Assembly (NCBI GenBank): GCA_036785375.1 | Contig: JAWMAR010000007.1 | Coordinates: 11,222,001-11,286,000, forward strand | Reading direction: 5' to 3' | DNA length: 64,000 nt | DNA from: Leucoraja ocellata | Lineage: Eukaryota | Part shown: one piece after another, positions 1-64,000 of the stretch | How the letters are laid out: each line of letters opens with the position of its first letter | Position numbering within the stretch: the stretch's first letter is position 1 | The notes under the pieces: model-generated | What the model was told of the DNA's origin: nothing | Database searches by the model: none | The model's input: only the letters and a program-made list of their open reading frames with translations | Translations under genes and position numbers: made by a program

Positions 1-508
1 AATAGTTCATTTTGGGCTTTTTATATCCCGCAGTATTTTTCTCGGCATTTGAGGGCACTAATCCAGCGCGATGTCAACGTTCTAAACCAGCGCGTTCACA
101 TGAACCCACTAGAAAGCCGATTTAAATGGGCATTTATTTACAGCAATTGAACACTAAATTCCTTCCATTTGGCCTATAAATTAATGTAAATTAGATATAA
201 AAATCATGTTATATTGTGAATTATTTGTGAATAATCTTTGGACACTTAGGCTATTTAAAAATGTTAATCTTTCCTTAAGAAATGGGCTTTTGACTATCCA
301 AGATCACAGCTTTTTGTAATGTCCATTGAAAATCAATAGGGAACAAGATGCTAATTTCCGAGTATGAAAATGGCCATAACTTTTTTAATACTTGAGATAT
401 GAAAGTGAATTTGGTGTCAAATTAAACTTATTGTTATGCTTTATCTGATGGGATAAATTGCAGACTTGATTTTTAAAATCTCAAAATTTTGTAACATTGC
501 TACTTTAA
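1..508. mobile_element. Probable DNA transposon terminal remnant (possibly Kolobok-like)
   Basis: AT-rich block with a distinct composition ending in ...gctacTTTAA. The other end lies outside the window. Confidence 0.25.
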
Positions 509-829
509 TGTAAAATTATTATGCAAAATCAATATTATATGCATTTAATACAATTCCGGCAACAACTTCCAATCAATAGGTTGGCTTTCAGGTAGCAGAA
601 AGAATTGCAGCTGATCAGATGGCACCAGATACATGTTGGCAGTCTGTTAATCTTCCGTCTGGAATAGGAGCAAGCAGCGTATTGTGAACAAAGAATGACG
701 TCTATGATTTAATAATTTCGATATCATTCTTTAAGTTGACTGTGTGCAAAACAACAGGGTAACTCACTGATCTAATCTTTGCAAACTTGTACTGAGGTAG
801 CACTACACCATCACAAGTTGCACGCATTG

Positions 830-1330
830 AGAATAAGTCAATTAGTTATGATGCAACCTTATAGGACTTTGGTTAGGCTCCATTTGGAGTATGGGTGCAG
901 TTCCGGTGGCCCCAATATAGGGAGCATGTGGATGCTTAGGAATAGATGCAAAGGAGGTTTACCAGAATGATGCTTGGATTACAGGGTATTGGCTATAAGG
1001 AGAGGTTGTACAGACTTCTCTCTGGAATGTGGGTAGCTGAAGGGAGGCCTGATATTACTATATACATTTATGAGAGGCGCAGATAGGGTAGACATTCAGA
1101 ACCTTTTCCCAGGGTGGAAAAATCAAAGACTACAGGACATAGGTTTAAGGTGAAAGGAACAATGTTTAGAGGAGATGTGCGGAGGATGGTGTTGGTTGGA
1201 ATGTACTGCCAGGGATGATGGTAAATAAGGCAAATATAACAGTGGCATTTAAGAGGCTTTTAGTTAGGCACATCAATAGGCACATTGATATGCAGGGAAT
1301 AGACAGAAATGGACCATGTACAGAGAGATG
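830..1330 (+). mobile_element. Decayed CR1 LINE 3' fragment
   Basis: YRTLVRLHLEYG-type C-terminal motif followed by CR1 3' sequence. Confidence 0.75.
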
Positions 1331-2963
1331 AGATTAGTCTGAAGTAGGGTCTCGACCCAAAACGTCACCCATTCCTTCACTCCAGAGATGCATCTATGTC
1401 TATCTTCGTTTTGAACCTTTCCGCACGAGAGGAGATTAGTTTAGCTTGACATCATGTTTAGCACAGCCTTTTCCTGTGCTGCACTGCTGTATGTACCATA
1501 TGTAATCACTGGGAAATCTGTAATCAAACAGCACAGAAACAGGCCCAATGAGCTGTGCTAATTGTCAAATATGAATTTAGACCAATCCTATGTGATTCTT
1601 CCCATTGACCTCTATCACCCTGCCCCATAATTCTATCCTTGACCTACACACCAGGAACAATTTACAGCAGCCAATATACACCCACCAACCCACACACCAG
1701 TGGGACGTGGGAAGAAATTGGAGCACCAAGAGGAAACCAACATGGTCACAGGGAAAACGTGCAAACTTCACATTGCCAGCACTGGAGGTTAGAACCGAAC
1801 CCTGGCAGCAGCTCTATTCCATCATTGTGCCGCCATCAATCAAAGAGGGAAATCAGGAGAAAATGTTTTCCCCAGAGAGCGGCCAGGATGTGAAACTGGT
1901 TCCTAAAGGGAAAACTGAGGGGAACAGCAGAGATGTATTCAAGGTAAAATGCTGGTTCAACACACGGTGGAGAGGATAAAAATAGTGATCAGTCGTGATC
2001 TATAGGGAGAGTGAGGCTGGGCAAAGCGTGGACCCCAGGACAGACAATCTGGGCCGAATGGCCCATTCTGTGCTGTGCATTCTCAATTTCAAAGCTGGCA
2101 TATATTTGGTGATGTGGAAAAATTGGAAAATGATAGGTGATTAATAGACAATAGACAATAGGTGCAGGAGTAAGCCATTTGGGCCTTCGAGCCAGCACTG
2201 CCATTCAATGTGATCATGGCTGATCATCCCCAATCAGTACCCCATTCCTGCCTTCTCCCAATATCCCCTGACTCTGCTATTTTTAAGAGCCCTATCTAGC
2301 TCTCTCTTGAAAGCATCCAGAGAACCTGCCTCCACCACCCTCTGAAGCAGAGAATTCCATAGACACACCACTATCTGTGAGAAAAAGCGTTTCCTCGTCT
2401 CTGTTCTAAATGACTTACCCCTTATTCTTAAACTGTGGCCCTGGTTCTGGACTCCCCCAACATCGGGAACATGTTTCCTGCCTCTAGCTTGTCCAAACCC
2501 TTAACAATCTTATATGTTTCAATGAGATACCCTCTCATCCTTCTAAACGCCAGAGTGTACAAACCCAGCTGCTCCATTCTCTCAGCAAACCCAGCTGCTC
2601 CATTCTCTCAGCATAGTCCCGCCATCCCGGGAATTAACCTTGTAAACCTACGCTGCACTCCCTCTATAGCAAGAATGTCCTTCCTCAAATTATGGGACCA
2701 AAACTGCAAACAATACTCCAGGTGTGGTCTCACTAGGGCTCTGTCCAACTACAAAACGAACTCTTTGCTCTTATATTCGATTCCTCTTGATATAAAGGCC
2801 AACATGCCATTCGCTTTCTTCACTGCCTGCTGTACCTGCATGCTTACTTTCATAGACTGATGTACAAGGACCCCCAATTCTGTTGTACTTCCCCTTTTCC
2901 CAACTTGACATCATTTAGATAGTAATCTGCCTTCTTGTTTTTGCCACCAAAGTGGATAACCTC

Positions 2964-5900
2964 GTTTTACTCAGCGGTACATAAAATTTCTCAAGAATTT
3001 ATTATTTTTTAGTGGACACAAAATTAATTCCATACACGATTAATCCTAAATATCATAATAGTATTATTTCTGATCACTTCCCATTGACTTTTACTTTAAA
3101 AGTAGAGGGAATGCCAGGTATAAAATCTTTTTGGAGATTTAATACACAAATAGTTAATAACCCACAAGGTTACAAGTATTTAAAACAACAAATTAATTTT
3201 TTTTTTGGGACAAACGAGACACCGGGTATTTCACCATCTTTATTATGGGAAACTTTTAAGGCATTTATCCGTGGAGTTATAATCTCATATCAAAGTTTCC
3301 AAAATAAAAGGAATACGATAGAACAAGGGACGTTAGAAAAGGAAATTAAACTATTAGAATTAGATAACGCAAAAGACCCAACTATAGATAAACATAATAA
3401 GATCACATTATTGAAATTTAAACTTAATCGAATATTATCGGCAAGAGTAATAAGATTATTTCAGATTACAAAACAGGCACAGTTTGAATTTGGCGATAAA
3501 CCACGTAAACTTCTAGCGTGACAATTGAAGAAACAAGAAAAGGAAAAGACTATTACTAAAATCAAATCAGAGAATGGGGAACTATTAACGTTACCCAAGG
3601 ATATTAATAAAAGGTTTGCCCAATTTTATCAAAACTTATATACGCCTAAAACTAAAATAGAAGAAAATAAAATTATAGATTTTTTAGATAATTGTAATCT
3701 GCCAAAATTGGATATCTTAGAACAAGAGGAATTAGGAGCTCAGATCACAAGTGAAGAAATAAGTGAACCAATAAAATAACTGAAAAATAGGAAAATGCCA
3801 GGACCAGATGGTTTTAATAATGAATTTTATAAAGGTTTTCAGGAGTTAATGGTCCCACGGTTACTTAAATTATATACGTATGCTTTTACCGAAAATAAAT
3901 TACCAGAAACACTAGCAGAATCTACAATTATGCTAATACCTAAAAAAGATAAAGATTTAGAAGCGCCGGGCTCATATAGAGCCATATCACTGCTAAATAC
4001 AGATCAGAAAATTTTAGCAAAGACTTTAGCAAGAAGATTGAGTAAATATATTAATATATTGATAAATCCAGACCAAACAGGGTTTATTCCTAAAAGACAA
4101 TCATCTAACAATCTGAGACGCCTTTTTAATATTTAATGTACTCATACAAAACGGAAAAGGAAGATTTATCAGTTATATCTTTGGATGCAGAGAAAGCATT
4201 TGATCAGGTAGAATGGCAGTATTTATACAAAGTACTCCAAAAATGTAATATGGGAGACAAATTTATTAGATGAGTAAAATTACTATATTTGATTTGATTT
4301 GATTTGATTTGATTCAACTTTATTGTCATTGCACAAATACGAGTACAGGTACGACGAAATGCAGTTTAGCATCTGGTCAGAGTGCAAGATAGTAGAAATA
4401 AAAATACTGGTTAAACAATATGTGCAATGTGGATGAATTAAACTGGTACATAGGCAAATAAATGTATACAGATGGGAGCGTATAAATGATAGTTAGCATC
4501 GGGACTGTGAGTTCAGCAGTGTAATGGTGTTATTGAAAAAGCTGTTCCTCAGCCTGCTTGTGCAAGACCAGTACTTCCTCCCTGATGGGAGGAGGGCAAA
4601 TAGTCCATGGTTACGGTGAGAGGGGCCCTTGATGATTTTCCCGGCCCATCTCAGACACCGTTTGCGGTGGAGGGCATCCATGACAGGGAGCGGGGCACTG
4701 ATGATGTGCTGAGCGGTTTTCACCACCCGTTGCAGTGCCTTCCTGTCAGCTGTGGTGCAGCTGCTGTACCATACCGTGAAGCAGATGGTCAGGATGCTTT
4801 CGATGGTACAGCGGTAGAGGTTGGACAGGATCTGGGGGGACAGGTGATCTTTCTTAAGCCTCCTCAGAAACTAGAGGCGCTGCTGTGCCTATTTGATCAG
4901 TTTGGTGGTATTGAGGGACCAGGACAGATCCTCTGAGATATGTACCCCGAGGAATTTGTAGTAGGAGACGCGCTCCACCTCCGTCCCGTTTATGTGGATG
5001 GGAGTATGTCTGCCACCTCTGGTCTTCCTGAAGTCAACAATGATTTCCTTTGTTTTCTTTGAGTTGAGGACGAGGTTATTATTGGTACACCAAGCTGCCA
5101 GGTTCTGGACCTCCTCCCTATAGGCTGATTCATTATTGTCCCTGATCAGACCTACCACCGTGGTGTCATCGGCAAATTTTATGATGGCGTTGGAGCCATA
5201 CATAGGGACGCAGTCATGGGTGAAGAAGGAGTAGAGGAGAGGGCTGAGCACACAGCCCTGTGGCATGCCGGTGTTCAGTGTCAGAGTGGAGGAGGTGAGG
5301 TTGTTGATCCTAACAGACTGGGGTCTGTTGGTAAGGAAATCCAGTGTCCAATTGCAGAGGGAGGTGGTGAGTTTGGTGATCAAGCAGGCGGGGATGACAG
5401 TATTAAATGCGGAGCTGAAGTCGATGAACAACAACCTGATGTAGGAGTTGTTATTGCCCAGGTGGGTCTGGGCAGAGTGTAGGGCCGCAGATATGGCGTC
5501 CTCTGTAGACCTGTTGGGCCGGTAGGCAAACTGATGGGGGTCCAGTGTGGGAGGGAGGCTGGCTTTGAGGTGAGCCAAGATCACTCGCTCAAAGCACTTC
5601 GCGATGAGGGGGGTGAGTGCCACTGGGCGGAAGCCATTGAGACTCCCTGAAGCTGACTGTTTGGGATATGATAAACCAATGGCAAGAATATTAACTAATA
5701 ATATGTTATCTCCAAAATTTCAATTATCGAGGGGCAATAGGCTGTGTTTTATCACCCCTGCTATTTGCTCTTATGATAGAGCCACTTGCTGAAAGGATAC
5801 GAAGGCATCCGAATAATCAAGGATATAATACTAAGGACTCTAGTAATAAAATGTCACTATATGCAGATGATAAACTTTTATATATTACAAATTCACAAAT

Positions 5901-7865
5901 GAGTATCTCAAATTTATTAAATTTAATAGAGGAATTTGGCTCTTTTTCTGGTTATAGAATAAACTGGAGTAAAAGTGAAATTATGACACTAAAACCCCAG
6001 AAAGCGAATAACCTATCAAAATTTCCATTTAAAATTGCAACGGAAAAATTTAAGTATTTGGGTATTCAAGTTACTAGAAGATATAAATCATTATTTAATG
6101 CTAATTTTATACCATTATTAAATAAATTGAATGCTCTGATTAAATTTTGGAGAACGCTCCCACTATCATTAATTGGCAGAATAAATGTTATAAAAATGAT
6201 AATTTTACCAAACATAATATCCAATCTATACCAATATATATGCCAAAACATTTTTTTTTTTTAAATTAGACTCGAATATTACCAACTTTATTTGGGATTA
6301 TAAAGCACACAGAATTAAAAGAAACCACTTGTGCAAACCCAAAGAGGTAGGGGGACTTGCACTGCCTTATTTTTTATATTATTATTGGGCAGTGCATATT
6401 AAGAATATAATTTACTGGTTGGATAGTTCTGCTCAACAGTTGGAATGGAGGAGAATGGAGAAAGAGGATTGCTCTCCTTACGATTTAGGAGCGATCCTCT
6501 TCTCCCCAATAAAACTGAACAATATATTATATAAGAAGAATCCAATTATACATAATATAATACGAATATGGAAACAAATAAAATTAACTTTAAAATTAAG
6601 AAACTTATCAGTGCTAACACCAATAGGGAATAACACAGTATTTAAACCATCTGGTATGGATAAAACATATAGACAATGGGAAAGAGTGGGAATTAGAAAG
6701 GTAGGTGACTTGTATGAAATGGAAAATTTATTATCATTTCAACATCTAAAATCAAAATTTAAATTGAATAACAACCAATATTTTAAATATTTACAGGTAT
6801 GTGATTTTATGAAGAAATATATACCAAGATTTCAAAGTATAATTTTAGATCCACTGGAAGAAGCAATGAATATCAAGGCGGTCACAAAAATTAATATCAT
6901 ATCTATATAACAGTATTTTAAACAGAGAATGACCATCAACAGAGGCAATTAGAGAAGACTGGGAAAAATAATTAATTACAAAAATCTCAAAAGAAACATG
7001 GGAAAAGTATTTGATATATATACATAAATGTTTGATTAACGCTAGACAAAGTTTAATTCTATTTATAATATTACATAGATTATATTATTCAAAAACTAGG
7101 TTGAATAAATTATATCCAAATATCTCTCCCATCTGTGATAAATGTCTTTCTCAAAATGCCAATATCACACACTCATTTGTTTCTTGTACAAAACTTCATA
7201 AATTTTGGTGTGATATATTTGATATATTCACAAAGCTATTTAAGATAAAAATGGAACCGAATACTGAAATTATTATATTTGGAGTAAGGGGAGACGGGAA
7301 TAAATTAAATAAATCCCAAAACTCATTCTTTAATTATGGGTTAATAATAGCAAAAAAACATACTTAAATTTTGGAAAAATGTTAATACACCAACAGTTAA
7401 AATGTGGATCAGTAATATGTTGGACACAGCATATTTGGAAGAAATGAGACTCCTCCTAATAGACAAACAAGACCAATTCTTAATGAGTTGGTCTCCATTT
7501 ATTGATTTCTTGGAGTCATGTGGTGCAACAGTATCGTAAAAAATAAAAGTTTCAGGTATGGGTGAAAGACGACCTAGAATATAAAAAATCATCTCCTTGT
7601 GGCGATTGGATAAACTCCCTCCTGCTTTCCTCCCTCACCTATTTCTTTTCTTCACTATTTCCTTTTTCTGCTTCTTACTCACGCACACCAGTCTATCCTT
7701 CACTCTTTACTACCTCTTTTTCTTTTTCTCTTCTTACTTTTCTCTTTAAAGAAAAAAAAAAGGAAGTTGTACAGAGAATGTAATATGTTAACATAATTTA
7801 GGGAACCTGTAAAAAGGCACCACTGTATTGTACTTACTACTAATAAATAATTTTTTTTTTTTTTT
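2964..7865 (+). mobile_element. 5'-truncated L1-clade LINE (endonuclease C-terminus, RT, zf-RVT, 3' UTR), frameshifted
   Basis: Motifs ISDHFPL, PGPDGF, YRAISLLNTDQKILAK, YADD, KYLGI and C-x2-C...H...C. Flanked by TSD aaagtggataacctc at 2949-2963 and 7866-7880. Confidence 0.92.
4289..5665 (-). mobile_element. Rex1/Babar-type LINE, 5'-truncated, nested in the L1
   Basis: ORF 4889-5623 with [38 protein letters not shown]. Has an (ATTTG)n tail on the + strand. The L1 frame KLLY|DKPMARI is rejoined across it with a short atat duplication. Confidence 0.9.
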
Positions 7866-9624
7866 AAAGTGGATAACCTCACATTTATCCACATTAAACT
7901 TCATTTGCCATGCATCTGCCCACTCCCACAACCTGTCCAAGTCACCCTGCATTCTCATGGCATCCTCCTCACAGTTCACACTGCCACCCAGCTTTGTGCC
8001 ATCTGCAAATTTGCTAATGTTACTTTGAATCCCTTCATCCAAATCATTGATGTATATTGTAAATAGATGCAGTCCCAGTACCGAGCCTTGCGGTACCCCA
8101 CTAGTCACTGCCTGCCATTCTGAAAGGGACCCGTTAATCCCTACTCTTTGTTTCCTGTCTGCCAACCACTTCTCTACCCCCAATACCATGTGCCCTAATT
8201 TTGCCCACTAATCTCCTATGTGTGACCTTATCAAATGCTTTCTGAAATTCCAGGCAATTAAGGAAATCAATAGATATTGAATTAGTGCAGGAACATGATG
8301 AAGGGAAGGAATTATTATTACATTGAATAGTTCAGCAGCCACAAGAGGCTGAATGGCCTACTCATCCTAATTAAGACCTATCTTTCTTTTATCATCCCAG
8401 ACATCCATGACAAGCTGGAATGACTGATGAGAAAATTTACAAGACTATTGCCAGGACTCGAGGGCCTGAGCTATAGGGAGAAGTTGGGCTGCATAGGACT
8501 TTATTCCTTGGAGTACAGGAGGATGAGGGGGGATCTTTTGGAGGTGTATAAGATCGCGATGGAATAAACAGGTAAATGCACAGAGTCTTTTATCCTATAG
8601 GAGTATAGGAGAATCATGAACCAGGATAAATTTGACTTTTACTTTTGACTTTGGCTTTGGGAATATTTTTAGGGTGAGAGGAGAAAGATTTAATGGGAAT
8701 CTGAGGGACAACATTTCACACAGAGGGTGGTAGGTATATGGACCAAGCTGCCTGGGGTAGTGATTGATACAGGAACGATCACAACCTTTAAAAGGCATTT
8801 GACAGGTACATGGATGGGGAAAGTTGAGAGTGACATGGGCTAAATGCAGGCAGATGGGTCTAGCATCAATGGGGCATGTAGTTGGACTCATGAGCCTGTT
8901 TCCGTGCTGTATGAACCAATGTTGTTGCCAGGATCAGTAGAAAGACTGAATAGAGGTAAAAAGCCTGTAAAAAGAATGACTAATTGAAGTACTGTCACTC
9001 TGTGAGCCAGTAGTTATTTCACATCCCTATTTTCCCTTGAATTGAGTGGCTTGCTGAAGTATTTTCCCAAGTACAGATAGGAGTCACACTTCCTTTCACA
9101 ATTCCTTCAAACTACACCCCCACCCAGACCTGCTGAGTTCCTGCAACAGATTGTTTGGTGTTCTGCGATCCACCCTTGCAGTGGGCCTCAACAGACGGAA
9201 GAACAGCTGATTTCCTTCCCCAAAACGCAAACGTGTGTAATCTCACGACAATATGATAGTTTCATGTTCTGAAGATGAGCAGGGGAAAGGTTTCCCCAAA
9301 TACCCGCGCTCCAACATTCACTTTTCAATTATCCATTCATTACTATGTTTCAGATGACTTTTGCTGAGCTTTGACTCCCTGTCTTACGATAGTGACTGCA
9401 CTTCAGAAGCAGTTCGCTGGCAATTAATTGATCTGGTTCGTCCTGGCACTGTAACAGATGATTTTTTGCCGAGGAACACAAATGCACAGAAGCCTCCGAA
9501 GTGTCACAGACGTCCTACAGTGGGGCACCCCCAGTCCCGGGTCTCAAGCGTTCCAATTTAACTCATGATCTGTACTTCAACGTTATCCGAAAATATCAGG
9601 GAGGTTTGTCATGAGCAGGAGGTT

Positions 9625-9686
9625 TTATTCTCCACTTGCATCCTTGGCCTGTTCTTTTGTATATACAACCGTTGCATAAATGCAGC
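9625..9686 (-). CDS. Siglec-15-like receptor, last coding exon (CIYATV motif, stop)
   Basis: Acceptor ttgtttatcttccag. Encodes GCIYATVVYTKEQAKDASGE*, with TAA at 9627-9625. Confidence 0.8.
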
Positions 9687-11019
9687 CTGGAAGATAAACA
9701 ATTTAATTTTTATGATTTTATGTTGTCATTGTAAGATTCTTCTATCTTGATTCAAACCATTGAGAACCATAGTTATACAACACGAAAACAGGCCCTTCGG
9801 CCCAACTTTCCAATGCCGACCATGATGCCCCATATACTCTAATCCCACATGCTTGTGTTTGGCCTATATCCCTCTTAACCTTTCCAAACCATGCACCTGT
9901 CTTTTAAATGTTGTCAGAGTATTTGCCTCAACTACCTCCTCTGGCAGCTCGTTCCATATACCATCACCCTCTGTGTGAAAAATTTGCCTATCAGGTTCCT
10001 ATTAAATCTTTCCCGTCGCATCTTAAACTCATCCTCTCGCATTTGATTGCCCTACTCTTGGAATAGATAGGTATGCAAACAACCAATCCATTCCCCTCGT
10101 GAGAGGAAAACGTCTAATCTCTCAAACTCAGAGCCTATCCAGAACTGGAACCCTCTCTGCAAATTCAGTCAGCCTTCCACCCCAGATCCAACATCCCCTC
10201 TCCATTATCATCTGATGGCCACTCTCCCCAGTCTTTCACTCAACTGCTGGTTAGACAGGTTAGATAAACTGATGATATGGTCATCCTGGTTGATTTGGGC
10301 TCCTTGTATTCTGGTCCTTCTTCAATTGTGCCTGGCTTTCCCTGGACCTGCCCTCTCAATATTAGAAAATTGCTTGAATTCAACCCAGTTTGAGCAAGGC
10401 CAGGCCCTCTCACCCATCAGAGAACCGGCTTGTCAGCGACTCTCTCCTCTATATTGCGGGTACTCTTAGTCTTCTTATTGCCAGAGGGAACTTGCCCCAT
10501 TTCGAAGCTCTTTGCTCCCACACTGACCCCTTCCCCCCATCATCCATCCAACCCCCTGAGACCAGGATCATCAGCTGTTTATAGAGTCAGAGTCATACAG
10601 TATGGAAACAGGCTCTTCGGCCCAACTTGCCCATGCCTTCCAAGATGCCCATCTACACTAAGCCCACTTGCCCACATTTGGCCCATATGTCTCTAAACCT
10701 TTCCTTTCCATGTACCTGACCAAATGTCTTTGAAATGTTGTCATAGTACCTTCCTCAACTACCCTCCTCTGGTAGCTCTGACCACCACCCTCAGTTTGAA
10801 AATGTTGCCCTTCTTTTTCCCATTATATCTTTTAGCTCTCACGTTAAACCCAAGTCATCTGGTTCTTGCGTTAAACCCATGTCCTCTGGTTGACAGCCAA
10901 CTACACAGAGCCAAGCTACTGTCTGAGGAATCTTGTCCACAGAATGTAAGGAATAGGGAGGGAAGTTGGCCATTCAGCCATTCAACATGATTTATGATGG
11001 ACATTGAAGCATTAGTCAA

Positions 11020-12730
11020 GCAAAAGGGGCATGTCAGATATAGGTAGCTGGGAATCAAGCAAACCTCTCAAGTATAAAGGGTGTAGGCTTACAATTTAGA
11101 GCGAAATAAAGAGGACAAAAAGAGGACATGAGATAGCTATGGCAGATAAGATAACGGAGAACTCAGAGAAATTCTCAAAGTATATTAAGAGCAAAAGGCT
11201 AAATAAAGAGAATAGGATCAACATGGTCATCCATGGGAGATGGGTGAGGTTTTAAATTAACATTTCTCATCTGTATTTATCGTGGAGAAGGTCATGGAAG
11301 TTAAGGAATTAAGAGTATTGAATTGCAATACATTGGAACATATCTACATTACAAAAGAGGTGCTGGCAGACTTAAGACATATTAGGGTAAATAAATGTCC
11401 AAGGCCTGATGAGATGTATCCTAGGATATTACGGGAAGCTAGGGACGAAATTTCAAGTGGTCTGGCAGAGGCATTTGCATCATCTTTAACATAAGTGTGG
11501 TGCTGGAAGATTGGAGGGTGGTAAATGTTGTGCCCCTATTTAAGAAGGGCTGCAAGTACAAGAGGGAACTACAGACCAGTGAGCCTGTAGTGGTGAGGGA
11601 ATTACTGGAGGGGATTTTGATGTTAATTCTGGCCAAATTGGAGATGTCAGGACACTAAAATTGTGTAAAGGCTTCTGGTCTGCTAGGCCATTTGGTCAAT
11701 TTAAATGTGCCTTCTGCAGAAATGGGACAAGCTGCAGAATGGTGCCAGCTTGTCTGGAGCCTAGATAAGAGTTGTAGGAAAAGAATGGGACTTCTGCAAA
11801 TTCTTACAATTAGGTGTAAATTGCATGAAACGGATTGGGTGAATGCAAACCAGATATATACATTGTTAATATTGTTCCAACGCTTTACTTTGCTAGATGT
11901 TGATTGGATTAAGTGTTGAGCCTTGTCTAGGTTTCTTGAATAACAAGGCACATGTTGCTATGTTTGCTTCCTTCCAGAAGCTCCGTTTGAATACAATGTA
12001 TTAGTTACTGTATTATTGGGTTAGGGAAATGTCTATCATGAACTGTGTTAATCGATATCTGTTATTGGACTGTAAAGAGACCACCCCCATATGATTCGTC
12101 CCTCAAGGTTCGGGCACCTATAAAAGGCCACTCCCACGAGGTCCTGAGTCGATCTTCTGGGAGAACGTTTGGGACTGTGCGACTGTTTGGAGTCTCTGCT
12201 TGCACAAGGCTAGGAGAGCTTGGCCAATCAGATACAAGGATCGAACCCACAGTGGTTAGGTATAGTAGTGAGGAACCGTTATTGTGTATTTCCAAAATAA
12301 AATTTAGATGCGTAAGGGCTTGACTCAGTATCTTATTGACTGAAACTAGACTGGGGGGAAGCGTAGAATGAGCTTTACAAGGATGTACAAGGATGTACCC
12401 GGATTTGGAACGGTAACGACTGATGAGGGATAGTTAGCATGGCTTTGTGTGTGGAATTTGTGTGTGACTCATGAATTTGACTGAGCTTTTGATGAGGCGA
12501 TGAGTCTATTGACGAGGGCAGAGCTGGTACACATTGCCTGCATGGACGTTAACAAGGCCTTTGCCAAGTTCTCACATGGCTTACTAGTCTGGAAGATTAA
12601 ATCACATGAGGTCTAGGGTGAATGAGCCAATTGGATATGAATTTGGCTTGGTGGAAGGTGGTGGTGATGGGTTGCTTTTCAGACTGGAGGCCTGTGACTA
12701 GTGGTGTATCACAGGGATCGGTGCTGGGCT
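11020..12730 (+). mobile_element. Decayed CR1 fragment, interrupted at about 11621-12379
   Basis: KCPRPDEMYPRILRE, YRPVSL and SGVSQGSVLG remnants are collinear on both sides of the interruption. Confidence 0.75.
11621..12379 (+). mobile_element. Candidate solo LTR inserted in CR1
   Basis: Unrelated insert starting TG and ending CA, with CTATAAAAG at about 12118 and AATAAA at about 12296. No clean TSD. Confidence 0.4.
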
Positions 12731-12822
12731 CACTCAGTATGAAATGGGTTTGATGTGTTCCCAAGGGGTGTCCTCGCAGATGTGTGTATTTTGCCGCTCA
12801 CGGTGTGTTCGGTGGTCCTTAC

Positions 12823-12900
12823 CAGTCTCCTCCTCTTTGCAGGGAGGTCTTTGAATGTGCACATTGCTGTACACAGTGTCATTCTGAGACTCCTGGGGAT
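12823..12900 (-). CDS. Siglec-15-like receptor, exon 10 (cytoplasmic ITSM-like TVYSNV)
   Basis: Acceptor ctgtgttcttttcag, donor G|GTAAGG, 78 nt. Encodes DPQESQNDTVYSNVHIQRPPCKEEET. Confidence 0.82.
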
Positions 12901-13619
12901 CTGAAAAGAACACAGATTGTTATTGCATTCCAGCATCTCTCCCCCACTGTATTCTATCACTCAAACCACCCACTCCCCTTTAAACGACATTGGGACAGGT
13001 ACTTGGTTTGGAAAGGTGTATAGGGATATGGGCCAAATGCAGGCAATTGGGACTAGTGTGGATGGGCATTTTGGTTGGCTTGAGCAAGTTGGACCAAAGA
13101 GCCTGCCTCTGTGCTCTATGACTCTATGAGTCCCCACCTTTGATAATCACTGTCTCTTGCCTGTTCCGATTGCCCCTCCTATAGTGGTCCATCTTTTGCC
13201 AAGACTGTTCTTCACCCCTCATTATGATACATTGCATGCCCCAAGAGAACCATCGCTGCTTCTGTACAGAACCGTACTGCAGAATAGACAGCATTGTACT
13301 TCCAGGTCTAACGCTTGGCTGCCCGTTGGTGGGAAGCGGAAAATAAACAACACCAGGATCTCCAGTAACTCTATGTCCTGGGTCTTTGTTACTACTTCCA
13401 CCGTGTCTGGCCTTTGCTGCACCTGCCCTGAATGTTGGATATGGAGAGCTCTGGATCACAGGCTCGCTGGGAAGCCCAGTGTATATTGTCAGTGCCAGTG
13501 GATGGTTCTAGTCAGTACATCAAGGGTTTGCATCCCAGCCTGTTGGGGGCACTATTTTACATGGGCCGTCCACACCACCACGTTGTTTCACAGCTCACCG
13601 TGTGCTTACTGTTCCTTAC

Positions 13620-13679
13620 CTATCTCCACTCCTACTCGAGAACGGCTTTGAATGTGAACAATGCTGTAAATGAGGGCAT
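13620..13679 (-). CDS. Siglec-15-like receptor, exon 9 (cytoplasmic ITIM LIYSIV; cryptic acceptor next to an L2 tail)
   Basis: Acceptor attattactctccag, donor G|GTAAGG, 60 nt. Encodes DALIYSIVHIQSRSRVGVEI and is homologous to exon 10. Confidence 0.65.
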
Positions 13680-13688
13680 CTGGAGAGT

Positions 13689-14243
13689 AATAATAATAAT
13701 AATAACTTTATTTATAAAGCACTTTAAACAACTGCAGTTGCCACAAAGTGCTGTACATGAGAACTCATGGACAAGAAGTTATTACTAACATTAAAAACCG
13801 TAAAACAAAGGACTATAAAACAGTAGAAATCAAAAGACATTAAAAGCACTAAAAACAGGAGCAATGTCTCAGCCAGTGTCGAACGCCAGAGAATAAAAAT
13901 GAGTTTTTAGGGTGGATTTGAAGATGGACAGTGAGGGGGCCTGTCTGATGTGCAACGGCAAGGTGTTCCAGAGTGCCGGAGCAGCAACAGAAAAGGCTCT
14001 ATCTCCTCTGAGCCTCCGCATAGACCTTGGTACCTCAAGGAGCAGCTGATCAGCTGACCTGAGGCACCGGGCAGGAGCGTGTGGGTGGAGCAGCTAAGAG
14101 AGGTAAGGCGGGGCGAGCCCATTCAATGATTTAAAAACAAATAAAATAATTTTTAAATGAACTCAAAAGTACACCGGGAGCCAATGAAGGGAGGCCAAAA
14201 TTGGCGTAATGTGCTCCCTCTTTCGAGTTCCGGTTAAGAGGCG
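13689..14243 (-). mobile_element. L2 LINE 3' fragment
   Basis: RLLTGTRKREHITPILASLHWLPV motif, an L2-type 3' end and an (ATT)n tail. Confidence 0.88.
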
Positions 14244-14699
14244 ATCTGGAAAGGACACAAAGTTACTGCACAACTTCATCGCCTTGCTATCTTAACCTCA
14301 CAATCCCAGCCCCTGAACTACTATCTCCCTTTTTGATGACCCTCGGACTGTCCTTGATCGGACTTTGTTGGCTTTACTTTCACTAAATGTTATTCCCTTA
14401 TCATGTATCGATACACTGTAAATGGCTCGATTGTAATCATGTATTGTCTATCTGCTGACTGGATGGCACACAACAAAAAGCTTTTCACTGTACCTCGGTA
14501 CACGTGACACCAAACTAAACTGTAACTGTCCAACACTCTCCCCCCCCATCCCTAGCCCTGACAGCCCAATCTCTCCCCTTTCCTATCACCCTACTCCCTT
14601 TTCTGCAGTTTTACTTCCCTGCAGGTGGAAAATAGAATATTGACAAGGCCCTGGAGGCAGGAATCTTGGGACTGGCATTGTTTTGCTGCTCACCATGTG

Positions 14700-15890
14700 T
14701 TCACTGTTCCCTACACATGAAGGGGTTATTTGATTGGCAGGTGGGTTGAACAGTGGCCAGAGGTGAAAGACTGAAGGTGTGAGATAAGGATACATGTGAA
14801 TTGTGAAGCCAGAGGAATGAATGTGGGTGGAAGGGGGGGGGGAGCATTAAATGGGTGCTCATCCTGATGGGGCACAGAGAAGAGAGAGGTGGGGTGGGAA
14901 GGGGATGGGGAGAAGTGTAGTTGGGTTTTGCTGGTTAGTTACCTAACATTGGAAAATTCAATGTTCACACCGTTAGGTTGTAAACAAACCAAGCGGAATA
15001 TAACCTGGAGTATTGCGTACAGTTTTGGTCTCCTAATCTGAGGAAAGACATTCTTGCCATAGAGGGAGTACAGAGAAGGTTCACCAGACTGATTCCTGGG
15101 ATGTCAGGACTTTCATATGAAGAAAGACTGGATAGACTTGGTTTATACTCTCTAGAATTTAGGAGATTGAGAGGGGATCTTATAGAAACTTACAAAATTC
15201 TTAAGGGGTTGGACAGGCTAGATGCAGGAAGATTGTTCCCGATGTTGGGGAAGTCCAGAACAAGGGGTCATAGTTTAAGGATAAGGGGGAAATCTTTTAG
15301 GACCGAGATGAGGAAAACTTTTTTCACACAGAGTGGTGAATCTCTGGAACTCTCTGCCACAGAAAGTAGTTGAGGCCAGTTCATTGGCTATATTTAAGAG
15401 GGAGTTAGATGTGGCCCTTGTGGCTAAAGGGATCAGGGGGTATGGAGAGAAGGCAGGTACAGGATACTGAGTTGGATGATCAGCCATGATCATATTGAAT
15501 GGCAGTGCAGGCTCGAAGGGCGAATGGCCTACCCCTGCACCTATTTTCTATGTTTCTATAAGGTGCTGTTTGTGTATGGTATTACTTTGACAATGGAGGA
15601 GGCCCAGGACAGTGAGGTTAGGATGGGAATGGGAAGGGGAGTTAAAATGTATAGCAACAGAAAGATCCAACAGGTCTTGTTACACAGAGTTTGTGTTCAG
15701 TGGAACGGTCGCCGAAGCTATATTTGGTCTCGCCAATGGAAAGGAGGCCACATCAGGTGCAGTAGATGAAGTTGGAGGAGGTGCAGGTTAACCTCTGTCT
15801 CACCTGGAAGGACTGCTGGGGGTTCCTGGATGGATGTAAGGGAGGAGATGTAGGGACAAATTTGCATCTCCTGCAGTTGCAAGGGAAAGT
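14700..15890 (-). mobile_element. Penelope-like remnant interrupted by a + strand CR1 3' end (about 15001-15560)
   Basis: SFQVRQRLTCTSSNFIYC resembles the start of a GIY-YIG domain. The CR1 ORF at 15101 reads LSYEERLDRLGLYSLEFRRLRGDLI. Confidence 0.6.
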
Positions 15891-17334
15891 TTCACATATA
15901 TTTCTTAAAGAGGATGATGATTGGACTTTTTGGCCTTCCATCACAGTGAGGAATGTAGGGAATCTGCTGACGTGGATGCTTATGTTAACTTTTATATAAT
16001 TGTGTGTCTTGTATGGCTGTATGGTAATTCATAAAACACTGTATCTTAATTGGTACATGTGACAATAAAAGACCTTTGTAACCTTTGAATACAAGTTGAG
16101 AGCAAGAATCAACCACTCAGCTCTGCTTTTCAATGATATCATGACTGATATCCCACCTGCTAAACGCTCACCCCTGTGCTCTTCAAGAGCATGAAACGTC
16201 TGACGAAGGTGTGTCCAGCACGAATGTTAGTGCTTTCTCTTTTCACAGAGGTTGCCTGACCTGTTGTGGGTTTCCAGATATTTCTGTTTCCAGATATTCT
16301 CCATCTATCTCTGGCCCAAAATATTAAAAACTCAATCTTTTGAGGAAGAGAGTTCCAAAGACTGTTGATCTAAGAAACGAAAATCAAGTCATCCTAAAAT
16401 GTGTGACTCCTACTTGTGAACAGTAACTCTTCAATCCAGGTTTGCTCACAAGAGCAAACATCTTCTCAAATCCATTCTGCAAAGATGCTTTTGGAGCTTA
16501 GTCAAGTTTTTTCTCACTTTAATGCCTCTAATTTTTACATCCATGATACTGCATGTTCCCCCAGTCCCACTCCAAACACGTCTGCTGCTGAAACCCATGT
16601 CCCTATCTTCAATCATTCCAGCCTTGTCACCTCTTACGTGAGTTTTAATCTGTACAAAACGCTCCATTGGCCTCCACTGGCTCCAGCTCGGGGGCATCTC
16701 AGTGTGAAGGTTCTCTTTTCCCATTTTCTGTAAGCTGTTCCACTTTGCTAATCTTGGGATCTCTACCTTCTCCAGCTTGCCTCAGAAACATCCCCTCTTT
16801 GTTTCTCAGATCAATAGGAGCTCCCTTCCTCAATGACAGTGGCAGCACAGTGGCGCAGCAGGTAAAATGTGCAAACTCCACACTGATATCACCCAAGTTT
16901 GGGATCGAACACGGGTCTCAAGCGCTGTGAGGCAGCAGCTCTGCCAGCAGCGCCACAGCACAGCACCAGAGATCTGGGTTCAATACAGACTGTATAGAGT
17001 CTGTGCTCGTCCCCATGAATGCTTGGCTTACCTCCGGATGTTCCAGTTTCCTCCACCACCTCATAGATATGCGGGTTAAATCGCCGCTAAGATCCAGGGA
17101 GATGATGAGAAAGTGGGTTGATATAGAATTAGTGTGAAATTATGACCAATGGTTGGCATGAACTCCACACTGATGTGGGCAGAACAGCCTATTTCCATGC
17201 TGTATCCATAAAATTACAACTTTTAACCACTCTGCCGCAGGAGCTGGATCGTGAAAGCTGGCCTTTACTTCCTGCATCTCTTCCTCCTGGTTACCTCTGT
17301 GCAAATTCCAAATGATAACCATCACTGCACTCAC

Positions 17335-17451
17335 CAACATTCCTGTCCAATTCTCCCGGAGTTGGGACTGCCTGGGTGGCTGCCCTGTTTCTTGTCTCTG
17401 TGTTTAAATCAACAACACTGTAAATAGGATCCCCTTCAGGCTCCTGTGAAC
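17335..17451 (-). CDS. Siglec-15-like receptor, exon 8 (cytoplasmic, PIYSVV motif)
   Basis: Acceptor ttttttgtgtctttggcag, donor G|GTGAGT, 117 nt. Encodes SQEPEGDPIYSVVDLNTETRNRAATQAVPTPGELDRNV. Confidence 0.82.
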
Positions 17452-18746
17452 CTGCCAAAGACACAAAAAAGCAATGCGTATTTCAATGGAGAAATTAGAG
17501 CTCCCAAACTGTCCACCCCATCCCCTCCCACAGGGTCAAAACTGTAGATAAAACAGAAGGGAATCCTGGAGTAATCGCAAAATGCAGAACTTTCCAACCC
17601 TATCCTCAGGCGTGGTGGAGGGTTACATAGATGAGGTTATTTGTGCAAATCTATGAGATACATTGATCAGGTATTGTTACTTTGGGTATAATAGGATCAA
17701 TTCCAAATTACAATGACCTTTCAAAACCAAAGCTGGTGTATTAGATATAATATTGGTCTCTTTACCCCAAAAAGCAATGTACAGGCAATTCCGCTATACC
17801 ACGAATGCTGCATTCTTAAGGAACATCTTATTGTAAAAAATTACATTCTGAAAATAATTGTGCCAATGAGAAAAAGGAGGTAAGGGGCTAGTGATTATGA
17901 GGCTTGCAATAACAATGTTATTTCTCCCACTGGTTTTTTAAAAACAAAGATCTATTTTATGGCTCCAAGTTTAGTTTTGTACTGCAATCTACAAATACTG
18001 ATGGCTCAATGTTACTTTGTTTAATAGAGTATCACTGCACACATGTCAATTTAAATGATTGCTTGACCACCCATGATGATCTGTATTCATAAGAGACAGT
18101 GGTGACTGCTTACTGCAGGGAGGTTACATGAACATGTTTTTTTCTCCCCAGGTTGTTTTTTACAAGATAGCTTTTTTTCTGCTTTCCAAAGTAACTTTTA
18201 ACTGGATCTCAACTTCCTGATAGAGATTATTTTATAACCAATTCAAGCTGCATAATAGCATTACCTAATTTAGCAATCGTGTTGTAGCCAATTTGCGATT
18301 TCAAAACCTATGTTGAGCAGTACTACCTGTACTTACTTTGCAGATTGAGCAGCAAAGGTTCATGAGGCTGGTTATTGGGATGACAAAGAGATTAAATAGG
18401 TTGGACCTTCAATCTTTAGAGTTAAGGACAGGTGTCCAATACAAAATACTTCCAGTAGGTTCGACAGAGTAGATTAATTCCCATGACTGAGGAATCTGGA
18501 ATCTTAGTGCAAGCCCTGGGCCTTAAGGCAAGTATTTTAAGTATTAATATTCCACTTGAGCACACAACCTGATCTGCTCTGAGAGGGATTGTCTTTGCTG
18601 ATCTAATTAGAAGGCTGTGGGAGGTAGGGAAGGAGGGTAGGTGGTAGCGACAATTGAAAGGCCAGTTATTAAATGTGGGTTTGAGCTCTGCTTTTCCAAA
18701 GAATGTCCTCAATATGAAAGGAAGTTTTGGCAGATTCTCCTATTAC

Positions 18747-18818
18747 CTGGCTCTGGTCCTTGTGGTTTCCGACCATTGGCCGCGCTGGCATCAACACAAC
18801 ACACACGCTGCTGTGCAC
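18747..18818 (-). CDS. Siglec-15-like receptor, exon 7 (juxtamembrane, CAQQRVCCVDASAANGRKPQGPEP)
   Basis: Acceptor cctgtgtctttgacag, donor G|GTAATA, 72 nt, phase 1/1, open frame. The acceptor resembles that of the next exon. Confidence 0.7.
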
Positions 18819-19344
18819 CTGTCAAAGACACAGGAAATTATTCTGTGAGAATTCTCTCCAGATACCTCTCCCACTCTCCTCCTTTAACACACTTCTCTAC
18901 TCTCAGCTCATGGGTCTCTGAGCCCATCATGCTCCCATCTGGGCCTACTAATTCCCTGCTCAAGTTCTTTTTTTTCATAATCTTCCTTAAAGGCCCAGTC
19001 CAATTTCTGTTCCTTAAACTTTGCATATGCATCATTTTCCTTTGAGACTAAATTTACAACCTCTCATCATTAAATCACTCTCACTTCCTGATGCAAACTT
19101 TCCCAATAGCAGCTGGTCCATAACTACTTTACCCAGTAAAAAACAAAGTGCTGGAGAAATTCATAGGGCCACGCAGGCTCTGTGGTGGAGAGAAATGGAT
19201 AGATAATGTTTTGGGTCGCGATCCTTCATCAGATTGATGCAGTAGAGGGGAGAAAGCTGGCAAGGAGAGTTGAAGGGGAACGGGTGTGGCAAAAACTGAC
19301 AAATGTTGGTAGATTCAGAAAAGGGTTGAGTGGCAGATGGATGG

Positions 19345-19815
19345 AGCTGTGGCGGCGTTCCGGCGGCGACCCGACTTCGGAGGCTCAGCCGCAGGCCCAG
19401 GGGACAACATCGTCGGGAGCTCACAGGTCACAGGTTGGTGATCTGTTTTTCCAGAGCTCCCACTACAACAGTTTCGTCTGCTGGACTGGAGGGCGACAGT
19501 TTCAACCACCCCGGGCCGCGGAGTTTGAGCCGGCCCGTTCGCGGAGCTTGGATTCAGCCGTGGAACTGACTTACCATCACCCCGCGGGGTCACAACATGG
19601 GAAGCCTGGATCACCTCAGCGCAGAGGGAGAACAAGGAAGGAAGAGACAAAGACTTTAAGACTTTTGCCTTCCATCACAGTGAGGAGGTGCCTGGTAGAC
19701 TCACTGTGGTGGATGTTAAATTTGGGTTTATTGTGTGTTTTTGTTATTTTATTATATGTATGACTGCAAGGCACAAAATTTTGTTCAGACCGGAAGGTCT
19801 GAATGATAATAAAGG
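19345..19815 (+). mobile_element. GC-rich non-autonomous retroelement (related copies at about 15900-16090 and 45332-46226)
   Basis: Shared core gccttcca(t/c)cacagtga followed by a TG-rich segment and a LINE-like 3' end. Confidence 0.55.
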
Positions 19816-19923
19816 ATACTTTACTTTACAAAGGATTGAGATAAAATGAAGACAATGAAGACAGATGTAGAATCAAATAAGGAAGGAAGAAAACTGTGTA
19901 ATATAAAACCAAAGGGCAGAATG

Positions 19924-20531
19924 TGTGTCCCAGTGGGCCTCCCTGTGTCCCAGTGGGCCTCCCTGTGTCCCAGTGGGCCTCCCTGTGTCCCAGTGGGCCT
20001 CCCTCTGTCCCAGTGGGCCTCCCTGTGTCTCAGTGGGCCTCCTTGTGTCCCAGTGGGCCTCCCTGTGTCCCAGTGGGCCTCCCTGTGTCCCAGTGGGCCT
20101 CCTTGTGTCCCAGTGGGCCTCCCTGTGTCCCAGCGGGCCTCCCTGTGCCCCAGTGGGCCTCCCTGTGTCCCAGTGGGCCTCCTTGTGTCCCAGTGGGCCT
20201 CCTTGTGTCCCAGTGGGCCTCCCTGTGTCCCAGTGGGCCTCCTTGTGTCCCAGTGGGCCTCCCTGTGTCCCAGTGGGCCTCCCTGTGTCCCAGTGGGCCT
20301 CCCTGTGTCCCAGTGGCCTCCCTGTGTCCCAGTGGGCCTCCCTGTGTCCCAGTGGGCCTCCTTGTGTCCCAGTGGGCCTCCCTGTGTCCCAGTGGCCTTC
20401 CTGTATCCCAGTGGGCCTCCCTGTGTCCCAGTGGCCTTCCTGTATCCCAGTGGGCCTCCCTGTGTCCCAGTGGGCCTCCTTGTGTCCCAGTGGGCCTCCC
20501 TGTGTCCCAGTGGGCCTCCTTGTGTCCCAGT
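19924..20531. repeat. Minisatellite, 20-bp unit ccctgtgtcccagtgggcct, about 30 copies
   Basis: Directly visible tandem array with C/T variants and a few 19-bp units. Confidence 0.97.
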
Positions 20532-21185
20532 GTTGAACACTATTCAGTACCAATCCTACCTTACCCCGGGATGTTCTGTTGTATTAATCATGCCACATGC
20601 TTGCTCAGTAGACTAACAAAAAGTTTGGCATTTCTCCAACACACTAGCCAATTTCTACAAATGCACCATTGAAAGCAAGACAAAGTGCTGGAGTAATTTA
20701 GCAAGTCAGGCAGCATCCCTGGAGAACGTGGATAGGTGACGTATAGGGTCGGGACCCTTCTTCAGACTGATCGGGATACTGTCAGGATGCTTCACAGCTT
20801 GGAAACAGCTCCCCAAGACTAAGACATTTCAGAGAGTTGTGAATGTAGTTGAGTATATCACACAGACCACACTTCCCACTATTGACTTCATCTGCACTTC
20901 ACGCTGCCTTAGGAAAGCAGTGAACATAATCAAGGATATTTTTCACCTCGGTCATCCCCTCTTCTCCCCTCTCCCGTTGGGCAGAAGATACATTAGCTTA
21001 AAGACGCAATCCACCAGATTCAGGAACAGCTTCTTCCCCCACTTTTGCCAGACTACTGAACGGCCCTCCCACAAACTAAGGTGTAGTCCCGATCTTCCAA
21101 CTTACTTCAGTGCGACCCATGCATTTTTTCTCTTTTTATCTGAACTTTTTCTGGAGCTGTAACATTGTAATGAAGGAACTATGGA

Positions 21186-21432
21186 TGGCTCAGTGGCACA
21201 GCGGTAGAGTTGCTGCCTTACTGCGCCAGAGACCCGGGTTTGATCCTGACTATGGGAGCTGTCTGTATGGAGTTTGTAAGTTCTCCCTGTAACCACTTAG
21301 GTTTTCTCCGAGTGCTCTGGTTTCCTCCCACACACGATAGACATAAGAATTAATGATACAGGGTACTCGCTGGTTGCACAGACATGGTGGGCCAAAGGAC
21401 CTGTTTCCACGCTGTATCTCTACCAAAGTCTA
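21186..21432 (+). mobile_element. tRNA-derived HE1-like SINE (further copies at about 1530-1830 -, 16840-17210, 40120-40270, 49140-49428 -, 50952-51357 +, 60036-60358 -)
   Basis: A/B-box-like head ggcacagcggtagag...cgggtttgatcc, a conserved body, and a LINE-derived tail. Confidence 0.8.
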
Positions 21433-23020
21433 AAACACAATATTATGTACTCTGGTATTTTTCTCTTTACACTGCCTGTTGTACTTGTATATGGATTGAT
21501 TGTACTCATGTATGATATGATTAGATTTGACCAAATAACATACAAACAAAGATTTTCACTGTATCACAGTAGAAGTGACTATAATAATAAATTAATACAT
21601 GAATGCAAGCATTTGTTGCTGTTGTACAAATCTAAGGACCTAATCAAGAATCTATCAATCTACGCTATAAATTTTCCACTGACTAGACCTCCACTTTTGC
21701 CTGTGGCATTGAATTCCACTGATTCATCAGTCTCTGGCTAAAAAAAAAAAAATCTTCCTCATCTCCATTCTAAAGGTTCATCCTTTTATTCTGAGGCTGT
21801 GTTCTCTGGTTCTGGACTCACTGCTGGTAACATTCTCTCCATGCCCACATGTCCTTTTGATAGCATAGAGACCAAGGACCTATACATTTATACCCGAGTT
21901 CATATCTTCTTGCATTAAAGGCCATTACATTTGTTTTCCGAAATCCACACGTTTGATACATAAAGTGAGTTATCTGTGAACATTGGTATTCCCCAATCTG
22001 TAACCGCTGGAAGAGCATTGAAGTTTGACAGCTTTTTCTCACATTCCCATGTTGTTTCCCAACTTGGCTGGTCGTTATATTCTCTTCAAACCTTGAGCCA
22101 TCACATTCCCACTCAGTTTCACATCATCTGCAAACTGGTCCATGATTGAATCGGAACACTCAGAACCTTTTTCAAATGATACCCAAGCATTTGAAGAACA
22201 GCGAGGATCTAAGGACAGAATCACAGCCGGACCTTCCCACAAATTCATCGGAGGGCAAGGGCAATGAATACCTTATCTCAGGACTGTATTATTAAGAACA
22301 GGAATTCTGACCCTGTTATACCCGTCTATGGACAATGTCTGTCAGGGTAGCAATGGTGAGGGCAGACTTGACCCTTCAAGGGGTACAGCTCCAGTCCACT
22401 AGAACTGAAGATTTAACCTTGGCACACGATGTCTGTGCCGACCATAATGCCAAATTAAACTAATCGTATCTCTCTGCACATGGTTTTGATCTCTTTCCAT
22501 TCCATGTATATTTACATGTATAAATGCTCTTTAAACATTGCTAGCGTGTCAGCTTCCACACCTCCCCTGGTTGCACGTTCCAGGCACCAACCATTCTGAA
22601 CAAATGGCACTTCTTAAATCTCCGTTAAAAACATTCCTACTCTCATCTTAACCCATGCTCTTTAGTTTTTGACATCTAAACCCTGAGGAAAAAAGACTAA
22701 CTACTCTTTCTACATGTCTCAGAATTTGACATTATGTTCGCCCCTCAGCATCAGATGTTCCAGAGAAAAACAATCCAACCTCTCCTTATAGCTAAAATCT
22801 TCTAATCCAGGCATTATTCTGTAACCCTCTGCACCCTCTCCAAAGTGTCCAAATCCTTCCTGAAATGTGGTGACCAGAACTGGACAAAATACTCCAAATG
22901 TGGCCTAACCAGGGATGACTGGCCTCCTGTTCACATTTCCGGCCTATAATATTTGAAAAAGCCACCAGTCCCAAGAACACCCACAACAGCCCACAATGTA
23001 GTTGTTATTGGCAAACTCAC

Positions 23021-23389
23021 ATTTTTTCAAAGATATGAGAGCAAATACCATCAGGCCAATAGCCAATATGGATAATCCAATGTAGACGCCTGGGTGCAAC
23101 ACTCCCCCAACCTCGAATAGGCGGATCTCACGCGTGTCCATCTGGTGTTCATTCTCAGCCACACACGTGTATTTCCCTGGCAGCCTGAGGTGAAGCAGCT
23201 CTCCCACAGTCAGTAGTTTCTCTGGATCATGTGTGACTGTCATCTCACTAATGTTCACGGGCAGAGCACTGTTCCCTGGGCCGATCCATGTGATGTTTGC
23301 AGGGGGCTTCCCTTCAGCCCTGCACACGAGGGTGTGTTCTCCAGTTACATTGTCACTCACAACGAACAGCTCCAGGATGGTGGCTGGGA
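23021..23389 (-). CDS. Siglec-15-like receptor, exon 6 (C2-set domain plus transmembrane helix)
   Basis: LVCRAEGKPPANITWIGP...GKYTCVAEN resembles the Siglec-15 C2 domain. It is followed by the TM segment GVYIGLSILAIGLMVFALISL and KK. Acceptor ccttccttctccaag, donor T|GTGAGT, 369 nt. Confidence 0.9.
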
Positions 23390-24038
23390 CTTGGAGAAGG
23401 AAGGAATGAATTAAATTCATTGAATTAATCACTGTTGGTGTGTGCGGATAAACTCCATCTGAATGGGGATTGGAAGGACACATCTAGGAGACTGCAGTGA
23501 AATATTTGCAGATATGACAGTGTCTTTGAGAAGCACATGGATCTACAGGGAATGGAGGGATATGGATCATGTGTCGGCAGATGATATTAGTTTAACTTAC
23601 AGAACCATTATATTCTGCACCGATATTGCGGGCCAAAGGGCCTGGTCCTGTGCTGTACTGTTCTATGTAATATTCAGTGAGAGAACATACAGGATCCCGG
23701 AGTCGATGTGAATGAAAGAGACGGATGATACCCCTGGGCCGTCTGTGGATCTTTGTAACACAGACCATGTCACAGACATAGGGACTGGAGGTTCAGCTGG
23801 TGAATGTGGTTCTGAATCTCTGATCCTGCTGCAGGGAGCTCCGTGCAACCTGGCTGGAATCAGCACTGTTTTCCAACCACTAGGGGCAGTGCTGAGCAAG
23901 GGAAGCCCGGTGCAAGGAATGGAACCTACAATGGATTGGGCCGATCTCGGCTCCAGCTGTCAGTGGATCTCATGTCCTCTTACAGTTGTTCATGTGATTT
24001 TATCGTTCACAGCACAACACAGACAGATATTTCCTTAC

Positions 24039-24401
24039 CCACAACCTCCAGTTTAGTCTCATCCTGAGTCACCGTCTCCTGTGTGGAATTCCTGACCCAA
24101 ACGTAACAGAAATAGTCTCTGCTGTCGTCCAGTCTGAGTTCCTTCACTCTGATAGAGGCGTCTCCCTGGTCTAGTTTTCCCACCAGCTTATATCGACCTC
24201 CTCCCTTTACAGTGACAGTGGAGGGAGGGTTCACAGAGTGGGGGTGGGTGTGATTAAAGACTGTGGACTCTTCCCGTAGATTCCCCTTCATCCAGCGGAC
24301 AGTGATGGGGCTGGGATTCTTGTTCAAGGGGCTGAAGGAGCAGGGCAGTGTGGCTGAATCTCTTCTGTTCCCAATCACCATCGATGTGTTCTTCTTTCCA
24401 T
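24039..24401 (-). CDS. Siglec-15-like receptor, exon 5 (V4)
   Basis: ATLPC, ITVRW, GDASIRV, DSRDYFCYV. Acceptor cttttctctatacaag, donor G|GTAAGG, 363 nt. Confidence 0.88.
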
Positions 24402-24629
24402 CTTGTATAGAGAAAAGTTGTATTTAACAATCTATTCCACATGGTTTATAAAAATACATCATCCATGCCTGTGACATTGATTCCCCATCCCACTCCCACT
24501 CTGATCTGTCTGTCTCAGACCTCCTGCATTGTTCTAACGAGGCCCAATCTCAAGCAACCTCATCTTCTGTCTGGGCAGCATGAAGCTTTTGTGTTAACAT
24601 TTAATACAACAATTTCAATAACTTGCTTA

Positions 24630-25294
24630 AGGGCCTGTCCAACTTACGCGATTATTAGGCGACTACTGGCGACTAGGCGGTCACCACACGGTTGCCGGGT
24701 GTCACATGTAGGGTCGTGAGTCGTCTCCTCAAGTCGCCCAAAGATCCGTAGCGTTTTTCTGGTCGCCGCAGGATTTTGAAATGTTCAAATCTTTTTGGCG
24801 ACACTCAGCGATCTTGGGCTTGTCGTAGCTTGTCTTCTCCTGACGTAGGTGCTGTCGTAAGTTGTCGCCAGGATAGCATAGGTTGTTGCCAGGATGATGA
24901 AGGTTGTCGCTGGTGCTGACTTCGATGAATACATTTGGGGACTACCTACGTCAACTTGCGTCAACCGGCGACAGCTACCGGCGTCAAGAGAAGTCTTCAA
25001 TTGTCACCGACAGGGTGGTAACTTGTCGTAGCTTGTCGCGGGTGGAGGTAGGTTGACGAGTTATCGTAGGTTGTCACCTGTGTGGTCGTAGGGTTGTCTA
25101 GGTATGGTCGTAGGTGGACGTGCTAAGTCGTGACCATTGAGTCGCCGGTTGTCATGGCTTAACGTCGACTAGGTGGTTGGTTGTTGTAGACATTGTCGTA
25201 GGGGGGGTCCAGTCACCAGTTTTTCGGCAACCTGCTACGACCATGACAGTCACCGGCAGTTGCCTAAAAAAATCACCTAAGTGGGACAAGCCCT
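24630..25294. mobile_element. PIF/Harbinger-like MITE, 665 bp
   Basis: TIRs agggcctgtccaactt...aagtgggacaagccct with a TTA TSD on both sides. The interior is CpG-rich with gtcgtag/gtcgcc repeats. Confidence 0.8.
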
Positions 25295-26692
25295 TTACTG
25301 TTAAGTATAAGAACTGGCCAGAACTGCCTCAAAAGTCAATATTACCAGACACAAACCACCATAGCTAGAGGCTGATGACAATACCACTGGAGATGCCACA
25401 AGTCTCCCGTCAACACCAACATTGGAGATGAGACAGTGGCGTTCACCTCTGTTCAAACATGAGAAAGTGAAGCCAATCGTAAGAGTGCAGTCCACATGTG
25501 GCAGCTCAAATATCAAACCCACACATGGGCTGTAGTGTTGCTTATTGAAAATGCAAGAGTATCATGAGGAAGACAGATGAACGTAGAACTGTCGAAAGAT
25601 ATTACAAATATTAATCTAATACAGATATAGGCAGAGAAATGGCAGATGGAGTTTGATCCGAACACGTGTGAAGTGTTGTCTTTGGGAGGTTGAATGCAAG
25701 TGGAAAATATACAAGGGCAAGACCCTTAATACCACTGATGTACAGACAAATATTGGGATCCAATTCCATAACTCCCTGAAAATGGCAACACATTAAAAAA
25801 GTGTACAGTATTTTTGCTTTCATTGGTCAAGGGACTGAATACAAGATGTGTAGGAAGGAACTGCAGATGTTGGTTAAAACTGAAGATGGACACAAAAAGC
25901 TGGAGTAACTCAGCGGGACAGGCAGCATCTCTGAAGAGAAAGGATGGGTCACGTTACAGGTCAAGAAGAAGATACTTGACCCGAAACATCATCCATTCCT
26001 TCTCTCCAGAGATGCTACCTGTCCCGGTGAGTTACTCCAGCTTTTAGTGTCTATCTACTGAATACAAGAGTCAGGAAGTCATGTTGTAGCTCTATACAAC
26101 TTTAGTTATGACACTGGGATTATTGCATTCAGTTTTATGTGCAGTTTTTACCCATTACAGGATGAGGAGACTTTGGAAAGGGTTCAGAAGAGGTTTACCA
26201 GAATGCTGCCTGGATTAGAGGGTAATAGTTATAAGTAAAGGTCGGACATACTTGAACTGTTTCTCTGGACTGTTGAAAGTTTATAAAAATATGAAAGACA
26301 TGGATAGGAGAGAGAGTCAGAACCTTTTGCCTACGGCGGAAATGTCAACGAATAGACGGTATTGTCACAAGGACAGATGGGAAAAGATGAAAGGAGATAT
26401 GTGGGGAAAGTTATTGTTTACACAGAGGGTGGTGGGTGCCAGGAAAATACTGCTGGGGGTGGAGGTGGAGGCAGCTACGATAGTGGAGTTTTAGAGACTT
26501 TTTGAAATGCAGGTAATGGAAGAAATGCATCACCTGCAGGTAGACGAGATTAACGTAGCATCATGTTCGGTACAGACATTGCGGGCCAAAGGGCCTGTTC
26601 CTGTGCTGGTCTACACTGTCAGTGGGAGCTCATTCCTCTTAAGGTTGTTCAATATGATGTTATCGTTTACAGCATAACATACGTTTCCTTAC

Positions 26693-27055
26693 CCACAACC
26701 TGCAGTTTCATCTCATCCTGAGTCACAGTCGTCAACGTTGAATTCCTGACATAAACGTGACAGGAGTAATCACTGGCGTCATCCAGTTTGAGTCCCTTCA
26801 CTCTGATGGAGGCGTCTCCCTGCTCCAGATTTCCCACCATCTGATATCGATTTTCTATATTGACATTTTCAGGAATGCGATTTGCTGCTGGGCGGGGAGA
26901 AGTGTCACGAAAGACAACAGACCATTTTGGTGGATTCCCCTTCATCCAGCTGATGGTGATGGAGCTGGGATTCCTGTTCGAGGGACTGAAGGAGCAGGGC
27001 AGTGTGGCAGTCGCACCCTTCCTCCCAATCACCATGGATGCTCTGTCATTATCAC
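26693..27055 (-). CDS. Siglec-15-like receptor, exon 4 (V3)
   Basis: ATLPC, ITISW, GDASIRV, DASDYSCHV. Acceptor tcttctctctgcaag, donor G|GTAAGG, 363 nt. Confidence 0.88.
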
Positions 27056-27444
27056 CTTGCAGAGAGAAGAGTTTTAAAGTGTGAATATGATTTAGTAATT
27101 GAATACAATAACCACAGTCTTCATCAATAGTTCATCCATACTTGTGACTTGGATTCTCCATCCCATTCCACTCTGATCCACCTGTTCCTGAACTGCACTA
27201 TTCTAATAAGGGCCAATCTCAAGTAGAGACATCTCAGTTTCAGTCTGGCCAGGATGGAGCCTTGACCTTGAAGACCAGGAACCGGAGAGGAGGATGGAGG
27301 GTGACTAAAGGCGCGGTTAACTGAATTAGGTGGGGTGGGGGGGGTGGGGGGGGGGGGGGGGGTGGGGGGGGTGGGGGGGTTGGGTCTTAGGTTCTGCACC
27401 CGAAGCACTTCTCATTACCTCTGACATCTGCACTAATCAGGAAT

Positions 27445-28340
27445 CAACTTATCTCTGCCTTAAATATATCCACTGACTTTGCCTCCACAGCCATCTGTGG
27501 CAATGAATTCCATAGATTCACCACCCTCCTACCAAAGAAATTCATCCTCATCTCCTTCCTAAAAGAACGTCCTTTAATTCTGAGGCTAAAACCTCGCGTC
27601 TTCAACTCTCCCACTAGTGGAAGCATCCTCTCCACATCCAAGCCTTTCACTGTTCTGTCTGTTTCAATGTCGTCCTCCCTCATTCTTCTAAACTGCAGCA
27701 AACATAGGCCCAGTGCCGTCAAATATTCATCTGATGTTATCCTACTAATTCCTGGGATCATTCTTGTGAACCTCCTCTGGACCCTCTCCAGAGCCAGCAC
27801 ATCCTTCCTCAGATATGGTGCCTAAAATTGCTCACAATATTCCAAATGTGGCCTGACCAGCGCCTGAAAGATTCTCAGCATTACATCCCTACTTTTGCAT
27901 ATAAACCCTCTCGAAATAAATGCTAGCATTGCGTTTGCTTTCTTTACAACTGATTCAACTTGCAGATTGACTTTTTGTGAATCCTGCACCAGCATTCTCA
28001 AGTCACCTTGCACCTCCGATTTCTGGATTCTCTCCCCATTTAGAAAGTAACCAATGCCTTTAATCCTATTACCAAAATACATGACTCCACACTTTTCCAC
28101 ACCTTTCCATCTGCCACTTCTCTGCCCACTCTCCCAACCTATCCAAGTTCTTCTGCAGAGACCCTGCTTTCTCTGCACTACCTGCCCATCCACCTATTTT
28201 TGTATACTCTGCAAACTTGGCCACAAAGCCTTCAATCCCCTCATCCAAATCATTAATATACAACGTGAAGAGCAGTGGCCCCAGCACCGAGCCCTGCGGA
28301 ACTCTGCTAGTAACTGGGAGCCAACCAGAAAATGCCTGGT
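27445..28340 (-). mobile_element. CR1 LINE RT/C-terminal fragment
   Basis: [26 protein letters not shown] and LERVQRRFTRMIPG, with frameshifts. Confidence 0.88.
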
Positions 28341-28807
28341 TAACGGAATCAGGAGGGGTGGAGGAGTTTTTAACTTCCGCTCCCTAATCTCATCTGCGGG
28401 AGGAGCCCCCCCCCCACCGCACAGCACCCCTGGGGAAGAAGGGCTGAATAGGGCTGTGCAGGGTGAGGGTCAACATTCCAGGACAACTGGAATGGAGGCG
28501 GCGGCTGCAATGGGGCCTCTGTGGCCACTGCATCGAGGACTGTAAAATGGTGCAAAATGGCAACTGTTGCCCAGACTCAGTGGGTTCTTCTGTACATGAT
28601 GTACTAACCGGGGGGATTGTGCTTATTTATGTACGGTGATATTCTTACTGATCTGTATGCAAAATAGTATTTCACTGTACTTGCTACATGTGATAATAAA
28701 GAAACCATTGAACCGAAAATAGACACAAAATGCTGGAGTAATTCAGCGGGCTGGCAGCATCTCTGGATAGAATGAATCGGTGACGTTTCGGGTCGTGATT
28801 CTTCTTC

Positions 28808-29016
28808 AGGAGAACTGAGTCAGTATCGCAGATGCTGTAGAACTCGCCAGTTCTGATACAAACAGCGAGCAAGTCACCAGAAATTGTTCTATTCACGGTT
28901 GACCCATTGAACTATTGAGTCAACATTGAATGCAACAATTTCTGGTAACTTTCTCGCTGTTTGTATCAGAAGTTCTGCAGCAGGTTATCCATCTGTAATA
29001 CTGACTCAGTTCTCCT
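28808..29016. repeat. About 210-bp imperfect palindrome inside a fold-back repeat
   Basis: The arm aggagaactgagtcagtat...ttctgatacaaacagcgag...ccagaaattgtt is mirrored by its reverse complement. Confidence 0.85.
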
Positions 29017-29949
29017 CCCTCCACTGACACTGCCTGATCTGCAGCGTGTTTCTTGCAGCTGACGTACGTTTTGCAGCTCTGTTTTTATCTTTGTTTGTGT
29101 TCTCTGTCTCCAGTTTCCTTCCTTAATTTATCAACCAGATAAAGTTGCAATAATTGTTCAGAGAATAACTGATTAATATTCCATTTTGCTTATCTTCAGT
29201 ACAACTGGTTAGTTCTGATAAAAGAGAGAAAAAGTATCATCCAAAATTCTTGAATTCAATGGAGTCTGCAATGATGCAGAGAGCCCTGTTCTTCAAATTG
29301 CATTAGACGGGTTATAAGGAAGTCACAAAAAATAGTCAGAGGGGGAATTGCATGGATGATTAAGATTACAAGCACCAGAAAGCTCAGGATTAACCATGTA
29401 GAATGAATAAAAGGTTTTCCCTCGTTCCCCCGCCCATCAACTGCATTTATTCCTTGTGAAAGCAGCCAACATAATGAAGGATCACTCACACCCGAGTTAC
29501 TCTCTCTTCTCCCCTCCCCCATTACCGGAACCAGAGGCTGACAACAATGTCACTGGAGGTCCCATGATTCTCCCATCAACACCAGCAATGGAGATTAGAC
29601 ATGATGTTTATCTATGTTTAACCACTAGAAAGTGAAGCCAATCACAAGAAAGTAGACTCAACAAATGGCAGCTGAAATGATCAACCTGTCCATTCCCTCC
29701 CGCACACACACGTATCTCCAGATACATTATCACCATCGCTCCAAGATGGTGGCTGAAGCCTAGAGAGGGATAAAAATCACTGTTATTCATTGGTGCAGGG
29801 GGAGAACCAGGGAGGGGTGAAGATTTGAAAGAGACCCAGCGGGAGAATGGAGTGAAATATTCAGAGAGGAAACAGAACGAAGCTCATTCTTCTCACAGTT
29901 GTTCAATGTGATTTTATCATTTACTCCTCAACATTGACTGTTTCCTTAC

Positions 29950-30318
29950 CCAAAACCTGTAGTCCCACTTCATCCTGAGTCACCTGAATTTTTTTCTTCA
30001 GAGGGGAATTCCAGGTCCAAACATGACAGAAATAGTTGTTGGTGTCATTCAATGTGAGTCCCCTCACTCTGATGGAGGCGTCTCCATTGTCTACGTTTCC
30101 CACCAGCTCATATCGACCTCCTGTATTTACATTGTCAGTGCCTGGACCACTTGTGGCGTAGGAGCGGGTATGATTAAAGACAACGGACTCTTCCCATGGA
30201 GTCCCCTTCATCCAGAGGATAGTGATCACCCTGCTATTTGCTCTCGAGTGTTTGAAGTTGCAGTTCAGTGTGGCACCACCTCCTCTCTTCCCGATCACCA
30301 TAGATGCGCTGACATCAC
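29950..30318 (-). CDS. Siglec-15-like receptor, exon 3 (V2, V-set domain without the essential Arg)
   Basis: Open frame with ATLNC, ITILW, GDASIRV, DTNNYFCHV. Acceptor ctttctctatccgag, donor G|GTAAGG, 369 nt. Confidence 0.85.
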
Positions 30319-30420
30319 CTCGGATAGAGAAAGATTTAAAATATGGACATTATTCATTGGTCGGATGCATTACCCACATTTATTTTTATCAATACTTTAC
30401 CTGTGTCTGTGACCATGTTG

Positions 30421-30626
30421 ATAGACACAAAATGCTGGAGTAACTCAGCAGATCATACGGCATCTCTGGAGAAAAGTAGTAGGTAATGTTTGTGAATGGA
30501 AGCCTTCTTCAGACCTGAAGTAGAATCTATTCCATTTCTCCATAGATGCTGCCTGGCACGTTGTGTTACTCCAGCATTTTGTGTCTATCTTCGGTATAAA
30601 TCAGCATCTGCAGTTCCTTCCTACAC
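30421..30626. repeat. Abundant fold-back repeat family (gacacaaaatgctggagtaactcagc...); other copies at about 20680, 25845, 28720, 53400, 59830, 63225
   Basis: Self-complementary arms seen in multiple copies. Confidence 0.75.
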
Positions 30627-33230
30627 ATCTGTGACCATGTTTCTCCATCCCACTCCCACTCTGACCCATCTGTCCCTGACCCTCCTGCGCTGCTCTAGAG
30701 CGGTGAAATGTAACTGTAAATGTAACTTCATCTTCTTTATAAATAATATGCAGAATTCTCAAATCAAATTGAATAGAGTAATTGCAGGTGGCCTGGTTGC
30801 ATTTTGACATAACCTACAATGCTGCTAAATCATGCCTAAAACCCTGGAACATTGTGGTGTCAGTCTCGCCCCTCGCTCAACCAAAACTCTAATGGCCACA
30901 ACATCATAGTTCCATGCATTAATCCAAACTCTACATTCATCTGCCTTACACATAATACACATAGCATTGAAATAAACACACTTCAGCCCATCAGTTCCAC
31001 TGCGTTCATTAACCCGGCCCCGCCAGCCCTTCTGATCAGTCTTAAGCTGATGTCTACATCCCATTCAATCTGTCCACCTGCTCCAGTTCCCAACCTTCTG
31101 ACAAACTAGATTAAACCCTCCTGAGTAGCAGCAACACAACGTCCTACATGGATATTGTCGCCCCTCCAGTTGACTTGCATTCAGACCTGATTAATTTTAC
31201 AACAATTTATGTTTTAATTCTTGATGAAGGGGAAGTTCTGTTGATAATTTAAGTGGAGTTTAGGGTTAGGGTGGACAATATATCTAACAGAATTGATAAG
31301 GAAGGATCCAGTCGATGTAGTATACCTCTACTACATTTTCTACTGCATGTTCTACTGCATGGTCATTTTCCATCAAATTATAAGAAGATTGCAGATGGAA
31401 TATGAAGAGGTGGAGAAGGTGTGTGAGATAAAAATTAACAGAGACACGCACCGAGTGATAATACCTACACAGAAATGAGAGATAATTAAACAAAACAATG
31501 CTCAAGGATGCCCAGGAACATGTGGAAAACTCCTTCTGAGACACAGTTAACTAAAACAAATGTGACACATTGAGGCAATGGTTAGTGAAGTGCGAGACGC
31601 TGGGATCAAAGATGAAAGTATGAAGTACAAGATTACGATAGCTACATTCCCATAGAAAAAATCAGGAGAGAAACAAATGATTGTCAGGTTGATGATCAGA
31701 ACTGGGAAAAGTTACAATAAAACAAATGTCTTTTATGTTGCAGAGAAGTGGGAATGTGGAGGAATCTATGATCGGTTGGGGACAGGATTGCCCTGGTGAT
31801 CGGCTGTTGTGGTCACTTGATTGGTAAGTGAATGAGAGTAAATATTGAGGTCAGCCAATATAACAATATCACACGGCTTGATCTCCTCTTGTTGCTACTG
31901 CCAGGTAGAAGGTACAGGAAATGTGAACCTTTACCTCCAGGTTCAAGAAGACAATTTTGCCATTTAACAGGTTGTTTTGATTTCACTAAAGATCTCCCTC
32001 CCGAACTGTGATTCAGCAATCCCGTTATTTGTCCATAACAGATCAGTGCTGAAGTTTGGTTGTGTTTAGGTTCATTGTGGCATCATCAGGCTCTTGCACC
32101 AAACTATTATGGACTTTGTATAAGGTTGCACTTAATACTTCAAATGTTAATCAAATGCTATTACCATGTATAACTGATATTGTATTATTGTTTGTTGTAA
32201 ATGTATTATTATGTTGCATCAATGTGCCTGCAAAGTTGCAGCAATGAATAATTGTATTGTTCTAATCCCAGTGCATATGACTATTAAACACACCTGACTG
32301 GAATAATTTGGGGGATTGTGTGGAAAAATAGGGGGACTGGGACTGATGGATGTCAATGGACAGAGGGCTCTGGGGAATAGATGGATTTCACAAATACTTG
32401 TGGAAAGTTTATTTCCTCCTGCTTATGATTCAAAAACCGCAGGTCAGGGAAAAAGCAGTCTGACAGAGGTCAAGAAATTCCCTCCAAGAATGTTTGTGAA
32501 CCTTCTGAATTTTCCATCCCAGAGTTTAGTTTATTGTCACCTGCACCAAGGTACAGTGAAAAGATTTTATTACATGCTAACCAGTCAACGAAAAGACTAT
32601 ACATGATTACAATCAACAATCCACATTATGCAGAAGCTGTGGATAAAAAGTAGTTGAGTAAGTTCAAACCAAAGGTCCACAGTTTATCTGGGTCTCATGG
32701 AGATCACTGTCTAGGGATCTCTCAGTGAATGAACAAGGTCCAGAATTAGCCATGATTTTATGGATGAGAGTTGGTTCGAGCATCTGTGTTCTGACTCCTT
32801 CTCCCATTTCATGTAATAGTCTAAGCATTGTTTTAAAAACCAGGGACTACCCCTTCCTGTTCACTAACACTGCCTGAACAAATGCTGTCTCTCCAATCTG
32901 CCAGGGTCAATTTTGATTCTCTGTTTCACCGTTCTACACTTAATGCTGCCTCGAAAAAGCAACCACATTATCAAGGACAACTAATACCCTGACATTCTCA
33001 CACCAGTAGATACAAAATCTTGAAAATAGGTGCCACCAGATGGAAGAACAACTTCTTACCTATTGTTAGAGTCTTGAATGGACTTCACAAATGCTAGGGT
33101 TGAATTACCCGATCTTCCAATCTACTGCGTTAAACTACTCTTATAGCGCTTTCACTGTAGCTGTCATACTACATTCTCCACTTTGTCTATTTTCTCTTTT
33201 ACAGTGCCTGATGCACACATCTAAAGTATG

Positions 33231-36200
33231 ATTTTACTTCGGAGTCACGTGTGTGACTATGTGAAGAAGGGCTGTCCGTCTGCGTGCGCGTCATTACGTC
33301 TGAACGCAATGCACACGACGGACTGGCAGAGGCACTGGGTCCTCCCAGCCGTCGGGATTTTCAAAAAACAAGCGGCAGGTAAGGAAAGTTGATTTATTAA
33401 CCTGCGTTCTTTTCGGGCTTGAAGCTGTTGTAATTTCAGAGCCCAGATGTCGAGGAGACGGTCCGCAGGGAAGTCGGCTACCGATGACCGCAGCATTCCC
33501 AGTAGCGGGCGACGGTTTTGTCCCCGACATTACCGCCGGCAGCAGCAAACTTGGTGCGGGAGGACAGCACTGTGGTGGTCCCGGCGGGATGTAAAACCAC
33601 CCACATGTCTGACAGACCCATTGACTCGGATGAGTCCGGGGAAGAGGGATACCCTCCCTCAACGGAGAGCGTCCGAGGACGACTCTTCCACATGGAGCAA
33701 CTTATGGAGAAGTTGCTCCACGATGATCTGCTCCGAAGGAGGGAGCAGTATCAGCACGGGCCTCTACAGCAGACCGTGCCAGGAGCCTCACACATGGGGC
33801 AGTACAATGTCTTCCCCATTGGAGGGGGAAGAACATATGGAAGAAACCACTCTGAGTCAGAATACAAAAGCACGGGGGGGGGAACCTTCCCAGGGACGAG
33901 CAGAAGAAGTACCTCTGCAATCATCCAGGTTTGCTATCACAACACCACTGGGTGCTTCCCTGGATGAAGATCTAGCTAATAATATCAATTACCGAGCATC
34001 CCATCAACTTTAAGACCTGGCCATGGAAGGAACCATGAACAGGTACCCCCCACCAGCTACTGTGCTCCCCTGAAGGTCCAAGCAGTGAACCATGTCATCT
34101 GGGGACAGATTGGACCTATCATCCTAAACCAAGAAGTAAAATTCCAGAAGGTATTAAACCTACTGGGGTCTGGGATCACATCATTTGCAGGAGGAGTGGA
34201 AGATGGACTCCTCACTGACAGAGAACAGGACACAATGGCACTATTGTGTTATATCCACTTTGAGAGAAATTGTATTCGGAAGAATGCAATCAAACCATCA
34301 ATTAACTTGAAGTTCGCTGTCCTGTGTAAAGCCAGCAATGTCTAGCCCGCAAACTACCTGTTCGGGGAAGACCTGCCGAGACAGGCACGGGATCTGGACG
34401 ACGAGGCAAGAATGATCCACCTAATAACCAGAGGTCAGGTTACCCAAAAGGGTTCATCGCCAAGGATGCATCATACAGCTCTCTACGTTTTACGCCTAGA
34501 GGGCCAGGCACTGGAGGATGACCCACGCCGGAGTCAAGATCTTTTTAGGAGCAGGGCCCAGCCGGCCTACAGCAAGGATGAGGAGAGAACAACCACCATT
34601 TCAACCTCCAAAGCCTCGCGAACAAAAACCAGCGCCATACCGCCAGTAACGTCAGAGGTAAGCCAAACCAGTTCCTTAGGGAACACCCCAGACAAGCCTC
34701 ACATACTGGTGGGAGGAAGGTTAAAATATATTTTGAAAGAATGGTGTTGGGTCACAACGGATCCGTTTGTGCTGCACAGTATAGAAGGGTTCAAAATTGA
34801 GTTCATTTTGAATTCATCACCACCCACAACACATTCAAAATTTTGCACATAGGTGTTCTTTCAACAAGAAACTATGGATATACAGGAGGAAATTGGAACT
34901 TTATCTGACAAAAATGTAATTGAGAGGTCACATACAGAACCTCACCAATTTATATCCAATATATATCTCAAAAGAGAGAAAATATAGAGGGTCCGCATCA
35001 TTCTGGATCTTACGGAACTCTAAACATATGTGCAATATAAACATTTCAAAATGGACAATTTTGGAAGGGCAACTCAGTTGGTTTCCAAAAATGATCACAT
35101 GCCATGCATCGACCTCGAAGATGCATACTATTCGGTGTCTATTCACAAAGAGCAGGAGATATTTGAAGTTTAACTGGATGGGTCAATAATGGAAATACAT
35201 GGCTCTGCCAAATGGGTTGACATCAGCTCCTAGACTCTTGACTAAACTACTGAAACCAATTCTGGGTCTACTAAGGTCTCAGAACCACATAGTCATGGCA
35301 TAGTCATTGGATAGTTATATGGACAGGAAGGGAATGGAAGGTTATGGTCTGAGCGCAGGTATATGGGACTAGGGGAGAATATGTGTTCGGCACGGACTAG
35401 AAGGGTCGAGATGGCCTGTTTCCGTGCTGTAATTGTTATATGGTTATATGGTTATATGGTTATATTTGGATGACATTTTCATTTTTGGAGTCACCAAGAA
35501 TTGGCAGAAACATCAGTCAAAGCAAACCAAAACCCTGTTTGAAAGACTTGGTTACCTCATCCATCCAGTTAAATCAAAATTGACACCTACAAGGGTAATT
35601 GATTACCTAGGATTTACTATCAAACACAATAAATATGTTGGTGACTTTGCCTTTGGGAAAACACCAAGATTTGAGTAAGCCTGCTAGGACCTGATAGTCA
35701 AATACAAGCCATCTATCAGGCAAACAGCGAGTGTAATTGGCAAATAGTAGCTGCATTTCCAGCAGTACGTTACGGGCCTTTGCATTTCCAGAATTTACAG
35801 CGAGCAAAGGAATGAACACTCAGATTCCATGCAGGCCAAATTGGCAAAACTATGGATTGCCAGCAGAGACCATTGTTGAATAACAACGGTGGATAACGAA
35901 CGTGAGACAGCTCAAGGGAAATCTTGCTCGAAAGCCCATCGGTGGTTCTTCAAACCGATGCAAGCAGCTAAGGATGGGGAGCCACAAACACAGTCAAGAG
36001 CTGTGGGGGCAGATGGAATGAGCAGGAGTCTGTATTCCACAACAACATAGAATAAATTACCTAGCATTGTTTGGGGCACAATATGGGCTCAAGGTTTTCT
36101 GTAACAACATGCAACTTGTGCGTTCAAATTCAGATTGATAACACCAAAGCGGTGGCATATATCAATCACAAGGGTGGTGTAAAATCTGTATCTTGTGACA

Positions 36201-38122
36201 GATTGTCAAACCTCATTTGGCACTGGTGTATCGAGAGGGATATTTGGGTTACGGCGGTCTATCTACCAGGTAGATATATCACTGTGACAGATGCTAGATC
36301 ACGAATGTTTAATGATAACACAGAATGGATGTTGAATCGGGCAGTATTTAATGAAATAACTACACAATTTGGCATACCAGATATTGATCTGTTTGCATCT
36401 AGACTAAACCATCAGTTACCCAGATATGTGTCCTGCGAGCTGGATCCAGGAGCAGAGGCAGTGGATGCTTTCTCCCTCAAATGGGGAGGAATGTTTATGT
36501 ATGCTTTTCCGCCAATTTGTCTCACAAACCGATGCTTGACCAAAATCAAGCAAGACTAAGCCACAGGTATATTGGTAGTGCCAGATTGGCCTACTCAAGC
36601 CTGGTCCCCAAAACATTTTGGGAATATAGTCCAGCCATTTATGGCTGTACCCAAGAGCAGGGACCTCCTAGTGAACCCAATTACAGGGAGCAATCATTCA
36701 CTACATGAACGTATTAACTTGTTGGTCTGCAGATTCTGAGGAGGCCATTTCAAGGGATAGGACTGTCCGAATAAATACAACACAGTTCGGATAACGGATG
36801 TCTTGGAGTTCCTATCACCTCTGTACTATAATTATAAACAAAGTTATAGTGCAATCAATAGTGCCAGAAGCGCACTCTACTCCTATCTGATGGAAGCAGG
36901 GCATGGGTCGATAGGAAGGCACCCCTTTACAACAAAGTTTATGAAGGGAATTTACAATTCAATACCTCCAAGGCCAAGTACATGGACACATGGGATGTGA
37001 GCGTGGTACTAACTCTACTTCGACAGTGGGGACCGCCTATGGCCTTATCATTATAAAAACTAACCCTGAAGGTGGTACGCTGATGGCACTACTACCAGCA
37101 CAAAGGGTCCAGACACTGCAAAAGCTATGATTGGACTACATGACCACCAATATGCACAACATAACATTCGTAATCAGGAACTTGCTAAAACAGAGCAGGC
37201 CAGGAATGCCAGGGATGAAGATCCAGTTCTTGGCATATCCAGAGAACTAACGGTTGTGTGTGTGTGGTAACATACTAACACTACTATCTGAGAGTTACGG
37301 AGAACCTCAGAGGCTCAGAACAATCGGTCCTCATCAGCCATAAAAAACCACATCAGAAGGTGTCAACTCAAACCATCTCCAGATGGTCAAAGGAGGCAAT
37401 GGCGCTAGCAGGAGTGAACATTCATATCGTTAAATCTCACTCCACCAGGGCTGCATCTACGTCGGCAGCAAGAGCTATGAATGTGCTCCTTGACAACATC
37501 TCTTTGGCTGCAGAATGGACAAATAAACGAACGGTCCACCGGTTTTATAACAAACCCATAACCAGACCGGGGGTGTTTGCACGTACCATTTTAAGTTCTG
37601 TTCCCTAATTTCCCCCCAAGGTTGGGAGGGGTAACTATTTAAAAAAAACTTTTTCTTTCATTTAAAGCATCAGTGTCTTTACTTAACTACGTAATGTCTG
37701 AATGCTTTAATGATTACACTCATCCATGGTCAATCCATTCAGTGTGTGACGCCTGGATTCGTAACCGGCGTAAAATCACAGAGCTTTGAAATCTTCACAT
37801 AGTCACTCACGTGACTCCGAAGTAAAAGATTAAATGAGAACTTGCCAGTTTGAAGTTTGATCTTGATTTTATGAGGAGTTACGATGAGCGATTACGTGCA
37901 CACCGCTCCCACCCTCATACTATCAAGGTCATCTGGAAGTTCTAGTTTCTTCACAATTTTACTATTCTCAGGTATTCTTTTTATCTGTGATTTAACATCG
38001 CTGCTTTGAAGATTGACGCACACGCAGATGAACGGCCCTTCTTCACGTAACCGCTCATCGTAACTCCTCATAAAATCAAGATCAAACTTCAAACTGGTAA
38101 GTTCTCGTTTAATCTTACTATT
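33231..38122 (+). mobile_element. Full-length but decayed DIRS1-type tyrosine-recombinase retrotransposon
   Basis: RT (LPNGLTSAP, YLDD), RNase H (TDAS, DNTKAVAYINHKGG), methyltransferase-like (DLFASRLN...YAFPP) and YR (HSTRAASTS) domains. Has inverted termini and an internal complementary region at 37793-37898. Confidence 0.92.
35303..35462 (+). mobile_element. Short CR1 3' end inserted in the DIRS RT
   Basis: Matches the end of the CR1 at 59280-59345 and carries a (ttatatgg)n tail. It splits the HIVMA|YLDD coding sequence. Confidence 0.8.
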
Positions 38123-39307
38123 CTTCCAACCTCATCTATTGCATTTGGTGTCCCCAATATGATGAATACTTGTGTTCAGTCTGCCAAGGCCTGCTGGAGC
38201 TCCTGATTACCAAGCTTTTTAACTCCTCGTTCTGTTCTCACACCAACCTGATTGTCACTGGCCTTGTGTATTATCAGTGTGAGAACACACGCACATTGGA
38301 AGAACAGCACCTCATGGTCAGCTTGAGTAGCTTATAACCCAACCGTATGAACACTGAACTCTCAAAGTTCGTAAATCCCCCTCCCCCCCCCTCCCCCCCC
38401 ACACCAGCCCACTGTGCACACATTGCTCCATTATCCCTGTCACACTGCTCCTTTCCTCTCCCGTATTCATCTCCCATCCTCGAATCCCATAGTTCCTTCT
38501 ATCACGTCTTTCACCTGCCCATCTCCCCTGGCCCATTCCATCCATTTGCCTCCACCTTTACATTTTGTTTCCTTGTCTGACACCTTTTACCACTTTTCAC
38601 CACTCGCCATTATCACTGTCTCCACCCATCTGATAAGCATCTCCCCCGTGCCCCCCTCCCCCACCTCCATCCACCTTTCATTGGGCAAGCTTTGCCCCGT
38701 TCCCATCTTTCTCCCTACTACTCCATTAGTTTGAAGGGAACCGACCCGGATAATTGCCTGTCCATTTCCTCCACCAATGCTGCTTGACCCACTGTGTCTT
38801 CAGCACTTTGTGTTTTGCTCATGGTTCCAACATCTGCAGTTTCTAGTGCCTCAATGGGATGATTTGTCTGGATGGCACTCGGAAAAATATCACTGTATCT
38901 CAGTGCAATAGACAATAATAAACCAATACCAATATCTGAAACTTAACTGGAGGAGATATAATATGTGACTATAACAGCAGGCCAGATGTGGCAATGACAT
39001 CACCCCATTCCACAGTGACTGGACATCATGGTCAAGGCAGAAATGAGGAGTATGAGTGAAGATGGTTATCAAAACTACAGCAGGATCGTGATCAGCGGGG
39101 CAAGTGGGTTGAGGGTTGGTTAATAGAGTTAAAATTCAGTTTAGTGCAACGTGATGTATTTTAGACAGTCAAACCAGGGCATGATCTCCCAGTGATGTAG
39201 CCAACAAGTCAGCAGCTTGAACAATTGCCAGCCATGCCAGTAACATCGGAATCACAGGAAGCAGGAAGGAAGACAAATTGTTTGTTTGCAGCACAATCAT
39301 TCCTCAC

Positions 39308-39691
39308 CTGGTATTTTGATAGGCCCATGTGCGCATTCATACATTGCCTTTGTTTGCTCTGTGAGCTCAACACGACAGTAGAGGGTCTTGATTGTATCCG
39401 TCGTTCTCAGCTGATTAATGATTATGGAAGCATCGTTCTTCCGAGGGTCCCCCATTCGTCGGTAGTGAGCTCCTACATTATACACAATATCATTTTTACA
39501 CGTGCCGCTTGATAGATAATTTTTGTATTCGAAAAGGGTCTTCTTGGGCTTCTCCTCTTTCCAGATGATGTTGATGTTGCCTTTGTATTCATGGTGAGGG
39601 TGAGTGAACTTGCAGTACAGAACCACGAGCTTCCCCTCCCTCCCCATCACCTTGTCCGGTGTCTCTATGGACCAACCACTGGTATTGCAGC
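39308..39691 (-). CDS. Siglec-15-like receptor, exon 2 (V1, sialic-acid-binding-type V-set domain)
   Basis: Acceptor tgtgtcttcacag, donor G|GTGAGG, 384 nt, phase 1/1. Motifs WSIETP, LYCKFTHPHHEYKG, GDPRKNDASI, YCRVE and YECAHG match the Siglec-15 V domain pattern (CTFTHPH, GNPRRNDLSL, FCRVE, YESRHG). Confidence 0.9.
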
Positions 39692-40269
39692 CTGTGAAGA
39701 CACAGAGATGTAACGTTAAGACTGAACTGAGGGCCACAGTCACTGTCGGAGGCTGCGCGCACCCTGGGTCCCTGCCCTTGTGGAAGACAGTTGAACTGTG
39801 ATGCTGCTGTGCTGTTTGTCACCGTCACCATGTGGTGAGCTGTGAGAAATGGGGAGGTGGGACTGTGACACTAACAGTGGTTCCCCTCCTCCGGGCTGTG
39901 CTGGCTCTTCACTAGAGCCACATCTCTCACAGCTATAAGCTGCTGTCCGGGAGAGACCTTGCATTTACATCACTTCCCTCACAGACAGGGGGTGGTCCAC
40001 AGAGCTTCACAGGTTTGAAGTGTTGGCGGTGAAGTAGCGTTGGGAATGCCACAGGCAAGTAGTGCACAGCAAGATCCCACAAAGGAAGTACCTGACCACT
40101 AATCGAGGATGTACACAGCTGGCACAGTGGAGCAGCTAGTGGAGCTGCTAACTCACAACTCTAGGGACTCAGAGTTTAATCCTGACCTCAGATGCTGTGT
40201 ACAGTTTGCACTTTCCATCTATAACTGCATGGGTTTCTCTTTCTTAGTTTGTTTCCCACATCTCAAAGA

Positions 40270-42510
40270 TAGAAACATAGAGACATAGAAAATAGGTGCA
40301 GGAGGAGGCCATTTGGCCCTTCGAGCCAGCACCGCCATTCATTGTGATCATGGCTGATCGTCCCCAATCAATAACCCGTGCCAGCCTTCTCCCCATATCC
40401 CTTGACTCCACTAGCCCCTGGAGCTCTATCTAACTCTCTCTTAAATCCATCCAGTAATTTGGCCTCCACTGCCCTCTGTGGCAGGGAATTCCACAAATTC
40501 ACAACTCTTTGGATGAAAAGATTTTTTCTCACCTCAGACCTTAAATGGCCTCCCCTTTATTCTAAGACTGTGGCCCCTGGTTCTGGACTCGCCCAACATT
40601 GTGAACAATTTTCCTGCATCTAGCTTGTTCAGTCCTTTTATAATTTTATATGTTTCTATAAGATCCCCCTCATCCTTCTAAACTCCAGCCTAGTCTTTTC
40701 AATCTATCCTCACATGACAGTCCCGCCATCCCAGGGGTCAATCTCATGAACCTATGCTGCACTGCCTCAATCACAAGAACGTCCTTCCTCAAATTAGGAG
40801 ACCAAAACTGTACACAGTACTGCAGATGTGGTCTTACCAGGGCCCTATACAACTGCAGAAGAACCTATTTACTCCGATACTGAAATCCTCTTGTTATGAA
40901 GCTTAACATTCCATTAGCTTTCTTCACTACCTGCTGCACCTGTAAGCCAACTTTCAGTGACTGGTGTACAAGGCCACCCAGGTCTCGCTGCACCTCCCCC
41001 TTACATAACCTAACCCCATTGAGATAATAATCTACCCTCTTGTTTTTGCCGCCAAAGTGGATAACCTCACATTTATCTATATTACACTGCATCTGCCACT
41101 CATCTGCCCACTCACTCAACCTGTCCAGGTCACCCTGCAACCTCCTAACATCCTCTTCACAATTCACACTGCCCCCCAGCTTTGTGTCATCCGCAAACTT
41201 GCTAGTGTAGCTCCTAATTCCCTCTTCCAAATCATTAATATATATGGTAAATAGTTGCGGCCCCAACACCAAGCTTTGCGGCAATCCACTCGCCACTGCC
41301 TGCCATTCTGAAAAGGACCCGTTCACTCCTACTCTTTGCTTCCTGTTTGCCAATCAATTTTCTATTCATGTCAAAACCCTACCCCCAATACCATGTGCTC
41401 TAATTTTAGTCACCAGTCTCCCATGTGGCACCTTATCAAAGGCTATCTAAAAGTCTAGACACACTGCATCCACTGGCTCCCCTTCATTCATTTTACTTGT
41501 CACATCCTCATAAAATTCCAGATGATTAGTCAAGCATGATTCCCCTTTCATAAATCCATGTTGACTTGGACTAATCCTTTTACTGCTATCCAATTGCCCC
41601 ATTATTACCTCTTTAATAATTGACTCCAGCATCTTTCTCACCACCGAAGTCAGGCTAACTGGTCTGCAATTCCCCGTTTTCTCTCTCGCTCCTTTCTTGA
41701 AAAATGGGATAACATTAGCAATCCTCCAATCCACAGGAACTGATCCTGAATCTATTGAACATTGGAAAATGATCACCAATGCGTCCACTAATTTTAGAGC
41801 CACCTCCCTGAGGAATCCTGGGATGCAGACCATCAGGCCCAGGGGATTTATCATCCTTCAGTCCCATTAGCCTACCCAATACTATTTCTAACCTAATAAA
41901 ATGTTCTTTCAGTTCCTTTACCCCCTTAGATCCTCTGTCCTTCAGTACATCTGGGAGATTGTTTGTGTCTTCCTTAGTGAAGACAGATCCGAAGTACCAA
42001 CTTTTCTGCCATTTCCTTGTCCCCATTATAATTTTACCCGTGTCTGCATTCAATGGACCCACATTTGACTTTGCTACTCTTTTTCCCATAACATATCTAA
42101 AGAAGCTTTTACTGTCCTTCCTTATATTCCTGGCCAGCTGCCCCTCATACTTCATCTTTTCAGCCCATATTGCCCGTTTTGTTTCCATCTGTTGTCGTAT
42201 GAAAGTTTCCCAATCCTCTGGCTTCCGACTACGCTTTGCTGTGTTATACATCTTTTCGTTTAGTTTTATTCTATCCCTAACTTCTCTTCTCACCCACGGT
42301 TGCCTCCTACTTAGAATCTTTCTTCCTTTTTGGAATGAAATGATCCTGCATCTTCCGATTATGCCCAGAAATTCCTGCCATTCCTGTTACATCGTCATTT
42401 CTGTTAGGATCCCTTTCCAGTCTACCTTGGCCTGCTCCTCTCTCATGCCTTCATAGTCCCCTTTGTTCAACTGCTTCACTGACACTTTAACCTTCTCCTT
42501 ATCAAATTGA
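40270..42510 (-). mobile_element. CR1 LINE, about 2.2 kb, 5'-truncated and frameshifted
   Basis: KSPGPDGLHP, NCRPVSLTSVV, QHGFMKG, KFADDTKLGG and a CR1 tail. Confidence 0.92.
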
Positions 42511-44066
42511 TGCGCATCGTTAATTCACAGACTACTCTAAGTTGCCCTCAGTGTTTTTCGGTGAGTGGTAGAAACTGGGGCTGGGGAGCCATGGATTGAT
42601 TTTTGAGCTGAATTACTGCTCAATTCTTGTGATATTCTAGTTGCTGTGCTAATCCACGAGAATTCTGGTTACTGCTCCAATGCTCAGGACATTTTAATTA
42701 TTGCACTAACTTTCGTGACTTTCTCGTTTCTGCTCTAAATTCTAGGGGCATTGGACCAGTTCTGCAGCAGGAAAGACCTCTCCAAGATCAATGGGTTGCA
42801 CCTCAGCCACACTGGGACAGTGTCGTAGTAGGGAGATTTATTGGTGCACGAAGAAGAGTTTGAGCCAAACAGACAAAGTAATGGATCAGTATCTATTACT
42901 AGTGTGTGGCAAGAGAAAAGAGAAATAAGGTGCACCAAGATTGGGAGTGGCAGATAGTACGAAAATAGTAAATATGTGAGTGAGCCTGGTTATTGATAGG
43001 TAGAAATATCTATATGGAAAAATGATGCAGAGTTGGGGCAGGACCAGACATTTAATGGTTCTGGCTACAAGGTGTTGATAATGGAGAGGGAAGGGACATT
43101 TTAGATGGGCCGGTAATACTGATTGAGGAAAATTAGTATTGGTTTATTATTTTCATGTATACTGAGATAGGCAAAAAATTATTTTGTGTGTTATCCGGCT
43201 AAATCGTACCATTCATGATTACATCACTTAGTGCATTAGAGAAAGCAAATAGAGTAAAGAATATAGCATTGCACCTACAGAGGAAGTGTCGTTTAATAAA
43301 AATGTTTGTGGCCACAACAAGGTATATTGGAAGATTGGGGATTCATCCTTCACATGAGATGTTATTTTGAGAAAGGTATTATCCCAGGTGCAGGTGTTCA
43401 CTGTACCTCAATACATGTGACAATAATAAACCAAAACCAATTTGATTAGGATCAGAATCAACAATGAGCGCAAAGACATTCAGAGCAACACAGGAAACCA
43501 TTTGGCTGTTCAAGCCTGGTCAACAGTCAATATGATTATGGCTCTTAATTGCTAATCAATACAGAATTGAACTTTGTCCCCATTCCCCTTGATTTCTTTA
43601 GCCTGGGAATATATTCAGCTCCTTGCTGAAGACAAGAGGTGGCTTGGCTTGAACTACTTTCAATTTGATAATTCTATAGGTGCATTACTCTCAGTGAAGA
43701 TATTTCTCATCATCTTCACTTTTAAACTATGCCAAGGACACAACGCCCTTCACCCCCTCTCAAGGGCTAATATCTTCATCCAGAAGTGTGGGGTCGACAA
43801 CTAAACACAATCTCCCCAGCTGCTCTGACTCCAGCCTTATAATCTCAAACCGATCATTTACTGTATTGTAAAATGTTTGTATTAAAGGTCTTCACACACA
43901 TACATATTCCCTTTCTGGAAGACTGCCTGTCACCTTAAGTACAGCATCAAAAGACTGATCCTGCTCTGTTTCCACGGACACACATGTCTATCTCATACAG
44001 TTAATCATTTCACTCACAGTGAAACAGCCAGAAAAGCAACTCTGCTCCTTATTAAAGGATACTTAC

Positions 44067-44115
44067 GATTAGCGGTGACAGGCAGTGCAAAGGCACAAAG
44101 CAAAATGAACAGCAT
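44067..44115 (-). CDS. Siglec-15-like receptor, exon 1 (signal peptide MLFILLCAFALPVTAN)
   Basis: ATG at 44115 with A at -3, a 16-codon hydrophobic leader, then a phase-1 donor C|GTAAGT. Joins in frame to the V1 exon. Confidence 0.8.
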
Positions 44116-44846
44116 TCTCTTCTCTCATTGAGCTTTCAAATGCCGTAAGTCTATCCACTGGACGAGTAGAACCGAGACTCCAGCAGTTTTCTGTAGCTTT
44201 CTGAGTTTTACATTTAACATAGAGTGTAAAAGGGCGCAAGAGGCTTTGCAAGAATTGTCATACAGCTTCAAATGGAGAAGTCAATTTTGACACTTTGCAT
44301 TTCAATCAACCAGTCCTTGTCCAGCAGAATCTGAGTGGAACTGACAGCAGCAACAAGGGCTTCACCCTCTGGCTGCTGTCAGTGGTATGCCAGCAATATT
44401 TCAAGTCCACACCGCACTTTTATCTTGATTAGAAAGAGCTTGCAGAATTCTCAGAAAGTTGACCAGGAAGTAAGAAGCAAGATTGTTCCTTGTTTATAAC
44501 CTGAAGCAAAATATGAAAAGGATTGCAAAATGCATTTGTGCTGGGTGATGATGAAATTATATGTTATCAAGTTTTTTATAATTTTATAGCTTTGATTATG
44601 CCATGGATAAATTTGTCACAAATGTAAGAAACCATACCTGATATTAATCAGGTTCTTGTTAATTACAGTTGTACCACATTTAACCAAATATTTGACATGC
44701 AGAAAAACAAATTTCAGGAGGTCCTCAATGCATTAGGTTGCATCTGTGGAGGCAGAGTAATGGTTGACGTTTCAGGTCAAGACCCTGCATCATCCCTCAA
44801 TGCATCACCAAATATTTGATATGTGATACCGTGCATAATTCTTAAC

Positions 44847-46994
44847 GAATGAATGAATGGATGATTGAATGCATGTATGTATGAATGAATGAATGCATGA
44901 ATAAGTTTATTGGCCAAGTATTCACAAACAAGGAATTTGCCTTTGTGATCCGCCCACATGTGACAACATGACATACAGTGACAGTTACGAATGATACATA
45001 AAACACTAAACATTAATAATAAAACACATTGATCAAACATGTGAATTAAATAAAATACCAGAGCAAAAGGAGGCTACAGATTGTTGGCTGTTGAGTAGAG
45101 CTAATAGTCATGGAAAAAAGCTGTTTTTATGTCTGGCTGTGGCAGCTTTGTCAGTCTGGAGTCGCCTTCCAGAGGGACATGATGCAAAGAGTTTGTGGCC
45201 AGGGTGAGAGGGGTCAGAGGTGATCTTATCCGCTCGCTTCTTAGCCTCTGCAGTGTACAGTTTGTCAATGGAGGGAAGGTTGCAGCCAATAACCTTCTTA
45301 ACTGATCGGACGATTCTCTGCAACCTCCGGAATTTTTTCAACTTTTTTTGTTTTTTTAGTATCTTTTAATGTATGTTTTTAATGTTCCTCTGTGCGTTTT
45401 GGTTGGGGGGGGGGGGGGGGGGGGGTAAGGGGGAAACCGCTTCGGTCACCTCCTCCACAGAGAGGCGACTTTTTCCAGGTCACCTCCCCGTGGTCAAACA
45501 GTGAAGGTTGGGCGGCTTTTCCCAGGGACGCGCCCGGGGCTCAGCGGTGGGCGCAGCGTGGGCTCTGGGAGTGGAGCAGGGGCTCGCCTGAGGGGGAGCG
45601 CTCCGTTTCATTGGTCCGCGGCAGCCGGCAGCCTGAAGCCCCGGTCTGCAGAGTTCCAGCTGGTGCGGCGTCTGCAGCCCGGGATCCCTCGTGGGGGACC
45701 CGGGGGTAGAAGAGCTCCAACTATGGGCCCGCGGCCAACTACTACCGCGGGCGCAGCGTGGACTTACTTACCATCAGGAGCGGGGTCCCAAGCCGGGGAA
45801 CCCTGTAGGGGAGCTCCAGATCGCCGGCCCTGCGGTCTGTGGTGCTTCTGGCTGCAGCATGGCGGGAACTTTAAATCTTCGACCGCCGGCCTGCGGTCTA
45901 CACCATCTTGAAGCCGCGGTCTCCGGTAGGGTTGCACCGATTCACGACTTACCTGGACTTTTTATCTTGTCTGTACATCTGGACGCCCGCAGCGACGGCT
46001 ACGAAGGGTTGAGGACCCGACCACAGGGGAAAATGGAGGAGGACTGGACAATCTTTGTGCCTTCCACCACAGTGATGAATGCTGTGGTAGATGTTTGTGT
46101 TACATTTTTATTGTGTATTTGTGTGTTCTTTATCATTGTACCGCTGCTGGCAAATTCATTTCACTTGCACTTTATGAGCAATGTGACGTATAAAACCGTA
46201 TTGTATTGTATTGTATTGTATTGTATTGTCGTGCTTGGTAGCTGAGCAAAACCAGACCATGATGGAGAAGGTGAGGACAGACTCTACGATGGCCGTATAG
46301 AATTGGACCATCATTGCCTGTGGCACATTGTGCTTCCTCAGCTGCCGTTGGAAATACATCCTCTGTTGTGCTTTTTTGACTGTGGAGTCGATGATAGCCC
46401 CCCACTTAAGGTTCTTGGAGATGATGGTTCCCAGGAACTTAAAAGACTCCACAGATGTGACTGTGGTATTGTTGATGGTGAGTGGGGTGAGGGGAGGGGG
46501 AACTCTCCTAAAGTCTACAATCAATTCCACTGCCTTAAGGGCATTGAGCTCCAGGTTGTTGCGTTGGCACCAGCACGCCAGCTGTGACACTTCCTGTCTG
46601 TAGGCAGATTCCTCCCCATCCTGGATCAGTCCAATCAGGGTTGCATTGTCCGCAAACTTGAGAAGCTTGACAGAGGTGTCTGTGGAGGTGCAGTTATTGG
46701 TGTAGAGAGAGTAGAGGAGAGGGGAGAGTGTGCAGCCTTGCCGTGCTCCTCTGCTGAGGGTCCGAGATGTGCTTTCCCAGACTCACATGCTGCTTCCTGT
46801 CTGTTAGAAAGCTGGTGATCCACCAACAGAGGGGTTCAGGTCACAGACAATTCGGAAAGTTTGGAGTGTAGTAGCTCTGGCACAATTAATCTAGGCTGTC
46901 TAGGTGCTGGAGGATGAAGTGCAGGCCTAGGCTGACTGTGTTACCCACTGTTCTATTGGCCCGATATGCAAACTGCAGAGGGTCCAGCAGGGGG
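44847..46994 (-). mobile_element. Rex1-type LINE interrupted by a GC-rich element (45332-46226)
   Basis: KFADNATLIG and KFLGTIIS motifs. The frame ATKHD|IRRLQR is rejoined across the insert. Has a (GAAT)n tail on the + strand. Confidence 0.85.
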
Positions 46995-47194
46995 NNNNNN
47001 NNNNNNNNNNNNNNNNNNNNNNNNNNNNNNNNNNNNNNNNNNNNNNNNNNNNNNNNNNNNNNNNNNNNNNNNNNNNNNNNNNNNNNNNNNNNNNNNNNNN
47101 NNNNNNNNNNNNNNNNNNNNNNNNNNNNNNNNNNNNNNNNNNNNNNNNNNNNNNNNNNNNNNNNNNNNNNNNNNNNNNNNNNNNNNNNNNNNNN
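46995..47194. other. Assembly gap (200 N)
   Basis: Run of n characters. Confidence 1.
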
Positions 47195-50100
47195 GATTGC
47201 TAGCTTTCCCTATTTCACATTGGTCATCTTATTTAGCACTCATGATTTCCCGCTTAGTAGCATCAACATAATGGTTTGGCGTGTTGAAATAGAACGTGCT
47301 GGTTGGGAGGTCCACATGATTTTATTCTCATAAACGGGGAGTGGTCAAAATCTGAGCTGAGAAGGTGGTTGAGCTGGATATTTACAGAGCATGTGAAATG
47401 TATCTGGATGAGCACTTGAATTGCCAAGGCATTGAAGGCTACAGACCAAGGGCTGAGAAATGAGATTAGCATAGACGGCAACTTGAGAGTTGGCATAGAC
47501 ACAATGGGCCAAATGACCTGCTTCTCTCTTGGATGACCCTTGACTCTAAGCTGGCAGGATGGTTTCATATAACCGAGTGACTTGCCGGTCCAAGATATAA
47601 TGGAAAGTTAAGATTTAATCACATTTCTGTGGGTCTTCAGTCACAAAAAAAGCCACCCCAGAAAAGGACAGCTGATTCTCTTCCTTCAAGGGCACCAGGG
47701 AACAGACTGGGCTTTCATGACTATCTGGTGGTTTCATAGTCACATTTCTGACACTATGAGTTGTTATTTCAGGTTAATTTAAGTAGTTACCTTGGCTCAT
47801 GACCTACATCTCCTGTCCGTTCTCTCAGCCATTAGTACAAGCTTCTGGATTATCGGCTCTCCAACTGAATTGTGATGCTCCTGTACCATCTACCTAGACA
47901 GATGGCAGTCCATGTCCATGGAGTTTCTGTACATTTTTATTTCTCTCACATCACTAGAAGAAATGTTGTGAACGAAGAGGAAGCTTGTTCATAAAATGTG
48001 ATTTTTAGGTAGAACATCAAATGTGAAAAAGAAAATTACCTCCAGGTAATTTGCAAATGTGAATTCAGAGTAAAATGGACTGTGTGTGATTTTTGAAGGA
48101 TACCATTATGCGGGAAAGTGCAGAAAATATTTATGAGGTTGTAGCCAGGACTTGAGGACCTGAGCAGTAAGGAAAGGTTAGGCAGGCTGGGGCGTTATTC
48201 CTTGGAATGCAGGAGGTTGGGGGATAATATTATAGAGGTGTATAAATTAACGGGTGGAGGAGATAGATAAGATGAATGCACAGTCTTTTACCCAGGGCAG
48301 GAAACATGGGTTTAAAGTAAGTGGGGAAAGATTTAATAGGAACATGGTGGGTGTATGGAATGAGTTGCCAGAGGAGGTAATTGAAGCAGGTACTATAACA
48401 CCATTTAAAATAACTTGGAAAAGTACATGGTAATGTTCAGAGGGATCGGATCAAATGACCATGTGTGGAATTCTCTGCCACAGAAGGCAGTGCAAGCCAA
48501 TTCACTCGATGTTTTCAAGAGAGAGTTAGATTTAGCTCTTAAGGCTAACGGAATCAAGGGATATGGGGAAAAGGCAGGAATGGGGTGCTGATTGTAGATG
48601 ATCAGCCATGATCATATTGAATGGCGATGCTGGCTCGAAGGGCTGAATGGCGTACTCCTGCACCTATTTTATTTGCTTTTATGTTTCTAAAGTGCAGTAT
48701 GACTCCATGGCTCTAAGTCTGGAGATGCAAAAGAAAGATACAAAGGTTACACCAATGAATAAAGTCAGTGCTCAAGGCTAGGGAGTGTGGCACAGACAGA
48801 AGCTCAGTTCAGAACTGAATCACAAACTGAGGCAATGAACAATCTAGTCCAGTGCCTCCAATGAACTTGGAGTGGGCAAAGCTATAGAACCTACAGTGGA
48901 TGCAAAATATAATGCCTTTCATCCTACTGTAAGTTGACTAATGGGACAGCAACCTATGTTTACAGATAGAATGGAGAATATAAAGATGAGAGGAGAAATA
49001 GAGATAGATATCAGCAGCATTCAGATGAAAGATAACCCCAAGTCTAAAGGACAGACAGTAGATTAATGAAAGGATGGACCCAGATTTAACTCCTTTGAGA
49101 GACACCAAAGGCTACAATGCAGGGTGGGAAGTGAAACTTTTTTTTAGTTTAGTTTAGAGATACAGCGTGGAAACAGGCCCGTTGGCCCACTAAGTCCGCA
49201 CCGACCAGTAATCCCCGAACATTAACACTACCCTACACACACTAGGGACAATTTTACATTGATACAATTATACCAAGCCAAATAACTACACACCTGTACA
49301 TCTTTGGAGTGTGGCAGGTCACGAGGGGAATGTACACATTTCGTGCAGACAAGCACCCGTAGGCAGGATCGAACCTGGGTCTCTGGCGCTGCAAGGCAGT
49401 AGCTCTACCGCTGTGCCACCGTGCCACCCTTTACCTCAATACACTGTGACAGACACTGTTGGTAACTGGTTGAAGTGGCCATAGAAGAATCATTGAATGT
49501 TAACAGAGGCCAATGTATACGGTGAGGCAGAGGAGAGATCACATGTATTATCACCTCATGTGTGGCTTTGAGATGGATCATAACAGGCCATACCAGACCA
49601 TAAACCAGTCTACAGGGATGGAAGCACAAACATTCTGCTGCAGGAACTTGGTGGGTCAAGCAGCATCTGTTGCGGGAAAGAATTGTTGGCATTCTGTGTC
49701 AAAACCCTGCATTAGACCAATTCTTTTCCCCCCCACAGATGCGTCTGGACCTGTTGAGCTTATCCAGCTGCTCATTTGTTGCTCCAGATTCCAGCAGCTG
49801 TAGTCACGTGTGTTGGGAGGGATTCAAATGTAGATTTCATGCAAATTATTGAGAATTGAAGAGTAAATGATGGAAAATGCCCTAGTTTATGCCGTGTGGT
49901 CAGATTAAAGGTGATATTGTTAAGGAGATAATGGCAATTTTGATAGAGAGAGGAAAGTATCTGAGGTACTATGTATAATCAATATGGTATCACTTGGGTG
50001 GAGAGGTCTAGAAGGGTGTAGTGTATATAATGGTAACCGTACCTTTAATAACTAAGTTTTAGGATAGTGTGATTTGTGTCTTGTGATATATTCATTATCT

Positions 50101-52136
50101 TATCAGTCTGATGAATATATGTGTGAATATGCAATGTGTACTTTCGTAAAAATAAAGAAGACCCACATGGGCAATGGCTTGATTGAAAAGCTGTCTTTCT
50201 TTCTATCTGCTTGCAACTGAGGTGTTCTGGTATACTCTCACAAGTGAATGGAGCAGAATAAGGCCATTCGGCCCATCAAGTCTACTCCAGCATTCTCCAC
50301 TCACACAGAGAGAGGGGCAGAGACACAGAGAGAGGGGCAGAGAGAGAGAGGGGCATAGAGAGAGAGAGAGACAGTTGACCCATCTCTCCTAACCCCATTC
50401 TCCTGCCTTCTCCCCAAAACCCCAACACCCATACTAATCAAGAATCTATCTATCTCTACCTTAACCATATGGCAAGATATGGCTTGGCAAGAGATGGTAA
50501 AGCATGAAGCAGCAAAGTTGCCGTTCGCGTGGCCTCACCTCAGTAAAACACTTACTTTTAGAATCAAGGTGGAACAGGCAGGAAAAGGGACTTTTATCAC
50601 ATGGTTGATCATGTGCATTTGAGAAGCTCAGTGTCACCCTAACTCTCCAGGATGGTACAAAAATCCAGGAGCTGCTTTCCAGAAATAATCTATTCTTAAC
50701 TGGGACTACACCATGAGCACATCCCAGATGGATTCTTTGCTCGGTTTCTCCAGCCCAATGCACCATCTGCTATTGAAAGAATAAACTGAACTAAACTGAA
50801 AGTGTTCAGTTGTCGTGGGCTTAATTTCTTCACCCAAACTTTCATTGTAACTTCCATTGAATCTGTGCAAATGATGGAGAATTGGGAATAGTAATGAGAA
50901 TGCTCTGTCAAATTTATGGTTGCTCTGGAGCATCCATGAAGAAATGAAGGGGGTGGCTGGTTGAGCAATGGTAAAGTTGCTGCCTTTCAGTGCTAGAGAC
51001 CCGGGTTCGATCCTGACTACGGATGCTGCCTGTACGGAGTTTGGATGTTCTCCCTGTGACTGTGTGGACTGTATCCGTGGGCTGCTCCAGTTTCCTCCCA
51101 CATTCCAAAGAAGTACAGGTTTGTAGGTTAATTGGCTTCAATAAGAATTGTCCCTATAGACAATAGGTGCAGGAATAGGCCATTCGGCCCTTCGAGCCAG
51201 CACCACCATTCAATGTGATCATGGCTGATAATCCACAATCAGTACCTAGTGTGTAGGATAGTGCTAGTGTATGGGGGATCACTGATCGGCACAGACTTGG
51301 TGCGCCAAAGGGCCTATTTTCTCTCTGTTCCTCTAAACTAAACTAAACTAAACTAAAATGGAGACACTAAATTCCTCACACCAGAAATACCAGTACAGTG
51401 CTTGAAGGTACAGATGAGAAGATCACAGGAGTGGAGTGACCTGGATAAATATTTGCAAGGCAAGATCATGTGTTTCCATCAGCTGTAGGGCTTGTGTCTT
51501 CATGGCTGGACTCTTAAAGTTGAAAATCCTTTGCTCAAGGCGGTTCTCCCAACATACGTGTAAGATCTAGTAAGATGGGCCAAACAGGCCCTTTGGCCCA
51601 TCTCAGGCTGACCAGATGCCCTATTTAAGCTACTCCCATTTGCCCATGTTTGACACATTTCCTTTTCCTGTACTTGCCCAAGAGTCTTTTAAATGCTGTT
51701 TCAGTAACTGTCTCGATGCTGTTTCAGTAACTGCCTCGATGCTGTTTTAGTAACTGCCTCATCTGCCTGCTCAGGCAGTGTGTTCCATATACCCACCAAC
51801 CTCTGTGTGAAAAAGTTGCCAGTCATGTTTCTTCTCCTTTCACCTTAAACTTATGTCCTCTTGTTCCTGACACCCCCCCAGAGCTGAGTAAAAGATATTC
51901 ACCATATTTATTCTACTCATTATTTGACATCACCTCTCAGTCTCATGTGCCCCAAGGAATAATGCCCAAGTCTGGCTAACCCTTCCCTATAGCTGTGACT
52001 CTTGAATCCTGGCAACATCCTTGGAAAATGTCTGCACTCTTTCTAGCTTAATTACATTGTTCTTATGGCATGCTGACCAAAATTGAATACACTACTCAAA
52101 TAAGGTCTGACCAATATCTTGTTCAACTGTAGCACA

Positions 52137-52798
52137 CTGTAGCAAGAATAGAACCCAAAACGGAATGGATTATATTTGGAATAATAGGAGAAGATACCAA
52201 TTTAAATAAAGATCAAAATGTTTTTTTTAATTATGGGTTAATAATTGGAAAGAAATTGATACTTAAATTTTGGAAAAATACAACCACACCAACTGTTAAA
52301 ATGTGGATCAGGAATATGATGGACATAGCACGCCTTGAAGAAATGAGACTCCGACTAATAGATAAATATGACCAATTCTTAAGGAGTTGGTCTCCTTTCA
52401 TCGACTTTTTGGAATCATGTGATGCAGCGGTACCGTAAGGATTGCTGATTTCAGTTCATGACGTGGATAGATCTACATCTCCGAATACAGATTTGAAAAA
52501 TTCTCTTTTAAGGGGCCTTCTCTTCTATTTCTACTTTCCACTTTCTCTCTTCCTTTTTTTTATTTTTTATATACACACTTCACGTTTTTCTACTCTCTAC
52601 CATCTATTTTTCCACTTTTTCCCCTTTCTATTGTTTTCTTTTTCTTGTCCTGCTTACTTCTTTCTTATAACATAAAACTAGAGGTTGTACATAGAATGGA
52701 TTACGGTATTACATAGTTGGCACCTAAAATTAGGTTCCACTGTATTGTTTTGTGCTGTATTAACTTCTAATAAAATAAACAAAAAAACAAAACAAAAA
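52137..52798 (+). mobile_element. L1-clade 3' fragment, same family as 2964-7865
   Basis: ILKFWKNTTTPTVKMWI...WSPFIDFLESC, an A-rich tail, and TSD aactgtagcaca at 52125-52136 and 52799-52810. Confidence 0.9.
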
Positions 52799-55273
52799 AA
52801 CTGTAGCACAGTGATTCAACTTCTATATTCAATACCTTGACTGAAGAAGGCCAATATATCAATAGCCTTGTTTACCATTTTTTTCGACCTTATCTCCTTG
52901 TGCCGCAACGTTCAGGGAACTATGAGCCTGTATTCCTCGATCCCTTTGGTCTATAACAAACCCCGGGGCTCGAACATTCACTGTGAAGGTTCTGCAACAC
53001 CTCACACCTCTCCATTACACTCTAGTAGCTATTCATCAGTCCACGTCCAGCTGATCAAGACCCTGCTGCAAGCTAACCACCGTCACCGTCTAGGACACCA
53101 CCCACTTTAGTGTCATCTTGGTTGAATTGTGGGAAGTTTTAGGCTGGAAACAGAATACATTGCATGAGCTTAACTGGGGCAGAGTGAAGGTGTTTATTCA
53201 ATGAAATGGAAGAATGATAGCAATTATCCCATGCAGGGAGATAACGTATGGGTAGCTATAGAAATGGATGAGGCAGCCAGTAATGAGGAAAAGAACAGCA
53301 ATATAAAAGAAGACATTAATAAGCTTCTACATTCAGAAGCACAATACTGTTAATGTGAGAGGGGAAACTAGGTAGTCCAACATAGACAAGTGTAAGATGG
53401 ACACAAAATGCTGGAGAAACTCAATGGGATTGGCAGCATCTCTGGAGAGAAGGATTGGGTGAAGTTTCGGGTCAAGACTGTCACTAATTTCTTCTCTCCA
53501 GAGGCTTGTCCTGCTGAGTTACTCCAGCATTTTGTATCTACCTTCGGTTTAAACCAGAATCTGCAGTTCCTACCTGCACATAGATAAGTGTAAGGTCATT
53601 CACTCTGGCCAGAGATAAAAACAAAGTTAGAAAACAATAATAAAGATGTGTGAAAGAAGCATGCAGGGCCAATGGGCTTTGGTGGACCTATGTGGCTTTG
53701 TCTGCATTCGATCTCTATGACCCCATGATCATTTGAGGATAGTGGATTTGTAATTCAACAACTTTTCCTCATCCTTCGTCCAATTCCATTGTACCCTTAT
53801 CCTTCCCCTGTAGGAGAAGAAAAACAAGTGGTTCTATTGAGAACCAATTCCTGGAAGTTTTTCCTTTCCCTAAAGCTCCTTTGGAAATTTCATTGACTGA
53901 TGATGATGATGATGAGGAGGAAGCTCTTCATGATGAATGTTGGGTGCTACTTGCTACACAGTTTGGCCTTCAATGGAGGTTGTGACCCAGAAAGATGATG
54001 TCAAGAGTGCGCACAAGAGGAAGGGGTCACAAGGTGATAGAGGCTGAGCAACCTCACTGGGAGATTTTGTGGACATTCAGAATCGAAAACAAAACATTCT
54101 CTTGTAAGGACTGATCCATTGCCACGATTGTGTTCCCTCCACCATCATCCCTGAACCGTGAAATTGAACATTAGCAAACATGTCGTGTAGAACAAATTGT
54201 TTCTATCCTTGATTATCCGTGATTATCTGATCTACACACCACCTGCACATTAACCAGTGATATGACTCCCTGTAAAATCTGCAAATCTGGTCTCCATTTC
54301 TGGAAAATCCCATATTTCCCCGAAAGTAAGCCAGGCTCTTGAAGGTCTTTGACCATTAGTTTCTAGAGAGGATGGTAAAAGAAGGAACAGTGTGCTACTG
54401 TACCATCCGATTGTAAGAAGATAATAGAAATCCTCTGCAAATCTCCACTTTTACTGTTCCTTTAAAAGTAACAATACTTTCTAAAATATTGCATATTGAT
54501 TAACATGAGTCTTACATTAAGAGATATCAGGACAGTACTTGAAAGTATAGAGAGCATAGATGGAAATTGTATTAATGCTGGCTAGTGAGATTAATATCAG
54601 TGGACATAATGGTCGGCAGAGACACAGTGATGCTGTACATCTCACTACCGTATTTAGATTCAGGACGTTTGATTTATCAGTGTGCCAGAAATCTAAATGT
54701 TAATGCTTAATTCAAATATGCCATAATTTATTGGAACGAGTTTAACCCAACGAAACTCAAACAGGTGCATACATTGCCATTATTATCATACACGTCAATG
54801 TTATTTTATCAAGTTAAGCACAGGTGACATATATAAGGATATGCCCCATTGTAATGTAGTGGTCTGCATGGTTTGCTTGTCAAAGATGGTAAAAGTCTTC
54901 AGGATATAGTGGACAGATAACAGAAATATACTGTATATACACATGGAATGATATATGTTGCTAGTATGAATGAAACAAGACATACGTTGCAGCCTGGTGT
55001 CTCAACATTAAAATGGGTCATATCTGTTATATTTCAGGACAATTATTCCTCAGTGTATATCCAAATGCTTAATTCCAGTATGCTGTGGAGGTGCCTCAGG
55101 AAGTGAGTTTAGAAATATAAACACCAGCACTTTAATCAAAGAAAAGCATGCAGTAGTTCTGCTTGGTTAAAATGCCTAAGATTCAAGGCATTGGACAAAT
55201 TTCAAAAGTCATTCTGAAAAGGGACAAAAGTTAATGAAAGACTGTGATGGTGACAGTGAATGGGCAAAACCAC

Positions 55274-55281
55274 TATAAAAA
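55274..55281 (+). promoter_or_regulatory. Candidate TATA box for the relaxin-like gene
   Basis: TATAAAAA about 210 nt upstream of the ATG in non-repeat sequence. Another TATAAA lies near 55117. Confidence 0.3.
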
Positions 55282-55484
55282 TGTTATACATATAAGTCAG
55301 GGACAGAAAAGATGTAAGAGGATAATTAAAATCGTTCGAGTAGACTGACCAAGTGGGAGCTGAGGCAGGAACAGAGATTGAGGTTAGCTTGAGGACAGAT
55401 TGAGAAGAGGGCCGCATTAGAGAGAGGGCTAGTCAACCCCCAGTGCACACACAGAGTGGATGAAGCTGACCACCGTGTGTCAAA

Positions 55485-55647
55485 ATGAGATGCCTGCTCT
55501 CCATCCTGGCCATTGGGCTGCTAATGCCCTCTCCCTCGCACACAGAAAGGGGAGAAGATGAATTGATAAAACTTTGCGAGCCAGACTATGTCATAAAACT
55601 CATTGAACTCTGCCAGAAGTTGAAACCTGACATTAACCATTTGGAGG
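55485..55647 (+). CDS. Divergent insulin/relaxin-family prepropeptide, first coding exon (signal peptide + B chain + start of C peptide)
   Basis: caaaATG start, hydrophobic leader MRCLLSILAIGLLMPSPS, then DELIKLCEPDYVIKLIELC (C-x11-C; compare relaxin EEVIKLCGRELVRAQIAIC). Phase-1 donor G|GTGAGT shortly after the B chain, as in insulin/relaxin genes. Confidence 0.72.
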
Positions 55648-57479
55648 GTGAGTACAGATATCCCTTCCATTTACCATTGGTGTAGGTGCCATTAACTGTG
55701 AGTTATGATGTGATTTAAGTGATAACTGGATTGTGAAAGAAGTGTTCACACTTACTTTGTTTTGATTCTGCAAATGAAGGTTGTGCAGGCCGAGCCAATT
55801 GATATTTTTAATGTAGAACTAGATAGATTCTTGATTAATACAGGTGTCAGTGGTTATGGGGAGAAGGCAGGAGAATGGGGTAAAGAGGGAAAGATAGTTC
55901 AGCCATGATTGAATGGTGAAGTGGACGATGTGCCGAATGGCCTAATTCTTCTCCTATCATTTATAAATCTATATGGGGCCCTTGAAAAACTCATCAGTGA
56001 ACTATCTGGATTTGACCTGTAGTCTCTGGTAGTTTAAGAAAGTGATCTGGGTGCCAGAAACTTTGGAGTAAAATCTGGGTGATCGGAAAGAAAAAGACCA
56101 TTTGGTCCTAGTCCTGGCACACGGAACTATTAACACCACATAGTGATATTATGCATATATTTGCACTATATTCTGCACGCTGGTATTTTTCACATTACAT
56201 TACCTGTTGTACTCCTCTAAGGTTTGATTGCACTCACGTATGGTATGATTCGCCTAATATATTTCTATAATCTGACCATTGCATCCTGAGGACATTTACC
56301 ATGTATGGTATGATTTGACTGAAACAAAGATTATTATCACTGATCTTGGTGCATGTGATAATAATAGTCTAATATCAATACCAATACATTTCTCCAAACA
56401 ATGTTGAGACTTGTTTCATAAAAGCAGCCAAGTTACAGTTTCTCTGCTAACCAATTCAATTGAAATTAATGGAATGGATAGCTATTTGTTTTCTAACTCT
56501 TTGTCCTTCTCCTTTGGCAGAATCCCCTCCCTTTCACTGTAATGTTCTGCAGTCAATTCTGACCTATTTACTCATCACCCAATGTGTTTTGCGGTGACCC
56601 CACTCCTTTTGCCACATGTTGGTCCAAAATGTAATCGTTATGAACTGGCCAAGAGGAAAAACAGTTGTAGGTAAAGATAACGGCACCCGTTCTTAGACCA
56701 TCAAATATAGAACAGTATAGCACTGTACAACTCCTCCCCCTTCTGTCATGGGGTAGACCGAGACTGACTCCCCCCACCCGCCCCTCCAAATACTTGGCCA
56801 TCCACAATCCTTTCCACTCATCCCTTTAATTTCATGTTTCATGTATTTTATGTTTTTATGACTGTTGGCAGATCAATTTCACCTGGGATAAATAAAGTTC
56901 TATCGTATTATATCTTATCGTAGGAACAGGTCCTGAGGCATACAATTAACATGTTGTGCCCGACATGATGCCAAGCTAAATTAATATCCCTCCATTCCCT
57001 GCATATTCATGTGACTATTTAAAAGCCTCTTAAACACCACTATCATATCTACCTCCACCATTACCCCAAGCAGCATGTCCAAGCACCAACTACCTTCTGT
57101 GTAAAATCACTTGCCCTGCACATCTTCTTCAATCAATGCCCCTCTCACTTTAAAGCTATGCCCTCAGGTCTTTGCCATTTCCATCCTGAGAAAACGGTTC
57201 TGACTGTCTTCTTATTCCCGTCTTGCATCACTGGGCTCCATTCTTCAACTTGCCCTCCTCAACGTTTATATTTCCATTATCTTCTCAAAAGTAATGAACA
57301 TGGTGGGGCGGAGGGAACGAGGTAATAGTAGCGTGAAGAAATTGGTTCATTGATGAATGTAAAATTTGCAAATGGCACACTGCCCCAATTTCCCTTGAAA
57401 ACCATGGCTCTTTCCAAGTAATAATTGGAACGAGCCATGGTTTTCAAAGGAAATTGGACACGGTTCAGAAAAATAGAGA

Positions 57480-59345
57480 GATCTACAATAATTATAGGCA
57501 GCATGGAGTAAATGAAGTGCTTGAGGAGTATAAATAATGCAAAAAGAATCTTAAGAAATAAATTAGACAAGGTAAAAGAAGATATGAGGTTGCTTTGGCA
57601 AGTAAGGTGAAAGTAAATCCAAAGGGTTTCTACAGCTATATTAATAGAAAAAGGATAATGAGTTATAAAATTGGTCCATTAGAGAGTCAGAGTGGACAAC
57701 TATCTGCAGAGCCAAAAGAGATGGGGGAGATATTGAATAATTTATTTTCTTCGGTATTCACCAAAGAGAAGGATATTGAATTACGTGAGGTAAGGGAAAC
57801 AAGTAGCTATAGAAATTATGAGATTCAAAGAAGAGGAAGTATAGACACTTTTGAAAAATATAAAAGTGGTTAAGTCTCCAGGTCCTGACAGGATATTCCC
57901 TAGTACATTGAGGGAAGTTAGTGTAGAAATAGCAGGGGCTATGACAGAAATCTTTCAAATGTCATTAGAAACGGGAATGGTGCCGGAGGATTGGCATACT
58001 GCACATGTTGTACCATTGTTTAAAAAGGATTCTAAGAGTAAACCTAGCAATTGTAGACCTGTTAGTTTGACATCAGTGGTGGGCAAATTAATGGAAAGGA
58101 TACTTAGAGATAACATATTTAAGCACCTGGATAAACAGGGTCTGATTAGGAACAGTCAACATGGAAGGTCATGTTTGACTAATCTTCTTGAATTTTTTGA
58201 AGAGGTTACTAATGAAATTGATGAGGGTAAAGCGGTGGATGTTGTATATATGGACTTCAGTAAGGCCTTTGCCAAGGTTCCACATGGAAGGTTGGTTAGG
58301 AAGGTTCAATTGTTGGGTATTAATGGTGTAGCAAGATGGATTCAACAGTGGCTGAATGTGAGGTGCCAGAGAGTAATGGTGGATGGCTGTTTGTCAGGTT
58401 GGAGGCCGGTGACTAGTGGGGTGCCTCAGGGATCTGTGTTGGGTCCACTGTTGTTTGTCATATACTTCAATGATCTGGATTATGGTGTGGTAAATTGGAT
58501 TAGTAAGTATGCAGATGATACTAAGATAGGTGGTGTTGTGGATAATGAAGTAGATTTTCAATGTCTACAGAGATATTTAGGCCATTTGGAAGAGTGGGCT
58601 GAAAGATGGCAGATGGAGTTTAATGCTGGTAAGTGTGAGGTGCTACATCTTGGCAGGGCAAATCAAAATAGGACATGCATGGTAATTGGTAGCGAATTGA
58701 GGAATGCAGTTGAACGGAGGGATCTAGGAATTAATGTGCATAGTTTCCTGAAGGTGGAATCTCATGTAGATAGGGTGGTAAAGAAAGCTTTTGGTGTGCT
58801 GGCCTTTATAAATCAGAGTATTGAGTATAGAAGTTGGGATGTAATGTTAAAATTGTATGAGGCATTGGTGAGGCCAATCCTGGAGTATGCTGTACAATTT
58901 TGGTCGCTCAATTATAGGAAAGATGTCAACAAAATAGAGAGAGTACAAAGGAGATTTACTAGAATGTTGCCTGGGTTTCAGCAACTAAGTTACAGAGAAA
59001 GGTTGAACAAGTTAGGTCTTTATTCTTTGGAGCGCAGAAGGTTAAGGGGGGACTTGATTGAGGTCTTCAAAATGATGCGAGGGATAGACAGAGTTGACGT
59101 GGATAAGCTTTCTCCATTGAGAGTAGGGAAGATTCAAACAAGAGGACATGATTTGAGAATTAAGGGACAGAAGTTTAGGGGTAACATGAGGGGGAACTTC
59201 TTTACTCAGAAAGTGGTAGCTGTGTGGAATGAGCTTCCAGTGGAAGTGGTGGAGGCAGGTTTGATTTTATCATTTAAAAATAAATTGGATAGGTATATGG
59301 ACAGGAAAGGAATGGAGGGTTATGGTCTGAGTGCAGGTAGATGAG
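57480..59345 (+). mobile_element. CR1 LINE with a long open RT frame (ORF 57851-59344)
   Basis: KSPGPD, RPVSLTS, YMDFSKAF, SGVPQGSVLGP, YADD and the CR1 C-terminus. Confidence 0.93.
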
Positions 59346-61192
59346 ACTCAGGTAGGGGAGAAGAAACGATCACTGTTCGACCTGCAGTTTGACATGCACA
59401 TTGTGCGAGTGGCTTCAAGAGCTGAGATTAGCTGCAGTCGTAACCACTGGTGGGAGACAGTTTCCCAGATTGGAAAGTCAACTGGAAGCCACCGCAAAGC
59501 AGGAAAGAGAATGGGCCCACCAATTTCCCGGTGAGGAAGTTTGTGTATTGGTGGATGAGGTGGAGAGGAGGAGTGAGTGTCCTGGTCTGTGTCGAGACTA
59601 AAGATGCAGCGGTATTAACATTGATTTCCTTCACTTCAAGTATTCCATCTCTTACCTCCTGCCCACCTAAGTTGTCCAACTACTGTTCACATCCTTGCAT
59701 CCCATTGTCATCACCTCTACCCCAGCCCACTATGGATGAATATTGGCTCCACCTTTCCTTGGTCATCAGTTGCCGGCTCTGCTTTTGTTCTGCCGTTTTC
59801 TTACCTCCGGTTCCCTCCACTCTACTTTCAGTCTGAAGAAGGGTCCCGACCTGAAACGTCACCCATCGTTTTTCTCCAGAGATGCTGCCTGACCTGCTAC
59901 TCCAGCACTCTGTATCTATCTTTGGTGTAAATCAGCATCTGCAGATCCTTTCTACACTAGAAAGATGCTTACGTTCATCAGCAAATGCCAATGGAGGCCA
60001 GTGTCCCAAAAGTAGTGCAGCTAGAAACTAAACAGTTTAGTTTAGTTTAGTTTAGTTTAGTTTAGTTTGGTTTAGTTTAGTTTAGTTTTGTTTAGTTTAA
60101 TTTAGTTTAGTTTAGTTTAGAGATCCAGTGTGGAAACAGGCCCTTCAGCTCACCGGTTCCGCACCAACCTGTACACTAATTCTATCCTACACATTAGGGA
60201 CAATTTATAGAGACCAATTGACCTACAAACCTGCACGCCTTTGGAATGTGGGAGGAAACCGGAGCACCCGGGAGAAAACCCAGGCGGTCATAGGGAGAAC
60301 ATACAAACTCCGTACAGACAGCATCTGTAGTCAGGATCAAACCCCGGTCTCTAATGCTGTCCTGTACTAGTCTATGTTATATGTGCATTGCTTCACTAGC
60401 ACATTTCCACCCCTGTCATTCTTAACAATGACTTCCAAGACTCATGATCACTGCCAAGAATTCAATAGCCTTACAACATCTTCTCAATTCACCATCTCTG
60501 CAGCTGTTCCAACAGGGCTCTCAGCTTGCATGCACTGCCTGCTATTTAACAATGATACCGCATCGTCTAGACACCTGACAAGACACACAATATGGCACCT
60601 TTCTTTCTCTTTCAGGAAACAGCCAGCAAGAACTGCAACATAACAACAAATGGGCCATCTCAATTGGTTCAGTGTTACTGAGTACAGACCTGGGCATTAC
60701 AGATCAAGGTGCCACAGAGTTGACACGTGGCCTTATGGTGACAATATGATTATTGAAGAAGATAGTCATGTCATAAGGTCATAAGTGATAGGACAGAATT
60801 AGACCATTCGGTCCATCAAGACTACTCTGCCATTCAATCTCCAGCTGATCTATCTCTCCCTCCGAATCCCATTCTCCTGCCTTCTCCCCATAACCTCTGA
60901 CACCCATACTAATCAAGAATCTATCTATCTCTGTGTTAAAAATATCCATTGACTTGGCCTCCACAGCCTTCTGTGGCAAATAATTCCACAGATTCACCAC
61001 CCCCTGACTAAATAAATTCCTCCTCATCTCCTTCTTAAAGGAATGTCCTTTAATTCTGAGGCTATGATCTCTTGTCCTAGACTCTCCCACTACTGGAAAC
61101 ATCCTCTCCACATCCATTCTATCCTGGCCTTTCACTATTGACTATTTAGTACAAGCCTTGTACTAAAATAGTATATTCATGCCTAATCTATC

Positions 61193-61496
61193 CGTGTGCG
61201 GACGTGGCGCTGATGGACGAGAGGCCGAAGCAAAGAAATAGGGTACGTGGCGTTTCGACAGAGCGGGCCATTCGGTAAGTTTGCTTTTAGGCAACGCAGC
61301 TTTTCAGTTCGTTGGCTTTTAGGCGTCCCACCCTTTTGGTTAGTTTGCATTTTGGCACCCCATCCTTTCGGTTAGTAGGCGTTTTGTCTTCATAATCTTT
61401 CGGTTTATTGGTGTTTCGGCCTCAATTCCATTCAGTTCTTTGGCTTCGACTTCTTTGCTTTGGCCTCTCGTCCGTCGGCGCCACATCCGGGTACCG
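61193..61496. mobile_element. MITE with about 40-bp TIRs and internal ttcgg-type subrepeats
   Basis: cggacgtggcgctgatggacgagaggccgaagcaaagaa versus ttctttgctttggcctctcgtccgtcggcgccacatccg, flanked by the direct repeat atctatc. Confidence 0.7.
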
Positions 61497-62396
61497 ATCT
61501 ATCTTCCTGCAACTTACTTTACCCTTGCTCTTACAATCCCTTCTGATTTACAAGTTGCAGCAGGATTAAGCATGATCCCCTCTTTATCAAACTACCTTTC
61601 TCCTTTCAGAGAGCTAAGATCTTCCAACGTAACAGGCCTGGACATTGAACAAGGAAGTGGGGAATGCTGGTGGGCCATGATCCCATGATGTGATCTGCCA
61701 TTAGTAGCCGCCAGTTCAGATATTCCCACTTGGTGAAGTGAAGAAGGTAGTTGTTCAGTACGATGCGCACAAGGCGTGTAACTGGACATGAATGGGGGGT
61801 AAAGGAGCTCAGGTGCTGGAGGGTAAAGTTGTGTATGCAAGAGAATAAGTTTGTAAGTTCATAAGTGATGGGAGCAGAATCAGCCCATTCGACCCATCGA
61901 GTCTCTCCACCATTCAATCATGGCTAATGATTGGTGGTGAATCTGTGGAATTCCTTGCTGCAGAAGGCTGTGGAGGCCAAGTCAGTGGATATATTTAAGG
62001 CAGAGATGGATAGATTCATGGTTAGTACGGGTGTCAGAGGTTATGGGGAGAAGGCAGGAGAATGGGGTTAGGAGGGAGAGATAGATCAGCCATGATTGAA
62101 TGGCGGAGTAGACTTGATGAGCTGAATAGCCTAATTCTACTCCTATCACTTCTGATCTTCTGATCTATCTTTCCCTCTCAACCCCATTCTCCTGCCTTCT
62201 CCCCATAACCCCATGTCATTGAAGTAGTCATCAGAAAAAGGCAGATAATTCCTCGTGGTGAGATGGTTGGTGCATTAGGAAGCAGACCTGAAAGCATGCA
62301 TGAAATGTGCAGCACAGAGGAAAGACCCTGTGCTTTCTGCAGGAAATGGACTTCCATCTTTCTGTGATGGAAGAGGTCATAGAATGATAGAGTGAT

Positions 62397-62678
62397 AAGG
62401 CCCTGTCCCACGTGGCGACTTTTTCAGCGACTGCCGGCGCCATATCAGCCAAAAGGTTTCTGTAATTTCAAAATCCAGCGGCGACAAAAAAGTGTCGCGA
62501 CACTTGAAAAAACACCGTGGGTCATACGTCATCATGCCGCGTCACCGCCGCATTAAACCGCATCACCACCGCATCACGTCGCAAATTTTTCGGTAACCTG
62601 ATACGTCAGTCAATCAGTTCGGTGACCTGATACGTCAGTTTCCAGCAGTCAGCGAAAAAATTGCCAAGTGGGACAGGG
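62397..62678. mobile_element. Harbinger-like MITE related to 24630-25294
   Basis: Ends aaggccctgtcccac...gtgggacaggg with a CpG-rich interior. Confidence 0.65.
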
Positions 62679-63104
62679 TAGAAACAGACCCTTCAGCTCA
62701 ACTTGCCCACACCGGCCAATGTGTCCCAGCTATATTAGTCCCACATGCCCGCGTTTGGTCCATATCCCTCCAAACCTGTCCGATTCATGTACCTGTCTAA
62801 CTGTTTCTTAAACATTGGAATAGTCCCTGCCTCAACTACCTCCTCTGGCATCTTGTTCCATACACCCACTGCCCTTTGTGTGAAAATCATGGCTCACTTC
62901 CCTTCAAATCCTGCAGCCTCCACAGGTGCCCTGATACGGATCTTGTCTCAAAACATGTGCCATCCCTCTGTCTCCACTGTTGCTGACTGACCCATTGAGT
63001 TGTTCCAACAAAAGAAAACTGCTGGAGGAACGCAGTGTTCAGATACTATCTGTGGAGGGAAATGGACAGAAATCTTGTTTTGTTTGGTGCAATGTCTGGC
63101 CTTT

Positions 63105-63975
63105 TAAAAAAATTCAAAAATAAACTATATTCATAAAAATACCTGTTCAAGAAATGCAAAGCAGTGCATGGCTTTCTTTACATTAATACTGTCATTCAAT
63201 CTATACATTCCTGGTGTCATAAGAACAAAATGCTGGAGTAACTCAGTGAGTCAGGCAGCACCTCTGGAGAAAAGGAGTTAGATGAAGGGTCTTGACCCAA
63301 AACGTCACCCATTCCTTTTCTCCAGAGAGGCCACCAGTTCTGATGAGTTACTCCAGCATTTTGTGTCTATCTTTGGTGTAAACCTGCATCTCCGGTTCCT
63401 TCCTACATGTTCCTGGTGTAATTTCTTGTACATTTCTTGCACAGATGCCATTCAGGTGACCTCAATGAACAGTACACCATTTTAGTGCTTATCACACAAC
63501 ACCCAACCCCTCAGTGTCCAGTAGTGGCAGAATGCTAGGCTGCAGTCCATCCCCACAGGGCCTTTGAATTGGCTGCACCAAGTTTCAGTGAATCTCTCGG
63601 CATGTACACCTGCAGCCCAGAAGGTGCCAGTTGGCAGCATTCCCATAGGGATATCTCTTTCTACTGGAAGGTCAAAACTGTTTCTGGCAGACTGAAGTGC
63701 ATCTTTCACTGAGCTGATGATCTTGCAGCTGCATTTACTGCCTAGTCTTGGCACAGCCCGTTGATCAGGGAGCCCAGCGTTATGCACCTTCTCGGGATGA
63801 ACCTCAACAAACACCCTTGGAGGGTGTTTCCAGGTGTTCTTTGCAAACAAACCATCCACAAAGAGGTGGGCATTCAGCTTGTCCTCATTGTGACCATACT
63901 GAAGGCAATGGCAATGGCGATCAGACAATCCGCTAGATTGTTTTGACAGCCTGCTCAGGAACCATCCCTGAAGAT
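63105..63975 (-). mobile_element. Tx1/L1-clade 3' remnant
   Basis: ORF 63482-63979 contains a zf-RVT-like ED...HLF...FAKNTW segment, followed by a T-rich 3' end. Confidence 0.5.
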
Positions 63976-64000
63976 CCATGTGGGAAGGAACTACAGATGT

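Follow-up and report, generated by a model that had tools for sequence, protein, structure and literature searches.

A candidate inhibitory-type Siglec-15 branch with multiple V-type domains in skates and other cartilaginous fishes

In the skate Leucoraja ocellata, a gene on the minus strand probably encodes an intact type I membrane protein of 761 aa that belongs to the inhibitory-type, Tyr-motif-bearing branch of the Siglec-15 family in cartilaginous fishes, tandemly expanded in skates, and that would serve an inhibitory function in sialic-acid recognition. The gene lies within a window of 64,000 nucleotides, the whole stretch of DNA that was analysed (assembly GCA_036785375.1, contig JAWMAR010000007.1, positions 11,222,001 to 11,286,000). 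Siglec-15 is described as an activating receptor of V-C2 form that couples to DAP12 and whose conservation extends from fish to mammals (PMC7226832). The gene in the window and its relatives suggest a second branch of this family, carrying Tyr motifs and several V-type domains, in the oldest lineage of jawed vertebrates. Full-text literature searches found no study of this family.

The coding sequence consists of 11 exons between the ATG at position 44115 and the end of the stop codon at 9625. All ten acceptors are AG and all ten donors are GT (20 of 20 splice dinucleotides intact), as checked by script together with the exon borders. The donors read GTAAGT, GTGAGG, GTAAGG (five times), GTGAGT (twice), and GTAATA. 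Every junction is in phase 1, the joined exons contain no internal stop, and the total of 2,286 nt corresponds to 761 codons plus the stop. The frame of about 761 aa across eleven phase 1 exons proposed in the initial annotation was thus confirmed, both in its codon count and at its two ends. The introns, of which that between V1 and V2 spans about 9 kb, are rich in transposon remnants and include one 609-bp minisatellite.

Exon 1 (44067..44115, 49 nt, donor GTAAGT) supplies the start codon and the signal peptide in 16 codons and one base, and an in-frame stop precedes its ATG. Exon 2 (39308..39691, 384 nt) encodes V1, a Siglec-15-like V-set domain with a C-R pair on strand F. This is followed by three IgV domains of a second type, V2 to V4, in exons 3 (29950..30318, 369 nt), 4 (26693..27055, 363 nt), and 5 (24039..24401, 363 nt). 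Exon 6 (23021..23389, 369 nt) contains a C2-type Ig domain, the stalk, and an uncharged transmembrane (TM) helix ending in KK. The cytoplasmic tail is divided among five further exons, beginning with a Cys-rich juxtamembrane cassette in exon 7 (18747..18818, 72 nt), which is bordered by AG and GTAATA. Exon 8 (17335..17451, 117 nt) carries PIYSVV, exon 9 (13620..13679, 60 nt) carries LIYSIV, and exon 10 (12823..12900, 78 nt), which has a second in-phase donor at 12802, carries TVYSNV. The last coding exon, exon 11 (9625..9686, 62 nt), carries CIYATV and VVYTKE and ends with the stop TAA at 9627-9625. All of these exons lie on the minus strand.

Homology searches were run exon by exon, and predicted proteins of other skates match all 11 exons in colinear order (tblastn). 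The isoform X3 product of Leucoraja erinacea LOC129695366 (P0113) covers exons 2 to 9 at E values from 3e-71 to 9e-9, and the product of Rhinoraja longicauda LOC144611565 (P0118) covers exon 1 and exons 4 to 11, with exons 1 and 7 to 11 at 1e-8 to 8e-4. Given these colinear matches, the exon set, as judged from sequence, exceeds what chance would produce. For exon 1, an Amblyraja protein (P0114) is 92% identical over 52 aa, a match that extends into the 5′ flank, and P0118 is 85% identical over 27 aa. The C2 exon shares 96% identity with P0113 across 124 aa. Within the tail, exon 7 matches P0113 at 85% over 26 aa and P0118 at 70% over 27 aa, and exon 8 matches them at 95% and 87%, respectively, both over 39 aa. 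Exon 9 is shorter here than in Rhinoraja and is 100% identical to P0113 over 24 aa, with the match extending beyond the donor. Exon 10 shares 79% identity over 33 aa with P0118, which uses the longer form of this exon, and exon 11 shares 75% over 20 aa with the same protein.

Transcript evidence for the gene is indirect and comes from one contig of a homologue, which covers the V2-V3 joint only. In this contig (X1 record 3), V2 is spliced to V3 at precisely the borders predicted; its match to the genome stops at the V2 acceptor, beyond which 411 letters remain, and V1 measures 384 nt. That X1 is RNA is only a guess, and since the contig is only 92-94% alike to the gene in the window, it derives from a paralogue or from another species. 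Another X1 contig continues unspliced through the V3 donor. The window's own copy of the gene was not found in any run on record as RNA.

The assignment to the Siglec-15 family rests chiefly on V1. Against solved structures, V1 matches human Siglec-15 (PDB 7zoz) best, at 7e-16 and 61.5 bits over 119 residues, and CD33 follows as the next family at 7e-5. By sequence, V1 does not fall in the CD33 clade, whose chains reach at most 25.9 bits. The Pfam V-set score of V1, also 25.9 bits, is 0.1 under the cut-off of 26. An exhaustive search with V1 returned 103 matches at E ≤ 1e-3. Names were checked for 20 of them, of which 10 are Siglec-15, Siglec-15-like, or Siglec-12 and the other 10 are "uncharacterized" or unnamed proteins from chondrichthyans, lungfish, and lamprey. 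Seven of the 10 mid-ranked matches checked are named Siglec-15 or Siglec-15-like and come from tetrapods and one teleost. A family profile also ranks 7zoz first, at 1.7e-29, over separate V and C2-stalk-TM stretches. In the tree, V1 falls into a chondrichthyan V1 clade (support 99/95) that adjoins the V domains of bony-vertebrate Siglec-15, where the tree does not settle the branching order. The initial annotation had called V1 Siglec-15-like, and the structural matches, the names, and the profile all bear this out.

The likeness to human Siglec-15 extends to the binding pocket. The C-R pair of V1 aligns with C142-R143 of 7zoz, that is, with the strand-F Arg that forms a salt bridge with the sialic-acid carboxylate in Siglecs, and this essential Arg directly follows the B-F disulfide in both proteins. 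Equivalents of W44, R143, Y154, and E155 are retained, but the equivalent of Y87 is Lys and the C95-C104 loop disulfide is not conserved (the human numbering was verified against C64, W44, Y87, and Y154; PMC10264397). V1 directly follows the signal peptide, as the N-terminal V-set domain of a Siglec does, and is closest to Siglec-15 among all families, as expected of an orthologue. Other features depart from those of an orthologue, since the TM Lys is absent, the ectodomain has five domains, and the tail contains LIYSIV and TVYSNV. Human Siglec-15, in contrast, is a V-C2 protein with a TM Lys that couples to DAP12/DAP10 and with no ITIM (PMC7226832). Compared with its human relative, the protein is longer by three IgV domains and has an uncharged TM followed by an extended Tyr-motif tail. 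V1 is also the fastest-changing domain, at 66-75% identity to its nearest relatives compared with 86-97% for the other domains.

V2, V3, and V4 lack the strand-F Arg and have His, His, and Tyr, respectively, at its position. Each is a clear V-set domain in Pfam (53.2, 51.8, and 54.1 bits), and both Ig cysteines are present in all four V domains. V2 reaches 7zoz at 1.3e-7, but the V2-type fold is a generic IgV for which CAR, Nav beta-4, and CRIg score similarly. At the DNA level, V2 to V4 share about 73% mean column identity, with homology reaching into the flanks, and they are old tandem duplicates of one second V type. V2 groups with domain 2 of P0113 and of the Amblyraja radiata LOC116971578 product (P0003; support 100/99), V3 groups with domain 3 (100/100), and V4 shares 97% identity with domain 4 of P0113 across 116 columns. 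Each of the three pairs with the same-numbered domain of two other skates at 100% bootstrap; by this pairing, each has been intact since before the skate genera diverged. The C2 exon scores above the Pfam cut-offs for I-set (27.4 bits), C2-set_2 (25.5), and Ig_2 (28.4), and the C2 domain and stalk align with residues 165-261 of the 7zoz chain at 3.8e-5. The C2 domain had been credited with a Siglec-15 signature, which holds for the family profile, but the C2 exon by itself does not single out Siglec-15. A Siglec is otherwise a V-set domain followed only by C2-set domains, whereas here V1 is separated from the only C2 by three V-set domains.

The hydrophobic stretch of exon 6 contains no K, R, D, or E, and the tail behind it holds one canonical ITIM (LIYSIV), one ITSM-like motif (TVYSNV), and two YxxV motifs (PIYSVV and CIYATV). 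This agrees with the inhibitory-type features assigned to the protein at the outset. TVYSNV fits the ITSM pattern, TxYxx[V/I]. The ITIM signature is given as [I/V/L/S]xYxx[L/V] (PMC7226832), which LIYSIV of exon 9 matches; PIYSVV and CIYATV fall outside it because their −2 residue is P or C.

The same V1-V-V-V-C2 order is found in the RefSeq predictions P0113 and P0003, and P0113 and P0118 share the tail cassettes of the window gene. Identity to these three proteins is 66-100% per exon, and the domains pair one-to-one in the tree. However, P0113 runs on beyond the exon 9 donor and then terminates, P0003 has no signal peptide, TM, or tail, and P0118 has a single V2-type domain. All three are automatic predictions named "uncharacterized protein". 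None of them is identical to the product of the window gene, which did not itself appear among the matches listed. Because the architecture is already predicted in Leucoraja and Amblyraja, the initial interpretation was only partly right: the Siglec-15-like V1 and the inhibitory-type TM and tail stand, but the domain order is not peculiar to this stretch.

Among cartilaginous fishes, two receptor types coexist from chimaera to skates. Eleven chondrichthyan models have a near-invariant Lys in the TM and a tail of 4-19 aa, and eight models (six genes) combine an uncharged TM with [SILVT]xYxx[ILV] motifs. The Tyr-tail type is chondrichthyan-wide and includes the chimaera. Its tail cassettes are conserved in Rhinoraja, Leucoraja, Mobula, Narcine, and Heptranchias, and the relatives in the last three share the terminal xIYA[TA]V motif. 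The window gene has the full set of this type, namely V1, V2-type, and C2 domains, an uncharged TM, and one-motif-per-exon cassettes ending in xIYA[TA]V. The earlier label of a lineage-specific cartilaginous-fish paralogue is too narrow, because the type is chondrichthyan-wide and because a "siglec15-like" protein of the teleost Conger (P0055) likewise bears ITIM-like motifs and has no TM Lys. All chondrichthyan members examined, activating or inhibitory, have at least V1-V2-C2. The proposed lengthening of a V-C2 receptor is therefore not borne out: the skate lineage gained just two further copies of the V2 type, and in chimaera and lungfish it was V1 that multiplied. In all three groups the receptor would have grown by V domains and not by C2 domains, contrary to the rule of one V-set per Siglec.

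A candidate for the activating partner that had been postulated is present in other skates as a Lys-TM form with a related ectodomain (Leucoraja P0120 and Rhinoraja P0119). These chondrichthyan Lys-TM "Siglec-15" proteins share the V1-type, V2-type, and C2 blocks, and P0120 is 73% (V4) and 79% (C2) identical to the window protein. They differ in having one V2-type domain, the near-invariant Lys TM, and a short tail of 4-9 aa. In addition, the Lys-TM forms of 9 of 10 elasmobranch species carry Leu where the Arg would be and have a non-aromatic residue at the Y154 position. The window gene and 6 of 8 Tyr-tail genes retain the Arg, Trp, and G-strand aromatic, and the joint loss of all three in these Lys-TM forms suggests that the triad is constrained as a unit where it is kept.

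In its working logic, the protein also resembles the CD33-related Siglecs of mammals, with a distal V domain that bears the Arg, then a spacer, an uncharged TM, and an ITIM plus a distal ITIM-like motif or ITSM. A membrane-proximal ITIM with a distal ITIM-like motif or ITSM is typical of CD33-related tails. The sequence relation is nevertheless weak (7e-5 versus 7e-16), and the spacers are V-type instead of C2-type. Fish genomes are stated to lack CD33-related Siglecs (PMC7226832). In the proposed mechanism, V1 would bind sialylated glycans, and V2 to V4 would form a stalk that holds V1 off the membrane, the role played by C2 domains in other Siglecs. Upon ligand engagement, Src-family kinases would phosphorylate LIYSIV and TVYSNV, and phosphatases of the SHP-1/SHP-2 type would then be recruited to dampen activation. 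Within these fishes, the receptor would be paired, as the inhibitory member, with the short-tailed Lys-TM "Siglec-15", for which coupling to DAP12 is presumed.

It is doubtful, yet conceivable, that the receptor signals as proposed but that V1 reads a protein ligand, like B7-family and other IgV receptors. CD276 (B7-H3) ranks second among the solved relatives of the family profile, whose V2-type and C2 part aligns with the IgV-IgC unit (85.5 bits for 4-Ig, 44.5 for 2-Ig), and NCBI names two members "CD276 antigen homolog" and "CD276 antigen-like". The lost Y87 equivalent and the rapid change of V1 point the same way, as does cloned zebrafish Siglec-15, which is reported to have shown no strong binding to the glycans that were tried (PMC7226832) and thereby leaves lectin activity unproven in the fish relatives. 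V2 alone does not retrieve CD276 at E ≤ 0.01, V1 has no match to it, and CD276 lacks the lectin Arg context. Against this reading stands the triad, retained in the window gene and most Tyr-tail genes but jointly lost in most elasmobranch Lys-TM forms.

Two further readings concern the gene itself. The exons may be real but the main product shorter, with V2 to V4 as alternative cassettes and the four-V form a minor isoform. Skipping of V exons keeps the frame because all are in phase 1 at both ends, and all internal exons are symmetric; relatives have several RefSeq isoforms, such as Heptranchias X2 (V1-V2-V2) and X3 (V1-V2), apparently from one gene. This is unlikely, given that X1 record 3 holds V2 and V3 with more sequence upstream, that all four V domains are present in P0113 and P0003, and that V2, V3, and V4 have each stayed intact across skate genera. 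It is still less probable that this copy is silent or decaying within a fast-turnover cluster and looks intact only because it is young. The lack of the gene from runs recorded as RNA, the repeat-filled introns, and the short exon 9 would be expected of such a copy, but the reading frame is open over all 11 exons with every splice dinucleotide preserved, the short exon 9 is identical to one in a Leucoraja RefSeq model, and the Ig cysteines of all four V domains are retained.

A tentative extension is that the elasmobranch Siglec-15 pair may have swapped roles. The ITIM-bearing multi-V branch, with its retained triad, could then be the true sialic-acid "self" sensor, invented independently of mammalian CD33-related Siglecs among fishes that are said to have none of these, and the DAP12-type orthologue, without the Arg and the aromatic, could have been freed to sense another ligand or pathogen decoys. 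The immediate practical value is modest. These genes are automatic annotations of uncharacterised proteins, and they merit a name of their own. If binding and inhibition prove true, inhibitory sensing of sialic acid as "self" would either go back to the first jawed vertebrates or have had two origins. The two forms would be a natural case of receptor pairing in which the ligand pocket has disappeared from the activating member, and what counts structurally as a Siglec would have to be defined more widely.

The receptor gene lies on the minus strand, the only strand with Ig-like open frames within its span, and consists of eleven exons whose borders were read directly and then checked by script. 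Exon 1 (44115..44067, 49 nt) supplies the start codon and signal peptide and is followed by four V-domain exons, namely exon 2 for V1 (39691..39308, 384 nt), exon 3 for V2 (30318..29950, 369 nt), exon 4 for V3 (27055..26693, 363 nt), and exon 5 for V4 (24401..24039, 363 nt). Exon 6 (23389..23021, 369 nt) encodes the C2 domain, the stalk, and the transmembrane segment (TM), and exon 7 (18818..18747, 72 nt) a juxtamembrane cassette. The remaining exons each carry one tyrosine motif: PIYSVV on exon 8 (17451..17335, 117 nt), LIYSIV on exon 9 (13679..13620, 60 nt), TVYSNV on exon 10 (12900..12823, 78 nt), and CIYATV with the stop codon on exon 11 (9686..9625, 62 nt). AG stands at all ten acceptors and GT at all ten donors, every junction is in phase 1, none of the eleven exons contains an in-phase internal stop, and the lengths sum to 2,286 nt, or 761 codons and TAA. 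The eleven-exon, phase-1 frame of about 761 aa proposed in the initial annotation is thus reproduced, coordinates included.

An in-frame stop precedes the ATG at 44115. At 44127 (minus strand), 12 nt before the start codon, an ATG in another frame opens a short uORF that overlaps the start; the TGA of the window in this region is missing from the Amblyraja model P0114, which therefore reads on. On the minus strand, in-phase donors for exon 10 stand at both 12823 (GTAAGG) and 12802 (GTGAGC), and since the distal one is used by the Rhinoraja relative P0118, where it adds seven residues, a 768-residue form is possible. Exon 9 (13620-13679, minus) lacks six residues at its 5′ end relative to the Rhinoraja counterpart and has the same sequence as in the Leucoraja model. 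A stretch at 22246-22175 (minus) was considered as an alternative 3′ exon and rejected, as no AG acceptor stands in front of it; by tblastn, the odd C-terminus of Amblyraja P0003 is identical to it at 24/24 residues, which probably reflects a shared repeat or the mis-modelling of an exon in that protein.

Searches and folds used single exons or database proteins as queries. With the V1 exon as query, an exhaustive search over 1.84 billion representative proteins yielded 103 matches at E<=1e-3, of which 10 reach E<=1e-30; the top ones are protein predictions from cartilaginous fishes and from a lungfish. A word-indexed search with P0003 found 27 proteins at E<=1e-10 among 8,000 candidates scored. 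The proteins nearest to the window gene come from Amblyraja, Leucoraja, and Rhinoraja, and their similarity forms a mosaic. Leucoraja erinacea LOC129695366 X3 (P0113, 694 aa) is 66% identical in V1, 87% in V2, 86% in V3, 94% in V4, 96% in C2-TM, 85% in exon 7, 95% in exon 8, and 100% in exon 9. Amblyraja radiata LOC116971578 (P0003) is 75% identical in V1, 87% in each of V2, V3, and V4, and 85% in C2. Rhinoraja longicauda LOC144611565 (P0118) matches exon 1 (85%) and the tail exons 7 (70%), 8 (87%), 9 (67%), 10 (79%), and 11 (75%), in addition to V3, V4, and C2-TM. None of the three proteins is the product of the window gene itself, and no match of the P0003 search carried a flag marking it as that product. 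When relatives are compared with the whole window by tblastn, only the eleven exons match, colinearly and on a single strand.

Assignment of V1 and V2-C2 to two separate genes was weighed against the single receptor by tblastn with six, then four family proteins. All family matches fall within 9628-44232 on one strand, and these queries detect no Siglec-family exon in the window outside 9.6-44.3k. Between V1 and V2 there is no second leader, TM, or tail exon, and separate genes are rejected as the main reading. V1 is also joined to a V2-type domain in five predicted proteins from three skate genera (P0003, P0113, P0114, P0005, P0117). In the window itself, the joint of V1 to V2 is predicted from the shared phase, the lack of any other leader exon, and these five models.

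Of the sequencing runs that contain the window stretch, none is on record as RNA. One run guessed to be RNA, X1, entered a read comparison limited to window 24331-30330 at 90% likeness. Its record 3, a contig of 1,145 letters, covers 26693-27053 and then passes directly to 29948-30320, which is V3 spliced to V2 at the predicted borders, within a two-letter sequence ambiguity. At the V2 acceptor the contig departs from the genome with 411 letters remaining, V1 being 384 nt long. X1 covers the bins of V2 and V3 at a depth of ~22-36 and those of unique intron sequence (28931-29730) at 0. Because 22/361 and 29/373 letters of record 3 differ from the window, it derives from a close homologue and not from the window copy. 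Record 2 of X1 is unspliced through the V3 donor. The single read comparison supports the V2-V3 junction at the level of a homologue only, and RNA from the window copy was not found in it.

The introns contain several repeats. A minisatellite with a 20-bp unit (30.6 copies, 94% matches) occupies 19924-20532 in intron 6 and causes long spurious ORFs in all six frames, and reverse-transcriptase remnants (Pfam RVT_1, 4.5e-11 and 2.9e-5) lie at 40868-41857 (minus) in intron 1. The reverse-transcriptase-like ORFs at 27.4-28.4k in intron 3 and the long ORFs at 33.4-37.6k in intron 2 have no Pfam match at 1e-3. At 25.7-26.1k, 27.3-27.9k, and 28.5-28.9k, X1 and the DNA runs alike stack to high depth, the behaviour expected of repeats. 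Window 46995-47194 is a run of 200 N.

Among solved structures, the best match of V1 is human Siglec-15 (7zoz; 7e-16, 61.5 bits), followed by CD33 (7e-5). Among 10 mid-ranked V1 matches, 7/10 bear the name Siglec-15 or Siglec-15-like and come from two turtles, a gull, a fox, a golden mole, a frog, and a conger eel; the remaining three are an unnamed Logan protein and uncharacterized proteins of Narcine and a lamprey. A family profile built from 14 chondrichthyan V1-V2-C2-TM proteins also places 7zoz first, at 1.7e-29 over two stretches: its V1 part matches the 7zoz V domain with 76.6 bits, and its C2-stalk-TM part matches chain 142-260 with 31.4 bits, aligning the TM Lys of the activating forms. 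The second match of the profile is CD276, through V2 and C2, with scores of 85.5 bits (4-Ig form) and 44.5 bits (2-Ig form). The claim that C2, like V1, carries a Siglec-15 signature is not upheld for the C2 exon taken alone, which scores 26.8 bits against 7zoz versus 27.4 bits against LRIG1 or MuSK, and multi-Ig proteins rank above Siglec-15; only the family profile puts 7zoz first.

According to PMC10264397, the sialic acid pocket of human Siglec-15 comprises R143, directly after C142, with W44, Y87, and Y154 and the backbone of V150, R153, and E155. With 7zoz chain numbers taken as UniProt minus 19, C64, C142, W44, Y87, and Y154 land on the correct letters. On this mapping, V1 keeps W, R, Y, and E and has K at the position of Y87; the C95-C104 loop disulfide of human Siglec-15 is not conserved.

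V2, V3, and V4 are ~51% identical to one another and 22-23% identical to V1, with core motifs shared. At the DNA level they have 73% mean column identity in an alignment that runs beyond the exons by ~100 bp on the upstream side and ~60 bp on the downstream side, and by this sequence likeness they are old tandem duplicates. Both Ig cysteines are kept in each, with His, His, and Tyr, respectively, at the position of the V1 Arg. In a tree of 67 V domains over 131 columns, each clusters with its same-numbered counterpart in P0003 and P0113 (100/99, 100/100, and 100/99), and the V triplication is therefore older than the divergence of these skate genera.

The V2-type domain may itself be a duplicate of the Siglec-15 V domain. 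In sequence searches among solved structures, the V2 exon finds its best single-stretch match in 7zoz (34.8 bits, with TIM-3 at 26.4). The predicted fold is a generic IgV, modelled with confidence (pLDDT 86.7). Among the matches listed, 7zoz leads in TM-score (0.80/0.78) and identity (27%), yet the Foldseek E-values of CAR, Nav beta-4, CRIg, and JAML are, among those same matches, equal to or better than that of 7zoz. The tree does not single out Siglec-15 either: all chondrichthyan V2-type domains (95/88), V1-type domains (99/95), and bony-vertebrate Siglec-15 V domains (91/83) form a three-way split with no supported branching order in its 131 columns.

Domain typing shows that every chondrichthyan member has V1-type followed by at least one V2-type domain, in numbers that vary with the lineage: V1-V1-V1-V2 (P0107) and V1-V1-V2 in Callorhinchus, V1-V2-V2 in Heptranchias, and V1-V2-V2-V2 in skates. 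In the lungfish Protopterus (P0001, P0006), one protein has seven V1-type domains and the "Siglec-15" has two. Three to five related V domains with a C-R pair occur in lampreys (P0017, P0152). Reading of the TM and tail in 35 proteins separates two receptor types. The Lys-TM type, in 11 chondrichthyan models, has a near-invariant Lys in the TM, a tail of 4-19 aa, and a V1-V2-C2 layout; the Tyr-tail type, in 8 models (six genes), has an uncharged TM and tail motifs of the form [SILVT]xYxx[ILV]. The fused Mobula birostris model has five tail Tyr, 0 of which fit this pattern. In the tree, the V1 domains of the two types group together within Callorhinchus (100/100), and those of batoid Lys-TM proteins make up a clade (100/98) distinct from that of skate Tyr-tail V1 (97/86). 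Two predictions are fusions, P0004 (Amblyraja) joining the end of one family gene to the 5′ UTR, leader, and V1 of the next, and P0002 (Mobula birostris) joining two whole family genes; head-to-tail tandem arrays are therefore indicated. The "siglec15-like" protein P0055 of Conger conger is without the TM Lys and has two ITIM-like tail motifs, and this teleost gene may also be an inhibitory-type paralogue.

The pocket residues, counted in all 39 V1-type domains in hand, differ between the types. In elasmobranchs, Lys-TM V1 has Leu at the R143 position in 9/10 species, with Mustelus as the exception, and those nine also have no aromatic residue left at the Y154 position (P0009, P0119-P0121, P0124, P0127, P0128, P0132, P0134). 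The chimaera Lys-TM form keeps both Arg and the aromatic. Among the uncharged-TM, Tyr-tail genes (n=8, the window's included), 6/8 keep both, with Gln at the Arg position in Mobula birostris and Cys in Callorhinchus P0133, and Arg is present in 6/6 partial skate and ray models without a TM. All these counts are of sequences, not events, and a single loss in an elasmobranch ancestor could explain most of them. Judging from these residues, the Leu-bearing Lys-TM lectins annotated as "sialic acid-binding" may lack sialic acid binding.

In the window protein, the TM is uncharged, and the pocket residues are conserved in V1 and absent from V2-V4. The tail has one canonical ITIM (LIYSIV), one ITSM-like motif (TVYSNV), and a pair of YxxV motifs, with a separate phase-1 exon for every motif. 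The signature applied to LIYSIV is that quoted in PMC7226832. The same architecture is already present in RefSeq as unnamed predictions, and the gene is no discovery in itself. Full-text search, whose coverage excludes supplements and subscription journals, turned up no publication on a cartilaginous-fish relative of Siglec-15 with several V domains or an ITIM, and siglec15l appears in literature listings as a zebrafish marker gene only. The fish-Siglec survey mentions cartilaginous fish 0 times (PMC7226832) and the whale-shark genome paper names Siglecs once, within a list (PMC8455134).

The window protein breaks the Siglec rule of a single V-set followed by C2 sets and departs from a Siglec-15 orthologue in three defining features: it has no Lys in the TM, its ectodomain is not V-C2, and its tail contains an ITIM. 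In the proposed mechanism, V1 would bind sialoglycans and V2-V4 would serve as a stalk; the cloned zebrafish Siglec-15 bound the tested glycans poorly, according to PMC7226832. Once phosphorylated, the tail motifs would recruit SHP-type phosphatases, and the receptor would oppose a Lys-TM partner that is presumed to be DAP12-coupled. Its predicted working mode would be like that of a CD33-type inhibitory Siglec, although its sequence belongs to the Siglec-15 family.

What the first reader, a model, noticed from the sequence alone, without database searches (positions are those of the whole stretch)
55485..55647. Divergent insulin/relaxin-family hormone exon lacking the relaxin receptor cassette and both B-chain glycines
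Seen: a signal peptide, DELIKLCEPDYVIKLIELCQ with exact C-x11-C spacing, and a phase-1 GTGAGT donor 11 codons later. Established: insulin/relaxin genes have this exon layout, relaxins use CGRxxxRxxI...CG, and the Gly after the first Cys is nearly invariant. Here it is CEP...CQ, with Pro and Ile at the two Arg positions, so RXFP1-type binding is unlikely. Inference: this is a fast-evolving elasmobranch relaxin paralogue with a new or no receptor. From memory, a relaxin-like protein was reported in stingray alkaline-gland fluid; I cannot verify any relationship. I found no CC-x3-C-x8-C A chain on the + strand up to 64000, so the intron exceeds 8 kb or the exon is lost.
Basis: partly seen in the sequence, partly recalled or inferred. 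Interest (0 to 1): 0.8.

Follow-up and report, generated by a model that had tools for sequence, protein, structure and literature searches.

The report
Divergent shark relaxin-like hormone gene, exon one
This stretch is very probably the first coding exon of a secreted insulin/relaxin-type hormone gene of a cartilaginous fish, from a small divergent branch that has lost the usual relaxin receptor-binding residues, so its receptor and role are unknown.

Summary
At 55485-55647 (+) there is an ATG, a signal-peptide-like start, two Cys spaced C-x11-C, and a phase-1 G|GTGAGT donor.

It is not a chance ORF. An exhaustive HMMER search of 1.84 billion proteins gave 3 hits at E <= 0.001:
- the ORF itself;
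- a 63-aa ORF from an unnamed assembly (about 50% identity);
- a 159-aa bamboo shark protein, GCC25586.1 (47% identity over residues 1-49).

The shark protein ends in a canonical CC-x3-C-x8-C A chain. It passes Pfam Insulin at 25.1 bits against a cut-off of 23.

All three sequences carry Glu or Asp in place of the Gly after the first Cys. None has RxxxRxxI/V.

The exon alone scores nothing in Pfam. No A-chain exon lies in the window. Other first-stage notes of this scan place one about 1.9 kb beyond the window's end, followed by two more relaxin-like genes. I could not check those notes.

Four RNA runs gave no reads, which is no test. The receptor, expression and intactness of the gene remain open. 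This is a new member of a known family, of moderate interest.

The parts
55485..55647 (+). First coding exon (start codon to last exonic base): 54 codons plus 1 nt, phase 1
   Evidence: Searches give the ORF and its frame. Searches show homology to P0003 and P0002 from residue 1. It is the only one of 2106 six-frame pieces of the window that matches P0003 (35.7 bits; next best 8.2).
55485..55544 (+). Signal-peptide-like segment (about residues 1-20: Met-Arg, 12-residue hydrophobic core, Pro/Ser-rich end); cleavage point not predicted by a tool
   Evidence: Read directly. M1, C3, L4, I7, G11, L12 and L13 are invariant in the 3-sequence alignment.
55545..55647 (+). B-chain domain with Cys31 (55575-55577) and Cys43 (55611-55613), C-x11-C; Glu after Cys1, Gln after Cys2; no RxxxRxxI/V, no Trp
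   Evidence: This part alone aligns to P0003 residues 26-48 at 31.6 bits, 12 of 23 identical.
55648..55653 (+). Splice donor GTGAGT
   Evidence: The read-through residues of P0001 (G-E-Y) and P0002 (S-E-Y) after residue 54 suggest a donor at the same codon and phase in the relative. This is inferred from protein letters only.
55654..64000 (+). Start of the presumed intron (at least 8.3 kb), holding LINE reverse-transcriptase remains (57595-59344 +, 60779-61135 -)
   Evidence: No A-chain motif or match to P0003 occurs here. The RT ORF matches Pfam RVT_1 at 102.8 bits.
55274..55281 (+). TATAAAAA, 204-211 nt upstream of the ATG: a possible core promoter element (inference only)
   Evidence: No transcript data support it.

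Best explanation
55485-55647 (+) is the first coding exon of a gene for a secreted prepro-hormone of the insulin/relaxin superfamily. It encodes the signal peptide and the B-chain domain. The two B-chain Cys would form the two inter-chain disulfides with an A chain encoded by a second exon. That exon lies beyond the window, after an intron of more than 8.3 kb that interrupts the connecting (C) domain in phase 1.

The gene belongs to a small divergent branch seen so far only in cartilaginous-fish data. In this branch an acidic residue replaces the Gly after the first B-chain Cys, and the relaxin RxxxRxxI/V cassette is absent.

Shown: the exon anatomy, the homology, and the family membership of the full-length relative. 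Inferred: the peptide is made, is processed to a two-chain form, and does not act through the RXFP1/2 cassette contact. That would make it an orphan ligand, in the way INSL4 and INSL6 were described in mammals.
For: Searches give the ORF, the C-x11-C spacing and the phase-1 GTGAGT donor.

One search found 3 hits at E <= 0.001 among 1,835,955,588 proteins: P0001 (the ORF itself), P0002 (E 1.6e-4) and P0003 (E 4.0e-4).

One search shows that P0003 (159 aa) has the same start and B chain, a long C domain with basic sites, and a C-terminal CC-x3-C-x8-C.

One search identifies P0003 as Chiloscyllium punctatum GCC25586.1, which UniRef names 'Insulin-like 3'.

One search gives P0003 a Pfam Insulin score of 25.1 bits against a cut-off of 23, over residues 29-157 and model positions 2-81 of 81.

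One search shows that its A chain aligns to the INSL3 and relaxin A chains of solved structures, weakly (E 0.16-0.8).

Searches give pairwise BLASTP results: 23 of 48 and 23 of 44 residues identical, and 31.6 bits for the B-chain part alone.

One search lists the invariant columns, which include K29, L30, C31, D34, L39, L42 and C43.

One search shows a single match in the window.

the exon's nearest language-model cluster is a chordate cluster in which 23% of members carry Pfam Insulin. The score of 0.84 makes this a lead only.

Searches return unchecked notes of this scan. They report an A-chain exon 1910 nt beyond the window's end, followed by two more relaxin-like genes.
Against: The exon alone has no Pfam hit and no relevant match among solved structures.

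I did not see the A-chain exon of this gene. The note that reports it gives a non-canonical CC-x3-C-x9-C spacing, which could mean decay.

There is no transcript evidence: 0 reads in 4 of 4 RNA runs, and tissues are unknown. The tool itself calls this no test.

Only 2 relatives exist, and one has unknown origin. It could be a paralogue from the same genome.

An out-of-frame ATG at 55460 lies 25 nt upstream of the start. It would compete with the start if it is transcribed.

The AlphaFold model of P0003 was poor (mean pLDDT 49.9) and found no insulin-like fold. The Gly-less B chain is therefore not shown to fold like insulin.

Exon 1 has no dibasic site after the B chain.
Confidence: 0.72

Rival explanations
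1. Relic or pseudogene: a once-functional relaxin-like gene whose first exon is still open by chance. Its A-chain exon is lost or damaged, and it is no longer expressed.
For: No A chain lies in the window. An unchecked note reports odd CC-x3-C-x9-C spacing for the A chain downstream. No RNA reads were laid. The otherwise conserved Gly and the receptor cassette are absent. The presumed intron is long and full of LINE remains.
Against: The start codon, both Cys, the hydrophobic B-helix positions and the donor are all kept. The same Gly-less, cassette-less B chain occurs in P0002 and in the intact full-length P0003, so these features are ancestral to the branch and not decay. Exon length (54 codons plus 1 nt) appears identical in P0002.
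Confidence: 0.15
2. It is the cartilaginous-fish orthologue of INSL3, the name UniRef gives to P0003, and acts through an RXFP2-type receptor.
For: UniRef names P0003 'Insulin-like 3'. The best relaxin-family match to P0003's A chain among solved chains is human INSL3 (15.7 bits, E 0.16).
Against: The name is automatic. The INSL3 score ties with relaxin A chains (14.0 and 13.4 bits). Nearest language-model clusters are prorelaxin, relaxin-3a, an arthropod insulin-like peptide cluster and INSL5, all at 0.92-0.93, which discriminates nothing. The B chain has none of the Arg or Trp determinants recalled for INSL3. The only neighbours seen in the window are Siglec-15-like Ig exons.
Confidence: 0.1
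3. Chance ORF: the signal-like start, the C-x11-C and the GT donor coincide in non-coding DNA.
For: The exon alone has no Pfam score. The pattern arises in about 1 of 200 random windows, so a very large scan will meet chance cases.
Against: There are significant, full-length-of-exon matches to two independent database proteins, one a bona fide Insulin-family protein. This is the only such match among 2106 pieces of the window.
Confidence: 0.03

Closest known systems
Chiloscyllium punctatum hypothetical protein chiPu_0003997 (GCC25586.1; UniRef 'Insulin-like 3'), P0003
   Same: It shares the N-terminal start and signal core, the same C-x11-C B chain with an acidic residue after Cys1, Asp at +3 and hydrophobic positions kept. 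It has no RxxxRxxI/V. Identity is 23 of 48 residues.
   Different: Only about 47% identical. It has Ser where the window has Pro, and Ala-Asn after Cys2 where the window has Gln-Lys. It has an Arg-Arg site soon after the B chain that the window's exon lacks. Its A chain is known and canonical, whereas the window gene's A chain was not seen.
Relaxin / relaxin-3 / INSL5 / INSL3 peptides (relaxin-like family, Pfam PF00049)
   Same: Prepro layout with a signal peptide, a B chain with two Cys 11 residues apart, a long C domain and an A chain (the last two seen in the relative). The coding region is split within the C domain, a layout I recall rather than tested. The family definition by the Cys motif comes from passages of PMC551602.
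   Different: It lacks the relaxin-specific RxxxRxxI/V motif that PMC551602 uses to define relaxins. It lacks the Gly after each B-chain Cys. No Trp follows the second Cys.
Glycosylated relaxin-like molecule of the male Atlantic stingray (Bullesbach, Schwabe and Lacy 1997; seen only as cited)
   Same: A cartilaginous-fish relaxin-like peptide whose B chain lacks the relaxin-specific motif, and which was therefore set aside as 'not a functional relaxin' (passage of PMC551602).
   Different: No N-x-S/T site occurs in the window's exon or in P0003's A chain. Identity with that molecule is untested.
Mammalian INSL4 and INSL6 (orphan relaxin-locus paralogues)
   Same: [quoted passage not shown] The window gene is said by unchecked scan notes to head a tandem cluster.
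   Different: They are mammal-specific duplications with no orthology. The comparison is an analogy of evolutionary situation only.

Membership tests
Insulin/relaxin superfamily (Pfam PF00049) | N-terminal signal peptide | tested here: met
   Met-Arg followed by a 12-residue hydrophobic core, read. It is conserved with P0002 and P0003. No signal-peptide predictor was available.
Insulin/relaxin superfamily (Pfam PF00049) | B chain with two Cys spaced C-x11-C | tested here: met
   Cys31 and Cys43. They are invariant in the alignment.
Insulin/relaxin superfamily (Pfam PF00049) | A chain with CC-x3-C-x8-C | not testable with these tools
   None lies in the window, and the sequence beyond 64000 cannot be read. 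It is present in relative P0003. An unchecked scan note reports CC-x3-C-x9-C 1910 nt beyond the window.
Insulin/relaxin superfamily (Pfam PF00049) | Score above the Pfam Insulin gathering cut-off | tested here: inconclusive
   The exon alone matches 0 families at E <= 10, but the model spans both chains. Full-length relative P0003 scores 25.1 bits against a cut-off of 23.
Insulin/relaxin superfamily (Pfam PF00049) | Gly after the first B-chain Cys (GlyB8, fully conserved in vertebrate insulins per passages of PMC12796670) | tested here: not met
   The residue is Glu in the window, Asp in P0002 and Glu in P0003. This is a conserved residue, not a formal criterion of the family.
Relaxins proper (RXFP1-type ligands) | B-chain RxxxRxxI/V motif (criterion used in PMC551602) | tested here: not met
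   Pro and Ile stand at the two Arg positions, and Ile is kept at the third. The motif is likewise absent in P0002 and P0003.
Relaxin-3 / INSL5 type (RXFP3/4 ligands) | Arg-Trp near the B-chain C-terminus (recalled, from no call) | tested here: not met
   No Trp occurs anywhere in residues 1-54. The B chain could in principle run on into exon 2, which I did not see.
INSL3 orthologue | Orthology by tree or by synteny with JAK3 (recalled) | not testable with these tools
No named relaxin-family sequences were retrieved. Only Siglec-15-like Ig exons were seen as neighbours.
Stingray alkaline-gland relaxin-like protein | Sequence identity or orthology with the published two-chain peptide | not testable with these tools
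   The paper is not held. No such hit appeared.

The most novel reading that the evidence does not exclude
A cartilaginous-fish lineage of insulin-superfamily hormones has given up both the otherwise conserved Gly next to the first B-chain Cys and every known RXFP-binding motif, yet is kept intact across species. That would imply a different B-chain turn geometry and an unknown receptor or a non-hormonal role, for example as a reproductive-fluid protein like the one purified from stingray. The gene would sit at the head of a tandem relaxin-like cluster.
Probability: 0.3. Interest if true: 0.6.

Novelty: new member of a known kind. Interest (0 to 1): 0.45.

Why it matters
Relaxin-family evolution in cartilaginous fishes is poorly charted. 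Passages of PMC551602 show that the one motif-less elasmobranch peptide then known was simply set aside.

A conserved branch lacking the cassette and the GlyB8-equivalent would be useful in two ways. It would be a natural experiment on how much of the insulin fold's 'invariant' core is dispensable. It would also be a candidate orphan ligand for receptor de-orphanisation.

If the branch turns out to be a decaying duplicate instead, it is ordinary.

Tried and rejected
Searches that gave nothing useful:
- Pfam and solved-structure searches with the exon alone gave nothing relevant. The two designed-repeat hits are compositional.
- Three word-indexed protein searches found only the three sequences already known. 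These were whole P0003, the exon-1 alignment, and P0003 residues 100-159. They yielded 1 hit among 11 candidates, 2 among 21 and 1 among 2. No tree against named relaxins could therefore be built.
- The AlphaFold2 model of P0003 from a 3-row alignment had mean pLDDT 49.9. It showed helices at 35-46, 136-147 and 150-157. Foldseek against PDB gave no match at E <= 0.001. VIA-align wide gave a best Z of 5.5 to unrelated helical proteins. Structure says nothing either way.
- Four RNA runs laid on 55000-55760 gave 0 reads, and the tool marks this as no test. No listed holder of the stretch is on record as RNA.
- No paralogous exon 1 or A-chain exon lies in the window, on either strand.
- Synteny: the only genes recognisable upstream are Siglec-15-like Ig exons on the minus strand. 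I know of no link between these and relaxin loci.

Literature:
- Searches found no paper in the held library describing this Gly-less branch. The library lacks most subscription journals.
- I read passages only of PMC551602, PMC2805637, PMC12702675, PMC2803784 and PMC12796670.
- PMC3310001 returned no occurrence of my terms.
Alignments there might include elasmobranch relaxins.

Only exon 1 was used, because exon 2 lies outside the window. The N run at 46995-47194 was left alone.

Full report
**What is in the sequence.** On the + strand an ORF opens at ATG 55485. It reads Met-Arg, then a 12-residue hydrophobic core, then a Pro/Ser-rich stretch. After that comes ...DELIKLCEPDYVIKLIELCQKLKPDINHLE. 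The two Cys codons are 55575-55577 and 55611-55613, with exactly 11 residues between them. After 54 codons, base 55647 (G) is followed by GTGAGT at 55648-55653, which is a phase-1 donor. If the donor is not used, the frame stops at 55683-55685.

At the positions of the relaxin RxxxRxxI/V motif the residues are Pro, Ile and Ile. Passages of PMC551602 define that motif. Glu follows the first Cys and Gln follows the second.

**Is it more than chance?** I counted the combined pattern: ATG, a basic residue, a hydrophobic run, C-x11-C, and GT[AG]AGT within 20 codons. It occurs once in the real window, at this site. It occurred in 1 of 200 first-order Markov windows. That is rare, but not decisive for a scan of very many windows.

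Homology decides the matter. An exhaustive phmmer search of the 54-residue exon product against 1,835,955,588 representative proteins gave 3 hits at E <= 0.001:
- P0001, the same ORF read into the intron, from an unnamed assembly.
- P0002, 63 aa, from an unnamed assembly, E 1.6e-4.
- P0003, 159 aa, E 4.0e-4.

Pairwise BLASTP gives 23 of 44 identical residues to P0002 and 23 of 48 to P0003. The part after the signal peptide alone aligns to P0003 residues 26-48 at 31.6 bits. Among 2106 six-frame pieces of the window, only this one matches P0003 (35.7 bits, next best 8.2). Only this one matches the exon-1 profile.

**What the relatives show.** P0003 is Chiloscyllium punctatum GCC25586.1. NCBI calls it a hypothetical protein, and UniRef automatically names it 'Insulin-like 3'. 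It has the same start and B chain, a long connecting region with basic sites, and a C-terminal CC-x3-C-x8-C. It passes Pfam Insulin at 25.1 bits against a cut-off of 23, over residues 29-157 and model positions 2-81 of 81. Its A chain aligns weakly to the INSL3 and relaxin A chains of solved structures (E 0.16-0.8).

The three-sequence alignment has these invariant columns: M1, C3, L4, I7, G11, L12, L13, K29, L30, C31, D34, L39, L42 and C43. All three sequences have Glu or Asp where other family members have Gly after the first Cys. None has Gly after the second Cys, and none has the Arg cassette. These oddities are therefore traits of a branch, not damage in this copy.

P0002 has 54 residues and then S-E-Y where the window's read-through has G-E-Y. 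This fits a donor at the same codon and phase. It is inferred from protein letters only. I cannot tell whether P0002 is an orthologue from another species or a paralogue.

**What is missing.**
- The exon alone scores nothing in Pfam. This is expected, since the model spans both chains.
- No A-chain exon lies in the window on either strand. The intron therefore exceeds 8.3 kb. It holds LINE reverse-transcriptase remains.
- Other first-stage notes of this scan, on the same genome, report an A-chain exon with CC-x3-C-x9-C spacing 1910 nt beyond the window's end. They also report two further relaxin-like genes downstream. This fits neatly, but I could not read that DNA, so it stays a lead.
I therefore had no genomic context for P0002 or P0003.
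- No holder of the stretch is on record as RNA.
- Four RNA runs of the species label gave 0 reads on 55000-55760. Tissues are unknown, and the tool itself calls this no test.
- The AlphaFold2 model of P0003 was poor (mean pLDDT 49.9). Its helices lie where the B helix and the two A helices would be. Fold searches found nothing meaningful.

**How it most likely works.** The exon encodes the signal peptide and B-chain domain of a prepro-hormone. After signal cleavage, the two B-chain Cys would pair with A-chain Cys, as in all members of the family (PMC551602 passages). The connecting region would then be removed at basic sites. Such sites are seen in P0003, but not within this exon.

Two features argue against known receptor contacts. 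The RxxxRxxI/V cassette is absent. No Trp follows the second Cys, although the Arg-Trp motif of relaxin-3 and INSL5 is recalled from memory and comes from no call. Action through the known RXFP contact modes is therefore unlikely, so the peptide would be an orphan. This part is inference.

GlyB8 is fully conserved in vertebrate insulins (PMC12796670 passages). Its replacement by an acidic residue in all three sequences suggests a different turn before the B helix. This is untested.

**Comparison with what is known.** The closest entry is the bamboo shark protein. The closest described precedent is the glycosylated relaxin-like molecule of the male Atlantic stingray. PMC551602 says it lacks the relaxin-specific motif, and the authors did not consider it further. 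The original paper is not held, so a relationship is untested. No N-x-S/T site occurs in this exon or in P0003's A chain. The UniRef label 'Insulin-like 3' is not backed by anything I could test. Nearest language-model clusters tie between prorelaxin, relaxin-3a, an arthropod insulin-like peptide cluster and INSL5.

**Verdict.** It is unproven about rate of evolution and about the receptor. I file this as a new member of a known kind, with moderate interest. It would rise if the gene proves intact, expressed and conserved.

Noticed in passing
window 22944-39743, minus strand: Four V-set Ig exons (39297-39743, 29921-30301, 26667-27035, 24007-24381) match Pfam V-set at 25.9-54.1 bits. For two of the four I searched solved structures, and both best match Siglec-15 (E 7e-16 for 39297-39743 and 4e-07 for 24007-24381). 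A C2-set Ig exon with a hydrophobic segment lies at 22944-23483. Together they suggest one or more Siglec-15-like receptor genes upstream of the hormone exon.
   Followed up: partly
window 19924-20532: A 20-bp minisatellite with 30.6 copies and 94% matches gives long open frames on both strands that are not genes.
   Followed up: partly
window 57595-59344 (+); also 4889-5623 (-), 7788-8189 (-), 40865-42293 (-), 27444-28193 (-), 60779-61135 (-): LINE-type reverse-transcriptase remains. The one at 57851-59344 is a 497-aa open frame (Pfam RVT_1, 102.8 bits) inside the presumed intron of the hormone gene. Only 57851-59344 and 4889-5623 were run against Pfam. The others are judged by eye from the ORF list.
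   Followed up: partly
window 55460-55561 (+): An out-of-frame ATG lies 25 nt upstream of the hormone start and opens a 33-codon frame overlapping it. It matters only if the transcript starts further upstream.
   Followed up: no
window 45392-46245 (+): A G+C-rich stretch has long overlapping open frames rich in Gly, Arg and Pro, just before the N run at 46995-47194. It could be a CpG-island-like region or a first exon of another gene. I did not examine it.
   Followed up: no
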